From Trichosphaerium sp. ATCC 40318 (Eukaryota > Protista > Tubulinea), in assembly GCA_038496445.1 (NCBI GenBank), contig JALMLS010000186.1, positions 62,001 to 126,000 of the forward strand: a stretch of 64,000 nucleotides of DNA, written 5' to 3'. A program made the translations under genes and the position numbers. Within the stretch, counting starts at the first letter, position 1, and each line of letters begins with the position of its first letter. The notes beneath the pieces are model-generated. The model saw only the letters and a list, made by a program, of their open reading frames with translations, was not told the DNA's origin and made no database searches. This document shows, piece by piece, positions 1 to 64,000 of this stretch.

Positions 1-480
1 AATGTCCAGAGGTAGAGAACCGCCAAGCCATAATTATTCAAGTAACTAGGGTGGATTTTGATGCACCTGAAAGGAGTATCTTGGGAATGGGAAGACAACT
101 TCAATTCGAATGTCTTTATTATTTTACAACAGACACTTGATTTAACCTTATACGACAGCGCAGCACTACCGTTAACCTTCAGCTGAAAATGCAACCATTC
201 TGAGCGAGTAGGATCCTCGGGTGATGTACAATTGTAATTGCGTTAGCTCAATTATTTGAGATATCTTGTGGTTATCCCAAACTGACTAAAAACTAGTCTG
301 ATACGCTATAGTTGCGATTCTATGTTCTTGCATAGGAAATTACTGTCTACAGTACGAAAACGTGATCAAGACTTACTGCCTGTACAAAAGTCCAATTGTA
401 CAAAAAAAATCTGGTTTTTTTCTTGTCTACAAGAAGTCCTACACGTAACAAAAAGCAAAGTTGAAAATTGTATCTATGAC

Positions 481-1170
481 TCAATAGCGAACGTAGTTTT
501 CAGTCCAATGTCCACGTTCTGGAGGAGTGAACGAGAAGCGAGCTGTCATCGATTTTCTGAAAATAATCTTTTTTCTTGTTACATCATGACATCTTTGAAG
601 ATACTTTACTGTACTGCTCATTTCTATATCTTCTTTTCTAAACCAAACAGGTATCCGCGTTTTTTGACCACGTCTTGCTGAGAATTCTATTTCAAAAGAC
701 GGAAACTGGCACTGATAAATTACAACGTCGTTTAAGAACACTGCACGCATTGAAGAAGCTTTTTCGACTTTTGCAAGCCGGTATGCCTTGAGAACCCTTT
801 TCATGCTTACAAAGCATCCGCATGGTATGACAGTAGTCTGTGAATGATAAAAATCCATCCGACAGTACTTTTGGTGTCGTTTGAAGATAGCATAAAAGTA
901 CTTCCGTGGTTTCTTGCTCTCTGCGGCTAATCTGGTAGTGTACAATCTCTTCCACGATATTTTATCACCATTAGCTCGTTTTCTGGTGAAAAGTTGTAAA
1001 TCGCGGCTACAATGCTTTCTCCATGTCCTCCACGCGTTAGATATTGTTTTATGCCATGAATAGCAAACATTAGTACAGTTAAGCATAGAGAATGCGTCAA
1101 GGTACTCAACGAACAGATGAGCCCATAAATGCTCATCCACACGTAGATATTGCGGGGTTTTTTGCGACAT
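481..1170 (-). CDS. Intronless F-box protein, C-terminal region unknown
   Basis: N-terminus LRVDEHLWAHLFVEYLDAFSMLNCTNVCYSWHKTISNAWRTWRKHC fits the F-box pattern; uninterrupted 229-aa ORF. Confidence 0.7.
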   Translation of the reverse strand: MSQKTPQYLRVDEHLWAHLFVEYLDAFSMLNCTNVCYSWHKTISNAWRTWRKHCSRDLQLFTRKRANGDKISWKRLYTTRLAAESKKPRKYFYAIFKRHQKYCRMDFYHSQTTVIPCGCFVSMKRVLKAYRLAKVEKASSMRAVFLNDVVIYQCQFPSFEIEFSARRGQKTRIPVWFRKEDIEMSSTVKYLQRCHDVTRKKIIFRKSMTARFSFTPPERGHWTENYVRY

Positions 1171-1422
1171 TGAGACAGTACGGAAAATTAGTAAACTAAT
1201 TGTGACTTTTCAACTGAAGTGGCACGTGTTCGGGCAGTTTTTGAACAGCAAGTTACAAACAAGGTTAAGCACTTTGCAACTAAATGAATAGAACTTTCTA
1301 AGTGTCGGACTTGGGTGTAGAATCTCTATTATCTACATGCCATGTACAGACAGCAAATTTTGTCCTGACCATGTGTGACTAAGGCGGTACAGAGTAAACT
1401 TAACCATCAGTTCCTGTTAACA

Positions 1423-2359
1423 ATGGCAGCTCCTTCTGATGCTGAACTTTCGAAAGATTTTACTTTAAACGATGGCACAAAGGGTCATTTAATAGTTAAG
1501 AGTGGCGATACAACTACAATCGAGCTGGTTTTTCCTGAGCATACGTGGTCTAGCACGAACGGACTCCAAACAATTCTTCAGGTCCTCTCACGACAAGCGC
1601 TGATTACAGAGCTAGAAAAAGATACATTTTCAATCACTAGAGCAAACCAGGTGACTCAAACTGTCAGTTGAGTCGTATCTTACATAATTATCCTAGAGCG
1701 AATACCATTTAACATGTGATCTTCTTCAAAGTCCTATTGTATTCCAACAATTGAAGGCGCACACTGCGCTAGAACAACACCTTCTTACACAGGTCACTGA
1801 TCTTCAAAAGCAAGTCACTGATCTTAAAGATAATGCGTTCATCAAAGGGATTGCTATACTTGAGGACAGACTTCCAGCTAATGGTCCAGGCACGTGATAT
1901 TTAGAGTTTTTCAATATAGTGCAAGTTAACGGAAAGACAGGAGGCGAGGCTAAAAACCAACAATGGTCAAGAAGACACTTCAATACAGTAGCAATCAACA
2001 CGATAGGATGTAGCTTAAACAATAATATTGTGACGTTACCAAAAGGAAGTTACTTGGTTCAAGCCTCAGCTCCTTGCTTTCGTTGTAATATCCATATTGT
2101 GAGACTATTCAATCTTGATACTAACAGTGTCATTTCTGTTGGTACAAAGGAACTTGCGTCCAATGGCAATGGATTGTGGGTACAAACAAGGTCTTTTTTA
2201 AAATGTCATCTTGTTCTTGAAACGCCCACTAGAGTTGTTCTACAACATTGGGTACAATCAATTGGATGCACAAAAGTTTGGTCTTTTGGTTACGGTTCAA
2301 GTGGTGGACCAAGCGGTACTCATGCTGTGTACACAGCAATGCAAATATGGAAGTTGTAA
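1423..2359 (+). CDS. 3-exon gene: short coiled coil plus C-terminal phage-tail-fibre/C1q-like beta domain
   Basis: ATG 1423; introns 1651-1697 (GT-AG) and 1890-1919 (GC-AG) join the frames; QVTDLQKQVTDLK heptads; C-terminal WSRRHFNT...TLPKGSYLVQASAP...RLFN...TRSF...LQH. Confidence 0.65.
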
Positions 2360-2960
2360 GTAATTAGACTATCAAATAAAGTTGCTTCTTCATTAAAAGA
2401 ACATGAATTGACCATCCTGCAATGTTAGTGTATTTTTATCTTGATACTAAGTCACATTCTTCGACAACGTAGGTCCTTGGTTTTATAAGTCACCTTTGTG
2501 CATATGGTAAAAGAGCACACGATTTTTTATCGTAGATTTTGTGTAAAGTAGCATTTGATTTACTAGTTTGCAATTTCAAATCTTGCTTGAATGGCATACA
2601 ATGATTGCGAAGGTATTAACTATTTGGATTGCAAGTATGTCTAGCCGCCAAGTATTAAGGCATCTTATTCTGTAACTTAGATAAAGTTGTTGGTTTCCCT
2701 TTTTTTTCTCTCTCGAAAAGTAAAACAACGGAACTCGACTTGACCTGTTTTGACAATGTTCGCACACGTGCCAACAATTTACAAAATATCTCTATACCAA
2801 AGTTCGCTTCGGTTAACCAAATAAGCCAAACAACTTGATTGATTATTTGAGTAGAATGCTCACTAGCGCCAATACTGGCACGTGCGAGGTATTAAAATTG
2901 GTTTAATCAAGTTCCTTACCAACCATTAACTAGAAATGTAATGCGCAATCAGTTGGTTGC

Positions 2961-3608
2961 CATCTATTAAACCTCCCGTTTGAGATTCAACTGGATATTA
3001 TCGATTTAGACTTGTTTGTGTATTTAACTTGGCCACTTATTTCAAAACACACAGCAATGACCACAAGGTTCGATACTGATATGAACAAGCATGGAAAATG
3101 GCGCCAAAGATTTGATAACAAGCTTGTACAGCAACAATACTGGAAACATGGTGTACAAGATGGAGAATGCCAGACATGGCATGAAAATGGAGAATTGGAG
3201 AGGCATTGTACTTACGACAATGGCCAATTGGAAGGAGAATCCAAGCGATGGTTTCACACTGGCAAATTGATGGAGCATTGTACTTACATCAACGGTAAAC
3301 TAGATGGAGAATACAAGACATGGCATCACGATGGCAAATTAATGGAACACTTTAATTACAGCAATGGCCAATTGGAAGGAGAATACAAGCAATGGTTTTA
3401 CAACGGCAACTTGATGGAGCAATGTAATTACATTGATGGTAAACTAGATGGAGAACACAAGACATGGCATCACAATGGCCAATTAGAGAGCTACAGCATT
3501 AACATTAAAGGAGAACAAGAAGGAGAATGCAAGGAATGGGATTTCGATGGGGAATTGAAGAACTACCAAACACAAGACAACCGAGGATTTATTAAATTTA
3601 ATTTATAA
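2961..3608 (+). CDS. F-box + MORN-variant repeat protein; the F-box has no in-frame ATG (possible pseudogene)
   Basis: Frame reads HLLNLPFEIQLDIIDLDLFVYLTWPLISK, then (GQLEGExKxWxxNGxL) repeats; paralog of 40801-41598. Confidence 0.8.
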   Translation, partial: HLLNLPFEIQLDIIDLDLFVYLTWPLISKHTAMTTRFDTDMNKHGKWRQRFDNKLVQQQYWKHGVQDGECQTWHENGELERHCTYDNGQLEGESKRWFHTGKLMEHCTYINGKLDGEYKTWHHDGKLMEHFNYSNGQLEGEYKQWFYNGNLMEQCNYIDGKLDGEHKTWHHNGQLESYSINIKGEQEGECKEWDFDGELKNYQTQDNRGFIKFNL

Positions 3609-4147
3609 GATTGTACGCAAAAAACATTTTTTTGTGAAAATAAACGAGAACGCACCAAATTAATCTATGACGACAATACTCAGCCTCAATGTATTATAAA
3701 TAGAGACTACCATCTCTTGGTTGTACTCCAACCAACGCATTTATGATAGTCCATAATGTGAGGTAAATGGTGAACAAGTTAACACTTTAATGCCTTATGT
3801 ACTATACTTATAGCCAATGCTGGTGCCAGCTGCATAATTTCTTAACAGGTTCTAGAGCAGCAAATGGTGCCGTGTGGCTATTATAACATCAATACTAGAA
3901 ACAGTGATATTAAGTATCTTCAAGCCAACCTGTTGACGACGTCTTGTGTGGATATTTAAGAAACAGACTGCGAAAGAAACCTTATTTTATAGTTCTCTTT
4001 CTTTTGACATTTTTGTACTTGTAGCTAATTGAACATTCGCTTGCATTAAACGACGGTCTACATTTGCTTCTGCTAAACACAAATTTAGGGATGTGTTGGT
4101 GGCATGTTTTGGTTTTCAAAGAAAATAATAAGAATTTAAATAGAGTA

Positions 4148-7100
4148 CTAAGTTTTGCGGGCTTTTAAGGCCACCACAGATGGTACTATACCTGCTTCAG
4201 TTTCAATGTTATCATCAATCAATGGTTCAGTACCTTTTCCTTGAGGTAGTTTAATATCTTGCCTACATAAAACATTAACACTATTCTGCCAAGCGAGTAT
4301 CTTTTGGTAATGGTTGGGCTTTTTCTAGAAATGTTGTAACATTTTGCTTGCCTGTAGTGCATGATTGTAGCAGCAATAGCTGATTTATCGCCAGGAACCC
4401 ACCAATATGGTATAGGAATAATAGTTATACCTGTACAAAAAGAAGAATCAGAACACGGTCAAGCTGACAAAGAAAGCAAAACACAAGAGAAGCGCTTTAA
4501 GAATCAAACGAGAACATCAAAAAAAAGTCAGTGCTGCCATACCACACTCATCACAAAGTCTAAACTTCTCACCATCACGGCTCTGTTGAAGTGATGTCGG
4601 ACCAAATTGTGCCTGTACTTTATCGGTGTAATGATGTTGCCCTTGGTATTCCAATGCAAAGTTTAAATTGGCAACAAAAATATCAAGAACAACTTGAATG
4701 CCAGTATCATGAATGACACCTATTTTATACTCTTCTTTTATATCAGCTGCTGGAAACAATTCTATTGTACAATTTAAGAGGTATCTAAATAATGTTAATA
4801 CTTTAGACGAAAAGTTCTAGTGACACGACGGTGGACACCAAATAAAGCAAAGTGACGGCAAGTTTGTTATTACCTTTGTATTGCTTTTCGAGCCTTAAAA
4901 CTAAACTGTTCAAGTTTCCACTTGTATGTTGGATATACTGGTATCAATACATGTGGCCAATACTGAAGTATTCCTCCACCTGCAACAACAATAAACATAA
5001 AAAGCATAACATAAGTACGTGCCACCACAGTCACGAATCTGAGTTGCAGAAACTCGATACCAATCTTCAGGATGTTTGACGTTTATTCTATCCGCAAGTT
5101 GAAGTACATACTCCCTTGTTGTATCTGTGTTTTGCCAATAACCAGCAGGTGCTTTAGCTAGGGAAACTCGTAAGAAGACGAAAGGCGTTCAAAAAACACA
5201 AAGTTGTTTGAAAAAAAGTTGACTTTACAAAGATGAGGTAACTCCAAACTTGTTTTTTGTCTACGTACAGAATTTATAAGACTTCCAGGTATGATCAGGG
5301 TAGATAAATTTTAAAAAAGTCATTAACGAATGACCAAACATGCTGCACAAAAAAAAATTAGCAATCAAGTTTAAAAGGAATAAAGAGTTGAAAGGTATCA
5401 TTACCCAATGACTGTCGCTCCACCCAATTTTCGTATATCAACTACATTAACACCATACCAATCTTCTATACGGTCGATTGCCTTTTGGTACTCAACCTTG
5501 CACAACACGATTAGTAAAGAGAAAAAATATAATAAAAAAAAAACAATAAATGGTATCATTGTTTTCCTCTTGTTCATACCTCCCTAGCAAACTCATATAA
5601 ATGCTCCTTATCCTTCCAAAAGTGATGTTTTACTCTATCCCCTAGAATAAATACCTTTAGTAAAAGACAAAGAGGCATTCAAAGGAATAGTTTCGTACAA
5701 AACAGCCAAGGAAGCCATTTACTTTTTGGATACATAGCCTTTGCTAGCATCTCAAGTGTGCCAAAATTCCTTTAACAAATCAGGTAAGACATTAAATCGA
5801 CAAGTTTAGGGGCTAATGCAAAGCATGTGTTTGACAACGTACTGAAGAAATCCTCGGCCACCTATTTTATATACAGTTTCATAATTTACATTGTACCACT
5901 TTTTCAAATCTGAAAACTTCAACTTCTCCTCAGCCTAGGCAAACAAAAACCCGTATTAGTACTAGACCTGATATACTCGTACCACGTACAATAATTCTAA
6001 ACTTTTCCAAGTTCTCAGAACAGCCATAAAAAGAAGGAGAGGCTTCACCTACGAGAAGTTAAATGGTCCACAACAATACACAAAAAGACAGATTATTCTT
6101 CGCAGATAGATGTCTGTACCAAATTTCCAAGGTATCCAATCGTGGTCAGGATATACGTGTTTTAAAAAATGACACATTGAATAACCGTAAGTAGCTCTGG
6201 TGAGTGATATAAGAATAAAAACCAGAAAATTACGAGAAAATCAGATAACAGAAAACTCTTACGCTAGAAGTTCTTTACCACCATGCTCAGATACTTCTGC
6301 ATGGCTTATGCCATACCAATCATCTTTGTCATTGAATCCAAAAATATCTGATATCTACAAACCCGTCAGTATAGCACTTGAGAAACTTCAAAGAAAGCAA
6401 AATACGAACATGATCAGCAAACTCTTTCTGCATCTCAGTTGTCCAGAAATTATCAGATGATGCTGAATCTGCCAGGTAATCAATACTTATACATTCACGA
6501 CTTGAAATCGTGTATACATGGACGTACTAAACTTCCATGGCAACCACTTTCGCTCAGGATATACTTGCTTTAAAAAGTTGCATACGTTTCCAAACAAACT
6601 TAACAAGTGTTAACGTTGCCCTTTTTTAATTCGATATTTTATTTATGTTAACGTACTCTAGCATACCAATACCACCTTGTGATCTGATATCGGTATCATT
6701 AATAGTATACCAACCGTCAAAATCAGATATGTTTAAATTTTTTTCAATCTAAATAAACAAAAATCAATTGTTGATCCTGTTTTTTACTATCTCACCTCAC
6801 GTGCAAAAAACTGTTGTGACCAAGTTTCTCTCCACATATCATATTGAGGTGCCCCTAATGATAATGTCAGGATTACAAGTATGTGTAAGATGAACACATA
6901 CGAACAAACTGCCATGGATGCCAATCGTACTCTTTGAACATTGCAATAAGCATCTTAGGCACTGAGCTTTCAAATTGTCTACAACAAAAGATAGTAATTA
7001 AAAATCAAACATCAACATGAACAAAAAACTGAAAAATACAACGGTCATTTCAAAGCACGCGACAAAGACCGGAAAAAACAAAAATCGAAATTAAAGAAAT

Positions 7101-9287
7101 TTGTTCAATGAATGCCACACTTAAACTGAGCGACTTTATGCACATACCCTATAAAACCACCTCCGCCATAACTACATAGTTGTTCAAGTCTGACTGATAG
7201 CCACCCTTCTTGATCTGTTATACCATATTCTGAAGCGAACTAATTCACCATTGTCAAAAAAAAAAAATGATTCAAAGCCAAACAGATAAACAACAAATTT
7301 GTTATGCACGTACTGATTTCAAGAACTCCTCCCTGTTTTCATTTTTACACCAGTAATTATTAGATACTTTAGCTAATAGGATTTTTAACTAACTAGTTAA
7401 TTTCAAAACAACAGGACGAAAAAAATAAGAAAGGTAGTGGAGAGAAGAACTGAGAAACGGATTGTGTGGAGTTTGTAGAAATTGTACTTTGACTGACAAT
7501 AACGTACCAAATCGCCACGGAACCCATTCATATTCTGGATAAATGTAGTTTAATAACCCATGCATGGTATTCCCATGCAACCTTTAAATTTTCAAAAAAA
7601 AAGAACACAAAATCATCTTCCGTACTGTGCGAGTTGTGCTGCGTTTGCTGTTCCTAGCATTCTTCTACCTACTTTAAACCATCTATCAAGTGTAGTGACG
7701 GAATGTTCATATTCAAACTATACACAGTAAGGCAAACATAAGCAGACTAAAAACGCACGTGACGAATAAAAGATTCAGCTTTGTCTCTATCCCAAATAGT
7801 TCTTTCAGCATCTTCAATTTACTTAAAACTCATTTCAGCTTTTTGAAACCTTACCGAACTTCCAAACAAGCCATGTCCTTTCTGGATATAGCCACTCGAC
7901 AAAAGCTGATACAGATTCGTGAGCGCTATAATATTTTTAGATTGCCTGGGACAACAAGAAGTACAGTACTAACCCAATAAGATAACCTCCACCAATATTA
8001 CTCAGATGTTTTTCTGAACATCGATACCAATCCTCTATCCTACTGAAGCCAAGTGACTGCTCGGCCTTTCAAAAAACATAAATTCAGTAATAACATGCAC
8101 GTATTAACATCACAACGTACATGTCTTACGAAAGGTACAACGTTTTCGTACTCTTTCCAGAAACTAATCTTATTTTCCCCTAAATTGTAGTAAGAAATTT
8201 CTTCTTGCTAACTAGTATAGTCCACGTACTAAACCTCCATCGCTCCCATTTATGATCAGGATAAACATAAAGCATAAGCTCATAAACAGTAGATCGTATG
8301 TTACTAAATCAAAAGTAATGAATGGCAAACAAAGAAACTAAACGAAATTCTCCTTTCTAAGTAGAAGAAAAAAAAAGACTCACTGCAATACATCCATACG
8401 TCTTATTTTAATAAAGTTATATTTATCGACTGAATACCATGAATCAAACTCCGTTATATTTAACTTCTCTTCAACCTGTAAAATAGAACAGAATGTCAAT
8501 AACAAACCAAAAAGCACACGTGTTTTTCATTCATGGTTATATTTTCAATGAATTTGTTCTGAGATGTCACCATTCGCACAACTATCATTACGTACATGGC
8601 GTATCATAGTTAAGACATTTTTTGGATCATCCCAAAATTGTTTCGAAAGTTTAGCTTAAATTCTAAGTGAGTATCACAGACAACAAGTCAACTTTAAAAA
8701 CCTGAAAAAAAAAAAAAGAAAAAGTCTTGTCGTACCGTTAAAAAACTCCCAAGGCACCCAAAGGTACGAGGGAAACGTTTTCCTTAAAAGAGAGTACAAT
8801 GACTGCTGGTTTAGACTAAAAAAAAACATAACAGAGTAAGTACAAACAAATAACGAACTGTTGCTCCTAAACAGTACCTCAATATCGTTCTGCCGTTTGA
8901 AATCTCCTTTAGTTTGGTCCTTGACACGCTGTACCACTCATCTAAAGTTCTCAATCGAAGTTTCTCGGCTGCCTACCGTGGTGCATAAGCAATACCAATG
9001 CGTAAAACCGCCCTCAGCATAATATCTGCAGTGTTTATTGTGAAAACACTGCAAAACATTCTACGGGTAACACAACGGTGTTTCAATGCGTGAAGTAGTA
9101 GTTTTACCTTATTACAAAATTGCAGTTCAACAGCACAATTATTGTCACTGATTTGATCTTGTGTATACGTTTTACTGCTCCATGTACGAAATTTAACTTC
9201 ACTGCCATCAATACGGCGTTTTCTTGAGGAAAGAGCACGAACAGATGCGAATAGCTGATGGCTAGCTAACCCACGCGCTCCTAACAT
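4148..9287 (-). CDS. Multi-exon tandem-repeat protein (W-x-P-W-x-F / D-W-Y repeats) with C-terminal RAP/PD-(D/E)XK-like domain and predicted mitochondrial presequence
   Basis: Start MLGARGLASHQLFASVRALSSRKRR; about 9 repeats (e.g. YLWVPWEF, YEWVPWRF, YDWHPWQF, RKWLPWKF, HDWIPWKF); LDIFVANLNFALEYQGQHHY...DGEKFRLCDECGITIIPIPYWW; many GT-AG introns; stop at 4148. Confidence 0.75.
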
Positions 9288-9484
9288 GCATTGGGGCTAT
9301 CTAGGGCGTTTTGTGAATAAAGTGTCAATGCTTTTCTTTCAAAGCTTTGGCAATACAACTCGTTCAGGTTTGACGCCACTCATAGGTTGTAAATGCTCAT
9401 AGCGCACAAAATGATAACGTTTGACTCACGTGCGGTTGTACTTACTCTTAAAACTCGCAAAGACTCCCAACAAAGTGTGTGGCA

Positions 9485-10117
9485 ATGGCAGACTCATGGG
9501 AGGATCTCACAGACGATGATTTAAAGCTTGATATTGTAGAAGAAGAACCTACAGCTTCTACGAGCGAATCAAAACCTTATACGTTGCCTACTGGTAGTGA
9601 CCACAACCTCGCTAAGCACCACCCTTATTATGCGGCTCAACCAAAATTTAAAGTATTACAACGCACTGCGCAGGCACCTGTGGTACAACAGGTAACCATA
9701 ACTGACGAAAAACGGTAACTCTTCTAAACAAACTGATAGAAACCAACCCAAACAGCTCAAACAGGCGAACCAACTCTAGAAGAGCGCGAACGTACGTTAA
9801 ACACTAATTTTGATTTTTTGAATCTTGAAATGTCGTAAAGCGTTCATTTGTTAGCGCTGATACACAAGCGTAACGAGCCGAAGAAAAACCAGTATCTCAA
9901 TGTTTACGGTTTCATAGCAACGAAAGAAATTTTCGTAGGGATACAAAAGCGCTCAAAACACAAACCAGTTGGTCTTTTCTTCTTTTTCATTCGTTTTTCA
10001 GTACAGTTATCGGTTTTTTCGTGCTTTACGTTTATTTTCGTAAATAAGTCGCCGTATCGCTAATACGAGCATAGGGCAATATGCTATAGCAAGAGCGAAA
10101 ATAATGGAAGGGAAATA
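9485..10117 (+). CDS. SUZ-domain (SZRD1-like) small RNA-binding protein
   Basis: MADSWED..., PKFKVLQR, spliced RPTLEERERQYAIARAKIM; 3 exons. Confidence 0.7.
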
Positions 10118-10766
10118 ACCTCAAAAACAACTTAATAATTTTTATGTATTTGTAGAAAATAGTACACCCCTTTCTTTATTCCTCTATCACTTCCTTTGAT
10201 GATCATGCTGTGTTTTTGTTTCTCCTTCTATTTTCAGAATTTTGGAGCTATTAGTTTAGCCGTTAAACTCTGAAGAGTTTATGAGCCTAATACTCCAAAT
10301 CCCAAACTAGGAGGAAGAAAGAACACAGAAACATATGTACCAAGCGTTTGGTGTTCATGTTTAGACTTAGAAAGCTAAAAATCGCTCGTTTTCCGCAACA
10401 GTATTTACCTTATTTGATACCACGTTGTTCGTTAGCTTGCTCACTCTTCGCTACAGCTAAGAACAAATATTTGTAGAATAATTATTTATTTGGTTCTTCG
10501 GGGTGTACAAAACAAAACTCAATTAAAATTGTATGATAAACAGTTACGCGGGAAGGTAACAAAGATGCCTGCAAAAACTGCGTAGACATAAACTCCTTCC
10601 ACAAACAGAAGTTCCCACTTTTAAGCTCAACCCTTTTCCCGAAGCTTATAATTCGCGTAGTGTGAAGTGTAGGTGTACTAAGATTGCCATTGAAGATATT
10701 GTGAAATGAGCTAAATTCTCACGAGTTTTTTGGGAGTCTAATTTTGGTTATACTTATTTTAGCCAA

Positions 10767-13700
10767 ATGTACCACAACAGCTCGGCCTTTTTGGCCCTTA
10801 TCGTTTGTATAAGCTTGGTAGCTGGAAAGATAGTCTATTTATCAACATCTGGTACGCGTTACACTAATAATAAACAAAACAGGCGTTCAATAATCGTTGT
10901 AACATTGCATAGGCACTGATACAGGCGCTTGCGCGTCTGGCGCCCCTTGTGCTACTTTACAATACGCACTTTTTACCGCAGCGGCTACTGGAGATACAAT
11001 TCAATTAGCTGGCGGTACCTATAGAGGTACAATCGAAAGGAACGCGTTTCAGTACTAACCTATCGTAAGGCGAAGGAAATAACCAACTCTTATGGACAAA
11101 TACGTCTTCATTAAACAACATAACGTTTCAAGGTAACCAATAGATCCTAACCAAACTTTTAAAAAAATTAATACGTAATGTCGCGTGCATTGTCGAAAAC
11201 TCTATTTGTAAACAATGCCTAATTAGATATCTAGGTCCTACAAGTGACGAACCTGCTGTTTTAAATGGTGACGGCCTTCACCAGCTTTTCTATGTTCCAT
11301 CTTGCGGTAGCGCAATTAATACGTATGTGGAAGTAGCAGACAGAGTACATGTAGCTACCTTCAGCCACATTACGTTTGAGTATTTCTTGTGTAATTTTAC
11401 ACTACACGAACAAAGAACTGGAGAAAGATATCAAGGCGGTGACGGTGTAAGTGATAACGGATTTTGAGCATACACGCCTTTTTGGCGTGTTGGAATATTT
11501 TCAGACCTTACCAAACGCCTTTAACCTCAAAGACGCTTATTCTAGTTGTAGGAATACGGTGGATCTGTATGGTACTCTTACGGAGGATGTTCCGCCGAAT
11601 TTACGTTAGTACCATTGAGTTTTTTGCAAGTCTTTTTATGTATGGTAATTCTTCTATTTTAGGAATACAACGTTTACGGAAAACTCTTGCGACTACATAG
11701 ACCCACAAGATCCTAGTGCCACCTTTGCGCTAGCAGGATGGGGTATTAATTTATACCTAGACGGCGGTCACTTGACAGTACACAAGTAAGTGCAAAAACC
11801 TCGCTTTAACTCTATTATTTCCTACGCAAACCCGCTACAAGTTCTACGCCTATTTGATGGTTAGCAGTTTTCGGGGTATTGAATGTGTTTTCTTCCTTTT
11901 TAAAGCCGAGTACTTCTCGAAAGAAAAAGAAGAACTTCGTAACTCGTAAATACTTTTTGTTTGTTATAACTAATAATCTTCATAGCACACTTATGAAAAA
12001 TACGATAGTCAAAATCTTACCAGAAGATGAATTTGAGTTTGAAATTGAGAATAATGGCGCAGGAGTTATCTGGACAAGTAATGCTGATTTGACTGTGACA
12101 AACTCTACATTCCGTAACAACACCCTATCAAGAGGTGGTATGGTACAAGGCAATTTCAGACAGGAGACCATAGTTAAAAACTGCTTATTTGAAGATAATC
12201 CGACCACTGTTAATGGTGGTGTTAGTACGTCAAAACAAGTCGTTTCTTTTCTTTCATCAGTGCTTTGTCTTATATTTCCCAAGGGCTCACTGGTTCGGCT
12301 AGAAATCCTGGAGACAGGTTAGGTTCTCATGCTCTTATTGAGGATTGTGTTTTCCGGGGTAATGGTGATATAAGACGTGGAAGTCAGAGTGCAGCTATTG
12401 AAACATCTGAAATGGACAATGTTACAATTCGTAATTGCGAATTTGATGCCAATATCTTAGCTCAGGTTATAATAACTTCAATAACTGAAAACAGAGAAAC
12501 TTTTGTTGAGGACTGTAGCTTTACCAATGGCTTTAAAGGTAAACCTCTTTTTAAAAGTCAAAGCTTGCGCTAAAACAACAAACAAATCTATATTTACTAA
12601 CAATTACATCAAAGGTTTTTATGCTTTACAAGCTGCCGGTCCTGCACCTCTCTATATTACCAGATGTGTTTTTGAAAACAACACTGGTACTGCTGCTGCT
12701 CTTGGTACTGAAGGAGCTGCCAACCTTATTATAACGGACTCTATATTCAATCAAAACAAGTGCGCCAACAAAAAAACATTTTAATTGTTTTCTTTCTAAC
12801 TATTGTTCTACTAGAAATCCTCGAGATCCTTTCGATAGTTATCTATTGATTGTTGGTGGATCTACTGTTTCTTTTGATAACTGTACATTTACATCAGATG
12901 GAAACCAAGCAATATTAAGTAACGGTGATAGCACTGTTATTAAAAATAGTGTATTTAGCAATGGCAATTTACCAGATACAACTGGAAAGTTTACTAGATT
13001 TGAAGGTATTATACAATCTACCCATACCTTATTCCGTTTGTGATCAAAGCAATATGTTTAATCCTCAAACTACAAAGTGGTTTTTTTCGAGTTTTTTCTT
13101 CTGACTTTTCTTCTTAAGGCAACCAAGCAAATTATATATTTGTTAACGATGTATTTTCTGCTTATGCTACCAATTCTATAAACACTCTTGAACTAACAGG
13201 AGAGGGTACTTTTGAAATTGCAGAAGACGGTTTGGTATCTGTAATTAAAGCGTTAGAGATGGCCGCTGGTGTTATTACTGTACGTACTATCGTTGACTTT
13301 ATCGTGTTGTTTAATACTAACCTTTTAACTCAGGGAACAAGTTCAGATAAAACAAAGCACACAATCGTACTTGAAAAAGGTTCTGAGAGTAGAATCATTA
13401 CAGAAAATCCAAGTATTGATATTGACAATTGTACATTGATTGTTAAAGGAGAAGTACAACTACAAGGTTCTTTCTTGTTCCCAGAAGGCATTGTTAAACT
13501 CAGTAATTCTGAACTTGTCATCGATGATGGTGGAGAGGTTATTCTTTCTAAGCCTATTACCATTGAGGGTACAGGTAGCATCAATGTTAAAAACGGAACG
13601 TTAACAGCTTTGGTACGTATTGTTTCTTTGTTCTCTCGTTTTTTCTTTCTTCCTCCTCGTAACTGACATACTTTCTTAATAGATTTCTGCTGTTATTGAC

Positions 13701-15382
13701 GTTCCTGTTACAATTGGTGAGGCCGGTATTCTAAAGCTTAAGGTCCCTGGATCTTTTATTAACTTCACAAACACTGTGGACTCTTCAGGAACTCTTTTCT
13801 TGGATGTATCACAAGATTTCTTCAAAGTAGAGATTGGTGATACACTCTCACTATTTGCCTCACTCTCTGAACCACAATTTGCTACTGTTTCGGCTCCTTT
13901 TAACACACGTATCAATTTCACAAACGGAACAGTAGAAATTGAAGTACTCGGTAAGAACAAGCCTTCACAAAACCAGTTTTGTTTTCAGTCTCTTCTCCTT
14001 ATTACTTTGTAGAACCTGTGACCTCTTTGGAAGAAGATGACTGGTTGGATGCATCTAGATTCGCCGTGCTCCTACTCGCTATTGTGGGTGCTGTATTCAT
14101 TGTTGGACTTATGTTCCTCACTGTAGCTTATCGGTTCGTTGTTTTTTTAGTTTTTTCAAAAATACATGATTTCTAACAACTTCCCATAGCCGTGTTACCA
14201 TTATGCTCATTGCTGTACCACAACTTCTGTTTGTTACATTGTTCGGAGCTCTTGTTTCAGTAGCAGGTATAGTAGCTTGGGTAGCGCCTGCCGAATCCAG
14301 AGCTGTTTGTGAGCTAAGAGTTTGGTTACCTTTTGTTGGTTTTGCTCTTGTATTTGCGTACGTCAATATCATTCCATTTAGTTTGTTTGTTTATGTTTGC
14401 TGACCTAATATATGTAGTCCTCTATTCGCCAAAACGTACAGATTATGGCGTGTCTTCAGCGGAAACGGTCTAGAGAGTGTTAAAATTGCACTCTTTGATC
14501 TTGCAAAGATTATTCTAGTTGTATTCCTTGTTGAGGTTATTATCCTCTCTATTTGGAGCGGTACCTCTGGTCACCTGTCAGTAGTTAAACCAGATAATAA
14601 TGACTCATCCATTCTGCACTATGACTGTTCATCTGATAACACCACTGCCTTCTTGGTTATTCTTATTTTGTACAATGTACGCCTTTGTTTTCTTTATGTT
14701 TGTTTTTTCCTTTAAATGCTTGCCGCTCACTATACTTTCTAGGGTGCTATTCTCATTGCTGGTTGTATTCTTACTTTCCTTGTAAGAAAGGTACCAAGTA
14801 GAGCAAATGAAGCTCGTTACATTGCTATTGGTACGCTCATAGTTTGGGTTGTTTTTCTCTCATACTAATTTTTTCTCGTAGCAATTTACAATGTGTTTGT
14901 TTGGGGTCTCTTGATTGTTATTATTGGATTTGCATTACGCAACACATCTAACAGAGATGCTATTATACTAGTGATAGGCCTAGGTATTTGGTTCTTTGCA
15001 ATAGGTACGTTATGAAGAACTCTTTTGTATTTACCTTTGGATTTTATTCTTACTTTGCATTCTTTTAGTTACTGCTGCTGTTCTCGTGCTGCCAAAATTC
15101 TATGTTATTATCTTCCGTCCTAGTTCAGACGTTGCTAAGGTAAGTACTGCTACTTCAGTTACATGGGGTGGTTCTATGCAGATGAGCACCAGACACGGAG
15201 GTAGTTCGAAACTATCTTCTAAAAATAGTCAAGTATCAGGAGATATTACTGAGGCTGACTTGGGCGATAATATTGCAGAGCTTCAGGATGAAATTGCTGC
15301 ATTAGAGGATAAATTGAATACTCTACAAGGCACTGATAGCGAAGAGTATAGTGAGGATTCTGATGAAGAATCTTCTGATTAA
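10767..15382 (+). CDS. Class C (GABA-B/Grl-like, 7tm_3) GPCR with pectin-lyase-like parallel beta-helix ectodomain
   Basis: Signal peptide; VYLSTSGTDTGAC...PCATLQYAL; repeated xxNSxFxxN / NCxFxxN; 7TM motifs GFALVFAPLFAKTYRLWRVF, RKVPSRANEARYIAI, LPKFYVIIFRP; about 15 or more introns. Confidence 0.85.
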
Positions 15383-15895
15383 GAATAAGTTAAACAAAAG
15401 AAAAAGTAGAAAAAACGAGAAAATGATTTTTTTTTCTTCAACAGCTAGCTGCTAAGAAAAAACAATCACGTTTTTTTGTGCTTTTCTTCTTTGTAAACTG
15501 TTGTTTTAATAATGTATTACAAAAAATAAAGTTTGAAACATAACACTAACACGTGTAAGTCCATGAAATAAAATCGTAAGCACCTATTGCTCATCATTGT
15601 AGTATGTTATTATACAAGTATAGCATAGGACAGTGCAGCTCATATGTGCTTGGTTGGCACCAATGCTTGTCAGCTTTCGGTTGGGCGTTCGGTGTAATGC
15701 AGATAAATAAGTAACTTTTATCTCAAATTCTTTAGATTAAGTAATGTCCATAGAAATCACGAAAAGAGTGTACCACAAAAAACAATGAACATTCTTCTGA
15801 GAAAATTCTATTCATTTTTTGGTCGTTAAGTCAAGTTATCAAACAACGCAAACAACACAACGCTTCCCAATAATATTCAAAACGGACTAAAATAT

Positions 15896-16735
15896 ATGGC
15901 ACTAAAACGCAGTAAAACAGCGGACGGAATTAACTCACTTTCGTTACCTCCAGAGACATTAACTCAAATTCTCCGCCATTTGGACAAAGAAGAACTTATT
16001 TCATCTTCAATCGTCTCTCGTATGTTCAATGATGTCATTCGCATCAATATTGGGTTCGAATACCTTTGGTTGAAAGAATCATCAGAGTGTGAGGTTCTAA
16101 GAGGCAGTCCATTACTTAAAAACACAATCAATTTTGAGGGCTATGAGTTGTCAGAGAATTACTTGAGTTGTCTGCATGGTGTTCACACGATAAATTTGAG
16201 TGATACAAGTATTACAGATACAGGCATCCTCACTTTAGCTCAAGGAGGAAACCACAGCATTCATGACATCAATTTACGATCCACACAGATAACAGATGTT
16301 TCGTTAAAAGCACTCAAGAATGTTCACACCATCAACATTTGGGGGTGCAATAATGTAACTGTTGAAGGTGTTAAATCACTCTGTAACGTACACAAAATTA
16401 CAATAGAAGGATCAAACCGCTATAAAATAGCCCATATGGTCTGTACTGATATCAGTGATGGCTTGATAAATGATCCACCAGATGAATGGCTCAAACATCT
16501 TGGCAATGTACATACAGTTCGTATCGGTAATGGCCAGTTCATTACAGATGATGGAATCAAAGCATTGGTAAATGTAAAACGCCTAGAGTTAGATGAATGC
16601 AAATTGGTAACAGACTCAGGGATGAAGCATTTGACAAATCTTAAGCACCTAAAACTTTCACATTGTGATAATATTTCATGTGATTGCATGAGCCACTCAA
16701 AATCTCTCAAAACACTCAAAATTCAGGACTCATGA
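15896..16735 (+). CDS. Intronless F-box/LRR protein
   Basis: LSLPPETLTQILRHLD...SIVSRMFNDVI F-box; GVHTINLSDTSITDTGI-type LRRs. Confidence 0.9.
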   Translation: MALKRSKTADGINSLSLPPETLTQILRHLDKEELISSSIVSRMFNDVIRINIGFEYLWLKESSECEVLRGSPLLKNTINFEGYELSENYLSCLHGVHTINLSDTSITDTGILTLAQGGNHSIHDINLRSTQITDVSLKALKNVHTINIWGCNNVTVEGVKSLCNVHKITIEGSNRYKIAHMVCTDISDGLINDPPDEWLKHLGNVHTVRIGNGQFITDDGIKALVNVKRLELDECKLVTDSGMKHLTNLKHLKLSHCDNISCDCMSHSKSLKTLKIQDS

Positions 16736-17059
16736 CCCTATTATTGATAAACTATCATTCCAACAAACTGTGTGCTAATGTCAGTAGAGGCAAGCAACCT
16801 GTTAACAAGTAATAAACAACGACAAAAGGGAATTACTGAACTAAATTAGTTCTGACTAGAATTCTGAATTACAAATTGCTATGTGCTGTTTTAAGCTATG
16901 CTTTGAACTTTTACAATTTTACAAGAATTTCCATTAACAGTGAGTTAATTATAAGGTGGAAGGAATTAGAAACACAGCTATTTTGCCCTACTGCCAATGT
17001 TACATGGTTGGCCCACCATGTTTTCTTTGCTTGCATTTAAACATAAGTGTTGCTACGCC

Positions 17060-17185
17060 TAGGCTTATTCAAACAAGCTTTATTCAAATAGTTTGTATAA
17101 CAGCTACCAGTACAATCAATATCGATATTGATAACCATGAAGGCCGACTAGTAACATTATATCCATATCATTTTATCTCCAAGCC
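17060..17185 (-). pseudogene. Remnant of the 3' end of an F-box/MORN gene (paralog of 21399-22526)
   Basis: Reverse complement ggatataatgttactagtcggccttcatggttatcaatatcgatattgattg aligns with ggatatgatgtttctagtagaccttcatggttttcaatatcaacattgattg near 22428-22480. Confidence 0.7.
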
Positions 17186-17432
17186 AAAAAAGGAATTTTA
17201 ACAGATTTGCTGATAAAGCTATAAACCACCTAGCCATCTTAGCTGCTAGTATAAACAAGGTACCTTGTTTACGTTTCTTATGAAGCAGTTCAATAGTAGC
17301 ATGTAGAAGAATAGTCTCTGAGAGAGTTGACTTGACTAACATTAAGCCTACATATAAAGCGCAATACATAGCTTGCCAATGTACCAAAAGAAGTATATAT
17401 ATAAAAAAGCTTTTTCTGAGGTATTAACAATA

Positions 17433-18426
17433 GGCCTTGCTTCTACATTCCATAGGCAGGATAATATTACAGCGACTACGAAAGATAGTTATTTTACGAT
17501 TATCTTCGCATACCCAAAAGTACAAGAAAACATAGACTCATTGGAGAAAATGGGTGCACGTGTTCTATTTAACGTAGATGCAACATGTTTACACCTGGAT
17601 AGTACTATTAAATACCGAAAGTACGTTCTTGTTTTCCAAAAAAAACTCTCTTCAAAACATGAAAAAAAAACGGTCACGTGATTAGTAACAAACTTGTTTA
17701 GATTTGATTGTATTATTTTCAACTTTCCACACTCTGGCAAACAGAATATCAGTATAAACAAGCGACTCATTTCTGGTTTTTTCTTATCGGCACGGGAATA
17801 TCTCAAACCTGGCGGATTTATCCACATAACAGTAAAGGTAAAACTCTCAATACAGCTCAAATCTCCTTTTTTTCTAACCAAACAATTTACATTGATTAAA
17901 GAATGTGAACGAACAAAAATGTAACCAAAGGATTTGCTAGGATCATTCGTTTCCTTATAGTCAATGGAATGTATGTGGTTTAGCAAAACAACGCGGTTTA
18001 ACAAAGACTGGCCAGTTTCCGTTTAACAGATATGCGTATCCTGGATACGCACATGTGACAACAAATGCTAGACCAGGCAGTCGATTTAACATATACGGTG
18101 CACGAACTTATCAATTTGAAGTGGCTTCCCCTCTAGAGGAGTCGTTTCAATACCATGTAACACCTTCGTACGCTAGTTGCTGTAGCCGTTTGTACTTTTG
18201 CTTAATCCTCAATCTGTGCAGAGAACTGAAATCAGAACCTCCAAAATATGCCCTGCAAAGTTGTACACCTAATGCACACTCGCCTTCTGAAGCGCAGATA
18301 GAACAGCTAGAACCTCAGACAAAACACAACAATAGCATTAGGGTCTATAACTACAAACCTATACTTGTGTTCATTTTCATTGTTGGCACACTAAGTCTTT
18401 TGACGCTCCTCTACAGACCAACATAG
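17433..18426 (+). CDS. DUF2431 (Bmt5/Bmt6-like rRNA m3U methyltransferase domain) gene; 5' exon not found
   Basis: NITATTKDS, ENIDSLEKMGARVLFNVDAT, FDCIIFNFPHSG, LISGFFLSA, GGFIHITVK, YPGYAH; GT-AG introns (e.g. 17621-17701). Confidence 0.75.
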
Positions 18427-18661
18427 GTTTGGAAAATCTGGTAAATAACAAAGATTCAAATCAGAGCTTAAAGCACCAGACAGACCTGCACTTTTTCTTA
18501 AGTAAATAAAGATGTTGACAAAACTTGGCTGATTCGTTTATTGCAGTGTAAATTATTTGATTAGTCAGATTTTTTCTTGTACAAGAAGTCATTGTTTATT
18601 ACTTTTGTGGTGTTAACAATTATGCCTGCTTGTACCGAACCTTTCTTGCAATGACACTGAG

Positions 18662-19522
18662 TTAGCAAATAAACGACGGGTCCTGAGGGTCCTGAATTTT
18701 GAGTGTTTTGAGAGATTTTGAGTGGCTCAAACAATCACGTGAAATATTATCACAATGTGAAAGTTTAAGGTGCTTAAGATTTGTCAAATGCTTCATCCCT
18801 GAGTCTGTTACCAATTTGCATTCACCTAACTCTAGGCGTTTTACATTTACCAATGCTTTGATTCCATCATCTGTAATGAACTGGCCATTACCAATACGAA
18901 CTGTATGTACATTGCCAAGATGTTTGAGCCATTCATCTGGTGGATCATTCAAGTCATCCCTGACATCAGTACAGATCATATGGGCTATTTTATAGCGGTC
19001 TGATCCGTCTATTGTAATTTTGTGTACGTTACAGAGTGATTTAACACCTTCAACAGTTACATTATCACACCCCCAAATGTTGATGGTGTGAACATTCTTG
19101 AGTGCTTTTAACGAAACATCTGTTATCTGTGTGGATTGTAAATTGATGTCATGAATACTGTGGTTTCCTCCTTGAGCTAATATGAGGATGCCTGTATCTG
19201 TAATACTTGTATCACTCAAATTTATCGTGTGAACACCATGCAGACAACTCAAGTCATTCGTTGATAACTCATAGCCCTTAAAATTGATGATTGTGTTTTT
19301 CAGTAATGGACTGCCTCTTAGAACCTCACACTCTGATGATTCTTTCAACCAAAGGTATTCGAGCCCAATATTGATGCGAATGACATCATTGAACATACGA
19401 GAGACGATTGAAGATGAAATAAGTTCTTCTTTGTCCAAATGGCGGAGAATTTGAGTTAATGTCTCTGGAGGTAACGAAAGTGAGTTAATTCCATCTGCTG
19501 TTTTACTGCGTTTTAGTGCCAT
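18662..19522 (-). CDS. Intronless F-box/LRR protein (inverted twin of 15896-16735)
   Basis: Protein nearly identical to the 15896 ORF. Confidence 0.9.
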   Translation of the reverse strand: MALKRSKTADGINSLSLPPETLTQILRHLDKEELISSSIVSRMFNDVIRINIGLEYLWLKESSECEVLRGSPLLKNTIINFKGYELSTNDLSCLHGVHTINLSDTSITDTGILILAQGGNHSIHDINLQSTQITDVSLKALKNVHTINIWGCDNVTVEGVKSLCNVHKITIDGSDRYKIAHMICTDVRDDLNDPPDEWLKHLGNVHTVRIGNGQFITDDGIKALVNVKRLELGECKLVTDSGMKHLTNLKHLKLSHCDNISRDCLSHSKSLKTLKIQDPQDPSFIC

Positions 19523-19757
19523 ATATTTTAGGTTGTTTTGAATATTATTGGGAAGCGTTGTGTGTTGTTTGCGTTGTTTTGATAACTTGACTTAACGACC
19601 AGAAAATGTATAGAATTTTCTCAGAATTATGTTCACTGTTTTTGTGGTACACTCTTCTTTCGTGATTTTTTTTGGCGACAGGTTTAACAATACTACATTT
19701 GATACTTGTAAAAATATTACAAGTTCGTATTTTTGAGTTGTGTTTGTCAACAAGCAA

Positions 19758-20646
19758 CTAGTTCCATTTATTACTTACTAATTCTTGATTGATCCAAGTT
19801 ATGCCTAATGCTTCAACATCGTTCTTGGTGATCTTGTTGGTAAAAACGTTGGCATACAATCTAAGGGTTTTAAGAGATTTCAAATATTTTAAGCAATCCT
19901 TTGTAATCCCTGTACAACCTAAAATCTCAAGGTGTTCAAGATTTACCAAGCCCTTCATCTGTTATTCTATGCCGTAACATATGCAAGCTGAGATCTTTAA
20001 CATTTATCAATGATCTGATACCATTTGTTGTATCATTATCATTCCTTGAAACAAGATTCCTTCTACCGATGCAAACTGTATGTACATTACAAAGTTGTTT
20101 TATCCAAGAGTCTCTTATACTACTGATTAAAATGCAATGGACACGATCTTTGATAGCATTTATACCTTTATCAGTATGTACACCTCTCAGAGCCATCAAT
20201 GATACATCTGTTATTTCAGTATAATCTAAATTGATGGTGTGGATGTTGTGGTTTCCTTCTCCATCTGTTAAAGCGATGATATGCGAGTCTGTTATGTTTG
20301 AATGTGGTAGGTGGATTGAATAGACACCATCAAGACAAGCCAAGTCATCACGTGATAACTTAACTCTGCTACAACGTAATTTTGTGTTTTTGAGCAATAA
20401 ACTTGCTTTGAGAACTCTACAATCAGAAGGCTCTTTTAACTGGATGTCAATAAACCCAATATTGTTACGTATGATGTCGGTAAATAGATGCGAAACCGAG
20501 GAAGCTCTAATACGCTGTGTTCTGTCCAAGTATAGTAGAATATGAGTAATAGTCTCTGGTGGTAGGTTTGTAACTTTAGTTTGGTTTATTGATGTCATGC
20601 GGTACTCGGCTAACGTGGCACGTTGGTAAGACTCCATTTGACTCAA
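19758..20646 (-). pseudogene. Frameshifted F-box/LRR gene
   Basis: F-box TNLPPETITHILLYLD and LRRs; frame switches at about 19955 (ITDEG / MKGLVNLEHL). Confidence 0.8.
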
Positions 20647-21398
20647 TCATTACCAATAGTATTCTGAGCTAGAGTTTATTTTTATCTCAATAGTTATCAA
20701 TGTACCTCTTCGTAGAAGACGGTAAAAGTGAGATGCTTATCTGAAAAAGTCGCAAGAGCCAATGACCAATCTTGCTCTTCTAACGAACACAAAATAGAAA
20801 GAATTTAGCAACCTGTTACGTGTGTTAAAGTCGACAAGTGAGACAAAAGATACATATGTATTTTGTTAGTCTTAGTGTATATACCTCTGAACTATTGTTT
20901 AATACATCTATTATAGTACAAATACGTTATGGTATTCTGTAGAAACTATACAGAAGTGTACCAGTACAGCACAACACCAAACTTGGAACGCTCTCCTTTT
21001 TTTATTGCAATTCCTTAATAGCTCTTGTGGAGGCACGCAAATAGCGACAATACGCGCAGTAAAGCCAATTGTTGAGGATAAAGTGCTATTTGTTCGTTAG
21101 AAAGTATTATCGACAATTCTTAACTCGAAAATGCCTGTCAATTCTACTGTTACGATGCTTGCGCGTAAATTACGGTAATGAACAGTACCTCCTAAAATAA
21201 TACTATATTTCGGCTATTTTCGTTTAGGACGATTTCAGAAAATGGAATAAGCCTACCCACGATAACTAAACGCGTCATAAAACAAGTGGGAGTAGTATAG
21301 TACAAACTCCTAGAACAAGCGACTTAATGTTCCTACACTGCAATTTTTTTACTTAAAACACATCGTAACGCAATAGCTACCTACCTTGTGTTAATACA

Positions 21399-22526
21399 AT
21401 GTCTCTATCAACTAATTCATGCGACGAACAGCCAAAAACAGATCAAACCGAAACTAAAGACACTAACTCACCCTTGACGCTATTAGAACTACCCACGGAG
21501 CTTCTATACGCAATATATACACTTGACGAAGAAACGTCTTTTAAATGGCCTTCATTATGCTTTCACGCCGCTTATACTTCTGTATACGACGAAAATCTTA
21601 AAAAACACGGGTTATTCATTCGATACAAAGCGGGTATTTGGACAAAGTGTAAATATAGACACGGAAAAATAGTTGGACCTTTCGTTTCGACTTACAAAAT
21701 TCGCCCGGGAAATAGAATATCGAGCTCGGATGAACATAAAACTAAACAGAAATGTATCTACATTGACGGTAAAAAAAACGGGATCGACACGTGGTTTTTT
21801 AAGAACGGGAAAATAAGAAGAAAGTGCCACTTTAAAAATGGAAAGTATGACGGTCCTTACTTGTTTTGGCATAGGAATGGAAACATAAAGTATTCTATAA
21901 ACTTTAAGGATGGTTTATTACATGGTGATTATAAGAGTTTTTTCGAGAATGGTGATATCGAGTATGATAGTGTTTTTAAGTTTGGTAAGAAGAACGGACA
22001 AGATGTTTGGAAATCACAACATAATTATGGTGTAATAAGAAAAGAAAGGTTATTTGATAACGGTGTTAAGACTGGTACATATCAAACATTTATTACCTCT
22101 AGAGATCAAGTAACCTTTATAGAAAAAGGTACTTATGTATTTGGTAAGAAAGAAGGAGAGAGTTTGATACTAAACCAGGCAGATGACTTTAATGTCGAAG
22201 GAACTATAACATATAAAAACGGGCAGAAACAACATGTCATTGAATACTTTCCTAACGGTAAAATAAAGTTTGAGTCTGGTTATAAGTATGGTATGCGTCA
22301 TGGCAAGTGTACCGAGTATAATATTGATGGAAGTATAAGGTATTCAAAGGTGTATAAAGCCGTTAAAAATAGAGGTGCTACACTTTTTGATAGGCGTCAA
22401 AGTTGCTGGAGACAATATGATAATATTGGATATGATGTTTCTAGTAGACCTTCATGGTTTTCAATATCAACATTGATTGCAGTATTGGTAGCCAGTTACG
22501 CTTACTATACGAATTACATTGGTTAA
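21399..22526 (+). CDS. Intronless F-box + MORN-variant repeat protein with C-terminal hydrophobic tail
   Basis: LLELPTELLYAIYTLD...KWP; GKKNG...WFFKNGKI repeats; terminal WFSISTLIAVLVASYAYYTNYIG. Confidence 0.85.
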   Translation: MSLSTNSCDEQPKTDQTETKDTNSPLTLLELPTELLYAIYTLDEETSFKWPSLCFHAAYTSVYDENLKKHGLFIRYKAGIWTKCKYRHGKIVGPFVSTYKIRPGNRISSSDEHKTKQKCIYIDGKKNGIDTWFFKNGKIRRKCHFKNGKYDGPYLFWHRNGNIKYSINFKDGLLHGDYKSFFENGDIEYDSVFKFGKKNGQDVWKSQHNYGVIRKERLFDNGVKTGTYQTFITSRDQVTFIEKGTYVFGKKEGESLILNQADDFNVEGTITYKNGQKQHVIEYFPNGKIKFESGYKYGMRHGKCTEYNIDGSIRYSKVYKAVKNRGATLFDRRQSCWRQYDNIGYDVSSRPSWFSISTLIAVLVASYAYYTNYIG

Positions 22527-22803
22527 AAGCTTGATTGAAGTTAGCTTAATGTCATATGACTTAGTTGTCACAAGCAACAGACGCTGGTCCAAGCATATAA
22601 CAGAGGCAGTAGAAACATTGCGTAAAATAGGATGGACTAGATCTTGTGCTTATATAAACAAGCATAACGTTTGATCTAGTGTTGGCAAGGCTCTGTTGTT
22701 GACTATGAAAATAAAATACTTTTGTTTTGACCATTTTGATAGTTCTCGCTTTACTCGTATGGTTTAGACCAACAATAGTTTGGAAGAATTAAAACTACTT
22801 CGT

Positions 22804-23070
22804 TTACTCTAAACAAAGAAATTGCAGATACGCATCACCATCAACCTTTAATGAGGCTGAAGTTAGAATACACTCGCGAATTGAGCGGTACTCATCGAAC
22901 ACTTTAAAGTGAGACTTTTCTTCAAAACCCCATATTGTACACGTGATTCTAAGCTGTTGAGCCTTCCGATAATATCGCTTATCTTTTGTAGTGAAAAAAC
23001 AGTTAGGTTGGTCTCTTTCAACATTAATTACTTGGGATTCTTTTTCTGTGTTTAGTGCTCTTTCCGACAT
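22804..23070 (-). CDS. Short hypothetical ORF or exon
   Basis: ATG-started 88-aa ORF with protein-like composition; no family recognised. Confidence 0.25.
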   Translation of the reverse strand: MSERALNTEKESQVINVERDQPNCFFTTKDKRYYRKAQQLRITCTIWGFEEKSHFKVFDEYRSIRECILTSASLKVDGDAYLQFLCLE

Positions 23071-23985
23071 TAACTTTTTATAACCTCCGCATTCCAGGCA
23101 CTAGTAAAAGAATAACAATACTTGATTAAACGTCTACCAAATACCTAGAGATACTTGAATGTCGAAGCAGAGGCTGTGGCTAATGAAATCGAAACGCAAG
23201 GTCGTTGACTACGATGAAGCAAATTAGCAGTTTTTGCTGGTACTTTTTTTTTCAGCATAAAGACGATGATAAAGAGACTTTGTAGCGGCAATGACACTGC
23301 TCAAAGGGTTGGTTATTTACTCATGTGTGGCAAAAGTAACAATATGACTACAATTCAAATCAAAGTTGATGGTGCTATGGCTCTAGATAGATAGCCAAAT
23401 AGCAACCTCACTGGCCATTAACCACTTGCTGTTAAAGTTTTTTGTGCCTTTGTTGTGTCTGTACCAAATCAAAACACATTGTTTTCAGAGTGATGTAGAA
23501 CCTTACACAACACTTTTTTCTTATCGCATACTTTCCACCAGTGGTTGTTCTTCCAGTAACAAAGGAGTCTAAACCCTATCGTTCAAGTTTGTTGACATAC
23601 ATGCAAATCCTGTTTTATACAGCTAAACACAACTGTTCAGGGCTATGTACGATGGTGAGGGGGAAAAAGTAGGTACTGAACAAACAAAACTGTAGGAGTA
23701 CAAGAGAACCAATCGACAGATTATAAAAAAATGTTACAAATGAAGCACTAGGTGAAAACATCAAAGTTGACTGTTAAAAACGGCTTCTGAATTCAAATCA
23801 AATATTGATTACAGATCCACATCACTTTGACGGAATATGGATTGCCACAAAACAAAAGGGTGTTTATTTTACCCGGGTACAATTCACAAAAGTTGAGGGA
23901 TTTATGCAGCATCCTAACTTTTCACTACCGTTCTGTTTTCTTTGAATCTATTAACTAATTTTGAAGCTAAACTTCCTACCACAAC

Positions 23986-24189
23986 ATGGAATGTCCTTAT
24001 AGACCAACCACAAACAAGTATATCAAGACAACTGAGTACCTTTTCGGGCCCATAGACCCAGTACCCAACTCAATGTGGAACGCATCCAAACCCCTTTCGC
24101 AAAAATACAAGCTTGTAAAATATTTCCCTTCCCCAGTTACCTTGGCAGATAACAAGTTCTTGAGGCTAAACTCCTACAAGTTCCTAAAG
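23986..24189 (+). other. Coding-like exon fragment of an unidentified gene
   Basis: MECPYRP...LNSYKFLK ends at an aag|gtaatt donor; the remaining exons were not resolved. Confidence 0.3.
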
Positions 24190-24327
24190 GTAATTGACAC
24201 GGTTATTTTTCAAAGAAATTTCTCCCGAGACGTAATATGTGTTTGTGACCTAAAAATGAAACGAAAAATCACATGATTTTCTTAAACTTTAAAAACAGCA
24301 AAACCGCAAACCAAAAACCTCAAGACA

Positions 24328-25450
24328 ATGAAACAACACGTCTGTATACTACTTTTACTTCTGTTATGTGCTACTTCAAGTATCTACGCTTATTGGCAAA
24401 CATGCCTCTGGAAACCAGATCGTGGCAAAGAAATACCAAAATAGGTATTTTGTCGCAAGCGGACCTTATACAACTGTAACATGGAATGTTGCACCTGGAG
24501 ATAAATTCATTCCGCTGGAGTACCTATTCACTACCACCCACGGTGCTTTTACTTTGTTTATAAAGCCTGGTAAAAAGTGGATGTTAGCGTACATTGATGA
24601 TACTACAAAGGAGTGGCGAGTTGCGGATGGCGGGAGAACTAGACTCGGGTCTTGGCCAACAAAGTGGAACGACAAGTATGTCTCTGGATACTTCGACAAC
24701 TCAGCACAAAAATCTTTGTTCGTAGCCAACCCAGACGGTAGATACGCAACTCTCAGGATTGAGTATTACTCTCAATTTGGTTTTGATGGCTTCACATGGA
24801 GACAAATCCAACACGCAACAAACGGAGACATTTCTTCCTCAGATCAAATTATTTCAGGTTTTTTCGAAGTAATTAACCCTCATCCTCAATCATATGTCGT
24901 TCATATTAAATCCGCTGGGTATCAAGTGATGAACTACAACAGAAATACAAACAGCTGGGATATTCTATCAAGTACAACGTCAGGACGAATATACTGGTGG
25001 GTGATCAATCCAAATGACCATTATGTTGTAGGAAGCTTCTATGATGCTCCTACAGAGGATCTCTTAGCTATAAACTCGAACGGATGGCATCATACAATGA
25101 AATTTGATAATGCTACAAAACAGTTTGTTTATACGGAAGGAGGACATGGAGGTCTTATTGGTGTGTGGGTAATTCATGATAGTGATACTTTTCTCGGTGG
25201 AGACTTTGACGTGTCTTCATTTTCTAACACTGATGCCGTTGTGGCGATTAATCAAAATGGTTATTCGCAAATGATGAAGTTTGTGAACAATCAGTGGACT
25301 TATGTAACTGGTAATACTGGCAATGGATTGATTGGTAATTGGCATATTGGTTCAGATGACCACTATACGCAAGTCTTAGCGGTTGGATATGGGCGCAGCA
25401 GATTAATTTGCATTGGCAGTAGTCAGGCATGGGCAAGTGTTAACGAATAA
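24328..25450 (+). CDS. Intronless secreted beta-propeller (FG-GAP/VCBS-like repeats) with a frameshift after the signal peptide
   Basis: Signal MKQHVCILLLLLLCATSSIYA in one frame; repeats GxIGxWxI...D...G(D/S)F(D/Y)...AINxNG...MKF in another; removing one A at 24398-24400 fuses them. Confidence 0.7.
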
Positions 25451-27056
25451 GAAATAAATTCGCCTTTTTAGTTAAAATAGTCTTGACTAGCTTGTATTTG
25501 TTGACTATCGAACCTTATGTTGTCGTCCGAGCGTAATTAATTTGCCAATATCTGCCTTCTTGTTTTAAACACTTAGTTGAGCTGATCACGTGAGCTGTTG
25601 GTTTTATCGAGAAGCAAGTACCACTGCTAGCTTCTAGGATATCAAGGATAACTGAAAGGCATACACTTTAATGAATACAAGAGGACACTTGATGTTAATA
25701 TACGCGGATTCAGTTAAGTAAAAGTACTTTCCACGTGATTTGACAGTCTAGCGGAAAAAATGTCAACTACTGTCCATCGCAAGTAAGTTTGCGGAGACAA
25801 TCGTATGGATCGATCCATTGGCACAGATTGATTTGACAGCTTCTCGTTTGTACAAACACGGAAATATCAAAGAAATAAAACAAGTAAAATAAGATTGTCT
25901 TTGGTCTTATTTGTTCTAATACACACGAAACATGACAAACATACTAGCGATTGTTTTGTTATGCTTTTATTGTTGTCGCTCACAAGTATTACAAGATATT
26001 GTCTGTTTCATTCAAGTTTTGAGACTGATCAAAATAAACTGTCGAGTAGTTAATTGTAGTTGAGATATTTACCACCTAATTGTTTTTTAATTCCTTACCT
26101 TCCCAAACAAATCTGTTAATGGGTAATTCTTGAAAACATTAACTTTTTTTTGTAGTGTTCAACAGTTGAGGGTTTGTAGTTGTTATTTATTCCAACACAA
26201 ACTTACATTTCTACTACCAAAATGACCTGTTTTAGATACGATTACAATCAACACATCATCGTATTTTTCTTGTTGATATACGTTGCACCCATATTCCTAG
26301 CAATTAATTGTCAGTATCCAACTAAACAAAGCGAACTTGAGAAACAAACAAACCTTGTGAACAATAAGAGTAAAATATTTTGCGCACGTGGACAAAATAA
26401 CGATTTGGCGATAACGAACAATGTCATCATTGGTATTGTGTTCAATGAGGTAATGATAAAGCCAACTTCTTTTAAAATCACTTTTTCTGTAGCACCTGCC
26501 ATCTTTTTGTGAGCGTTTAAACAATTATTTAAAGTACAACACATCTCCGAGTTCACGGCATGTGATCCCTTGATTGTACACCCGCCCGGACTTCATCATC
26601 TCACGGAATAAACTAGACAACCACTACTTTTACATACCCGCTCCCTCTCACATTTTCTGCCAACAGGAACTTGATGTGTCACATGCTGGCGGTTGGAGAA
26701 AAGTGATTTGGTTTTGCATATTGTGAGCTTAGTTTTCATTGTAGTTGTATGTCAACGTGTTATACTGTTATTTAGTGTTGGTGAAGTAACTGGGAACTAT
26801 GGAATCTCATGTGCACTTATGGACTCTGAAGGAAAGCAAAATGCCTGTATTTATATACCTAATGTATTCTTGAAAGAGTTTGGTTGGCTACGATTTCTTC
26901 ATGTATATTATAAATGTGTTTTAACAGATGATCACCACATTTTTGTATGAATGACAGATACAAAGAGATGGCATGTCTGACAAGCTGGAAGCTGTGCTTT
27001 GTATGATGTAAAATATGAGCCAAATTCACTGCACTACCTTCATAAGTATTCACAAT

Positions 27057-27856
27057 TCATACAGTATGTATGTTATTTTGTATTTTTTTCTTAGTAACCA
27101 ACTCTTTTGAAATATTCATACACTGGCACACTTCAATACAATCTGCATTTAATCTATGTATACCCTCATCTGTGACTTTCACACAACCATAAAGCTTTAT
27201 TTCTTTGACCTTTGATAATGTCTTGATAGAGTCATCTGTTACATTTCGTGCTGATAACTTTAAATACTTGACATTCTTCAACGCTTTTATACAATCATCA
27301 TTGATATGATCTCCAGACAAATAAACTGTCTCAGTATACTTTAAGCCCTTGATACCACTTGCTCCCACTTTAGGACATTCTTTTAGATCAATGTACTTTA
27401 CATGTTTCCAGAAAAATGAACCATCTGCCTTTCTTATTTTTTTCCCTTTTCCCAACGCTTTGACACCCTCATCTGTTATATTTTGACAGTTTGCCAAGAT
27501 AATAGTATGAACACCATGTAACATCTTTAAACTTCTGTCTGTAACAGCTGTATACGATAAATCAATTGTATGAACACCAGCTAATGCCTTGACGCCCTCA
27601 TCTGTTATTTTATGGCAACGTGATAAGTTAATAGTACGTACACCTTTCAATAAGTACAAATACTTATCACTGATATCTCTTGAAATCAACCAAGTATCAA
27701 TAGAGGTATTTTGAAGTAAAGAGCTTCCAGAAAGAAGAGATATTTCCCTTTTGCTTTTAACCATTATTACGCCATATCCAACATGGTTGTGAACAATATC
27801 TCGCAATAAACGGCATGTTTGTGCTGAGCGGAGAGTAAAAGAGCCTTGTTTCAGGA
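27057..27856 (-). pseudogene. Chimeric F-box/LRR gene lacking its start and half of the F-box
   Basis: 5' part nearly identical to the 29433 gene, 3' part nearly identical to the 31203 gene; homology breaks at 27856. Confidence 0.85.
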
Positions 27857-28098
27857 CGGACCCACGTTTTTTCCGAATTTTTCGAAAGAATTCGATACAA
27901 AAACCGAATGCCTATACCCACCAATGGATCACTATATGTGAGCGAAGGTCGGGTTCTAGTTCCGAGCACAGCGAGGACCCGACCGTAAGTGAACCAGGCG
28001 CTTTCTAGTTTAGTGGACTGCCCTAGCTATGCATCTTTCTACGAATTCTATTTTTTCGAATTTTTGTTTTCGGAAAATTCGGAAAAAACTATGGCCCC
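27857..28098. mobile_element. 242-bp MITE-like insertion with imperfect TIRs and an internal hairpin
   Basis: Left end ggacccacgttttttccgaatttttcgaaa vs reverse complement of right end ggggccatagttttttccgaattttccgaaa; replaces 117 bp present in the paralog (29434-29550). Confidence 0.7.
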
Positions 28099-29433
28099 TT
28101 TTAAACCTAACACGTGGTCACTTTTTTTAATTTTGTGGTGTTGTAGCGTGAAGAATGTAAATGTCATCAAAGAGCTTTGCTACACGATAGTAGATCAATG
28201 ATGTAACGCTCCAGACTACTGAGTCTCAGACTTAACCTATCTAAAACAACTTAATAAAGAACTTTTTATACTAATCTCGGTTACGTTATCTCTTAAACCT
28301 TACAAATGAACAGTTCTACAGCATAACAAGTGGTATGTCCAAAATACTCATTGTAGATATAAAGTATCGTCCGCCCTTATTTATTAATGGCAGCATACCT
28401 TTTTGCCTTACACAACAACTTTTGAATTCTGACAATCTTTGATCTAACATTCAAGTACCTGTTTAAACATTGGCCTTAGTTTCAGGAGTAGTTTCAGTTT
28501 GTTGGAACCCAACAAACGATGCAATGACAAGAGTGAGTTCTCTCATTGATTACGGACAAGGGAGTGGTGCTAACAGGAATCGTGTCACCTTCAGGGATGG
28601 CAGACTTGTTATAACATTAATTATCGCCAATAGAAGTATTATTGGCTTCTTACTTTAAATGTTTGGTACAACGGAGAGTGATATAGAGACCTATAACTTA
28701 TGTATATATAATAGATACACCCAACGTACATACCACTCCATAGTTAAGATGCGTTGCCAAGTGATTTTGTGACATGAACCTTTTGTGCTTTAAAAACATG
28801 TGTTATGGTGTAGTCGCAGGATATTTTGTTATTTTGATACATCATCGAAATTAGTACAGTTGTTGTTCAATGTAAATCCAGTCGTCACATGCGATAAAAC
28901 GCAAATCTAGATGAAAATCCACAATTGCCTTGTACGTGAAAGGATAGGTGGAGAATTCTTGTTCCCTACAATCTGTACAACAATCCAAAAATATCTTCAA
29001 CGTGAATGTGGTACCGTGGCATCATGAGAAAAGATTGAGTGTTGAACACAAGTACCACGTTTTCAACATGTCTAATGCATGGAGATTTACATCCTTCAAA
29101 GAGTCAGGTCTACTGGCAGACTGATATCATTACAATATTGGGTCAGAACAATAAAGAGCGAGGTATGTAAATTACAAAGAAGACGAGTAGCAAGGTCTAT
29201 GGTACAAGAACGGGCTGCTTTACCTACAAGGGTGCTATGCTAGTGGGAAAGAAGATGGACAGTAAAAGCAATAGCCAAAACAAGTGTAGAATGCTTACTG
29301 ATTTATTTGCACATGGTTGACTTGTATAATTCGTTGATCTACTATCGCGTAGCAAAGCTCTTTGATGACATTTACATTCTTCACGCTACAACACCACAAA
29401 ATTAAAAAAAGTGACCACGTGTTAGGTTTAAAA
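28099..29433. repeat. Inverted upstream arms (28099-28198 vs 29334-29433) of a head-to-head F-box/LRR pair
   Basis: About 100-bp reverse-complement match, with homology continuing into the coding regions. Confidence 0.88.
28940..29290 (+). pseudogene. Degenerate MORN-repeat remnant
   Basis: Broken frames containing WYKNG (tggtacaagaacggg, also present near 41122), GKEDGQ and HGD. Confidence 0.5.
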
Positions 29434-30266
29434 TGGTCAACAATGGTAGTTTTAAAACGAAATCAACACCTTCTTGTTTACATCACTGCTTTATGGAAGA
29501 TAATAACACAATGGACCTTATTTACCTGCCTTTTGAAATAATCGTTCATATCCTGAAACAAGGCTCTTTTACTCTCCGCTCAGCACAAACATGCTGTTTA
29601 TTGCGAGATATTGTTCACAACCATGTTGGATATGGCGTAATAATGGTTAAAAGCGAAAGGGAGATATCTCTTCTTTCTGGAAGCCTTTTACTTCAAAATA
29701 CCTCTATTGATACTGTTTTGACTTCAAAAAATATCAGTGATAAGCACTTGTACTTATTGAAGGGTGTACATACTATTAACTTATCAGAATGTAATTTAAT
29801 TTCAGATGAGGGCATCAAGGCTTTAGCTGGTGTTCATACCATTAGATTGGCGTGGTGTAGTGATATTACAGATGATGGTGTTAAGGCATTGGCTGGCGTC
29901 CATACAATTGATTTATCATATACAGCTGTTACAGATAATGGAGTCAAGGCTTTAGCTGGTGTTCACACTATTGACTTATCAGATACAGCTGTTACAGATA
30001 ATGGTGTCAGGGCATTGGCTGGTGTTCATGAGATTGATTTAGAAGGTACTGCAATTACAGATAATGGTGTCAGGGCATTGGCTGGTGTTCATGAGATTGA
30101 TTTAGAAGGTACTGCAATTACAGATGAATGTTTGAAGTACTTAGTTGGTGTTCATACTATTACCTTATATAATACAAATGCAACTAAAGAGGGTACCAAG
30201 GTATTGATTGGTGTACATAAAGTTAAATGGGAGAGTAATTATTTTAACAAGGTTCTGCCTGATTAA
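29433..30266 (+). CDS. Intronless F-box/LRR protein
   Basis: LIYLPFEIIVHILKQG...AQTCCLLRDIV; (AGVHTIDLSxTAVTDNGVKAL)n; likely start is ATG 29493 or 29511. Confidence 0.9.
   Translation: MVNNGSFKTKSTPSCLHHCFMEDNNTMDLIYLPFEIIVHILKQGSFTLRSAQTCCLLRDIVHNHVGYGVIMVKSEREISLLSGSLLLQNTSIDTVLTSKNISDKHLYLLKGVHTINLSECNLISDEGIKALAGVHTIRLAWCSDITDDGVKALAGVHTIDLSYTAVTDNGVKALAGVHTIDLSDTAVTDNGVRALAGVHEIDLEGTAITDNGVRALAGVHEIDLEGTAITDECLKYLVGVHTITLYNTNATKEGTKVLIGVHKVKWESNYFNKVLPD
29992..30126 (+). repeat. Perfect 63-bp tandem duplication (one LRR unit)
   Basis: ttacagataatggtgtcagggcattggctggtgttcatgagattgatttagaaggtactgcaa occurs twice. Confidence 0.95.
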
Positions 30267-31202
30267 AATTGTGTTGGAAAAAAACCAAGGTCCCAGTCTT
30301 GATTAAATATGAAAGAAATGAAGTGTAGATTACTAGTTAGGTTAGTTTATCGTTATTGAGTCACCCATTGTTGAGCCAATGTTAGTAATTGGTACCATTT
30401 TTACCTAACAATAAGAGGTTAATTGGAAGGGTTTAAACAAGTCTGATTCCTTTTACCACCAACACCTCCGCCAATTGCTTTGTTTAGGTGCAACAGTTTA
30501 AGTGCAATGTTGCCACTATGAACAGTTTTTTGAAATCTTTTTTTGAACAGTTTACATAAGTGCAAGTTGCTTCCATGAGCACTGCCAAGATAAAATTGTA
30601 TTTATCTTTTGATACAAATACATACCATTACCACGTGGTATTTCAATCCAATTTTGGTTTTTTCTTTTCTGTCTCCACAGGGAGTTTTTCTTTGAACAAT
30701 ACATATGAAGCGTCATGTTCACATGTATTTCCTTGGAGTTTGAAAAGCAACTTTCCAATTTTATCTACTTTGGCATTAAGTTTGAACAGAAATGTGACGG
30801 GGTAAGTGGTTTGAAAACAATCAGCATCTGTGATGTGATATGCTTATTTATAGCCTTCTATTATTGTTGTTTAGAAAGTACTAATCCAATAAGTCAAACC
30901 TCTTTCTATCTTTTGGGAATAGGAGAACTTATCTTTTTGTGCTTAAGCACATGTAGATCGATGTATGGATGTATTGCTTGATTGGTTCATACCTCACCAC
31001 ACTGGATCTACTATAGCTTTGTCGAAACATGTCCGTGATGCGCCTATTTTTGATAACTCTATCATTTTGTAGTTGTACCCAATGGCAATAAGCAATACAA
31101 AGTAAATAAGTTTTGAAAAGTGAAATTTGTTTTTATTTTGTCACAACACTGAAATTGCTTGTCTGACGTCAAGTTTAATGAACCATATCATACAGTAATC
31201 GG

Positions 31203-32280
31203 TTACGATGTAGAAGAGCATTCTGAAGTCCCTGCACTTGATTCCTCAAAAGATTCTGAGTCTTCATACGATGATTCTTCACAATAAAAACAGTATGTGT
31301 ATGTTATTTTTTTCTTAGTAACCAACTCTTTTGAAATATTCATACACTTGCACACTTCAATACAATCTGCGTTTAATCTACGTATACCCTTATCTGTGAC
31401 TTTCCCGCAACCATAAAGCTCTATTTCTTTGACCTTTGATAATGTCTTGATAGAGTCATCTGTTACATTTCGTGCTGATAACTTTAAATACTTGACATTC
31501 TTCAACGCTTTTATACAATCATCACTGATATGATCTCCAGACAAATAAACTGTCTCAGCATACTTTAAGCCCTTGATACCACTTGCTCCCACTTTAGGAC
31601 ATTCTTTTAGATCAATGTACTTTACACGTTTCCAGAAAAATGAACCATCTGCCTTTCTTATTTTTTTTCCTTTTCCCAACGCTTTGACACCTTCATCTGA
31701 TACTCCACTTCCACCCAATACCGCCTTTTCAGCTCCTGCTAGAGCCTTGATACCGATATCCGTTACAAGTGGCGATGAAATATTAATTGATTTGAGACCT
31801 CTCAATGCCTTGACGCCCTTGTTTGTAATCTTTTTTGAAGTGATGTAAATATGTTCAACTCCTTTAAGTGCCTTCAATCCCTTATCAGTAATGTTGTCCA
31901 TCCCATATAGAGTCACATCACGCGCACCAGATAGCAAACATACGCCTTTGTCAGTTATGTGTGGCATATTGTAAAGGTGTACGGACTTAACACCTGACAG
32001 AAACTTTAAGTCTTCGTCCAAAATGTCATCACATCGTATGAGTGTAATGTTTGAGTTCTCGAGCACTCCCTTGTAATTGAGAATCCTTTCAAGTATGCCG
32101 CGTTTCCTTAAAGTAACTGATACATAACCGACAATATCATGAATGATTGTTGAAAACAAGATACAAGTCTCAACAAGAGAAAAACGTGATTTTGACAGAA
32201 ACGAGAAAATAATCGCCAATATCTCTACCGGAATATCTTGAATATTCAGGTCCTTGTTACCTTCGTTTACCCTTATACAA
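31203..32280 (-). CDS. F-box/LRR protein with acidic tail; no in-frame ATG before the F-box
   Basis: Frame extends upstream as IRVNEGNKDLNIQDIPVEILAIIFSFL until a TAA; LRRs follow; ends EESSYEDSESFEESS... Confidence 0.8.
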
Positions 32281-32673
32281 AGCGCTTAGATGAAGAGTAT
32301 CGAAGAAAAAAATTGACAAAATAGACGAAGACTTGCTCCTTTTTTTTTTCGGTTTTTCGGTTTTCTGCCTAAACTTTTCGGTTTTTTGGACGTAAACGTG
32401 TCTTGCTCTTAGAACTTTCATATTTCATGTTCTTGAGTGTATCGTACCTATTTTCCATCTATTTGGTTGTTTTGCAGTACAAAGCAATAATTAGGTTGAT
32501 TTCAGTCCAGCAAAGGGTAACGAGGAGCCTTGCTACTATCAAATTGTATCCTTATCGTATCTTTCCGTTTTGAGAAAGAAAAAGCTTGACTAAAAGGGTC
32601 AAAAAAACCTCGCACAGAAATACAGCTGCATTTGGTGTTGAAACCAGATTTTATTGATTGAGAACAATGTTGT

Positions 32674-33939
32674 TTAAGCACCAATAGTTTCGTAGATCCA
32701 TTTGTTGGCATAAGAGACACGTCCATATACACCAAAGTTATCTGGGCGAGCACATCCGATACCCCTTTGAACAGTTAGAAATCGTAAAAAGTTGAGATTA
32801 GAAACTTGCGTACCATGAGACAATACCAACTTGGATCCAAGTTCCCTCAGGGTTGATTACCATAGGACCACCAGAGTCTCCTTGGCAAGCGTCTTTGCAT
32901 TTCGGTTGGTTTAGACCATTGCATGGGCCTATCTTACCAGCACAGATCATGGTTTCGTCAACATCATATTGAGCGTAGTATTTAGCACACTCAACGTTTC
33001 TAAACCTTTGGTGAGAAAAAACAAAGAAATACAAAAGAGATCATTTGTACGTTGTAAGAGGTACATCTACCCAACGTAAAAAGTCTGTGGCTGCGCCACC
33101 TTCGCTCATGGCGCCCCAACCGGTTGTGAATGCATCAGCATTAGCTTCATCCCATTTGTCATCCTCAGGTGTAGCCAATTGAATTGGGAAACTAAACGGA
33201 GTAAGCAAAAAAAAAATATGATCATAGGCACTTGACGTACGTCACGGTGTCCATTTCGATTTCTCCGTCGATTGGAAGTACAGCGAAATCTCCAGCTAGG
33301 TTGAAAGGGTTGTAGCCAGGGTATCTGATAGCAGGTCCAGTCTCGTATCTAAATAGTACGAGTTAGCCCACTACACATCTGAAAGTTCGTTTGAACAACC
33401 ATTAAAGTGGGAAAGACTTATTGAACGTACACTTTACCACCTCCGCTACCTGCGCGCTTATCAAGGGAACCTAACAAATCATTAATTTATGTGCGTTTCA
33501 CGTGACCGACAGTACAAAGACCAAAAGAACAAGAAAATTGTTGGGTCAACTTTTAATTTCGATAGCCAGATCTCACACACTTACCTGCTTTGATTCTATA
33601 GCGCCCTCCAACTGCTACGCAGTGAGCAGCAGTGAGAACCCACTTTGAGTTGAGGATAGAACCTCCACAGAATTGTTCGCCAGAACCACTTCCAAGTAGA
33701 GCCACTGTCCACCCAAAGGTGTTTGGTGCCTCAACAGACTCACCACCAACGATACCAATACTAAAAAAACAGTTAGTAGTAGTCACTTGGAGCAAAAACT
33801 AAAGGACACACGTATGGTTCTTGTACAAGAATGGGTTAACATCCTCGTAGTTAAACTTTTCGTAACGGAGTTCATAAGGGATTTCCATGGCGATAGCCGC
33901 TACTAAGAGGGCAGCCACTGCTAGAAGAACTCTTGCCAT
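32674..33939 (-). CDS. Secreted trypsin-like serine protease (S1A)
   Basis: Signal peptide; IVGG; [17 protein letters not shown]; GDFAVL; [10 protein letters not shown]; multi-exon. Confidence 0.95.
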
Positions 33940-35142
33940 ACTTGCTGTGTGGTAGAATAACTGAAGAATAGTCAAATAACTTAAAAGGGATGATATAAAA
34001 AGATAAAAAAATAGATCAACTGGGTTAACCCAAATACTGAATATGCCACAATTACCTAAAACCAAACAAAAATAGACACAGAAATTTCTGAAAGACACCT
34101 CAACCACAAAATATGGACAGAAATGTCGTAAGACACCTCAGCTAACTTTGTTTTTCCGTAAGTTCCGAATTTGTTTGTACTGGACGACACTACTAATCAC
34201 TTACGGGACAATTTTGTTGTATCTTAAAAATCACGTGATATATCGTTTCATTCAACAATTCATTTGGTCCGCTAGTTTATTTATGGGATGAGAACTGTTC
34301 CCAACTTGACAACAGTGGCGTGTACTGCATTCAGCATTGCCTCGATAAAACTCAATATAACAATGAACAGTTTTAGCTAAGCTAAATTGTAAGGTTAAGA
34401 TCTCTAACGCTAAAACGTTGATCAGCAACAATCCAACATGGTTGTCTAGCGTCCAGTAGCTGTAAGCGCGTCAACCACCAATGACTACTAGATAGTTTAC
34501 CTTTTCTTCCCTACGTCACTTTCTTTAGCAACAAGCGCGGTGCTTGTATAATGTAAGCCAAATAAGTGCCAAGAAGCGTTCCTAGCAATCTTCAAAGCTA
34601 TCCAATTTTGCGCTAGTTTACACTTGGTTTGCCACCAAAATCAGAAACAACATCGCCAGTGGCATAACGGATTTGGCCTATCATTAGCAAAAAATGGCAC
34701 ATAGTTTGTATGATTAACAGATGGGCAGCTTAGATATAAATATGGTGTTTGTTACAGCGAGTAGTATCTAATAGGTTTGCAAAAAGGTCGAAAGCTACTC
34801 GAGATAAAACAGTCATGAGCCAAAATCTCTGTAAAAGCCCAAAATATTGAAAAGATAACAACGTGTTGAGCAAGCGTTAGGTACACCAGAACTTGAGAAC
34901 AGATATTGCATTGCATTACTAGAAGTCAGTTTGTTTCAAGCAAGCGGGCAATGCCCAGAACAGCACAGAAAAGAACACCAGTATCTTTGACTTGAAAGTG
35001 TTTAAACAGGTTTTAGACTTGTAACTGTTCCAATTTACTTGTTCATCATACACAAATTGGAAAAAAACTCAACACGAGAAACAAAGGACAAGGTTCATTG
35101 AATGAAATTACGATTTTTATCTTTTGCAACACAACACAACCC

Positions 35143-38005
35143 TTACATTTTAGATCCTGGCCATTTATATCCTTTACTATGCTTGTAACCTAAAGAACCA
35201 TTAGACAATATCCGTAGCATCGCATAAACAAAGGAATCCTGAGGTATAAAACAAAAAAACCAAAAAAACTGTTTCTGTCAAAGATGCAACATACCGAATC
35301 TTTCAGTGAGTTCATCGTATTCTTTTGGTCCACGTGTGCCGTAAGCATACTTAACAGGTTCAACCTTATTTTGTTCAATATGATGTAACAATGGTGTAAA
35401 GATACGCCATGCTGAATCTAATTCGTCACCACGCACGAATAAGTTTTGGTCACCTAATTAAGTCAGTAAAAGCTCAAAAACAATAAACGCAAAAACCGAA
35501 GAAAGTCTTTGTCTTTTTTTTCTTCTCTTTCTTCATTTACTAACCTCGGACAACATCCAAGATAAGACGCTCATAAGCATCAGGAAGACCTTTGGATACT
35601 TCTTCGAATCTCTTATGATACGATAGATCCAATTCAGTCTCAACCTAGTCATCAGAGTTAGCAAGCAAACTACAATCATTGTAAAATACTTACAAGTTCA
35701 GAAGACAAGCCAGGAACCTTGGACATCATCTTCAAATATACAGCCTCTTGAGGCTGGATTTTGAGTACGAGCTCATTACGTGATCCATTAGGGAACAAGA
35801 AAGGTGAGTTATCCTTGAATTGAATACGAATCTCAGCTTTTCTTTCATTCTACAAAAAAAAAGTTAGGCTTTTTACTATTCCTCTTGTCATTTACATACC
35901 AATGCTTTACCACCACGCATGATGAATGGAACACCTTGCCAACGAGGGTTGTTTACGAAAAGAGTTGCTGCACAATAAGTTGGAGTGACAGAGCCTTTAG
36001 GAACAGTCTCATCATCCTAATAAAAAGTTAGTGTGTAAAACCAATACTCAGATATTTTAATTTTGACACTTACAATGTATGCAGGCTTTTTACCATCTTC
36101 ACTCTTGTCATACTGTCCAATAACAGTATGTTTAAAGTCTATTGGTGGTGTAGAACGCAAAACTTTAACCTTCTCATCGCGAACATCCTAACACACTAGT
36201 AAGCAAAACTCCAATTCCAAACCCAGAAAAAAAATCTTAAACGAATGTTGTTTGTTTGATGACGAATTTTGTTGAACAATTTGATTTCTTTACCTGTGCT
36301 GCTAGGCTAACAGGGGCTTCCATAGCAATAAGAGAGAATATTTGAGTCAAGTGATTTTGCATGACATCACGAATGATACCAAACTTATCAAAATAACCAC
36401 CACGTCCTTCAGTTCCGAAATCTTCTTTGAAAGTAATGAGAACACACTTAATAAAGTTATGATTCCATAGTGGTTCAAATACAGTATTAGCAAACCTTTA
36501 ATAAGAAATAAGTCAATAAAGACGAAAAATGACAAAAGGAAAACAACAATACCTCAATGTCATGAGATTCTGGACCATTTCTTTTCCAAGATAGTGATCA
36601 ATCCTGTATACTTGTTGTTCAACAAAATACTGCGAAAGATCACGTGACATTTGACGAGAAGACTCAAGATCCATACCAAAAGGTTTCTCAACAATAACAC
36701 GATTCCAACCAGTCTAAAAAGGAGAATTATGAGCGAAGAAAATTCCAAAAAAAAAGAAAACAAACAGCAAATAACAAAAAAAAAAAAAGGTCACGCACTG
36801 AACTCATTGCTGATGCCTTAATACATCTAGCAGAAGATACAAACACAACAGGTGGAAGCGCCATATAGAAGATACGATTAGCACCAGTAGCTAAAACAAA
36901 GAAGAAAGTGTCAGCACACACGAAGAAAACGAATTCGTTTTTTTTTTTTGTGTACCATCTTTTTTTACTGATTTTTCAGTTGTTTCTAACTCCTTTGTCA
37001 AAGCAGCAAAAGACTCTTCAGAATCGTATTGTCCAGAAAAGTAATACAACCTCTTCTTAAATTCATTTTTTTGCTCATCAGTTCCCTTTAGACTACACAC
37101 AAAAGTCAAAAACTGAAAAAAAACGTCGAACTGTTTTTTCGAAAAAAAAATTTGAAAAAAAAATTGCCCGCAACTTCGAAAAACAAATAAATCGCTTCAA
37201 TAAGCTTCTAAAAAGATGTTCAAATATATACCGCAGCGAATGTTAACATTTGTTTGTTTTTGTAGAGAGCCAGAGGCGAAAAATTGACGAAGTTTCGGGC
37301 TTTTGTTTTTTTTTTTGTTTTTTTTGGGAACAAAGGATTACTTACTAACTTGAGTTTATCTTCGCCCAGAACTTTGTCATATCCATTTTAGTACGAGCGT
37401 AACCATAGATTATGACATCCTTAGGTAGATATCCATTGATAAACAGCTTAAATAGTGCAGGGTACGTCTTTTTCTTTGCTAGATCGCCTATACATATCGT
37501 CGTTACGTCAGTGTACGTGATCGAGTTATATTTTGTTTAAACGATTTTTAATTCACAAAAAAGCGCTCCCACGTTATTGAATGTACGTAAGAACCCTGTA
37601 AAATAGAAAAGAGTATTGTATTTTTTGAACTTGCGGAAAAATATACGGGTGACGTTAAAAAACTGCAACGACTCTTCGTGGTGGTTCTGTTTGTAACATA
37701 TGCGCGTATGGTGCTCTCCGGCCGAAAGTTATTGCGGCGTACCTGAAGCTCCAAGCACAACGAACGTAAGAGTCCTATTAGGATCATCTTCCACAGCTGT
37801 GTGGTCTGTTGTTGTTTTCTCGCAATGTACGAGTGGCAAATCAACCGATTGGCCCAAAGGGTGGGTCTGCTTCAAAGACGCCTTCACAAAGTGTCAGTAT
37901 AACTCTAACGTGCCTGTTCGTATTTTACAAGCTTCGTACCTCCAAGACCTTGATACGGTCACGTAGTTCCTTATTCTCTTTGCGTAGTGTTGCGTCAGAA
38001 GACAT
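35143..38005 (-). CDS. G6PD: Glucose-6-phosphate 1-dehydrogenase
   Basis: [72 protein letters not shown]; multi-exon. Confidence 0.97.
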
Positions 38006-38608
38006 TTGAGCGGTTATGAAAAATATGGCACAAAAAAAATTAACGAACAATAGTAAACTTAGTAATTTTGTCGTTGAGACCATTATTAAGCATTTGGATA
38101 CTAGAACAATACGATTTAACACAATTGAACTAGTCAAGACATTTCTGCGTTCACATATGCGTAACGTACGTTTGTTTTGCGTTACAACAAAGGTGACTAC
38201 TTTTTCTTGAACTACCAACAGTCAATCCACTGTTGCAAGTTGCTTGTTTGACACTATGAGCAATAGTTGCGTCACCCATTGTCACGTAAGCGCTCTTTGC
38301 TTCGTTTCGTACACGTGGAATAGTGACCAGATTTGCATGATAAATTTATGTACATCACATGGTCACCATTAAACTGTTGATTCATGTGTGCAGCGAGCTA
38401 TGACATGATTGTACCTATAGCATCACTCTACAGAATTGCAGATGATACCGTCTTCCTCTGGCCACTGAAAATGGAGATTGCTTGTAAAAAAGTTATCGCA
38501 AATCTGGTAGTCAAATTACTTCAAAATCAATTAATTTTACGTTTAGTTGCAGTAAAAGTGTGATACTAGTTCATACAGGTTGCATTTAATACGCAACAAC
38601 TCGTAAAA

Positions 38609-40198
38609 ATGTCCACATTGAAATTGTCAGGTAAAGTCGTTATCCTGACGTTGTTTTATATTGCTGACGCGTTTATTTAGTGTTAGAAGGAAGAAACCTT
38701 GCTCCTAAAGATAAAAACGGATTATCTGATCCGTTTGTTGTTGTAAAGCATGGGAAGCAATCAAAAAAGACAAAAGTGATAAAGAAAACACTTGTAAGTG
38801 TTTTACACAATTTCTATTTCATGAGAGCGTTTCCTTTTTTCATGGTTTGTTAAATACGCTCTATAGACACCTAAATGGAAGGGAGAAACGTTCTACTTTG
38901 AGTGCGTAAACTGACAAAACCAAAAAACTCCAAACGCGCTTCTGATCATCGTTGTTAGCAACGTCAAGGATTCAAGCGTAATTACAGTAACATGCTATGA
39001 TAAAGACAGGCTTTCTTTTTCAGATTTCATGGGCGTCATCAAAATAGACTCTGCCAAGCTAGCAGAGATTAGAGGGTCTGTTAAAACAGAGAAATGGTAT
39101 ACATTAGAGAAAAACAAGGCAAAGGATAAAGTATCAGGAGAGCTACTATTACGTCTTCAAATCCTATCTGGAGTACGCTCTTACTGCTTCATCTACTCTC
39201 TAACCTTTACGACAGCCAGACGCTAATTTTGATCCTAAAGATCTTGCAGCCTACTCTTCAGCTATCGCTGAGGCAAATGACCAAGCAGCAGTTCCTGCGC
39301 CTCCAATGCACAGTCCAGCTCCACCAAATGTTGGCGCCACTACACCTGCACCTGCACAAGGTCCTCCTATCCCTTCACCACCTCCAGGTGGCGCACCTAG
39401 GCTTCCTGTAAGTACTGGGCCAACCCCAAGTCAGCCTGTAGGCGGGCCACCTCAAGGAAGTTCTGGAGGACCGCCACCACCACCGCCAATGCCTTCAAGT
39501 AATAAACCTGCAATTGGAGGTGAGTAAACAACAAAAACAGCTCATCAGAAGGTTTTAACGATCAATGATTTACACTTATCTTAGGAATCAAAAAAGGTCC
39601 TCCTGCTAAAATTTCATTACCTCCTGGACCTAGAAAGATGCCTGTTTCAATAGCAAAGCGAGGGTGAGTGTTCAAAATGACTTGATTGCTGAAAACAGTT
39701 TGCACTTTATTTTTGACTCTTTTTATTAATTTTGGTATGTAGGAATCCTCGACGTATGTCTGGTCCACCACCAAAACAACCACTTCCAATGCCACCGTCA
39801 AGTAGAAATTTTATGGCACCAAAACCTAAAACACCACAACCAAGTCTAAAGAAAGGTACGGATTCCAAATATCGAACTTGGAAACAAACCTTTTTTTTTT
39901 TCTCATTTTTTTCTTGAGTAATTGTTTACTCTTTCTTTTTGGTGTATTTCTGATTCTTTTTTCTTTAGCGCCTATGCCTTCTTTAACACCTACACGAAAA
40001 GCACCACCTAGACCTCCTAAAAAGCCACAAAGAACTGTAAAAGCTCTATATGACTTCGCTCCAGAAGGGAAAGGTGAAGTTAGTTTAAAAGAAGGTGAAA
40101 CAGCTACAATTATATCTGAGAAGGATGGATGGTTTAAGGGTACTACAGTAAGGGGTGAAACAGGTTTCTTCCCTGTAAGCTACTGTGAGAATGTGTAA
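38609..40198 (+). CDS. C2 domain - proline-rich - SH3 adaptor
   Basis: EGRNLAPKDKNGLSDPFV; poly-Pro middle; VKALYDF...GWFKG...GFFPVSY. Confidence 0.9.
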
Positions 40199-40800
40199 AA
40201 AAAGGAATAAAAAAAAAGTTTTTCTATTAGCACCGCCCTTGTTTTGTTTATGATACAAAAGATTGCAGTTGTGACTAGGTATAATTGAAGGGACACTTTA
40301 ACATATTTGCTCTACTATTGAAGACCAACACATCACCAAATCGTGTAGAACATGTGTCGCAAAGAAAAACGATACAACTGTACAATTTTCAAAAGCGTGC
40401 GAAATGCTACATATCGAACGAGCACCAATAGTGTTACAAAACAGTTTTGGCGGAGTAACAGGCGGTTTCCAATATCTTGGTATTTTGACCAGACCACCCA
40501 GGGGACATCCATAAGTACAGCTATTCAGTACACGTGAATGCTTACTAGCTGCACGAGTAGAAACATGTGGATCAAAAATCTAAAAACCTATGAGTTCCGT
40601 ATTGTTGTTTTTAACTTAATTATCACGTTTAGTAACGTAAATAGTAACTGCGACCAGGTATAAACATAGCCGGTCGTTATTACTAAACCTCAATCCCACA
40701 ACAATTTTGTTTTAGCGGCCCCTTTTGTATTGTGTTTACACGACCTTACTCATTTTCCATGTTAAGCTAAGCACTTAATAAACCAGTTAACTATTACTAG

Positions 40801-41598
40801 ATGTCATACAAATCCCAACATTTTCACATACTACACCTTCCACTGGAGCTACACTTTTACATCATTGATATTGATATTGAAGCATACATAAAGTGGCCTT
40901 TGTTGTCGAAACAAACAGCAACAACTACAAGGTTTGATGTAGAGATGAACAAACATGGAAAATGGACAAAGTATACAGTTGCTGATACAGCCAAGCGAGT
41001 ATTTCAAGAGAATTGGATGAATGGTAAACTTCATGGAGCATGTAGAAAGTGGTATGATAGTAGTCAACTTGATAGCCAGTTCTACTATGCAAATGGTAAA
41101 CTTGAAGGAGATTTCAAGGGATGGTACAAGAACGGGCAACTAGGTGAGCACTGTAAATATGTTAATGGTAAGAGAGAAGGACAGTATAATGTTTGGCTTC
41201 CTAGCGGAGAATTGAGAGAGAAGCATCACTATGTAAAAGGAAAACTTGATGGTGAGTCAAAACATTGGTACAAGAATGGACAAATTAGGAAACAGCTTTT
41301 TTTTATCAATGGCATACAAGAAGGAGAGTACAAATGTTGGCACAAAAATGGTCATTTGATGTTTAAATTTAACCTTGTCAATGGCGTTTATGAAGGACAA
41401 CAGCTTTTGTGGCATTCACGAAATCAGCTTTCTGAAGAATATTATTGTGTTGCTGGTAAAAAACATGGAGTGTACAAGATCTGGTATAAAAATGGACAAC
41501 TAAAATTAGAAGGTAAGTACAACAATAACAAACTAGAAGAAGCAAAAAGATGGTATGAAGACGGAAAACCATTATTGTACAAGTTTGTTGGGGTATAG
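40801..41598 (+). CDS. Intronless F-box + MORN-variant repeat protein
   Basis: ILHLPLELHFYIIDID...KWPLLSK; (GKLEGxxKxWYKNGQL)n. Confidence 0.88.
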   Translation: MSYKSQHFHILHLPLELHFYIIDIDIEAYIKWPLLSKQTATTTRFDVEMNKHGKWTKYTVADTAKRVFQENWMNGKLHGACRKWYDSSQLDSQFYYANGKLEGDFKGWYKNGQLGEHCKYVNGKREGQYNVWLPSGELREKHHYVKGKLDGESKHWYKNGQIRKQLFFINGIQEGEYKCWHKNGHLMFKFNLVNGVYEGQQLLWHSRNQLSEEYYCVAGKKHGVYKIWYKNGQLKLEGKYNNNKLEEAKRWYEDGKPLLYKFVGV

Positions 41599-41787
41599 CG
41601 AGGGTCTGCCCATTTTATTTATACACAGTAATTAGTATTGATGTATTTATGAACCAAAATGCAGATAAAATTAGTACAGTGTTGAGCGTTCTTCCAAACA
41701 GTTGAATACGTGAATATTGTTTTTCTAAAGTTGTATTGACAACTACAGATATACAAGTAATGGAACAAGTATAACCCAACTTGTCTA

Positions 41788-42609
41788 TTAGTATTTGACG
41801 GTACATCCTTTCTCTTTCAATGCCATAATACCAGCTGTTGATAGTGAGTTACAACCAAACAATAGTGCTCTATGTACACCCTCCAGTGCCTTCAAACCCT
41901 GCTCTGTTATATTTGTGTACGACAAGTTGACTTCATGTGCTCCTGCTAACGCTTTCAAACCTTCATCTGTTACTTCTGTATTTGACAATTTAATTGCATG
42001 TACACCTGCTAACACCTTTATACCTTCATCTGTAATCGATTTGCACGTATTTAAGCTGATAGTATGTACACCAGCCAACGCCTTCAAACCTTCATCTGTC
42101 ACGTTTGTACATGCTAAATCAATCTCATGTACACCTGCCAACGACTTTATACCTTCATCTGTTATTGATCCGCAGTTAGACAACCCGATTTTATGTATAC
42201 CAGCCAAGGCCTTCAAGCCTTCATCTGTCACCTCTGTGCACCCTAAATCGATCTCATGTACACCTGCCAACGCCTTTATACCGTCATCTGTAATCAATTC
42301 ACACATGGCTACGTTGATAGTATGTACACCTGCTAACATCTTCATATGGTTATCATCTAGTGTACTATGACACTGAACACGAATTGGTGTATTTAGGAGT
42401 AACGGGCTGCCGGAAAGCATCTTCACTTTACTTACGCTGCGAATATCAATAGCAGTATATCCTACGTGGCTGTGAACGATATCTCGCAATAAGCGGCATG
42501 TTTGGGCTGAACGGAGCGTATAACTCCCTTGTTTGAGAATACGCGCTATTATTTCGACTGGGAGTGCTAAGAGCTCACTTGCGGCCTTTTCAGTGTATCC
42601 TTGGCTCAT
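41788..42609 (-). CDS. Intronless F-box/LRR protein
   Basis: LLALPVEIIARILKQG...AQTCRLLRDIV; alternating 22/21-aa AGVHxIxL...TDEGxKAL repeats. Confidence 0.9.
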   Translation of the reverse strand: MSQGYTEKAASELLALPVEIIARILKQGSYTLRSAQTCRLLRDIVHSHVGYTAIDIRSVSKVKMLSGSPLLLNTPIRVQCHSTLDDNHMKMLAGVHTINVAMCELITDDGIKALAGVHEIDLGCTEVTDEGLKALAGIHKIGLSNCGSITDEGIKSLAGVHEIDLACTNVTDEGLKALAGVHTISLNTCKSITDEGIKVLAGVHAIKLSNTEVTDEGLKALAGAHEVNLSYTNITEQGLKALEGVHRALLFGCNSLSTAGIMALKEKGCTVKY

Positions 42610-42786
42610 TTTGTTAGAATTAACGTGTAAGACGCGGCCTAGTTGTGAGATACGTGTTATTGAAAGTTAACATAAGTACTACTTTCAAAGAATACAATGT
42701 GTTTCGTAATGTAGACTTTCGACGAGAATGAGTCTACGGTAAATACACTACAACTACTCATAAAGAGCTATCTAGCATGTAGTATC

Positions 42787-42966
42787 TCAACAAAAACTGA
42801 GATCAATAGTGTGAACTCCAGAAAGAGCTTTTATCCCTTCATCTGTAACCATAGTGTGAGAAATATCAATGGTATGAACACCAGCAAGTGATTTTACACC
42901 TTCATCTGTAATGTGCTTACACCGTTCAAGATTGATGGAATGAACACCAGCAAGGGTTTTTAAACA
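42787..42966 (-). pseudogene. Orphan LRR cassette (about 2.5 units)
   Basis: LAGVHSINLERCKHITDEGVKSLAGVHTIDISHTMVTDEGIKALSGVHTIDLSFC*; no F-box or start codon. Confidence 0.8.
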
Positions 42967-43077
42967 TGCTTATACATAGACGCTGTGCCATTCATCTTGG
43001 TGAGAATATAGAACGTTTTAAAGTTAGATACAAAACGTCTTGGATAAAGGAGTCACCGTGTATCAACGTGACCTCTT

Positions 43078-43195
43078 GTTGAAGTATGTGAGTGTATGAA
43101 TATTTCAAAGGAGTTGGGTACTAAGAAAAAAATAACATACACATGTTTTTATTGTGAAGAATCATCACGTGAAGAATCATTTGAGGAATCAAGCA
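43078..43195 (+). pseudogene. Orphan copy of the 3' end of the 31203 F-box/LRR gene
   Basis: gaagtatgtgagtgtatgaatatttcaaaggagttgg...gaagaatcatc...gaggaatcaag matches the reverse complement of about 31238-31357. Confidence 0.8.
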
Positions 43196-43540
43196 AATGA
43201 ACTTCAAGTCCTTGTTACTAACATGAGTTCTTGCTACGCAGAACAATGTAGCATTAGCAACTCATAACATTGGCCGCCGCATTAATATTAGTATCAATAA
43301 AATGGACACGTGTTTTTTTCGAATACCCTTTTAAACTTGCGCCAATGGGAACAAAACTGTCATTTCAAGCTCCGGAATTTTGATTACACAACGTTTACTC
43401 TTTCTAACTCCTTTGTGTCTCATTTCATATTTCTGAGTGTTAGACTATTTCCCCGCACTCTAAATGTGTGCTTTTGGTGAGTCTTTCTTCGGACTTAAAT
43501 GTGAGTTTTTAGGTAAAACTTTTTAGCAATAATTACAGAG

Positions 43541-45804
43541 ATGACCGGAGCAATTATTTGGATGTTGTTATTTTTAGTCTTTACACCTATTGTAAACGCA
43601 GTCGTTACTGTTATTAACGGGACAGCATCTGGAGAAGACTTCACGATTTATTCAACGCCATTAATATTCGGTGGTAACTCCCTGCACTTTACAGCAATAC
43701 AAGACGCTCCTATTTCCTTTATTAATAATGTCGTTTCGGGTTAGATTTTGTTTTTTTATAAACTTTGAATACCACGACTACTCATTCGCGTAAACTAGGG
43801 TCAGCAGTTTATATACCTTTCTATCAAGCGTCTACAGCAAATCTACTCAATGCTATGGATTCAGGAGCTGTAGCTATTATCTATTCAAAGCCAGTATTCT
43901 TTACAAACAATGGATGTACAATGTACTTCAATTATGGTATCTCCCCTTTCCTTAGCGACAACCCCACGTGTTGACGTAATTTCTAAATACAGTTCAAAAA
44001 ACTGCTATATTATACGAAAATCAGCCTTATTGCCACCCCAACACTTCTGTTGTGGCGCACAACCAACCCTATTTGAGCGAATCAGCTCAGCTTTTTTTTC
44101 GGTCTTTCAGAAATTGTCATCCTTTTTGTACTAAAATGACCTCATATTGTTTGTAGCCAGGAGTCTTTCTAGAATTACTATACCAATAGTGGAGGTATCA
44201 GATATTGATTCGGAAGGAGTATTGAATGATACAGTTAGAGTAACTATAACTGATAGTACGACTTAAAACTACGATCTCACTTACTAACTTTAAGCGCCAT
44301 AGATTACAACCCATGTCACGGGTTTTTTAGAGGAGCTGGATTTATTACTATACAAGCAATAGTATCATTCTTGTGTGTCATAGCATTAATACTATGCTAC
44401 TTTAGGTACTATTACCTCAGCTATTTTGAGTAAGTTCACGTTTTTTTTACATCCATATTTAGGCTTTATCAGTATTACAAAAACAACCAATTGTTTATTC
44501 TCTCGCTTGGTTTGGTTGCTATTCTTTTAGAAATTATAGCGAATACATGTACGGTTTATAACAAAAGATACGTAATCAGCTAATTGAACATCTTAGTCAG
44601 GCTTATTTCGATTATCAATTTCCTTGGATCAAACTTACTATACACCCCGAACTTCGATGAATTTATGCTCTATATATCCTTCCCTTTTTCTACAATAACA
44701 AATGTAATGATCATTATGTTTTGGTATGTTACAAAACGAATATCACGTGATTTTGACTTTTTTTTAAAGGCACGAAGCGCTTGTTTCAAAAAGTGTTAAG
44801 ATACATACTTTTTTGAAGTCAATTAAGTTTAGAATTGCCATTGTCGTTCTGAGCATTATACTCATTGTATTCGAGTTTCTAGTTGCTACAATACGTATTA
44901 CAAGTGATATGCCACCAATAGCAATAATACGTTTGCCTCAAGTATTTGGTATTGTGGTGAACTTTGGTGCTTTAGTATACGGATGTGTTATTCTAGTTTT
45001 GGTACGTTATAACCTACTTATCAACAGCTTTTGGACTCAATTATTCAATGTTTAAAGTCATTCGCTCTCGTTGAACTAACTATCCTTCTATAAAATACTC
45101 TTAAAAAACATGCTTTCGATGACTTCTTTAATTTTGTGGATTTTATTTTGTTCTTTGTTTGCACGGAGTCTTACTCCCATTTATTTTATTCAAAGTTTAA
45201 TTTAGTATTTTAACTTACGACATTGTGAAATTACTTAACAAACGGTGTTAAGGTGCTTCAGCGAGCTGGTGGCTTTAAAAGTATAAAAGAAAACAACCTT
45301 GTGAAAAAAGTACGAATTCTTGCCTCTGTTAATTGTATTTATATAAGTCACGTGATTCTGAAGGATCATGTTATTCTTTTAATCTTAAAAACCATTTTTT
45401 GCAATAGCCACTGTTGATTTCAGTGCTTGAAGTTACTAGGCAAACTAAAAATCACGTTTTAGTAGTACAACAACTTACATATTTTTTTTTTGTCTAGATA
45501 CTATTCCGATTGGCTGCAAACACTGTCCTGCTTGTTGCACTCATTGTTAGTCTTATCATATTGATGCTCCCTCCAGCTATAGATTTAAAAAAAGTTCTAT
45601 ACGCTTTCGGAGCTAGCTATGCTTCTCAAACTTTGCTATCCATTTTACAAGTAAGTAACTATGTTTAACCACGCTAAGTTATTTTTTAAGGTTTATTCAT
45701 TTCAGCCATATAAAAAGAGGAATACAACAGTCTCTTTCAGTAGTTCAGGTAAAACCCATGCTAAGGAATCTGAAGGGACACAAAACAATAGTGTCAAGCC
45801 CTAA
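43541..45804 (+). CDS. Multi-pass (about 7TM) membrane protein with PA-like ectodomain
   Basis: Signal peptide; LLNAMDSGAVAIIY and LLPIVEV (PA-like); several hydrophobic exons; Ser-rich tail. Confidence 0.6.
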
Positions 45805-46183
45805 TAATGCAATCAAACGTTGTGAATAAATCCAGTAAGTACAGCGGAAATTAACAATCCACAAAATAAGTTTAGCCTATTGAACTTAAGTGACAAGGTA
45901 AGCATTTGGTGTTGGCTGGTATCCATACAATTCAGTTACTGTACTGTCACAGTATAACAGATGAAGGTACAATTGGTTGGTGTAAATCCAGAGTAAATTA
46001 GTGTCGAAACCCACGAGCATTTAATGACAAAAGTAGTACAACAAGTATTAGTGAAACGTGTGAAAGTTGAGTGTAAAATACGAGAACAGGTTCATTGTTA
46101 CACATCAACGGCGACAAATCTCATATCAGCTCAAACACCTCTGACCTTTGAAACAAAGCTATTTATTTTTTTTGTGTTTTTTT

Positions 46184-47202
46184 TTATGCTGAGTAATATA
46201 CGGTTAGCGTTGCTTGTCTTACATGGTTGTCCCACCCAGGGTATGTACTACGTATAAACAATCCTACAGCTAATTTTTCGTCTTGAAACCTCTTCACTAT
46301 TGGATGAGTGTGATCATATAGCTCCGAGTGAAGCTGCCATGTGTTATCCGCATGAATATTAGTATAGCAGCGCACTCCATCACCTTTCTGAACAAATTTT
46401 TCGTCTTCAGATAGGCCAACCAAATTGAGCTCTCCCCTAATAAACAATTATAAAGTTTAGTCACACTTTACTAAAAGGTGAAAAAAAAGAAGAGTTTGTT
46501 ATTAAATAGCAACCATTTTAAGCTTGTACTTTCGATTATCTAGGCGAACAAGTCCTTATCCACTTTACATGTTTCCGCCCTGAACAAGCTTTACTTGCGT
46601 AGGAAACATGCTAGTATTTGCACTCATTTGAGGTAAAAAAGACGAAAACGAGCGAGTTTTCGTGTAAATAAAAAAAAAACGAATTTCGGAGAAGTTTCGT
46701 TGTAATAACAGAGAAACACAAAATTCGAATTTTGCCCTATCCAACGCACTGACATGCCCTCAGGGTTGTATTTCGTACCATGTATAACTTCTTTGTTTTG
46801 TTCCCTGACTTTCAGGATAAGAACTCCATCCTTGATCATGACTTGAACACGTGAAGCCAAAAGCCTTTATACGTATCTGGCTTTCTACAGGGTAAGGCAT
46901 TGACAAGTATAACTTGTTCATATTAGTCCCGTTCATACTCACAGAGGTTGAAACAGTGTGCTGTAGCCAAAATCTAGCGTCATCGAAGATAATAGAGATG
47001 ATTTCTATAAAAAGGAATAAGTAATCATTTTGTGTTTTTGTCTGTTTTACGCTTATTCGCCCGTATTTTATTGTGTGAGTATTGAGAATGCTTTCGTACC
47101 TATTGGGAGTCCTGGGATTGTGTTTGTACCATTTTGGAGCCTTTCGCGTAATTGAACCATTAGAACAGCGTCATAGCCTTCATTTTTACTTTCCGCCTCC
47201 AT
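46184..47202 (-). CDS. Conserved hypothetical protein (SHDQGW...PGWxNHV family) with F-box-like N-terminal helix
   Basis: PGLPIEIISIIFDDARFW; SSHDQGWSSYPE...SYTW; RSTYPGWDNHVRQATLTVYY; 3 exons. Confidence 0.65.
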
Positions 47203-47728
47203 AACGTGCTGTATAAACGGTTTAAGTTCGTGCACACCTTAATAAATAGATTAAGCGAAGTGTTAAAAGGAGGAAATGAAAGAATAGGTAGTGCAATATA
47301 GCAGAAAATTTTCAAGCTCTACATAGGTGCTCACATGATTTGGTTGCTTGCCGTCACACATGCCCAACTAAATATAAAGTAATTTAGTTGGTACAAATTA
47401 GATAGAAAAATACGAAAATGAAGTAGAGTATTTTTTCTTTCTTCACAAATAGGTCAAATTTAAAGTCCTTAGAGTCGGTTAAGCCGAGTCATTTATGTTG
47501 GCAAAAGCTGGGTAGATCTAAGTCACTATATTTGGCGAACGCAGCAGGTAACTACAGCTCATTTTGAATTTAACACGACAATCTAGGTCAACTCAATGAT
47601 TGCGGCGCACCCTTAGTCTTAACTTCTTGAACAGTGTGCGTAGAAACATCACTCAGTTTCACATCACCTTCCAGGATTCAACTTGGTTTGTTTATTTGTT
47701 ATTGACAAGTTTAGTTAGAAATACACTT

Positions 47729-48518
47729 TTATTTTCTTCCACCACGGATACGCCAATTTGGTGACCTGTCCTCCTTGGGTTTATTGTAAGCCATGTATAT
47801 AGATCTGCGCCTTTATAACAGTAAGTACTACAAGTGCAACCAGCTGAAGTCTAACATGAGTCTTCAACTTACCTTGTTCTTTTACCACCTTCTTCTTGAG
47901 GTTTTTTTTCTACAGGCATTATTTCATTTTCGCTCAGCGATCGCTTTAAAAAGTTCTTTCCTTTAGCAGTAGCTAATGCTGCTCTACCACCTTTGGCATT
48001 GTTATTGGCATTTTTTGCTGGTTTGCGTATGTTTTGCTTATTATGAACAGGCTTTGAAGGTTTTTTGGGAGCACGTGGTTTGGGCAACGCTTCGTACATT
48101 GAGACTGCTCTTTGTCGTTCTGAAATTTCTGTTTTGTTATCAAAATCTCTGTATGCCTCTGCAAGCGTATTCCGTGGCGTCGTGGGCCGTGTATTAGTGG
48201 TTTCGGCGTTTTTCTTTTTCTTTTTTGTTGCGTTTGGTTTTGGTAGTGCTCCGTAACGACATGCCAACTCACGTGCTCGATGTTGCGCAGCCACCGGCTT
48301 TTTATGTCCTGTTATGAATTCATCAGGTATTGATACACTTCTATTTAATGGAAATGGTCTATATAATTAAACACGTGTTAGAGAATTGGAGTGCAGCTTA
48401 TTTGGATAAAAAAAAATGTAACTAACGGAGATTCCTCTTCCTTTGGAGTAGGAGCAGAAGTTACAGCTCTTTTGAGTTGCCTTGTAGTGGAGCCCTTTCT
48501 GGCTCGTCTTAGAGACAT
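47729..48518 (-). CDS. Basic disordered protein, paralog 1
   Basis: MSLRRARKGS; NRSVSIPDEFI; YGALP/YEALP motifs; last exon RRRSIYMAYNK...WRI. Confidence 0.65.
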
Positions 48519-48953
48519 TGCCATTCAATGACTTAGAGCTTGAATTAAGGTATGGCTATGAATTTAGAGGAAAATTATTTCGCTTTTTCAACGAAACTCG
48601 CTGTCGGATCATTGGGTGAAAGATATTTATAGCATGCGTAGAGGTGTTTGCATTATCTACAATGTATGTGTATGCAACCATTCTAATACCTGCAGAAAGA
48701 GTCGCCAGCAACAACGAAATCAGAAAAACGTCTGTAAAAATCACGTTTTTACAATAAGTCCTCAGTACAACAAAGCGTGTTTTGAATATGATCTTCACTT
48801 ATAATGGTCAGGATAATACTGTTGTAATCCGACATTAAGCCTGTCTCAAATAGCTACTTTTTGTACAACAAGCATATGTTTTCTGTTAATTTACACTCAA
48901 TGGTAATCTTTATTGGTACATCATTGTAGAAAGTCCTTGTTGACAATACAGAG

Positions 48954-49720
48954 TTATTTCTCTCTATGGATACGCCAATTTGGTGGTCTGTCCTCTTTGG
49001 CTTTATTATACGCTAAGTAGACAGATCTACGCCTTCAAGAAAGTCAGAAAAAATGGTATTTCAGCTTGAAAACAACAATCAATCAGTAGAGTTCTTCTTA
49101 CCTTGTTCGTTTTCCGCCATGTTGTGGTGTTTGTTTTTCCAACTCAATTATTTCGTTTTCGCTCAGCGATCGCTGAAGCATTCTTTTCCCTGTAGCTCTA
49201 GAAATCACCCTTCTACCATCTTTGATCGTTTTCTTTGGAGGTTTTCTGGCTCCACGTGTTGGTAACGCTTCGAACATTAAACTTGACCGCTTTCCACGTG
49301 GTCTAGGCAACGCTTCGTACATCGAAACTGCTCGCTTTCTTTTTGTCCTATTGTCAACTGCACTACTATCACTATACGCCTTGATTATTGCTTCTGAAGG
49401 CGTCGGTTCTTTAATTAAGTTTGATTTTGTATTTTTTTCGGCATTATTTTGTTTAGATGGCGGTTTAGGTAGTGCTCCATAAGCACATGCAAGCGCACGT
49501 TTTTTTGGCTTTTTCTTTGGTCTTGTAATAAACTCGTCTGGCATTGATACGCTTCTGTTTAGTCGGAGCTTCTTTGTACTAAGTAGAGTGTTAATGGAGA
49601 ACAGCTTATTTTGGAGTTAATTTAGTATGATCACCTTGATTCTTCCTTTTTTGAATTCTTGGGTATTGGTTTATTAATGTTTGTTGTCAGAGAACCTTTT
49701 CTTGCTCTTCGTAGACTCAT
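48954..49720 (-). CDS. Basic disordered protein, paralog 2
   Basis: Same motifs and last-intron position as 47729-48518. Confidence 0.65.
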
Positions 49721-50107
49721 GTTTGTACCTGTGTTCAGTTTATTATCTTTTGATATTAAGTCAATGCACGTGTGCAAAACTTGAACGGGTAGAATTTTTA
49801 GCTAAAAAATCAACTAATCATTGAAAATACCCGTAGGTTTATGAGAACATAGTATATAATCAACCCTACATCTCCACACCATACTGAAAATTACCATCAA
49901 AAGACGTAAAGAATGAATTGGGTGTTTGACGGGCCAAATTAAATGTGACAACAAGTTTTTCTTACTAAAATTCACTTCAAGCCCGAAACAATCAGCTGGA
50001 AGAGCTATTTTTATTACTATCCTTACTGGAGAAAAACATGAACGCAAGGCTAGATATGCGAAGTTTTTATTTAGATCACGTTTAAAAGAACCGAGGACCG
50101 TCTTTTT

Positions 50108-51854
50108 TTACTTCTTAGCTATACCTCCCTTGCTCATTGGCATGTACTTCTTAGCCTCAAACAAACGACGTTCTACCCACTATAAAAATGTAAGAGTTAG
50201 GTATATGAATACTCTACTAATTACTCAACCACTTACCCATACGTTTCCTTGTCCACATGGTTCCAACTTTGCTTTTTCAAGTTCAGCCTTAAAAAAACCA
50301 TCAGCCTTCTTCAACACAATGAAGCAATAACAATATACTTACCTCTGCTTCTTTGACCTTGGCATTCATAGCATCAACTGCGGCATCAGCGGCGGCGCTA
50401 GCCTCTTCAGAAGCTTTTCTAGCTGCGGCAGCAGCTTCAGCTGCAGCATCGGATTCCTCACGTGCTAAAGGCGTTTAGTTTGCTTATTATCTAGCTTTAT
50501 GGTTAGTGTACCTGCTACAGCTTGTTTATGTGAAGCTTCAGCTTCTTCTCTTGCTTTTTCTGCTTTTCTTGCTGACGCTTCTTGAGTCAATTTAGCAGTA
50601 CGGAGCGGAAGAGGATCCTCTAAAAATAGAACGTAAATAAAGGAGTTTCAAACGGATTAATGAGAACTTGCGTTCTAAGTGTTGAGCTAGCTCATTCTTT
50701 GCTCTGTTTCGTGATACAACACCACCTTCTTCAGTCTTCCTCTTGAGCTCTTCAGTCTTATTATTATAAGCATCTTCTTGGGCCTAAGAAACGTGAACAT
50801 CAAAGCACATTTGTTATTTATGGCCTACCTTAAGTTCTGCGACTGCTCTTTTTTCTTCCTCTTCAGCTTTCTTAGCTGCCTCTGCATCTTGCTTGGCACT
50901 ATCTTCTTTTGCTTTAGCTTCGGCGGCTGCTTCTCTTGCAGCTTTCTCGGTCCTAGAATAAAGTGAACATTCGAAACAAAAGAAAACATGTAGAAAAGTT
51001 ACATACTTTTTAGCCTCAGCAACGGCTTGTTTCGCTACTTCAGCCTTAGCTTTTACATCCTCAAGCAAAGTAAGGACTTCTTCGAGCATCTTTTGTGCTT
51101 TCTTAACGGCCTCGCCTTCACCCTAATAAAATTATTGTTACTACAAAAAAAATCACGTGACAACGTAATACATACCTGTGGCTTGTTCACAAACTCTTTA
51201 ACGTTTTTCTTGTAACGCCACAAACAGTACCTATAATTCAGTTACTTAAAAAACGCAAAGAACAAAGAGACCATACTCAATGAGTGCTAATCTTTTGTTG
51301 AAATCAATATCTGCGTCAAGGATCTCCTAAACAAAAAGTTAGTAACGGTTTTGAAGGCTTTTTTTTTTCAAAAGCTCAGTTTCGCTTTCCTCTCTCATAG
51401 CCTTGATAGTCTTGGTCTCACCTATTCATAATGATCAATAATAGTTCGTATTAAGTGAGTAAACAAAATAGAAAAACCAAGGCCTTGTTGCGACGTACCA
51501 AGTGACTCCAAGAAGCGATGAGCACTAAAGGACTGTCAAATACAGCAAGAAACAGCGAAAAAAAAATACGTTTTGTGGCTTTTATCCCACGTGCTAACGA
51601 AACGATACGTACTTGAATTCATCCAAATCACGGCCTTCTTCAGCTTTATCTAAGTCCAACTCAACGAATTTATGAGCCCAAACCCACACGTTCTCGGCCT
51701 CGTCTTTAAGTTCAGACCAGTAGGCCTAAAAAAAGAGCGTTAACGCTTATCGTGTTGTGTCATTACTGCTATCAAATAATCTACGTACGTTTAGGAACGC
51801 TTTACCTTGGTCAGCGTAGTTTAGTGAAGTGAAATGTTTGAACTGCTCTCCCAT
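50108..51854 (-). CDS. ABP34-like (calcium-regulated actin-bundling, 'TolA-like') protein with long Ala/Glu/Lys coil
   Basis: QGKAFLNAYW, DLDEFNAHRFLE, DIDFNKRLALIEY, RAKNELAQ...DPLPLR, C-terminal EAKKYMP; resembles the architecture of Dictyostelium ABP34. Confidence 0.75.
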
Positions 51855-52161
51855 TGTATTTACTTGTACAAGAACTATCACTTATCCACCCATCAATCAC
51901 TTAAACATTTAAGGAAGATAAAGATTTTCTTATGTATTGTTGGTATAAATCGGAATGAACTTGTTAACCATTTAGTTCAATTTCATTATAATTTATGCTG
52001 TTTGGTTGTCAAGAAACTTGAGATTTTAAACACCGTGCATTCAGGACAAACAAGTCAATTCATATGTGAAATAACCAAGATCATAGGCACTTGTTTACAA
52101 AGCTGTGTACTTATGAACACGAAACGTTGTGGTCAAAAAAGGACTGACAAATAAAGCTGCT

Positions 52162-55100
52162 TTAATTGAACATTGCGCTATACTCCATAACAAGGATATC
52201 CTCTCCTTGGACTATCAATTTGCCTTTGGCCATAGCAGGCTCATCACCAAATGTAACAGTATAATCACCTCCTCTAATCCACTCATTACCTTCTGAATCC
52301 ACCAATGAAAGTGCTCTTGGTGGTACAGTAAACAACACCTAAAAGGCAGTTCATCAGTAAATATGCGCTTGTACACAAGCAAATTTTAGAAAAAAAATCA
52401 GTCGTTTGAACTGGCCCTTCTTTCACAAAAGAACGGAGAACCTTGTTTGGGAAGTGACTTTTTAAGTAAAAAAAAGGCTAACCGTTTCGCTAGTGCCTGG
52501 TTTCAGCATGTGTACACGTTGGAAGCCAAATAGTTTCTTAATAGGAGCGTCTGTATGAATACTATATACAAATCCAAGAACGCTTACATCTGAGATAACA
52601 TGTCCAGTGTTCTTAACAGTTACTTCATAACCAACATTTGGTTGAGGATTTGAAAGAGATTTATGTCCGATTGCAAGATCCTCCGTAGACACTGATATCT
52701 GCGATTGTACAATGGTGTAGTTAAACGAAGTATAAGACAAACCAAAACCAAAAGACCACAAAGGCGTTCCAGTGTAGTAGCGATACGTTATACCACCTAG
52801 AGAGTGTAATTAACTTTGTTGTTTCTGGTATGTTTGTCAAAAGAAATACCATCATTTCTGAGGTTCATGTTCTCTTTGTCTCGTTTGATGAAATCGGCAG
52901 GATAGACTGTATTTGGTAGTCTCCCTGACGGACTAACATCTCCATATAGAATAGAGGCTATTGCTTCTCCTATAAAAATAATTAAGCAATAAACTGTTGT
53001 GTATTTGCTGTAAACCAACTACTAGTTTTCCTTGGTCTTTAGTACCTCCGAATTCGCCTGGATAGAAAGCATCTACGATTCCAGGCACATTCTCCTTTGT
53101 CCATTCAATAGCAAGAGGGCCACCATGTATCAACACAACAATAGTAGGCGTCTAATAATACTGTTATTAAACAAAAAAGAAAGTTGTTCCAAAACACGTG
53201 ACAACAGGAATACATCAAGAAAGTGTACCTTAGTTACATGAACAGCTTTGATTAAGTCAGTTTGAACACCAGTCAACTCTAATATTTCCCTATCATGACT
53301 TTCTCCTTCACTTGCAGCTCCACATCCCTTTCCAGGATGCAATCCAACAAATACAACTGCGTAATCTGCTTCTTTCGCAATCTTTGTAGCTGCAGCGAAC
53401 CCTGAAGTATCGTTGGAAATCAAGTCACAACCAGCTGCATATCCTGCTATTTTTACACCTTTTCTCTTCAAAGCTAGGTAAGGAGAGTTGTTGTATACGA
53501 GTTCATTAGATCCAATATAAGTAGACAACATCTCAATCGTTACATTGAAATGAGGTCCAAGGATGGCAATAGATTTATCCTTAGAAAGTGGCAATATGTT
53601 ATCCTCATTCTTTAATAGGACTATACCCTGAAGAGCACCATCAAGGGCAAGTTGCCGATGTTCATGAGTGTCAACAACTTCAGGTCCAAGTTTTTGGTAA
53701 CTGACATTCTACAAAGGAGAAAGTGAGTACAAAAGAGGCGCTAGGGCTATAGAAGTACCTCATCCATCTCACCAAGCATAAAAAGATACTTCCATGATGA
53801 TATAAACGCATTGTCTACGTCTTTCTCTTTCAACACACCATTCTTGACTGCATCTGGTATGTATGATGAAAAGTACTGACCACAGTTCATGTCACATCCA
53901 GCGTTGATAGCAACGCGTACTTGTTGGTCTGTAGATCCGTTAAAGTTCTTTTTTATATACTCTGTAAAGGCTCCATCAGTAATAGCCAAGCAGTCAGAGA
54001 CAACAAATCCGTCAAATTGCCATTGCTTTCTTGCTACGTTATTTATGAATTCATTGTTTCCGCAACTTGGAATGCCGTTCACTGCGTTGTATGCACACAT
54101 GATTGAACCTACATGAGCAGCTTCTACAGCTGATCTGAAAGCTGGCCAGTAGAATTCTACTTGATCTTTGAGGTTTACAATAGCATTAAAGCTTTGTCGG
54201 ACTACCTTACATGCAAAATTAGAAACCACATTGTAAGAACAAGTTGATAAAAATATGGGAAAAAACTAGGAATAGCACAAAGACAGTCATTTGATTATCA
54301 AACATTGATTATGATTGTTTATAAGTTTCTAATGCTTTCAAGTGGCTTAACATTGATGAAACATTTGAATGTGTAACAAGAAGCGAAAATAAAACACATA
54401 AATATTAGATTGCGGCTATTACATACCTCACCATTGCCTTCTATGTCATAGTCTGAAAAGTGTTTTGCTGTTGAAATTGCTTTGTAGAATCTTGGATCAT
54501 CTCCCTCTTGTACACCTCTTGAGTAATGTTGTACATATTCAGATGTAAGAAAAGGATCTTCGCCAGGGACTTCTTGGCCTATATTGTATTTCACTGAGCT
54601 ACAAGAAAAAGAAAGATAAATCGACAGCACTTGCCTCGTCCCCACCGCGGATCCCTGAATAGATTGATATCTGGTGCCCAGAAAACGAGCCCTGCTATAC
54701 CTTGTTTATTCAAGCCACGAGCTTCAATGGCGATAGCAGAGCCAACAGCACTCCACAGCCTAGGTGTAATTTTAAAAAAAATGAAAGAAAAGAAGCTACA
54801 TTTACGTTCTGTTGAACGAAGCACCCATCAGTAACCCATGAACAAATGACGTTGGGCACCCTGTATTCCCATTATATTTCTCTCCGCAAATAGTATGAAC
54901 GCCATGTAGAGCTTCTTGGAACTTCAGTCGTGGCACCTGCAGCTTAAGATTAAAAGAGTTCAGAAGCAGTTTCAAATGTACAGCAAGTCTTGGAATACCA
55001 AGATTATTGTCTATCAACAAATGCGCTTTTTCTGCGAGCGTTAAACGAGATACAAGGTCGGTAACTCTTTCTTCAGCGCCAATATTAGCATTACAATATG

Positions 55101-55730
55101 GATAGCTACTCAAAGGAGGCTTGCTGCAAGAGGCATCTAAGTCCGAACCCACATCAAGACATTGGTTTGTTGGTAGATTTATAGAAAACTGCTTTGTTGT
55201 AGTGTTATAAGTCCATTGCTGTACTGCACTATCACGTGTCATTACCCTTTTTAAAACCCAATTATTACCTCCCCGGATTACAATGGCTCAGCCACACAAC
55301 AGATCCCTCACGGTCTGCAGTAGCAGTCAAACAAAGTGTCAGGTCTGACTTTGGATGTATTTGTGTGTGTTTCGCCGATAGGTCTACTACCCATTGCTGG
55401 GCTGTAGATGATTCGCATTTCCATGAGTGCGGTATAAGATGGGTAGTACAACCATCGCAATCGAGGCACCCAAGAGAGGGGTTATTGCCTTCCTGTTAGA
55501 CCGTTAGATGTTGACAAAAGCGTCGTTTATGGCAACACACCCCAACAATGAGTGTTCTGTCTTTGTAAGTCCATTTTTGATTGTTATCACCACCAGTACA
55601 GTTAAAAAGCTGTAAATTGACAGCTGGCGAACATGTAGAAGTACAAAATAAGCCAAAGAAGAATACGAGGAGTATTCCAAGCTTCTAACATGGTTTTAAG
55701 AAACAACAAAGTAATCAAAGAGTTTACCAT
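52162..55730 (-). CDS. Secreted GH3 beta-xylosidase/glucosidase with N-terminal ricin-B lectin repeats and Fn3-like C-terminus
   Basis: QKW/QQW repeats; [61 protein letters not shown]. Confidence 0.93.
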
Positions 55731-56326
55731 TTTATTAAAAAGTAGAAGGCGAGCTGTTCGTAACACGTGATAAAGCGAATTTAAGCCAAAAAGGTTAAGG
55801 CGATCGCGTGCACAAAAAACCAAAGTAGAAGACCATTTACAGCACCTTTAGTATGCAATACTTCTTTATTGTAGGCAGACGACATTTGTTCTACAATGTA
55901 CGAAAATACACTTCGGAGCGGATTCTTGTCTTAGCGGAAATCGGTTTTATTACCCACAATAAATTTAAACGCAAAATCTCGATTTGATTAGGCATTCCCT
56001 TGAATGCTGGCATACTCAGTGCGCTCCAAAATCTAACAGCTACCCAAAAGCTGATCTTAAATGGAGCCATAGACCTTTAATAAACGCCATTCATTCATTT
56101 TATAAACGTGAGCAAGTTAATGTTGATATCTATCTAAAAGATTAATTCGTTTTTTACATAACTCACGTTTGTACCAACACCAAGGTACTTACCAAAACGT
56201 ATAGCATACCTGTTAAATTTAACCTCATACAACCATTCAGGCTATTAATTAGCACTCATTTTTTATTTATGTGGATACAAATTGAGGCTATCCAACTTGA
56301 ATTTTCATCCGTCACCAAAAACAACA

Positions 56327-57379
56327 CTACAAAGAAACTACTGAGCGAAGATGCTTTGAAGCAACAAACGCTAACGACAAAGAGTCCTCTTTAGCTTCGA
56401 AAACAGCCTTGCATAGTTTCACGATAAGATCAAAACGAGAATACATAGCAATACTTTCAACATCATCACCACATGGTTCATCATGATAAATAGCTCCAAT
56501 GAGGATTTTAGCAGCTTTTGGATATCCACATAACAGAAATCCAGGTATTGCAAAGTGATGTGCGATTGGCTTAAAGTTCCCTCTGATTTGGTCCCATCCA
56601 CCATTATTGCACTGTTCGTGAACCGCTGCAGCTGCCGAGAAGCATGTGAGGAGCTTCCAACCATTTTCCTCACTTGAGTCACTGTCAAGAACAGATTGAA
56701 GCCATACCTTGAAATGTTCTAGTGTAGCTTGACTGGTTTCACCTTTTTCAATGTCGAACTTTTCAACACGTTTCATTACTTCTGATAAGGGTATTTCTGT
56801 CTTGATGTAGCTGGCGTGTGCGCTAACGTCTCTTCCTTTTGACTCTACCCATCTTCTTATGACATAATCCCAGTGATAAATAGGAATCTTATTCCACAGA
56901 GTATCAACGCTAAGGTGTTCCGGAAAAACGCGATTAACAAAGCCGTTTGAGGTTTTATGCCAAAATGAAGGGTTTAAAACATAAGAACCCAAGTGTTGCT
57001 TGAACATACATTTCTTTAAAGCTATTTGAAGATCATCAGAAGTCATATCGTCAAGTTCTTTCTTTTTTTTTGACATAATTTCATCATAAATTCCTCTAGC
57101 TTGTTTAAGCATCTTATCAGCCTTAAACTTTTCAATAATTGCCTCTAACTTCTTTATTTCTTTATCGCTCGATCCACTTTCTTTAGCTTCTCTTATTTTT
57201 CTCTCATGGCAAGGAATAATGTGTTCAATACCGACATGTAATTTATCATTATTTCTGAAAGCATAGTGATAAATTCCATCTCCGCATCTACTACAACCCG
57301 GGTTTGGATGGTTTTCAATGGACGTAGTATTAAGCAAAAGCGTTTTTAAGTCTTCATTTGACACGGTAGAGACAGACAT
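56327..57379 (-). CDS. Intronless hypothetical protein with possible C-terminal DMP19/DUF4375-like domain
   Basis: Clean 350-aa ORF; EQCNNGGWDQIRGN...GFLLCGYPKAAKILIGA; N-terminal CxxC. Confidence 0.6.
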   Translation of the reverse strand: MSVSTVSNEDLKTLLLNTTSIENHPNPGCSRCGDGIYHYAFRNNDKLHVGIEHIIPCHERKIREAKESGSSDKEIKKLEAIIEKFKADKMLKQARGIYDEIMSKKKKELDDMTSDDLQIALKKCMFKQHLGSYVLNPSFWHKTSNGFVNRVFPEHLSVDTLWNKIPIYHWDYVIRRWVESKGRDVSAHASYIKTEIPLSEVMKRVEKFDIEKGETSQATLEHFKVWLQSVLDSDSSEENGWKLLTCFSAAAAVHEQCNNGGWDQIRGNFKPIAHHFAIPGFLLCGYPKAAKILIGAIYHDEPCGDDVESIAMYSRFDLIVKLCKAVFEAKEDSLSLAFVASKHLRSVVSL

Positions 57380-57559
57380 TATAAGAACAGAGGTGTTGTT
57401 GTAAGTATACTACCAAAAAAACAAGAAAAAATATTTCTGATAAAAATACAAGAATCGTTCACTGTACGTTTCCATAGATGGTAAAACTCGACAGAAAAAT
57501 AGTCGCGTGCCCTCCTATTGCTATAAATCAGACCCCCAATCTCTGTAAATAGTACTTAA

Positions 57560-58063
57560 GGGGACACCCAAATTTTCAAGACTGTTTTTTTGAAATAACT
57601 CTGGCAACCTGTAATTTTAACCAGAGCTTTTTGGTTACATAGTGGTCATCTATTGAAAACATGGGCACAGTAAAATACCGTGTAAGAAAGTGCAAAATCC
57701 TATTATGAATTGCACACTTTCAAAAAAAGAGTACCACACGGCTGTTTTACTTGCTACGATACACCCATTTTCTACACGTTAAAAAATAAAAACGAATAAA
57801 CATGATTTTTTAGGGTTTTAAAACGGGTTTGAAAAATCACCTCAAAATCGCCCAGAGTGCACTTAACTAAATTAGAGGAGCTCTAATACTGTTGAGGCAC
57901 TATTGTAACTGTAATTAGGCCAAACAGCCTTCACTGATTAGGGTCTAAGGCCTGTTTTTGTGTTTAAATTACTGTTTACAGAAGGGTATTTTTAAAACAC
58001 GTGACTGTGAAAAGTACGCTGCCAATGGTATAAAATCAAAAATTGAAATTAGAGGATGTGCCC
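57560..58063. mobile_element. Candidate TTAA-flanked non-autonomous DNA transposon
   Basis: ttaa|ggggacacccaaattttcaa ... ttgaaattagaggatgtgccc|ttaa; imperfect TIR; no ORF inside. Confidence 0.35.
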
Positions 58064-58377
58064 TTAAAGTACTCTTATCAATAGGTTGCGTCGGTTAAGT
58101 TACTCCCCTTTAAGTGCATGTATCATGATGTCAACTAAATAAGAAAGATTGTCTTTACAGATTTTCTCTTTGCGAAATCGTTTCATTCCAACGGGTTGTA
58201 CGAGCAAGTTTTTTTAACTTTTTATTATTTTTCCATACAATAATTAATACAACAAAAGCGAAAGGAAAACCAAAGAAAGGAATGTGAAGTTTAAATAATT
58301 CTTTTTTTTTTTCCACATAATCTTCTTTTTCTTTTTCTTTCTCTTTTGACTTGGCGCCTATGTGGTTTTTTCTAAAA

Positions 58378-61200
58378 CTAGTGTTGTGGAGGTGTAGGTA
58401 AAGGTTTGGTAATTTTAGGCTTTGGTGGAGGTTCAGGTCTTGCACCACGGTTGACAGGAGGAGGACCAGCATGAGCAGCAGCTGGAGGTGCAGGAGCAGG
58501 ACGAGCAGCGGCTGGAGGCGCAGGAGCAGCTCTAGCATGTACAGCTGGAGAAGGTGCATGTGTTGTAGTATGGGATGTTGACCCACCGTAAGTACTCTTA
58601 CTTGCTGCAGGAGCAAAACAGAACTTCTTTGACTTCCATAAGAAGTAGCAAACAACACAAACAACAACAATAATAAAAACGATCAGAAAGATGACGCCTA
58701 TAGCAGCGCCTGCAGCACTACTACCTCCAGAGTTTGATGATAAATCTTCTCTAAGCAGACATCTACTTTCTGCAGCAGCTAAAGAATAAAAGGGTCAGTA
58801 AAGAGTTAAGCATGGTCGAAAAAAACTTTGATTATCTTTTCCTTGTCGGACTACTTACCAGCTTGTTCAATCTTTGTACGAAGTAACAATGATACACGAT
58901 TACTATTAGTACCGTGCTTTCCTTCTGCACCAAAAGTGATATCAATGTTGGAACAGTAGGACATAATAGTTCCTCCATCAGCGGGTTGACTCTCAGCACC
59001 ACTGAAACAAGCAGATCCTCTTGATGTCTCTCCTGATTGACATCCATCAACATGAACAGATGCAAAACCTAATTAGACTGTTATACTCCATTATACTCTT
59101 ACATATACAACTAGAATTGATGCAGCAACAAACTGTTGAATGCACTATAAAATTGAACGTGACAGATTAAAAAAAACGGGAGATATTTTCCTCTTTGAGC
59201 AAAAAAATCCATGTCGTACCATCTATGGCCATTGCTGGTGTATTATAACAATGAGTATGTGAACTACCAACTGTATGACCAAGTTCATGTGCTACAGTAA
59301 CAACAAATCCCTTAAATCTTGATGTCTTTTGCTCAGGAGTGTACATTCTATTAACAGATCCGCCTATAAAAAAAAAAGAAAAACATCAATAACTTGCCAC
59401 AATAATATTTAATTTGGTAATGCAGAAAAAAAGTATTTTTTTCTACCGTTATCAATTCACGTACTTCTCGTTCCACACAAAACATCTACATTTGCAAGAC
59501 CAGCAACAAAGCTATTTGTACCACCACCAATATTACGTGTAGTAACAAGCGCATAAGCATCAATCTCATAGTCACTGAGGAGACTACGACGTGTAGGACT
59601 AAATAAAAATTAGCTCAATATCGAAAAAAAGAAGAAAAATCCAACGCACTCATTCACACTGTAGTAAGCTACAATTTCATTCAAAAGAGCAGATGCAGCT
59701 CCATCTCCAGAAGCACCGCTCCACGGATCAGCAGCTAAAAAGAAATAAGCATTACATCCAACAAAGTCCAAATCTTTCTTTAAAACGCACATGAAGAATA
59801 TAGAAATAAGTTTTGAATCTTTACTTTAGTGTTCAAGTCTGAGAGGTACACTGATGATACTTCAGCAATACTTTCTTCAATATTAGTCCTTAACAAATCC
59901 AAGTCATCACCTATTATCAAATATTTAATGGTTTATCCCAATAATACAAAGCGAAACAAAAAAAATCAGTGTTGTGTTTGTTGACATACCATAAGCTGTG
60001 AATGTTTCAAAATCAGATTCAACAGCAAGCTAGGAGGTAAAACTTAGTAAGATAACAAATAAATCGTAATAAAAGACAATATAAGTAACACGACATGCTA
60101 ATATTGTTCAAAGTTAAAACCAAAACCACTTTCTTGTTTTGAAAAAAACATTCAGGAAATAAAGATTGCGTTCAACGTACACGCATTGTATACGTAATAC
60201 CATCATTCGTTGGTTTCAATCCAGTCTGTTCAACACCACGTTTTGACATTGAAGCAATAACACCTCCAACCTTGCCATCACGAAAATGGAAATCATGATC
60301 GTGATCATGTGTCATATTATGATCGTGTCCACTACATTTACCAACATGATCATGTTCAGGTTTTGGTTCGAGTTTCTCTAAATGTACTGTTTCTTCATTA
60401 ACATGTACGTCATAATGACCTTCGCCATGCTAAAATAAAGCGATTAGTACATACATGAAAAAAGTTGATAATTCTTTCTTAGTTTTTCGCTGTAATTGTT
60501 GCAATAATCACTTTTTTCAATTTGCCACACGTGTATACTGCGTTTTAGTACTATCAAAAAAACGAGTTTTAAATGCAATCTTTAAAAACGATACAATCAT
60601 AAAAAATAGCCAAAACGCCACTAAACTGCATCCTTTTTATGTGCACAGAGTCAATTTCAGCAAAAAAAAAAGATCCAAAGTCCACCAAAACTGCAAAAAC
60701 AACGAAAAACGAAAAACGTTTCTTTCTCGTTTTGACGCATTTTCATCTCAATGTACGTTGATTAAAAGTCCGTGATAATTATTGTGTTTTTCGAAAAAAC
60801 CTTTTGTACCTTTCCAAACGCCCACGCTGACACTTCGCCTTTGTGATCGAAATGAAACCTCACGTGAACATCACCAAGCTTTGCGCTAAAGTGGTGGGAC
60901 TCTAAAACAACGATTGTGAGACTTTTTGACAATATCCGAAAGTTGCGGGGTTATCCCGTTATTTAAGTTTTGTTAGACATCTACCGTACGATTCTGTGCG
61001 TGAAGAAGGATTTTTCACGAATAGTAGAATGCGAGACGGGGATTTTTGGGTTGAAAAATTGAAAGTACCTGGAATCTCCATTTGATGCTTGTTGTTAATG
61101 AATATCTTTGCTCCATTTGCTTTGGGTTATGTTTAGACCATATTTGTGTTTCAGTTTATCAATACGCACCATACGGGCTTTCTCTCTTTTTCATATGTAA
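58378..61200 (-). CDS. Reprolysin-like (M12B) zinc metalloprotease, copy 1, with TM and Pro-rich tail; 5' end uncertain
   Basis: LAVESDFE; AHELGHTVGSSHTHCY; Met-turn GGTIMSYC; His-rich prodomain; hydrophobic segment followed by a PAP-rich tail. Confidence 0.85.
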
Positions 61201-62341
61201 TACAGTGCTCTCTCCATTCCTTTTTGATTTGGTTAGAAGCTTTTTTAGTAAACTTCGTGATTTAAACGTTTAATGTCAATGGTTGATGATATACACGCAC
61301 TCTTGTTGTGGTAGATGCACTTTAAATGCTTCTGACTCTCGTATTTCTCTGTGGTTAGCGTGAAAGTGCGCCCAAGGTATAGAGGCTGTATAAAGGCACT
61401 TAGGACGGTTTGATAATAAAATATTGCGTACTAGCGCTAATTGTTACGGCACAACCAAACAGAAGGCCCAACAGAAGCAGTGCGTTGTAGTGCATTGCTT
61501 ATATCGCGTTTATCAACCTTTTTTTAAAATGGGTCATGTGAAATGACGTGACTGTTGTCTTGCTCGAATTTCCCCGTGGTGAAGCTGAGTGAATGTTTTC
61601 ATTGGCTATTGCAATATAGCACGATTAATAACGGTATGGAGTGCATAGCTACGAAAACAGCCCGTGGTGGCTTCCTCCGTACAAATAGGTTATGTTGACC
61701 GCATCTGCGCCGAAGCAGTATGTTGATACAAAGCGGCTCATAGCGGCGATCAGAATATTAACAAGCAGACAAACGGAGAGTTAAGCTAAATAGGATTCAA
61801 GCTCCACTTGCGAGCTGTACAGTCGATCAAAAACGTCCTATTATCAAAGTCTCAGTTTGGCTTGCTGTAATGTAGCCCAACAGTTGTTTCTACGCTCATA
61901 ACAACAGTCAACACCCACCAAATACCAAACGATGGTTTCTGTACGTTATCAAGTGCTACCTCACCAATTGCCAAACATAGAAAACAACTCTGACACTCAA
62001 ATTAAAGCGTGTTAGATGTTTACAAAAATGGCGAAACAGAGGTCACACGGTAGCTCTGTAGACTGCTACACTTAAAAAACAACGTGCTGTAGGCATCTAA
62101 GCCCAACAAAGCAACGTGTAGTGTCAATTTATACGAAAAAAAAAGTAGAAGCTGTGAAAAAAGTGCAAGTTTTCATGCATTTCATCAAATCGCTCTCACG
62201 TTAAGATTAGTTATAAGACAATAATTACTAATCTGTATGCGACCCTAGTTGTTTTAGATCCTTATCAACATTACTAGCTCACGTTGGCATAATGAATGAA
62301 TGGTGTTTATTTAATTAAGTCTACGGCTACATTTAAGACTA

Positions 62342-64000
62342 TTAGAGTGTCACTAAATAAGGAGAAGCGCGATAACTCCAGCAACAATAGCAATGCCTGC
62401 AGCATTACGGCCCGAGTTTGCTGATGAATCTTCTCTAAGTAGGCATCTACTTTCTGCAGCAGCTAAAGAATAAAAGGGTCAGTAAAGTTAAGCATGGTCG
62501 ACAAACTCAAGAAAAAATCAGGAAAAACAATTTTGAACCAGTTGTCTTTCCTCTCGGTGTACTTACCAGCCTCTTCAATCTTTGTACGAAGTAACAATGG
62601 TACACGATTACTATTAGTACCGTGCATTCCTTCTGCACCAAAAGTGATTTCACTGTTTGAACAGTAGGACATAATAGTTCCTCCATCAGTGGGTTGACTC
62701 TCAGTTCCACTGAAACAAGCAGAGCCTGAATATGTCTCTCCTGATTGACATCCATCAATAGGAACAGATGCAAAACCTAATTAGACTGTTATACTCACAA
62801 GTAGTATTGATACAGGAACATGAAGGTGACAGAAAAGAATAGCAAGTTTCTAATCAATGAGCAAATTTAATGATGTCGTACCATCTATAGCCATTGTTGG
62901 TGTATTGTAGCAATGAGTGTGGGCACTGCCAACTGTATGACCAAGTTCATGAGCAATAGTACTGACAAATCCCTTAAACCTTGATGTCTTTTGCTCAGGA
63001 GTGTACATTCTATTAACAGATCCGCCTATAAAAAAGAAAAACATCAATAACGGTTGTCATCCAAACAGTCATGTCAACCCAACAAACAAAGTTGATTCGC
63101 AGTAATATTTACTTTGTGTAGGATTTCATAAGACAAATCGCAGGTGTCGGTGCACCAAAAAAACAAGTGTTCTTCGATAATTGTAGAACATTATTCACTT
63201 CACGCACTTCTCGTTCCACACAAAGCATCTATATTTGCGCGACCAGAAACAAAGCTAAAATCATTGCCACCAATATTGCGTATAGAAAAAAGTGTATAAG
63301 CATCAATCTCATAGTCACTGAGGAGACTACCACGTGTAGGACTAGTAACAATTAACAGGTCATAAAAAAATAAGAAAATCTACGCACTCATTCGTACTGT
63401 AGTAAGCTACAATTTCATCCAACAGAATATTCGCGGCTCCATCTCCAGAAACACCGCTCCACGGATCAGCAGCTAAAGAAAAATAAGCATTACATCCAAC
63501 AAACGCTACTCCTTCTTTAAAACGCACATGAAGAATATAGAAACAAGTTTTGAATCTTTACTTTAGTGTTCAAGTCTGAGAGGTACACTGATGATACTTC
63601 AGCAACACTTTCTTCAATATTAGTTCTTAACAAATCCAAGTCATCACCTATTATGGAATTAGGTTTGTCAAGAATACAAGCAGACTATTGTTAAGTTTAA
63701 GTTTTATCTCAAGAACACATAGCGCAACAGGCAAACCTTCATACGAAAGAAACCCAGCGCTCACTGTTTGTTGGCGTACCATAAGCTGTGAATGTTTCAA
63801 AATCAGATTCAACAGCAAGCTAGGATGTACTTAGTACGACAACATATAAATCGTAACAAAAAGAAAATATAAGGGATACATCGGCTAAGTATACTTTCAA
63901 CAAAATTAAAACTGTATAAAAATAAACCGTTCAACGTACACGCATTGTATACGTAATACCATTATTCGTTGGTTTCAAAGCAGTCTGTTCAACACCTCGT
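62342..64000 (-). CDS. Reprolysin-like metalloprotease, copy 2 (5' part lies beyond the window)
   Basis: AHELGHTVGSAHTHCY; GGTIMSYC; exon-by-exon similarity with copy 1. Confidence 0.85.

Follow-up and report, generated by a model that had tools for sequence, protein, structure and literature searches.

F-box-LRR and MORN-repeat genes, mostly with a single exon, clustered within about 43 kb of an intron-rich, probably amoebal genome

The FBXL proteins (Skp2, FBXL2, FBXL17) are SCF substrate receptors. For the F-box families of Caenorhabditis and plants, a role in the response to pathogens has been proposed, which is largely unproven (PMC8665587, PMC3030570, PMC4063957). In Trichosphaerium, whose genome has 37.69% GC and 8.7 introns per gene, Tekle et al. 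2023 catalogued ~1,570 gene models resembling those of giant viruses, among which F-box and MORN were the most frequent domains, and the pattern of giant-virus-like F-box and MORN genes in this amoeba is thereby already published (PMC10521059). Here, we analysed a window of 64 kb (the whole stretch of DNA under study), in which F-box-LRR and MORN-repeat genes, mostly single-exon, form a cluster of ~43 kb in an intron-rich and probably amoebal genome. In our view, the region likely represents one local cluster of a gene superfamily specific to its lineage, carried in the nuclear genome of an amoebozoan (most probably Trichosphaerium or a near relative) and evolving by birth and death. The superfamily would comprise two architectures, an F-box followed by LRR units of 21/22 aa and a three-helix LPxEL module followed by MORN_2 repeats.

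Make-up and setting of the cluster

Between positions 481 and 43206 we counted 11 family genes (seven LRR, three MORN and one other) and four relics (Table 1; genes are named by a coordinate given there). For this inventory we searched the window by tblastn with the family ORFs, extended the reading frames and scanned the six frames with HMMs; it recovers the elements of the preliminary description, which had given about 11 genes and at least four remnants. The neighbours are multi-exon genes encoding a trypsin-like protease, an SH3 protein, a beta-helix protein and a GH3 glycosidase, and the window has a GC content of 37.2%. Seven genes (481, 15896, 18662, 21399, 29433, 40801 and 41788) start with an ATG and are intact, with ORFs of 229-375 codons. 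The other four are compromised: 19936 by a frameshift near 19948-19958 and three internal deletions in comparison with 18662 (two tblastn segments in different frames), 27057 by the loss of its F-box, and 3012 and 31203 by the lack of an in-frame ATG in the contiguous ORF. Gene 3012 may start from a candidate 33-nt first exon (2856-2888) followed by a 45-nt GT..AG intron (2889-2933), and a 5′ intron is also possible in 31203; therefore, the earlier term "intronless" stands in the sense of mostly single-exon but is not certain for these two genes, each of which has a candidate short 5′ exon and intron. Among the relics, the tail fragment at 17103-17181 was detected by tblastn (77% over 22 aa) and HMM (E 4e-4), and the one at 29131-29292 is marginal (HMM E 0.0087, tblastn E 0.08).

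That LRR and MORN elements sit together holds as a description but not beyond chance: when element order was shuffled with the relics included, nine adjacencies were observed against 6.0 expected (P = 0.057), and with genes only the P value was 0.30.

Table 1 Coordinates of the family genes, relics and duplicated segments in the window.
Feature	Position	Strand	Remarks
Other F-box-like gene	481-1170	-	Intact, 229 aa; divergent N-terminus; Pfam F-box-like E 0.0065, below cut-off
MORN gene	2934/3012-3608	+	LPxEL N-terminal module; MORN_2 E 1.7e-25; tandem 72/144-nt units
Inverted duplication 1, arm 1	15754-16738	+	Gene 15896-16735 and ~140 nt upstream
F-box-LRR gene	15896-16735	+	Intact, 279 aa; Pfam F-box E 4e-7, above cut-off
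Relic of MORN C-terminal membrane-anchor tail	17103-17181	-	In spacer of inverted pair 1; 80% DNA identity to 22407-22492
Inverted duplication 1, arm 2	18662-19668	-	Carries gene 18662-19522
F-box-LRR gene	18662-19522	-	Intact, 286 aa; Pfam F-box passes cut-off
F-box-LRR gene, damaged	19857/19936-20646	-	Same subfamily as 18662; Pfam F-box E 1e-6
MORN gene	21399-22526	+	Intact, 375 aa; LPxEL module; MORN_2 E 7e-15
Chimeric LRR gene	27057-27857	-	F-box start missing
Copy of 29433 upstream region	28096-28201	-	Outer edge of inverted duplication 2
MORN relic, heavily decayed	29131-29292	+	Three in-frame stops; just upstream of 29433
F-box-LRR gene	29433-30266	+	Intact, 277 aa; LRR_6 E 4e-19, F-box-like E 0.054
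F-box-LRR gene, third subfamily	31203-32264	-	Acidic/Ser tail; contiguous ORF without in-frame ATG
MORN gene	40801-41598	+	Intact, 265 aa; MORN_2 E 1e-17
F-box-LRR gene	41788-42609	-	Intact, 273 aa; LRR_6 E 4e-23, F-box-like E 0.0016
Orphan cassette of three LRR units	42775-42945	-	Stops on both flanks, no F-box
C-terminal stub, 31203-like tail	43054-43206	+	Contains stop codons; 83% DNA identity to 31224-31360

Protein architectures

By Pfam and PDB profile matches, the LRR genes encode real F-box/LRR proteins. The Pfam F-box was above cut-off only in 15896, 18662 and 19936 and weak in 481, 29433 and 41788; the full-length LRR profile matched FBXL2 (2e-14) and FBXL17 (3e-10, with the F-box covered) in the PDB, and the N-terminal profile A4 matched FBXO31 (2e-7) as well as FBXL5, TIR1, FBXL17 and Legionella AnkB. 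Homology suggests that the proteins would act as substrate-recognition subunits of SCF (Skp1-Cullin-F-box) ubiquitin ligases. The LRR genes fall into at least three subfamilies with the unit consensus GVHxIxLxxTxITDxGxKALA (21/22 aa), and in a tree of N-terminal regions 31203 groups with MMETSP P0001/P0003 (support 94/93). Unit entropy reaches 1.7-3.4 bits at positions 4, 6, 8, 9, 11 and 12, which are the canonical exposed positions of the LxxLxLxxN motif, and is 0-0.7 at most framework positions. Gene 29433 has seven units, and 41788, which lies tail-to-tail with the MORN gene 40801, is 52-53% identical to the giant-virus ORF L002:3983-4624.

The MORN genes share a three-helix N-terminal module that starts with LPxEL and may be a divergent F-box. 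Its likeness to the F-box is weak (hhalign E 3.7e-4, probability 36%), none of the three genes had a Pfam F-box match, and the module matched nothing in Pfam or the PDB, so that the earlier assignment of these genes to the F-box class is only suggestive. The predicted structure of 40801 (AF2, pLDDT 86.7) has N-terminal helices at residues 15-24, 26-35 and 37-43 followed by a single-layer MORN beta-sheet; it matches MORN1 structures (Foldseek, E 2e-8), and the MORN folds of the cluster match many viral MORN proteins. The hydrophobic C-terminal tail of 21399 is likely a tail anchor. Among 1.84 billion representatives, the module occurs in only 55 protein clusters (50% identity), and the ten of these that were checked all consist of transcripts from a single MMETSP assembly, none of them viral. 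For gene 481, all eight weak PDB matches (E 0.013-0.65) are F-box/WD proteins, aligned to residues 15-96.

Turnover, selection and origin

The proposal of birth-and-death evolution with shuffling by recombination is supported by the duplication, non-allelic recombination, unit expansion and decay observed in the window. There are two inverted duplications, one of 95% identity over 995 nt (15754-16738 versus 18678-19668) and one in which 27560-27856 and 29551-29848 share 91% and 28096-28201 and 29331-29436 share 97%, the F-box-coding segment between 28096-28201 and 27857 having been replaced. Chimerism was found in one gene, 27057, whose 5′ part resembles 29433 and whose 3′ part resembles 31203 (95% over 430 nt) and which is likely a pseudogene. 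Tandem arrays lie within 29433 (63-nt units, a young array of four, 86% matches by TRF), 41788 (129 nt) and 3012 (144 nt, 88%), and the orphan LRR cassette, the relics and several damaged genes attest to decay; all of these features had already been noted in the preliminary description. Growth would occur by segmental inverted duplication (dS ~0.06), shuffling by recombination between paralogues, which made the chimera, in-gene change by gain of repeat units, and loss by frameshifts, 5′ truncation and fragmentation.

The term "diversifying" was not borne out as a statement about selection. The intact young pair 15896/18662, with its first 53 codons unchanged and its F-box fully conserved, is under purifying to relaxed selection (dN/dS 0.44, from 11 synonymous and 18 non-synonymous differences), and the chimera gave 0.82 and 0.93 against its two parents, from fewer synonymous differences; none of the three pairs exceeds 1, and gene conversion between the inverted arms could distort these values.

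The best relatives of all three subfamilies are ~45% identical transcripts of one MMETSP assembly, collinear over 94-99% of their length, one of which is labelled Trichosphaerium sp. ATCC 40318. None of the window's genes matched an entry in the public gene collections exactly, and a codon-degenerate probe designed on the GH3 exon gave no match. Absence of transcription had been named as evidence for debris; the MMETSP amoeba does transcribe relatives of each of the three subfamilies, but the window's own copies were not found among these transcripts. Next closest are giant-virus genes; for the LRR type, the closest non-amoebal relative (52% identity) is an F-box-LRR gene from a giant virus, on a contig of 102 kb. 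The ORF L002:3983-4624 adjoins a viral NAD-ligase and capping enzyme, further top matches lie on contigs with viral-type genes (one contig less clear), and F-box+MORN genes are present in a 1.47-Mb virus (e.g., L006:3959-5185). The suspected link to giant viruses is thus real, and at some point the families have clearly passed between amoeba and virus, in one direction or the other. The narrower claim of captured viral effectors is not supported: the tree of N-terminal regions leaves the viral sequences unresolved, the family genes have 34-42% GC and 27-40% GC3, like host exons and 8-15 points above their viral homologues (29-30% GC, 21-22% GC3), no viral hallmark gene lies within the 64-kb window, and the Mimivirus-type promoter motif AAAATTGA is not enriched there. 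With this composition and their place among host genes, the copies look long-resident.

These data bear on three other readings. The cluster might consist of native amoebal SCF adaptors that giant viruses took from their hosts, which we regard as possible but rather doubtful. The restriction of the MORN module to clusters of which those checked are amoebal, the canonical, different F-box of the viral F-box+MORN genes and the host-like composition all agree with this direction, as does the argument that amoebal viruses gained repeat-protein genes from amoebae and bacteria (review, PMC5753266); however, single-exon genes amid ~8.7 introns per gene fit an intron-free donor (PMC10521059), the viral copy (52%) matches the LRR unit better than does any cellular sequence from outside this lineage of amoebae, and the tree does not decide. 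Alternatively, decaying giant-virus insertions spread by local rearrangement would make the genes passive debris devoid of host function. Four compromised genes among 11 and the omega close to 1 in the chimera pairs indicate that some of the cluster could be mere debris, four relics are present, none of the window's copies was detected as a transcript, and many such Trichosphaerium models are marked as not expressed (PMC10521059, Table S3). As an account of the whole cluster we nevertheless hold this to be improbable, given the seven intact ORFs, the omega of 0.44 and conserved F-box of the young pair, the host-like GC and GC3, the lack of viral hallmarks and of AAAATTGA enrichment, and the presence of the same subfamilies among expressed transcripts at ~45% identity, a sign that they were retained for long.

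Improbable too, in our view, is a diversifying set of receptors for cell-autonomous immunity, in which former viral F-box effectors, once domesticated as SCF adaptors, would mark proteins of viruses or bacteria for degradation. Rapid turnover and shuffling of copies, variable LRR units at exposed positions and the ties of expanded Caenorhabditis and plant F-box families to pathogen response (PMC4063957, PMC8665587, PMC3030570) would fit it, but dN/dS stays below 1 in every pair, exposed-position variability is generic to LRR proteins and not proof of selection, and none of the window's own copies turned up among the MMETSP transcripts. The reading as a lineage-specific amoebal superfamily in birth-and-death turnover is the one we prefer.

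Comparison with known systems

Like FBXL proteins, to which their profiles match, the LRR genes encode an N-terminal F-box and then an LRR solenoid, but their 21/22-aa units are highly regular (GVHTIDL...TD.G.KALA) and contain an invariant His, the proteins reach only 230-340 aa, and they are not orthologous to any animal FBXL. Of the bacterial F-box/LRR effectors (Ralstonia GALA, Legionella AnkB and LegL-type), GALA and the F-box of AnkB gave weak profile matches, as did an LRR protein of Legionella, and bacterial YwqK proteins resemble the MORN_2 repeats of the cluster; matches in bacterial genomes are confined to the repeats, at ≤45% identity and mostly from Planctomycetes, and none of them shares the amoebal N-termini. 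The F-box families of Caenorhabditis and plants show the same lineage-specific expansion, tandem clusters and frequent pseudogenes (PMC8665587, PMC3030570, PMC4063957), but they differ in their C-terminal domains (FTH/FBA2 in nematodes; Kelch, FBA or LRR in plants) and, unlike the cluster, have no viral counterpart. The F-box-LRR and F-box-MORN proteins of giant viruses (Klosneuvirinae, Orpheovirus, pithoviruses, marseilleviruses) have the same architectures as the cluster, with an LRR unit in L002:3983-4624 nearly identical to the unit described here, but their genes are lower in GC and GC3, their F-box N-termini belong to none of the amoebal subfamily types, and the amoebal MORN module was not found in viruses (10 of 55 clusters checked). 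The study of Tekle et al. is a genome-wide BLAST and Alien-Index catalogue that does not cover local cluster dynamics, subfamilies, the MORN module or selection (PMC10521059). Its gene models agree with the cluster in the same two domain classes, in 37-38% GC with short introns, many per ordinary gene, and in best matches to Klosneuvirinae-type F-box, viral MORN and bacterial YwqK-type MORN proteins.

Composition and state of the gene cluster

A single superfamily spreads over positions 481-43206, where tblastn of the family ORFs against the window, reading of extended frames and a six-frame HMM scan recovered 11 long ORFs and four fragments, namely seven LRR genes, three MORN genes, one other F-box-like gene and four relics. 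This matches the count in the preliminary description, whose observation of the cluster we judge to be accurate and careful. The family members lie scattered among multi-exon genes, the ordinary genes of the window being divided into many short exons each. Right-handed beta-helix proteins, one of which is encoded here, are frequent among secreted and surface proteins. The window has a GC content of 37.2%, and strong compositional domains are absent.

Seven family genes are intact with an ATG. In both the first MORN gene (2934-3608) and LRR gene 31203, a stop directly precedes the ORF, an AG that could serve as splice acceptor lies at or close to the 5′ end, and farther upstream a short exon with an ATG and a GT donor is possible. 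Both may therefore have a 5′ intron, in which case they would not be dead.

Features of the window, with genes named by their start and strand given where recorded
Feature	Position	Strand	Remarks
Gene 481, the other F-box-like gene	481-1170		intact, ATG
First MORN gene	2934/3012-3608		N-terminal module kept, in-frame ATG absent
Beta-helix protein gene	11879-14012	+	multi-exon, right-handed; Pfam Beta_helix E 3e-5 to 4e-4, three exons
LRR gene 15896	15896 (start)		intact, ATG
Relic: MORN membrane-tail fragment	17103-17181	-	sole surviving piece of a lost duplicate of 21399
LRR gene 18662	18662 (start)		intact, ATG
LRR gene 19936	19857/19936-20646		frameshift near 19948-19958 and three internal deletions (versus 18662)
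MORN gene 21399	21399-22526		intact, ATG
Hydrophobic C-terminal stretch of 21399	22407-22526	+	typical of a tail anchor
360-aa ORF	24368-25450	+	mid-cluster, uninterrupted; no Pfam match
LRR gene 27057	27057 (start)		chimera without F-box start
Second inverted pair, one segment	27560-27856 / 29551-29848		91% identical
Second inverted pair, other segment	28096-28201 / 29331-29436		97% identical
Relic: MORN stretch	29131-29292		three stops; marginal, E 0.009
LRR gene 29433	29433 (start)		intact, ATG
LRR gene 31203	31203-32264		N-terminal module kept, in-frame ATG absent
Trypsin-like protease	about 32.8-34 kb		multi-exon ordinary gene
SH3 protein	39.9-40.2 kb		ordinary gene
MORN gene 40801	40801-41598		intact, ATG
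LRR gene 41788	41788 (start)		intact, ATG
Relic: three orphan LRR units	42775-42945
Relic: C-terminal stub	43054-43206
ORF of 141 aa	47869-48294	-	adjacent paralogue of the next
ORF of 148 aa	49098-49544	-	adjacent paralogue of the preceding
GH3 glycosidase	52.4-55.2 kb		at least 5 exons
Short inverted repeat	62252-62338 / 56055-56139		88 nt, 81% identical
350-aa ORF	56327-57379	-	intact, single-exon; no significant Pfam match
Direct segmental duplication	58700-60241 / 62387-64000		~1.5 kb, 78% identical (locally 82-96%), ~3.7 kb spacing

Several further elements were noticed in the window. The 360-aa ORF is another single-exon gene among intron-rich ones, and its internal Gly/Trp/Asp-rich repeat pattern suggests a beta-propeller-like repeat protein. 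The 141- and 148-aa ORFs are basic and Pro/Lys-rich, share motifs such as YGALPKP and SLSENEI...GGKRTR, and are 71-80% identical at the DNA level over ~200 nt. The direct segmental duplication has the appearance of two multi-exon genes in tandem, without relation to the F-box family, and the window ends inside its second copy. The short inverted repeat joins the start of this second copy with a stretch on the downstream side of the 350-aa ORF, which is absent from the public gene collection.

The LRR, MORN and N-terminal modules

Judged by sequence, the LRR genes are F-box/LRR proteins. The F-box motif (~45 aa) lies at the N-terminus and is followed by an LRR solenoid as in the FBXL subfamily (LRR_6 E down to 4e-23). 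Pfam PF00646 reaches 29-30 bits in 15896, 18662 and 19936 (cut-off 20.5); the F-box scores of 29433 and 41788 fall under the Pfam cut-off, and 27057 has lost the motif. The N-terminal profile A4, in which viral and Balamuthia F-box sequences are included, matches many solved F-box proteins (FBXO31 at 2.4e-7, also FBXL5, TIR1, FBXL17 and Legionella AnkB), and the full-length LRR-gene profile matches FBXL2 and FBXL17. The LRR units, of 21 or 22 aa, are highly regular with an invariant His, and their variability is concentrated at the canonical exposed positions, as in LRR proteins in general.

We also noticed that unit position 3 (GVH...) nearly always holds a His in 29433, 41788 and 27057, in P0001 and P0003, two LRR transcripts of the MMETSP assembly that holds the nearest relatives, and in a viral F-box-LRR ORF (L002:3983-4624). 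Position 3 is a concave-face site that is normally exposed and variable, and across the units its His would make a histidine ladder.

The MORN genes carry the tandem ~23-aa units of PF07661 (MORN_2), which form a single-layer antiparallel beta-sheet, and score over the cut-off (E 1e-15 to 2e-25). An AlphaFold (AF2) model of 40801 built from a 48-sequence alignment (pLDDT 86.7) places three short N-terminal helices before the MORN beta-hairpin sheet, the N-terminus having stayed unmodelled (pLDDT <50) with a 6-sequence alignment. In Foldseek the MORN sheet of 40801 matched MORN1 crystal structures at 2e-8 and many giant-virus MORN proteins; searches with the whole model report the MORN part only. 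The hydrophobic end of 21399 resembles a tail anchor, which makes attachment to a membrane probable for at least one MORN member.

The N-terminal module of the MORN proteins starts with LPxEL and contains a conserved KWPLL..TA.T.RF stretch, and its three short helices are modelled at pLDDT 93-97. It has no Pfam match, nor a PDB match with 5- or 44-sequence profiles. A hhalign comparison with the F-box profile aligned the LPxEL in register, at E 3.7e-4 and a probability of 36%, so that to call this class F-box genes is plausible but unproven. Among 1.84 billion representative proteins the module retrieved 55 clusters only, and all 10 that were checked are transcripts from a single MMETSP assembly, the one that holds the nearest relatives. 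Gene 481 has a marginally F-box-like N-terminus, with 16.7 bits against Pfam F-box-like (cut-off 24.3), and its PDB matches are weak (E 0.013 or worse), all of them to F-box/WD proteins.

Duplication, recombination and selection

The birth-and-death and recombination that the preliminary description had read from the cluster is borne out by inverted duplications, a chimeric gene, repeat-unit arrays and decayed copies. An inverted duplication of ~990 nt carries gene 15896 on one arm and 18662 on the other; the arms are 95% identical, lie ~1.9 kb apart and include ~140 nt of sequence ahead of the start codon of each gene. The two segments of the second inverted pair flank a piece that codes for the F-box, and in the 27057 copy this piece has given way to other sequence. 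Over its 3′ 430 nt, 27057 shares 95% identity with 31203, which marks it as a recombinant of two subfamilies. Young intragenic arrays are built of 63-nt units in 29433 (86%), of 129-nt units in 41788 and, in the first MORN gene, of 144-nt units (88%). Repeat units are closer to each other within a gene than between genes, which is consistent with unequal exchange or slippage after gene duplication.

Every MORN element is neighboured by an LRR element. The reported juxtaposition of the two types holds as a description and fails as a beyond-chance pairing, since in shuffles of the element order P was 0.057 when the relics were included and 0.30 for the genes alone. An LRR-MORN functional unit was accordingly rejected as unproven, the adjacency lying within chance.

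Selection was estimated by the Nei-Gojobori method (NG86) in three young pairs; the counts behind the estimates are low, and the inverted arms may have undergone gene conversion. The intact pair 15896 and 18662 gave an omega of 0.44 (dS 0.064, dN 0.028), and its first 53 codons, where the F-box lies, are unchanged. The chimera 27057 gave 0.93 in its 3′ part against one parent, 31203 (dS 0.080, dN 0.074), and 0.82 in its 5′ part against the other, 29433 (dS 0.131, dN 0.107), values near 1 as a pseudogene would give. With no omega above 1 among these pairs, nothing points to positive selection, and the attractive hypothesis of an immune receptor repertoire built from captured viral effectors is without support from the pairwise estimates.

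Relation to giant viruses and to other amoebal sequences

The closest database relative of each of the three subfamilies is a transcript of one MMETSP assembly, the constant ratio of transcript number to gene number across the relatives pointing to a single assembly; one MORN relative is labelled Trichosphaerium sp. ATCC 40318, MMETSP0405. Identities are 44-46%, two LRR genes are collinear across 94-99% of the query, the best local alignment of the MORN gene covers about two-thirds of it, and in all three subfamilies the subfamily-specific N-termini are included. An exact look-up of five window proteins in the public gene collection found none on record, and scans of metagenomes and transcriptomes with gene 15896 and with a codon-degenerate GH3-exon probe gave no match.

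Outside the amoebal lineage, a viral sequence comes closest to the LRR genes (52%). Scans of viral sequences with single proteins gave no matches, and alignment queries were needed. These found the 213-aa F-box-LRR ORF L002:3983-4624, which is 52-53% identical and has the LRR unit of the window genes, on a 102-kb contig that is clearly a giant virus, as its neighbours are an NAD-dependent DNA ligase, a capping enzyme and an ankyrin protein. Another top match lies on a contig identified as giant virus by its single-gene RNA polymerase subunits, and a third, whose compact contig also carries genes for a kinase and DnaJ, may be viral too; one seemingly viral LRR match, L003, was rejected as an irrelevant high-GC phage. 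Bacterial genomes, mostly of Planctomycetes, match the LRR repeats only, at 45% identity or less. With MORN queries, 13 loci of viruses came up at 24-39% identity, among them a canonical F-box+MORN gene (L006:3959-5185) in a 1.47-Mb virus; bacterial MORN relatives reach a similar level.

Exchange of the family with giant viruses, in one direction or the other, is well supported. In a tree of the non-repeat N-terminal regions the amoebal sequences form three subfamilies (supports 90/93, 94/93 and 85/95), two of the three with MMETSP partners, and the viral rows form a polytomy with long branches, for which reason donor inference from this tree was abandoned. An integrated viral block was rejected on composition and gene content. 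The family genes have a GC of 34-42% and a GC3 of 27-40%, the same as host exons, and show no shift towards the viral homologues, which have a GC3 of 21-22% and lie 8-15 points below the window genes in GC/GC3. Pfam scans of ORFs of at least 150 aa and a sample of smaller ones revealed no viral hallmark genes or contiguous viral block in the window, the other genes identified being of cellular type only (trypsin-like protease, SH3, GH3, beta-helix). The Mimivirus early-promoter motif AAAATTGA occurs 7 times in the window versus 10 expected, and 0 times upstream of family genes.

The window closely fits the description of the published Trichosphaerium genome, whose GC content is 37.69%, whose genes have 8.7 introns each with a mean length of 75 nt, and in which about 1,570 gene models have giant-virus best hits, with F-box and MORN as the most common domains (PMC10521059). 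The best hits tabulated there for many models are an Indivirus F-box domain protein, Harvfovirus and Hyperionvirus hypothetical proteins, viral MORN proteins and bacterial YwqK antitoxins (PMC10521059). As a class, the phenomenon has already been published for Trichosphaerium; the present analysis adds how the cluster duplicates, recombines and decays locally, its division into subfamilies, the evidence for copies that are host-like in composition and partly constrained, and a newly defined N-terminal module of the MORN proteins that is restricted to the lineage. If it comes from Trichosphaerium, the window offers a base-pair-scale view of how the published "virus-derived" F-box/MORN load is maintained, most of which could have arisen inside the genome, as a few old subfamilies duplicated, recombined and decayed, and not through ~1,500 separate transfers. 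Such an origin would temper lateral-transfer counts that are based on best BLAST hits to repeat proteins.

The small MORN module also makes a possible link to SCF ligases testable. It is an improbable reading, offered as a long shot, that the LPxEL three-helix module is a lineage-restricted, highly divergent F-box and that its carriers, together with the LRR genes, would be domesticated SCF adaptors exchanged with giant viruses and targeting viral or bacterial proteins. If true, the family would be an amoebal counterpart to the proposed F-box immunity of nematodes, built from parts that the viruses of the amoeba use against it.

Follow-up and report, generated by a model that had tools for sequence, protein, structure and literature searches.

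The protein encoded by a nuclear, intron-rich and expressed gene of Trichosphaerium sp. ATCC 40318 combines a presequence-like N-terminal extension, ten tryptophan-rich modules predicted to be helical and a C-terminal domain of the PD-(D/E)XK nuclease type, and the explanation favoured here, held at about even confidence, is that it is a nuclease targeted to the mitochondrion and guided by its repeats. The gene lies in a window of 64,000 nucleotides (the whole stretch of contig JALMLS010000186.1 that was analysed). A first-pass annotation of this DNA had proposed the succession of N-terminal extension, repeat array and nuclease-like domain, and this layout is borne out, the last part having a restriction-endonuclease fold. 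No published study of a family with this repeat-plus-nuclease layout was found, and the names given to its relatives in databases go no further than 'hypothetical protein' or transcript identifiers.

The gene model was derived from reading frames and splice sites on the minus strand (Table 1). The start codon is the ATG at 9287, the first in-frame ATG after a stop. Nine of the 32 junctions are confirmed by spliced contigs from two public RNA runs (X1 and X2), which align to the gene without mismatches; junctions 8384/8303 and 8230/8179 in module 2 and 5269/5157 in module 9 are confirmed by RNA, and 8121/8065 in module 3 is present in RNA with one letter differing. The span of 4148-9287 first assigned to the gene has the correct start, but its end misses the last intron. 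The stop codon at 4148-4150 is in use only when the intron at 4191-4073 is retained, and an RNA contig removes that intron, so that the reading frame ends at the TAA at 3989-3987. The exons keep pace with the repeats: in nine consecutive exon triplets the phases are always 0, 2 and 1, three exons make up one repeat period, and the third exon of the ninth triplet (exon 28, 135 nt) is fused with the start of module 10. Within the window, no further copies of the gene and no transposon ends or mobile-element features were found, an Rfam search gave no match, and neither did a Pfam search with single exons of the gene.

Table 1. Positions of the gene, its exons and introns, and the parts of the encoded protein (numbered from the first letter of the window).
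Feature	Position	Strand	Basis and remarks
Whole coding region	3987..9287	-	33 exons, 953 aa, 32 introns of 41-169 nt; 3' end revised
N-terminal extension, presequence-like, aa 1-35	9183..9287	-	Composition; pI 12
Module 1, aa 56-117	8740..9122	-	A2 E 1.2e-16, profile positions 18-78; without the Trp of the first helix
Module 2, aa 119-196	8172..8736	-	A2 E 2.1e-18
Module 3, aa 193-269	7807..8233	-	A2 E 9.7e-20
Module 4, aa 271-343	7365..7803	-	A2 E 2.8e-14
Module 5, aa 340-418	6850..7511	-	A2 E 2.1e-23
Module 6, aa 423-493	6455..6837	-	A2 E 5.8e-20
Module 7, aa 493-565	6047..6457	-	A2 E 4.3e-23
Module 8, aa 571-640	5637..6031	-	A2 E 3.1e-15
Module 9, aa 641-718	5147..5636	-	A2 E 2e-23
Module 10, aa 713-787	4897..5275	-	A2 E 4.4e-25; alignment A1 consensus
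PD-(D/E)XK domain, Vsr/DUF559/RAP/homing-endonuclease type, aa 793-905	4253..4881	-	Profile A3, 113.7 bits, E 2e-37
Motif LDIF, aa 828-831, family-invariant Asp829	4676..4687	-	Family alignments
Motif EYQGQHH, aa 840-846	4631..4651	-	Glu840, Gln842, Gly843 and His846 invariant or nearly so across the family
Motif RDGEK, aa 864-868	4565..4579	-	Asp865 and Lys868 invariant
Motif IPYWW, aa 882-886, last core strand	4399..4413	-	Pro883, Trp886
Exon triplets	5269..8972	-	First eight: 92 (first 95) / 71-80 / 53-62 nt; ninth: 92 / 74 / 135
GC-AG intron, 43 nt	4980..5022	-	43-nt RNA joint, which within the stated ambiguity can be placed only as GC..AG
GC-AG intron, 89 nt	4263..4351	-	RNA contig and splice-site model
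Last intron, GT..AG, 119 nt	4073..4191	-	Loose end of X1 contig at 4192 matches 4043-4072 exactly
Last exon	3987..4072	-	Stop TAA 3989-3987, AATAAG immediately after

The repeat array is counted as ten modules of about 75 residues (period 72-80) because profile A2, built solely from proteins of other organisms, detects ten in the spliced model, each at an E-value of 1e-14 to 4e-25. The repeats reported earlier are thus real, but they had been put at about nine units of roughly 70 residues, and neither figure holds. The ten aligned units give the consensus DWY..GG..L..YP..W.PW.F..FW, and each is predicted to fold into five to six short helices. Module 10 is an adapter module that adjoins the nuclease and is conserved across the family (alignment A1). 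The repeat region as a whole is charge-neutral (pI 7.4). Column entropy over 569 repeats marks a hypervariable, acid-poor stretch at module positions 38-44 and 47-52, around an invariant Gly-Gly, and on sequence grounds this stretch is a candidate contact surface if the modules bind nucleic acid.

Both structure models used here show P0002, the closest relative, rather than the window protein itself. No solved structure matched the module (best Z 4.3, Foldseek E above 2) and no Pfam repeat family matched any of 118 modules, which upholds the view that this is a non-PPR repeat: it is neither PPR, OPR nor HPR and matches no characterised family. Calponin-homology matches on the repeats stayed below threshold (24.9 against 26 bits) and were judged to be mimicry of the pattern GG..LL..YP, and HTH and SAM rows were set aside as too weak. 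The repeat of PPR, OPR, HPR and FASTK proteins is a helical hairpin of about 35-40 residues with two antiparallel helices, whereas the module described here spans 72-80 residues and five to six short helices. PPR, PUF and TALE arrays resemble it in their way of working, as tandem helical modules that combine a conserved scaffold with a few hypervariable surface positions, although there is no homology and the present module is twice the size. In predicted shape the module is close to DUF4046 (PF13255) as represented by two ESM Atlas clusters of that name, one of Bacillota (TM 0.74, 2.3 Å over 76 residues) and one of Discosea (TM 0.71, 1.8 Å over 65 residues). PF13255 appears in the precomputed annotation of 12 relatives and is absent from the Pfam scans run on those proteins. 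A literature search for DUF4046 found no paper mentioning the family, and it is therefore a name without a function.

The C-terminal motifs singled out in the first-pass annotation (LDIF, EYQGQHH, RDGEK and IPYWW) are located as quoted. The PD-(D/E)XK signature consists of Asp829, then Glu840-Tyr-Gln842, with Lys868 coming from the following helix, and is invariant in A1 and A3. The putative catalytic set as a whole (Asp829, Glu840, Gln842, His846, Asp865 and Lys868) is intact and invariant across 31-109 relatives. In the model of P0002 (pLDDT 86.9), the C-domain has the order alpha-beta-beta-beta-alpha-beta-alpha, with a helix at 159-175, strands at 182-187, 196-202 and 207-212, a helix at 226-242 and a strand at 246-251. 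It matches 56 solved chains at a Z of at least 5, and among the 50 listed nearly all are nucleases of the same fold. Its closest structural neighbours are Vsr-type proteins (Vsr 1cw0, Z 9.2; DUF559 3hrl, Z 8.9; I-Bth0305I 3r3p, Z 8.9) tied with RAP domains (FASTKD4 9gek, Z 8.7; T. gondii mitoribosomal 9g6k_Li, Z 9.5; Tetrahymena mitoribosomal 6z1p_AS, Z 8.5). Vsr, DUF559 and I-Bth0305I share the core fold and the type of signature, Glu-x-(Asp/Gln)-Gly-x-x-His followed by Asp-x-x-(Arg/Lys); they differ in that Gln here takes the place of Asp at the second position, the Lys lies later on the helix, and a long repeat array is fused to the domain.

The earlier assignment to a RAP/PD-(D/E)XK domain is correct as to the nuclease fold, which is RAP-like by structure in the P0002 model, but the Pfam RAP model (PF08373) matches none of 109 relatives and none of the window exons. 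Pfam Vsr (PF03852) and DUF559 (PF04480) likewise gave no match in the 109 relatives (E<=0.1) or the window exons. By sequence, the closest family in Pfam is DUF2726 (PF10881), whose PD-(D/E)XK proteins come from bacteria and phages. Of the 109 relatives, 34 match it at E<=0.1 (lowest E 2e-6), and these matches cover the C-terminal half of its model; the individual scores seen are 13-22 bits, the best being 22.3 against a Pfam gathering cut-off of 24.7, and the window exons have no match. Phage proteins named DUF2726 share the fold with the nuclease. When the nuclease exon and profiles A1 and A2 were searched against the sequences of solved structures, the rows were at chance level only, such as aIF2-alpha at E 0.19, and the exon and profile searches linked no solved RAP chain to the protein by sequence.

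Judged by sequence comparison, the window protein belongs to a large family that keeps the repeat-plus-nuclease layout. A repeat profile from the window gene recovers 553 repeats in 138 of 172 proteins, all of which had been fetched through the nuclease exon alone. Relatives occur in protists, in giant-virus contigs and in bacteria. The narrow profile A3 finds 263 viral loci with the nuclease domain, and the sampled viral ORFs fuse it to NUMOD1, I-HmuI-like, treble-clef zinc-finger, DUF723 and HNH modules; the Trp-rich module is absent from 78 of 79 viral ORFs. These viral modular endonucleases of homing type have the same nuclease (EYQG(E/Q)(H/Q)H and PYWW, 30-48% identity) and, as here, carry it C-terminal to an array of small binding modules, but the kinds of module differ. 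The BFVD viral library adds 61 matches at E<=1e-3, including phage proteins that bear the names homing endonuclease or group I intron protein. Proteins that combine repeats and nuclease but have no presequence also occur in a bacterial assembly and, next to a DnaB-type helicase, in a compact contig of virus-like character. Repeat-only relatives exist as well, one of them amid bacterial mobile-element genes (IS91 transposase, integrase, TraG). A four-module array searched by tblastn against 50,697 phage records gave no match, and against IMG/VR it found itself only.

The acid-free, Arg-rich N-terminus described in the first reading is present, with no acidic residue in the first 26 and six basic residues among the first 25 (five Arg and one Lys). 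Among the 61 family proteins whose N-terminal extension is at least 20 residues long, 42 have no more than one acidic residue within the first 25 positions, against a background of 2.9 per 25. In a second set of relatives, for which the repeat array of virus-like ORF L009 served as query and which takes in bacterial and virus-like proteins, the figure is just 17 of 56. By these counts, an N-terminus poor in acidic residues is characteristic only of those family members in which it is extended. As judged by N-terminal composition, the window protein most likely enters the mitochondrion through this extension. Some relatives have Lys/Arg-rich N-termini of a more nuclear-looking, NLS-like kind.

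In a repeat-guided mitochondrial nuclease, the N-terminal extension would direct import into the mitochondrion, the ten helical modules would align along a stretch of nucleic acid and select a site, and the C-terminal Vsr/homing-type PD-(D/E)XK domain would cleave beside it. We infer that the protein is imported into mitochondria and that its modules bind nucleic acid and select a site, and likewise which class of substrate it acts on. On this last point there is a slight lean towards DNA, that is mitochondrial DNA, over RNA, because viral copies of the nuclease are fused to NUMOD/zinc-finger-type modules and because the presequence-free layout occurs beside the helicase in the virus-like contig and in the bacterial assembly. 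On the side of RNA, all large organellar helical-repeat families known to us (PPR, OPR, HPR and FASTK) act on RNA, and PD-(D/E)XK domains are capable of cutting it. Three observations sit less easily with a repeat-guided mitochondrial nuclease, namely the nuclear-looking N-termini of some relatives, the neutral charge of the repeat region and a module with no solved match showing nucleic-acid binding.

A mitochondrial RNA-processing or RNA-stabilising factor is a possible alternative, to be held tentatively. The protein would then be an amoebozoan counterpart of FASTK, OPR-RAP and HPR-RAP, whose array binds a specific transcript and whose RAP-like domain cuts RNA or merely holds it. Those proteins (human FASTKD4 9gek; T. 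gondii 9g6k and 9i05) have in common with it a targeting extension, a helical array and a C-terminal Vsr-like domain, and their C-domains superpose with that of P0002 at Z 8.7-9.5, a similarity to RAP that equals the similarity to Vsr. The acid-poor N-termini are consistent with such a factor, and the best Foldseek rows for the whole P0002 model are T. gondii mitoribosomal proteins, although these matches are weak (E 4e-3 or worse). An ESM Atlas cluster of 441 look-alikes, mostly from Tubulinea, bears the automatic name 'RAP domain-containing protein', and the niche is left open in that canonical RAP proteins were undetectable in Amoebozoa in a survey of RAP proteins (PMC8190603). However, Pfam prefers DUF2726 over RAP among the 109 relatives (34 against none), in sequence the nuclease is closest to viral proteins of homing-endonuclease build, and the bacterial and viral members have no organelle RNA to process. 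The analogy with FASTK/OPR proteins is one of two comparably likely readings, since the nearest relatives of the nuclease are viral and homing-endonuclease-like and the layout also occurs free of a presequence in bacterial and virus-like contigs.

It is unlikely that the protein is instead a homing- or defence-type DNA nuclease of the nucleus or cytoplasm, which would have come from giant viruses or bacteria, then expanded, and be selfish or directed against invading DNA. Members in giant-virus-like contigs, the repeat-only member among bacterial mobile-element genes, the homing-type viral relatives of the nuclease and the NLS-like basic N-termini of some relatives point that way. However, the setting of a homing endonuclease gene, within an intron or intein or at a free-standing mobile site, is not what the locus offers: a host gene of 33 exons, with 32 host-type introns, strict exon periodicity and a presequence-typical N-terminus, lies in a window with no transposon ends, mobile-element features or second copy, and acid-poor extensions are specific to the extension-bearing members. 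A non-catalytic structural or adaptor protein, such as a component of the mitoribosome or nucleoid in which the nuclease-like domain serves for binding only, is very improbable, since the retention of all invariant catalytic-type residues here and family-wide is hard to explain without catalysis, even though the same-fold domain occurs in chains of the solved Toxoplasma and Tetrahymena mitoribosomes, as ribosome components, and repeat-only relatives exist.

A bolder form of the repeat-guided mitochondrial nuclease, improbable as it stands, would make the modules a new natural recognition array, in which a few hypervariable residues beside the Gly-Gly let each module read a few bases and paralogs serve as differently addressed nucleases for the mitochondrial genome or its transcripts. 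If true, this would be a natural TALEN-like or PPR-like system on a fold without a solved relative.

Arrays of modules joined to a nuclease are the basis of organellar gene control (PPR, OPR and FASTK) and of genome-editing tools (zinc-finger nucleases and TALENs). The protein described here represents a third, unstudied type of module, joined to an intact nuclease of Vsr/homing type and common to an amoeba, giant viruses and bacteria. Should its substrate be mitochondrial DNA, the nuclear genes of the family would encode a large group of DNA nucleases directed to an organelle, for which we know of no precedent. If the modules read sequence, they would provide a new addressable nuclease scaffold, and the family would also fill the apparent gap in RAP proteins in Amoebozoa.

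The gene model was built from 32 anchored peptide blocks, with all frame-keeping GT/GC..AG pairs between blocks scored, in a window of about 36% G+C and short introns where successive short minus-strand open frames share a recurring Trp-rich motif. A first model had 32 exons, and the final one has 33 exons and encodes 953 amino acids. Nine of its 32 junctions are confirmed by spliced RNA contigs from two public runs, X1 and X2, the kind of cDNA evidence called for by the first-pass annotation. The 787-nt X1 contig aligns to the final six exons of the 32-exon model, with five introns out and zero mismatches, and all junctions in the contigs of both runs are the top-scoring choice among candidate splice pairs. 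At 4192 the X1 contig has a loose end of 80 nt with an exact match to 4043-4072, which reveals one further intron. The reading frame then closes at TAA 3989-3987, immediately followed by AATAAG, and the gene end at 4148 put forward earlier has to be given up, since that stop belongs to an intron-retaining reading. GC-AG introns make up two of the 32 (donor contexts GTG/GCACGT and CAG/GCAAGC). At one X2 junction (8121/8065; contig depth 2.3) a canonical GT-AG intron needs one differing letter, an Ala codon GCC read GTC, which could reflect strain variation or an error at low depth. The start ATG is the first after an in-frame stop. A divergent frame with an acidic N-terminus begins about 190 nt upstream of this ATG, and this frame and the gene may share a bidirectional promoter. 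A MORN-repeat frame, convergent to the gene and about 380 nt past its stop, has no evident link to it.

Coordinates of the repeat-nuclease gene, its supporting features and its neighbours in the window
Feature	Position	Strand	Observation
Repeat-nuclease gene	9287-3987	-	ATG at 9287
Two 151-nt X2 contigs	7997-8473		spliced
Intron at X2 junction	8063-8121	-	one differing letter
GC-AG intron	5022-4980	-	removed in RNA contig
GC-AG intron	4351-4263	-	removed in RNA contig
Further intron	4191-4073	-	GT..AG
Divergent open frame	from 9479 (within 9288-9718)	+	
MORN-repeat frame	3012-3608	+	198 aa; Pfam MORN_2, E 1.7e-25

The array holds ten units (pairwise identity 15-39%) with the consensus ..E..L.....DWY.V........GG..L....G.S....L...YP...W.PW.F.......FW...E....F.RH. 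Nine of them are encoded by three exons each, always in phases 0, 2, 1; the exons of triplets 1-8 measure 92 (first 95), 71-80 and 53-62 nt, and the 135-nt third exon of triplet 9 also takes in the beginning of the tenth unit. It follows from this strict periodicity that the array grew by duplication of a three-exon block already holding its introns. The repeat can be captured by profiles: one made from other organisms' repeats only finds all ten modules in the spliced model (E 1e-14 to 4e-25), and one based on the units of this gene detects 553 repeats, spread over 138 of the 172 proteins retrieved via the nuclease exon alone. Conservation over 569 repeats falls on Trp8, Asn13, Asp32, Trp33, Gly45-Gly46, Leu49-50, Tyr65-Pro66 and Trp70, and the most variable positions, 38-44 and 47-52, flank the Gly-Gly pair and mostly carry few acidic residues.

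A single module of P0002, the closest relative, has a confidently predicted fold of six short helices (pLDDT 85.5). The earlier view of the repeat as distinct fits the comparison of this model with solved structures, where there was no convincing match (Foldseek E >2; best VIA Z 4.3), and Pfam, with zero matches to 118 modules. ESM Atlas clusters that match it in shape are unnamed ones from Tubulinea and Nucleocytoviricota (TM 0.76-0.79), a Bacillota cluster carrying DUF4046 (TM 0.74, 2.3 A over 76 residues) and a Discosea cluster named DUF4046 (TM 0.71). DUF4046 (PF13255) also stands in the precomputed annotation of 12 relatives (P0161, P0166, P0183, P0190, P0195, P0202 and P0222; P0179, P0188, P0201, P0212 and P0213), but hmmscan against Pfam did not return it for the first seven, even with E allowed to reach 1. 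Either the Pfam copy used may lack this model, or the matches may be very weak. A literature search found DUF4046 mentioned in no paper.

A phmmer search with the 80 amino acids of exon 30 against 1.84 billion representatives gave 221 matches at E<=1e-3 (best match at 52% identity), none labelled beyond 'hypothetical protein' or transcript. Two alignments, one with 109 relatives and one with 31, show one Asp, Glu-Tyr-Gln-Gly-x-x-His, Asp-x-x-Lys and Pro-Tyr-Trp-Trp to be invariant or nearly so, and all are kept here (Asp829, Glu840, Gln842, Gly843, His846, Asp865, Lys868, Pro883, Trp886); with the family profile, the protein of this gene reaches 113.7 bits. The predicted P0002 model (pLDDT 86.9, pTM 0.70) has an alpha-beta-beta-beta-alpha-beta core, for which Vsr/DUF559/homing-type and RAP neighbours tie: a Toxoplasma gondii mitoribosomal protein (9g6k_Li, Z 9.5), Vsr (1cw0, 9.2), the I-Bth0305I homing endonuclease (3r3p, 8.9), DUF559 (3hrl, 8.9), the FASTKD4 RAP domain (9gek, 8.7) and a Tetrahymena mitoribosomal protein (6z1p_AS, 8.5). 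The proposed RAP/nuclease-like C-terminus stands as a predicted fold resembling both Vsr and FASTKD4 RAP. By sequence, Pfam RAP, like Vsr and DUF559, matches none of the 109 relatives. DUF2726 is the sole recurring Pfam family (34 of 109; best E 2e-6).

The N-terminal composition supports mitochondrial import, as judged from sequence. Residues 1-26 hold zero acidic residues, five Arg fall within positions 1-25, and there is an Arg-Ala-Leu/Ser-Ser site similar to the R-3 cleavage motif. At most one acidic residue occurs in the first 25 positions of 42 of the 61 family proteins with an extension of at least 20 amino acids (background 2.9), and of 17 of 56 (median 3) in a second set fetched via the repeat array of L009, a compact virus-like contig, which takes in bacterial and virus-like members. 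A few relatives have N-termini of more nuclear appearance. We consider it an even call that the gene product is a mitochondrion-targeted, array-guided endonuclease, which would enter the mitochondrion and whose repeat array would guide the endonuclease domain. The array's neutral charge is a real weakness of this reading, as is the lack of a match between the predicted module and any known nucleic-acid-binding fold.

As substrate, DNA is slightly favoured over RNA. To our knowledge, all organellar repeat families are a precedent for RNA. Canonical RAP proteins are reported absent from Amoebozoa (PMC8190603), which also speaks for RNA. The closest kin of the nuclease domain, and family members from prokaryotes and viruses, speak for DNA. 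IMG/VR holds 263 loci with the nuclease domain, and the Trp module is absent from 78 of 79 nuclease ORFs examined there. Ten long viral ORFs were sampled. Four of them have modules of the kinds with which homing endonucleases bind DNA (NUMOD1, I-HmuI-like, treble-clef zinc-finger, DUF723, CapR or HNH); Pfam gave no match for five and a weak EcsB match only for one. In one of the four (L062) the modules sit after the nuclease motif, not before. ORFs L062 4939-6825 and L067 4690-6240 join the nuclease domain to NUMOD1/I-HmuI-like modules or to HNH_5 and treble-clef zinc fingers, and in the latter a single protein would hold two nuclease domains. Of the viral structure predictions in BFVD, 61 are matches at E<=1e-3, and some of these are phage proteins annotated as homing endonuclease, group I intron protein, DUF559 or DUF2726.

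The Trp module itself also occurs in such settings. P0185 (L085 2468-3886, on an NCBI assembly contig), a relative of the L009 array, has six modules without the nuclease and lies in a bacterial mobile-element setting, with an IS91-type transposase, a phage integrase, an HTH gene and a TraG/VirD4 coupling protein as neighbours. P0199 (L088 8001-10013), likewise a relative of that array, has six modules on a compact giant-virus-like contig with RING-finger and kinase genes, and its 126-aa C-terminal tail, with no match to the nuclease profile, may hold a different effector domain. L009 itself encodes four modules and the nuclease, with neither introns nor a presequence, and a DnaB-type helicase gene follows 7 nt downstream; a relative of its array has seven modules and the nuclease on a bacterial-looking contig. 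On this occurrence in virus-like and bacterial-looking contigs, the module-nuclease layout predates its use in amoebae.
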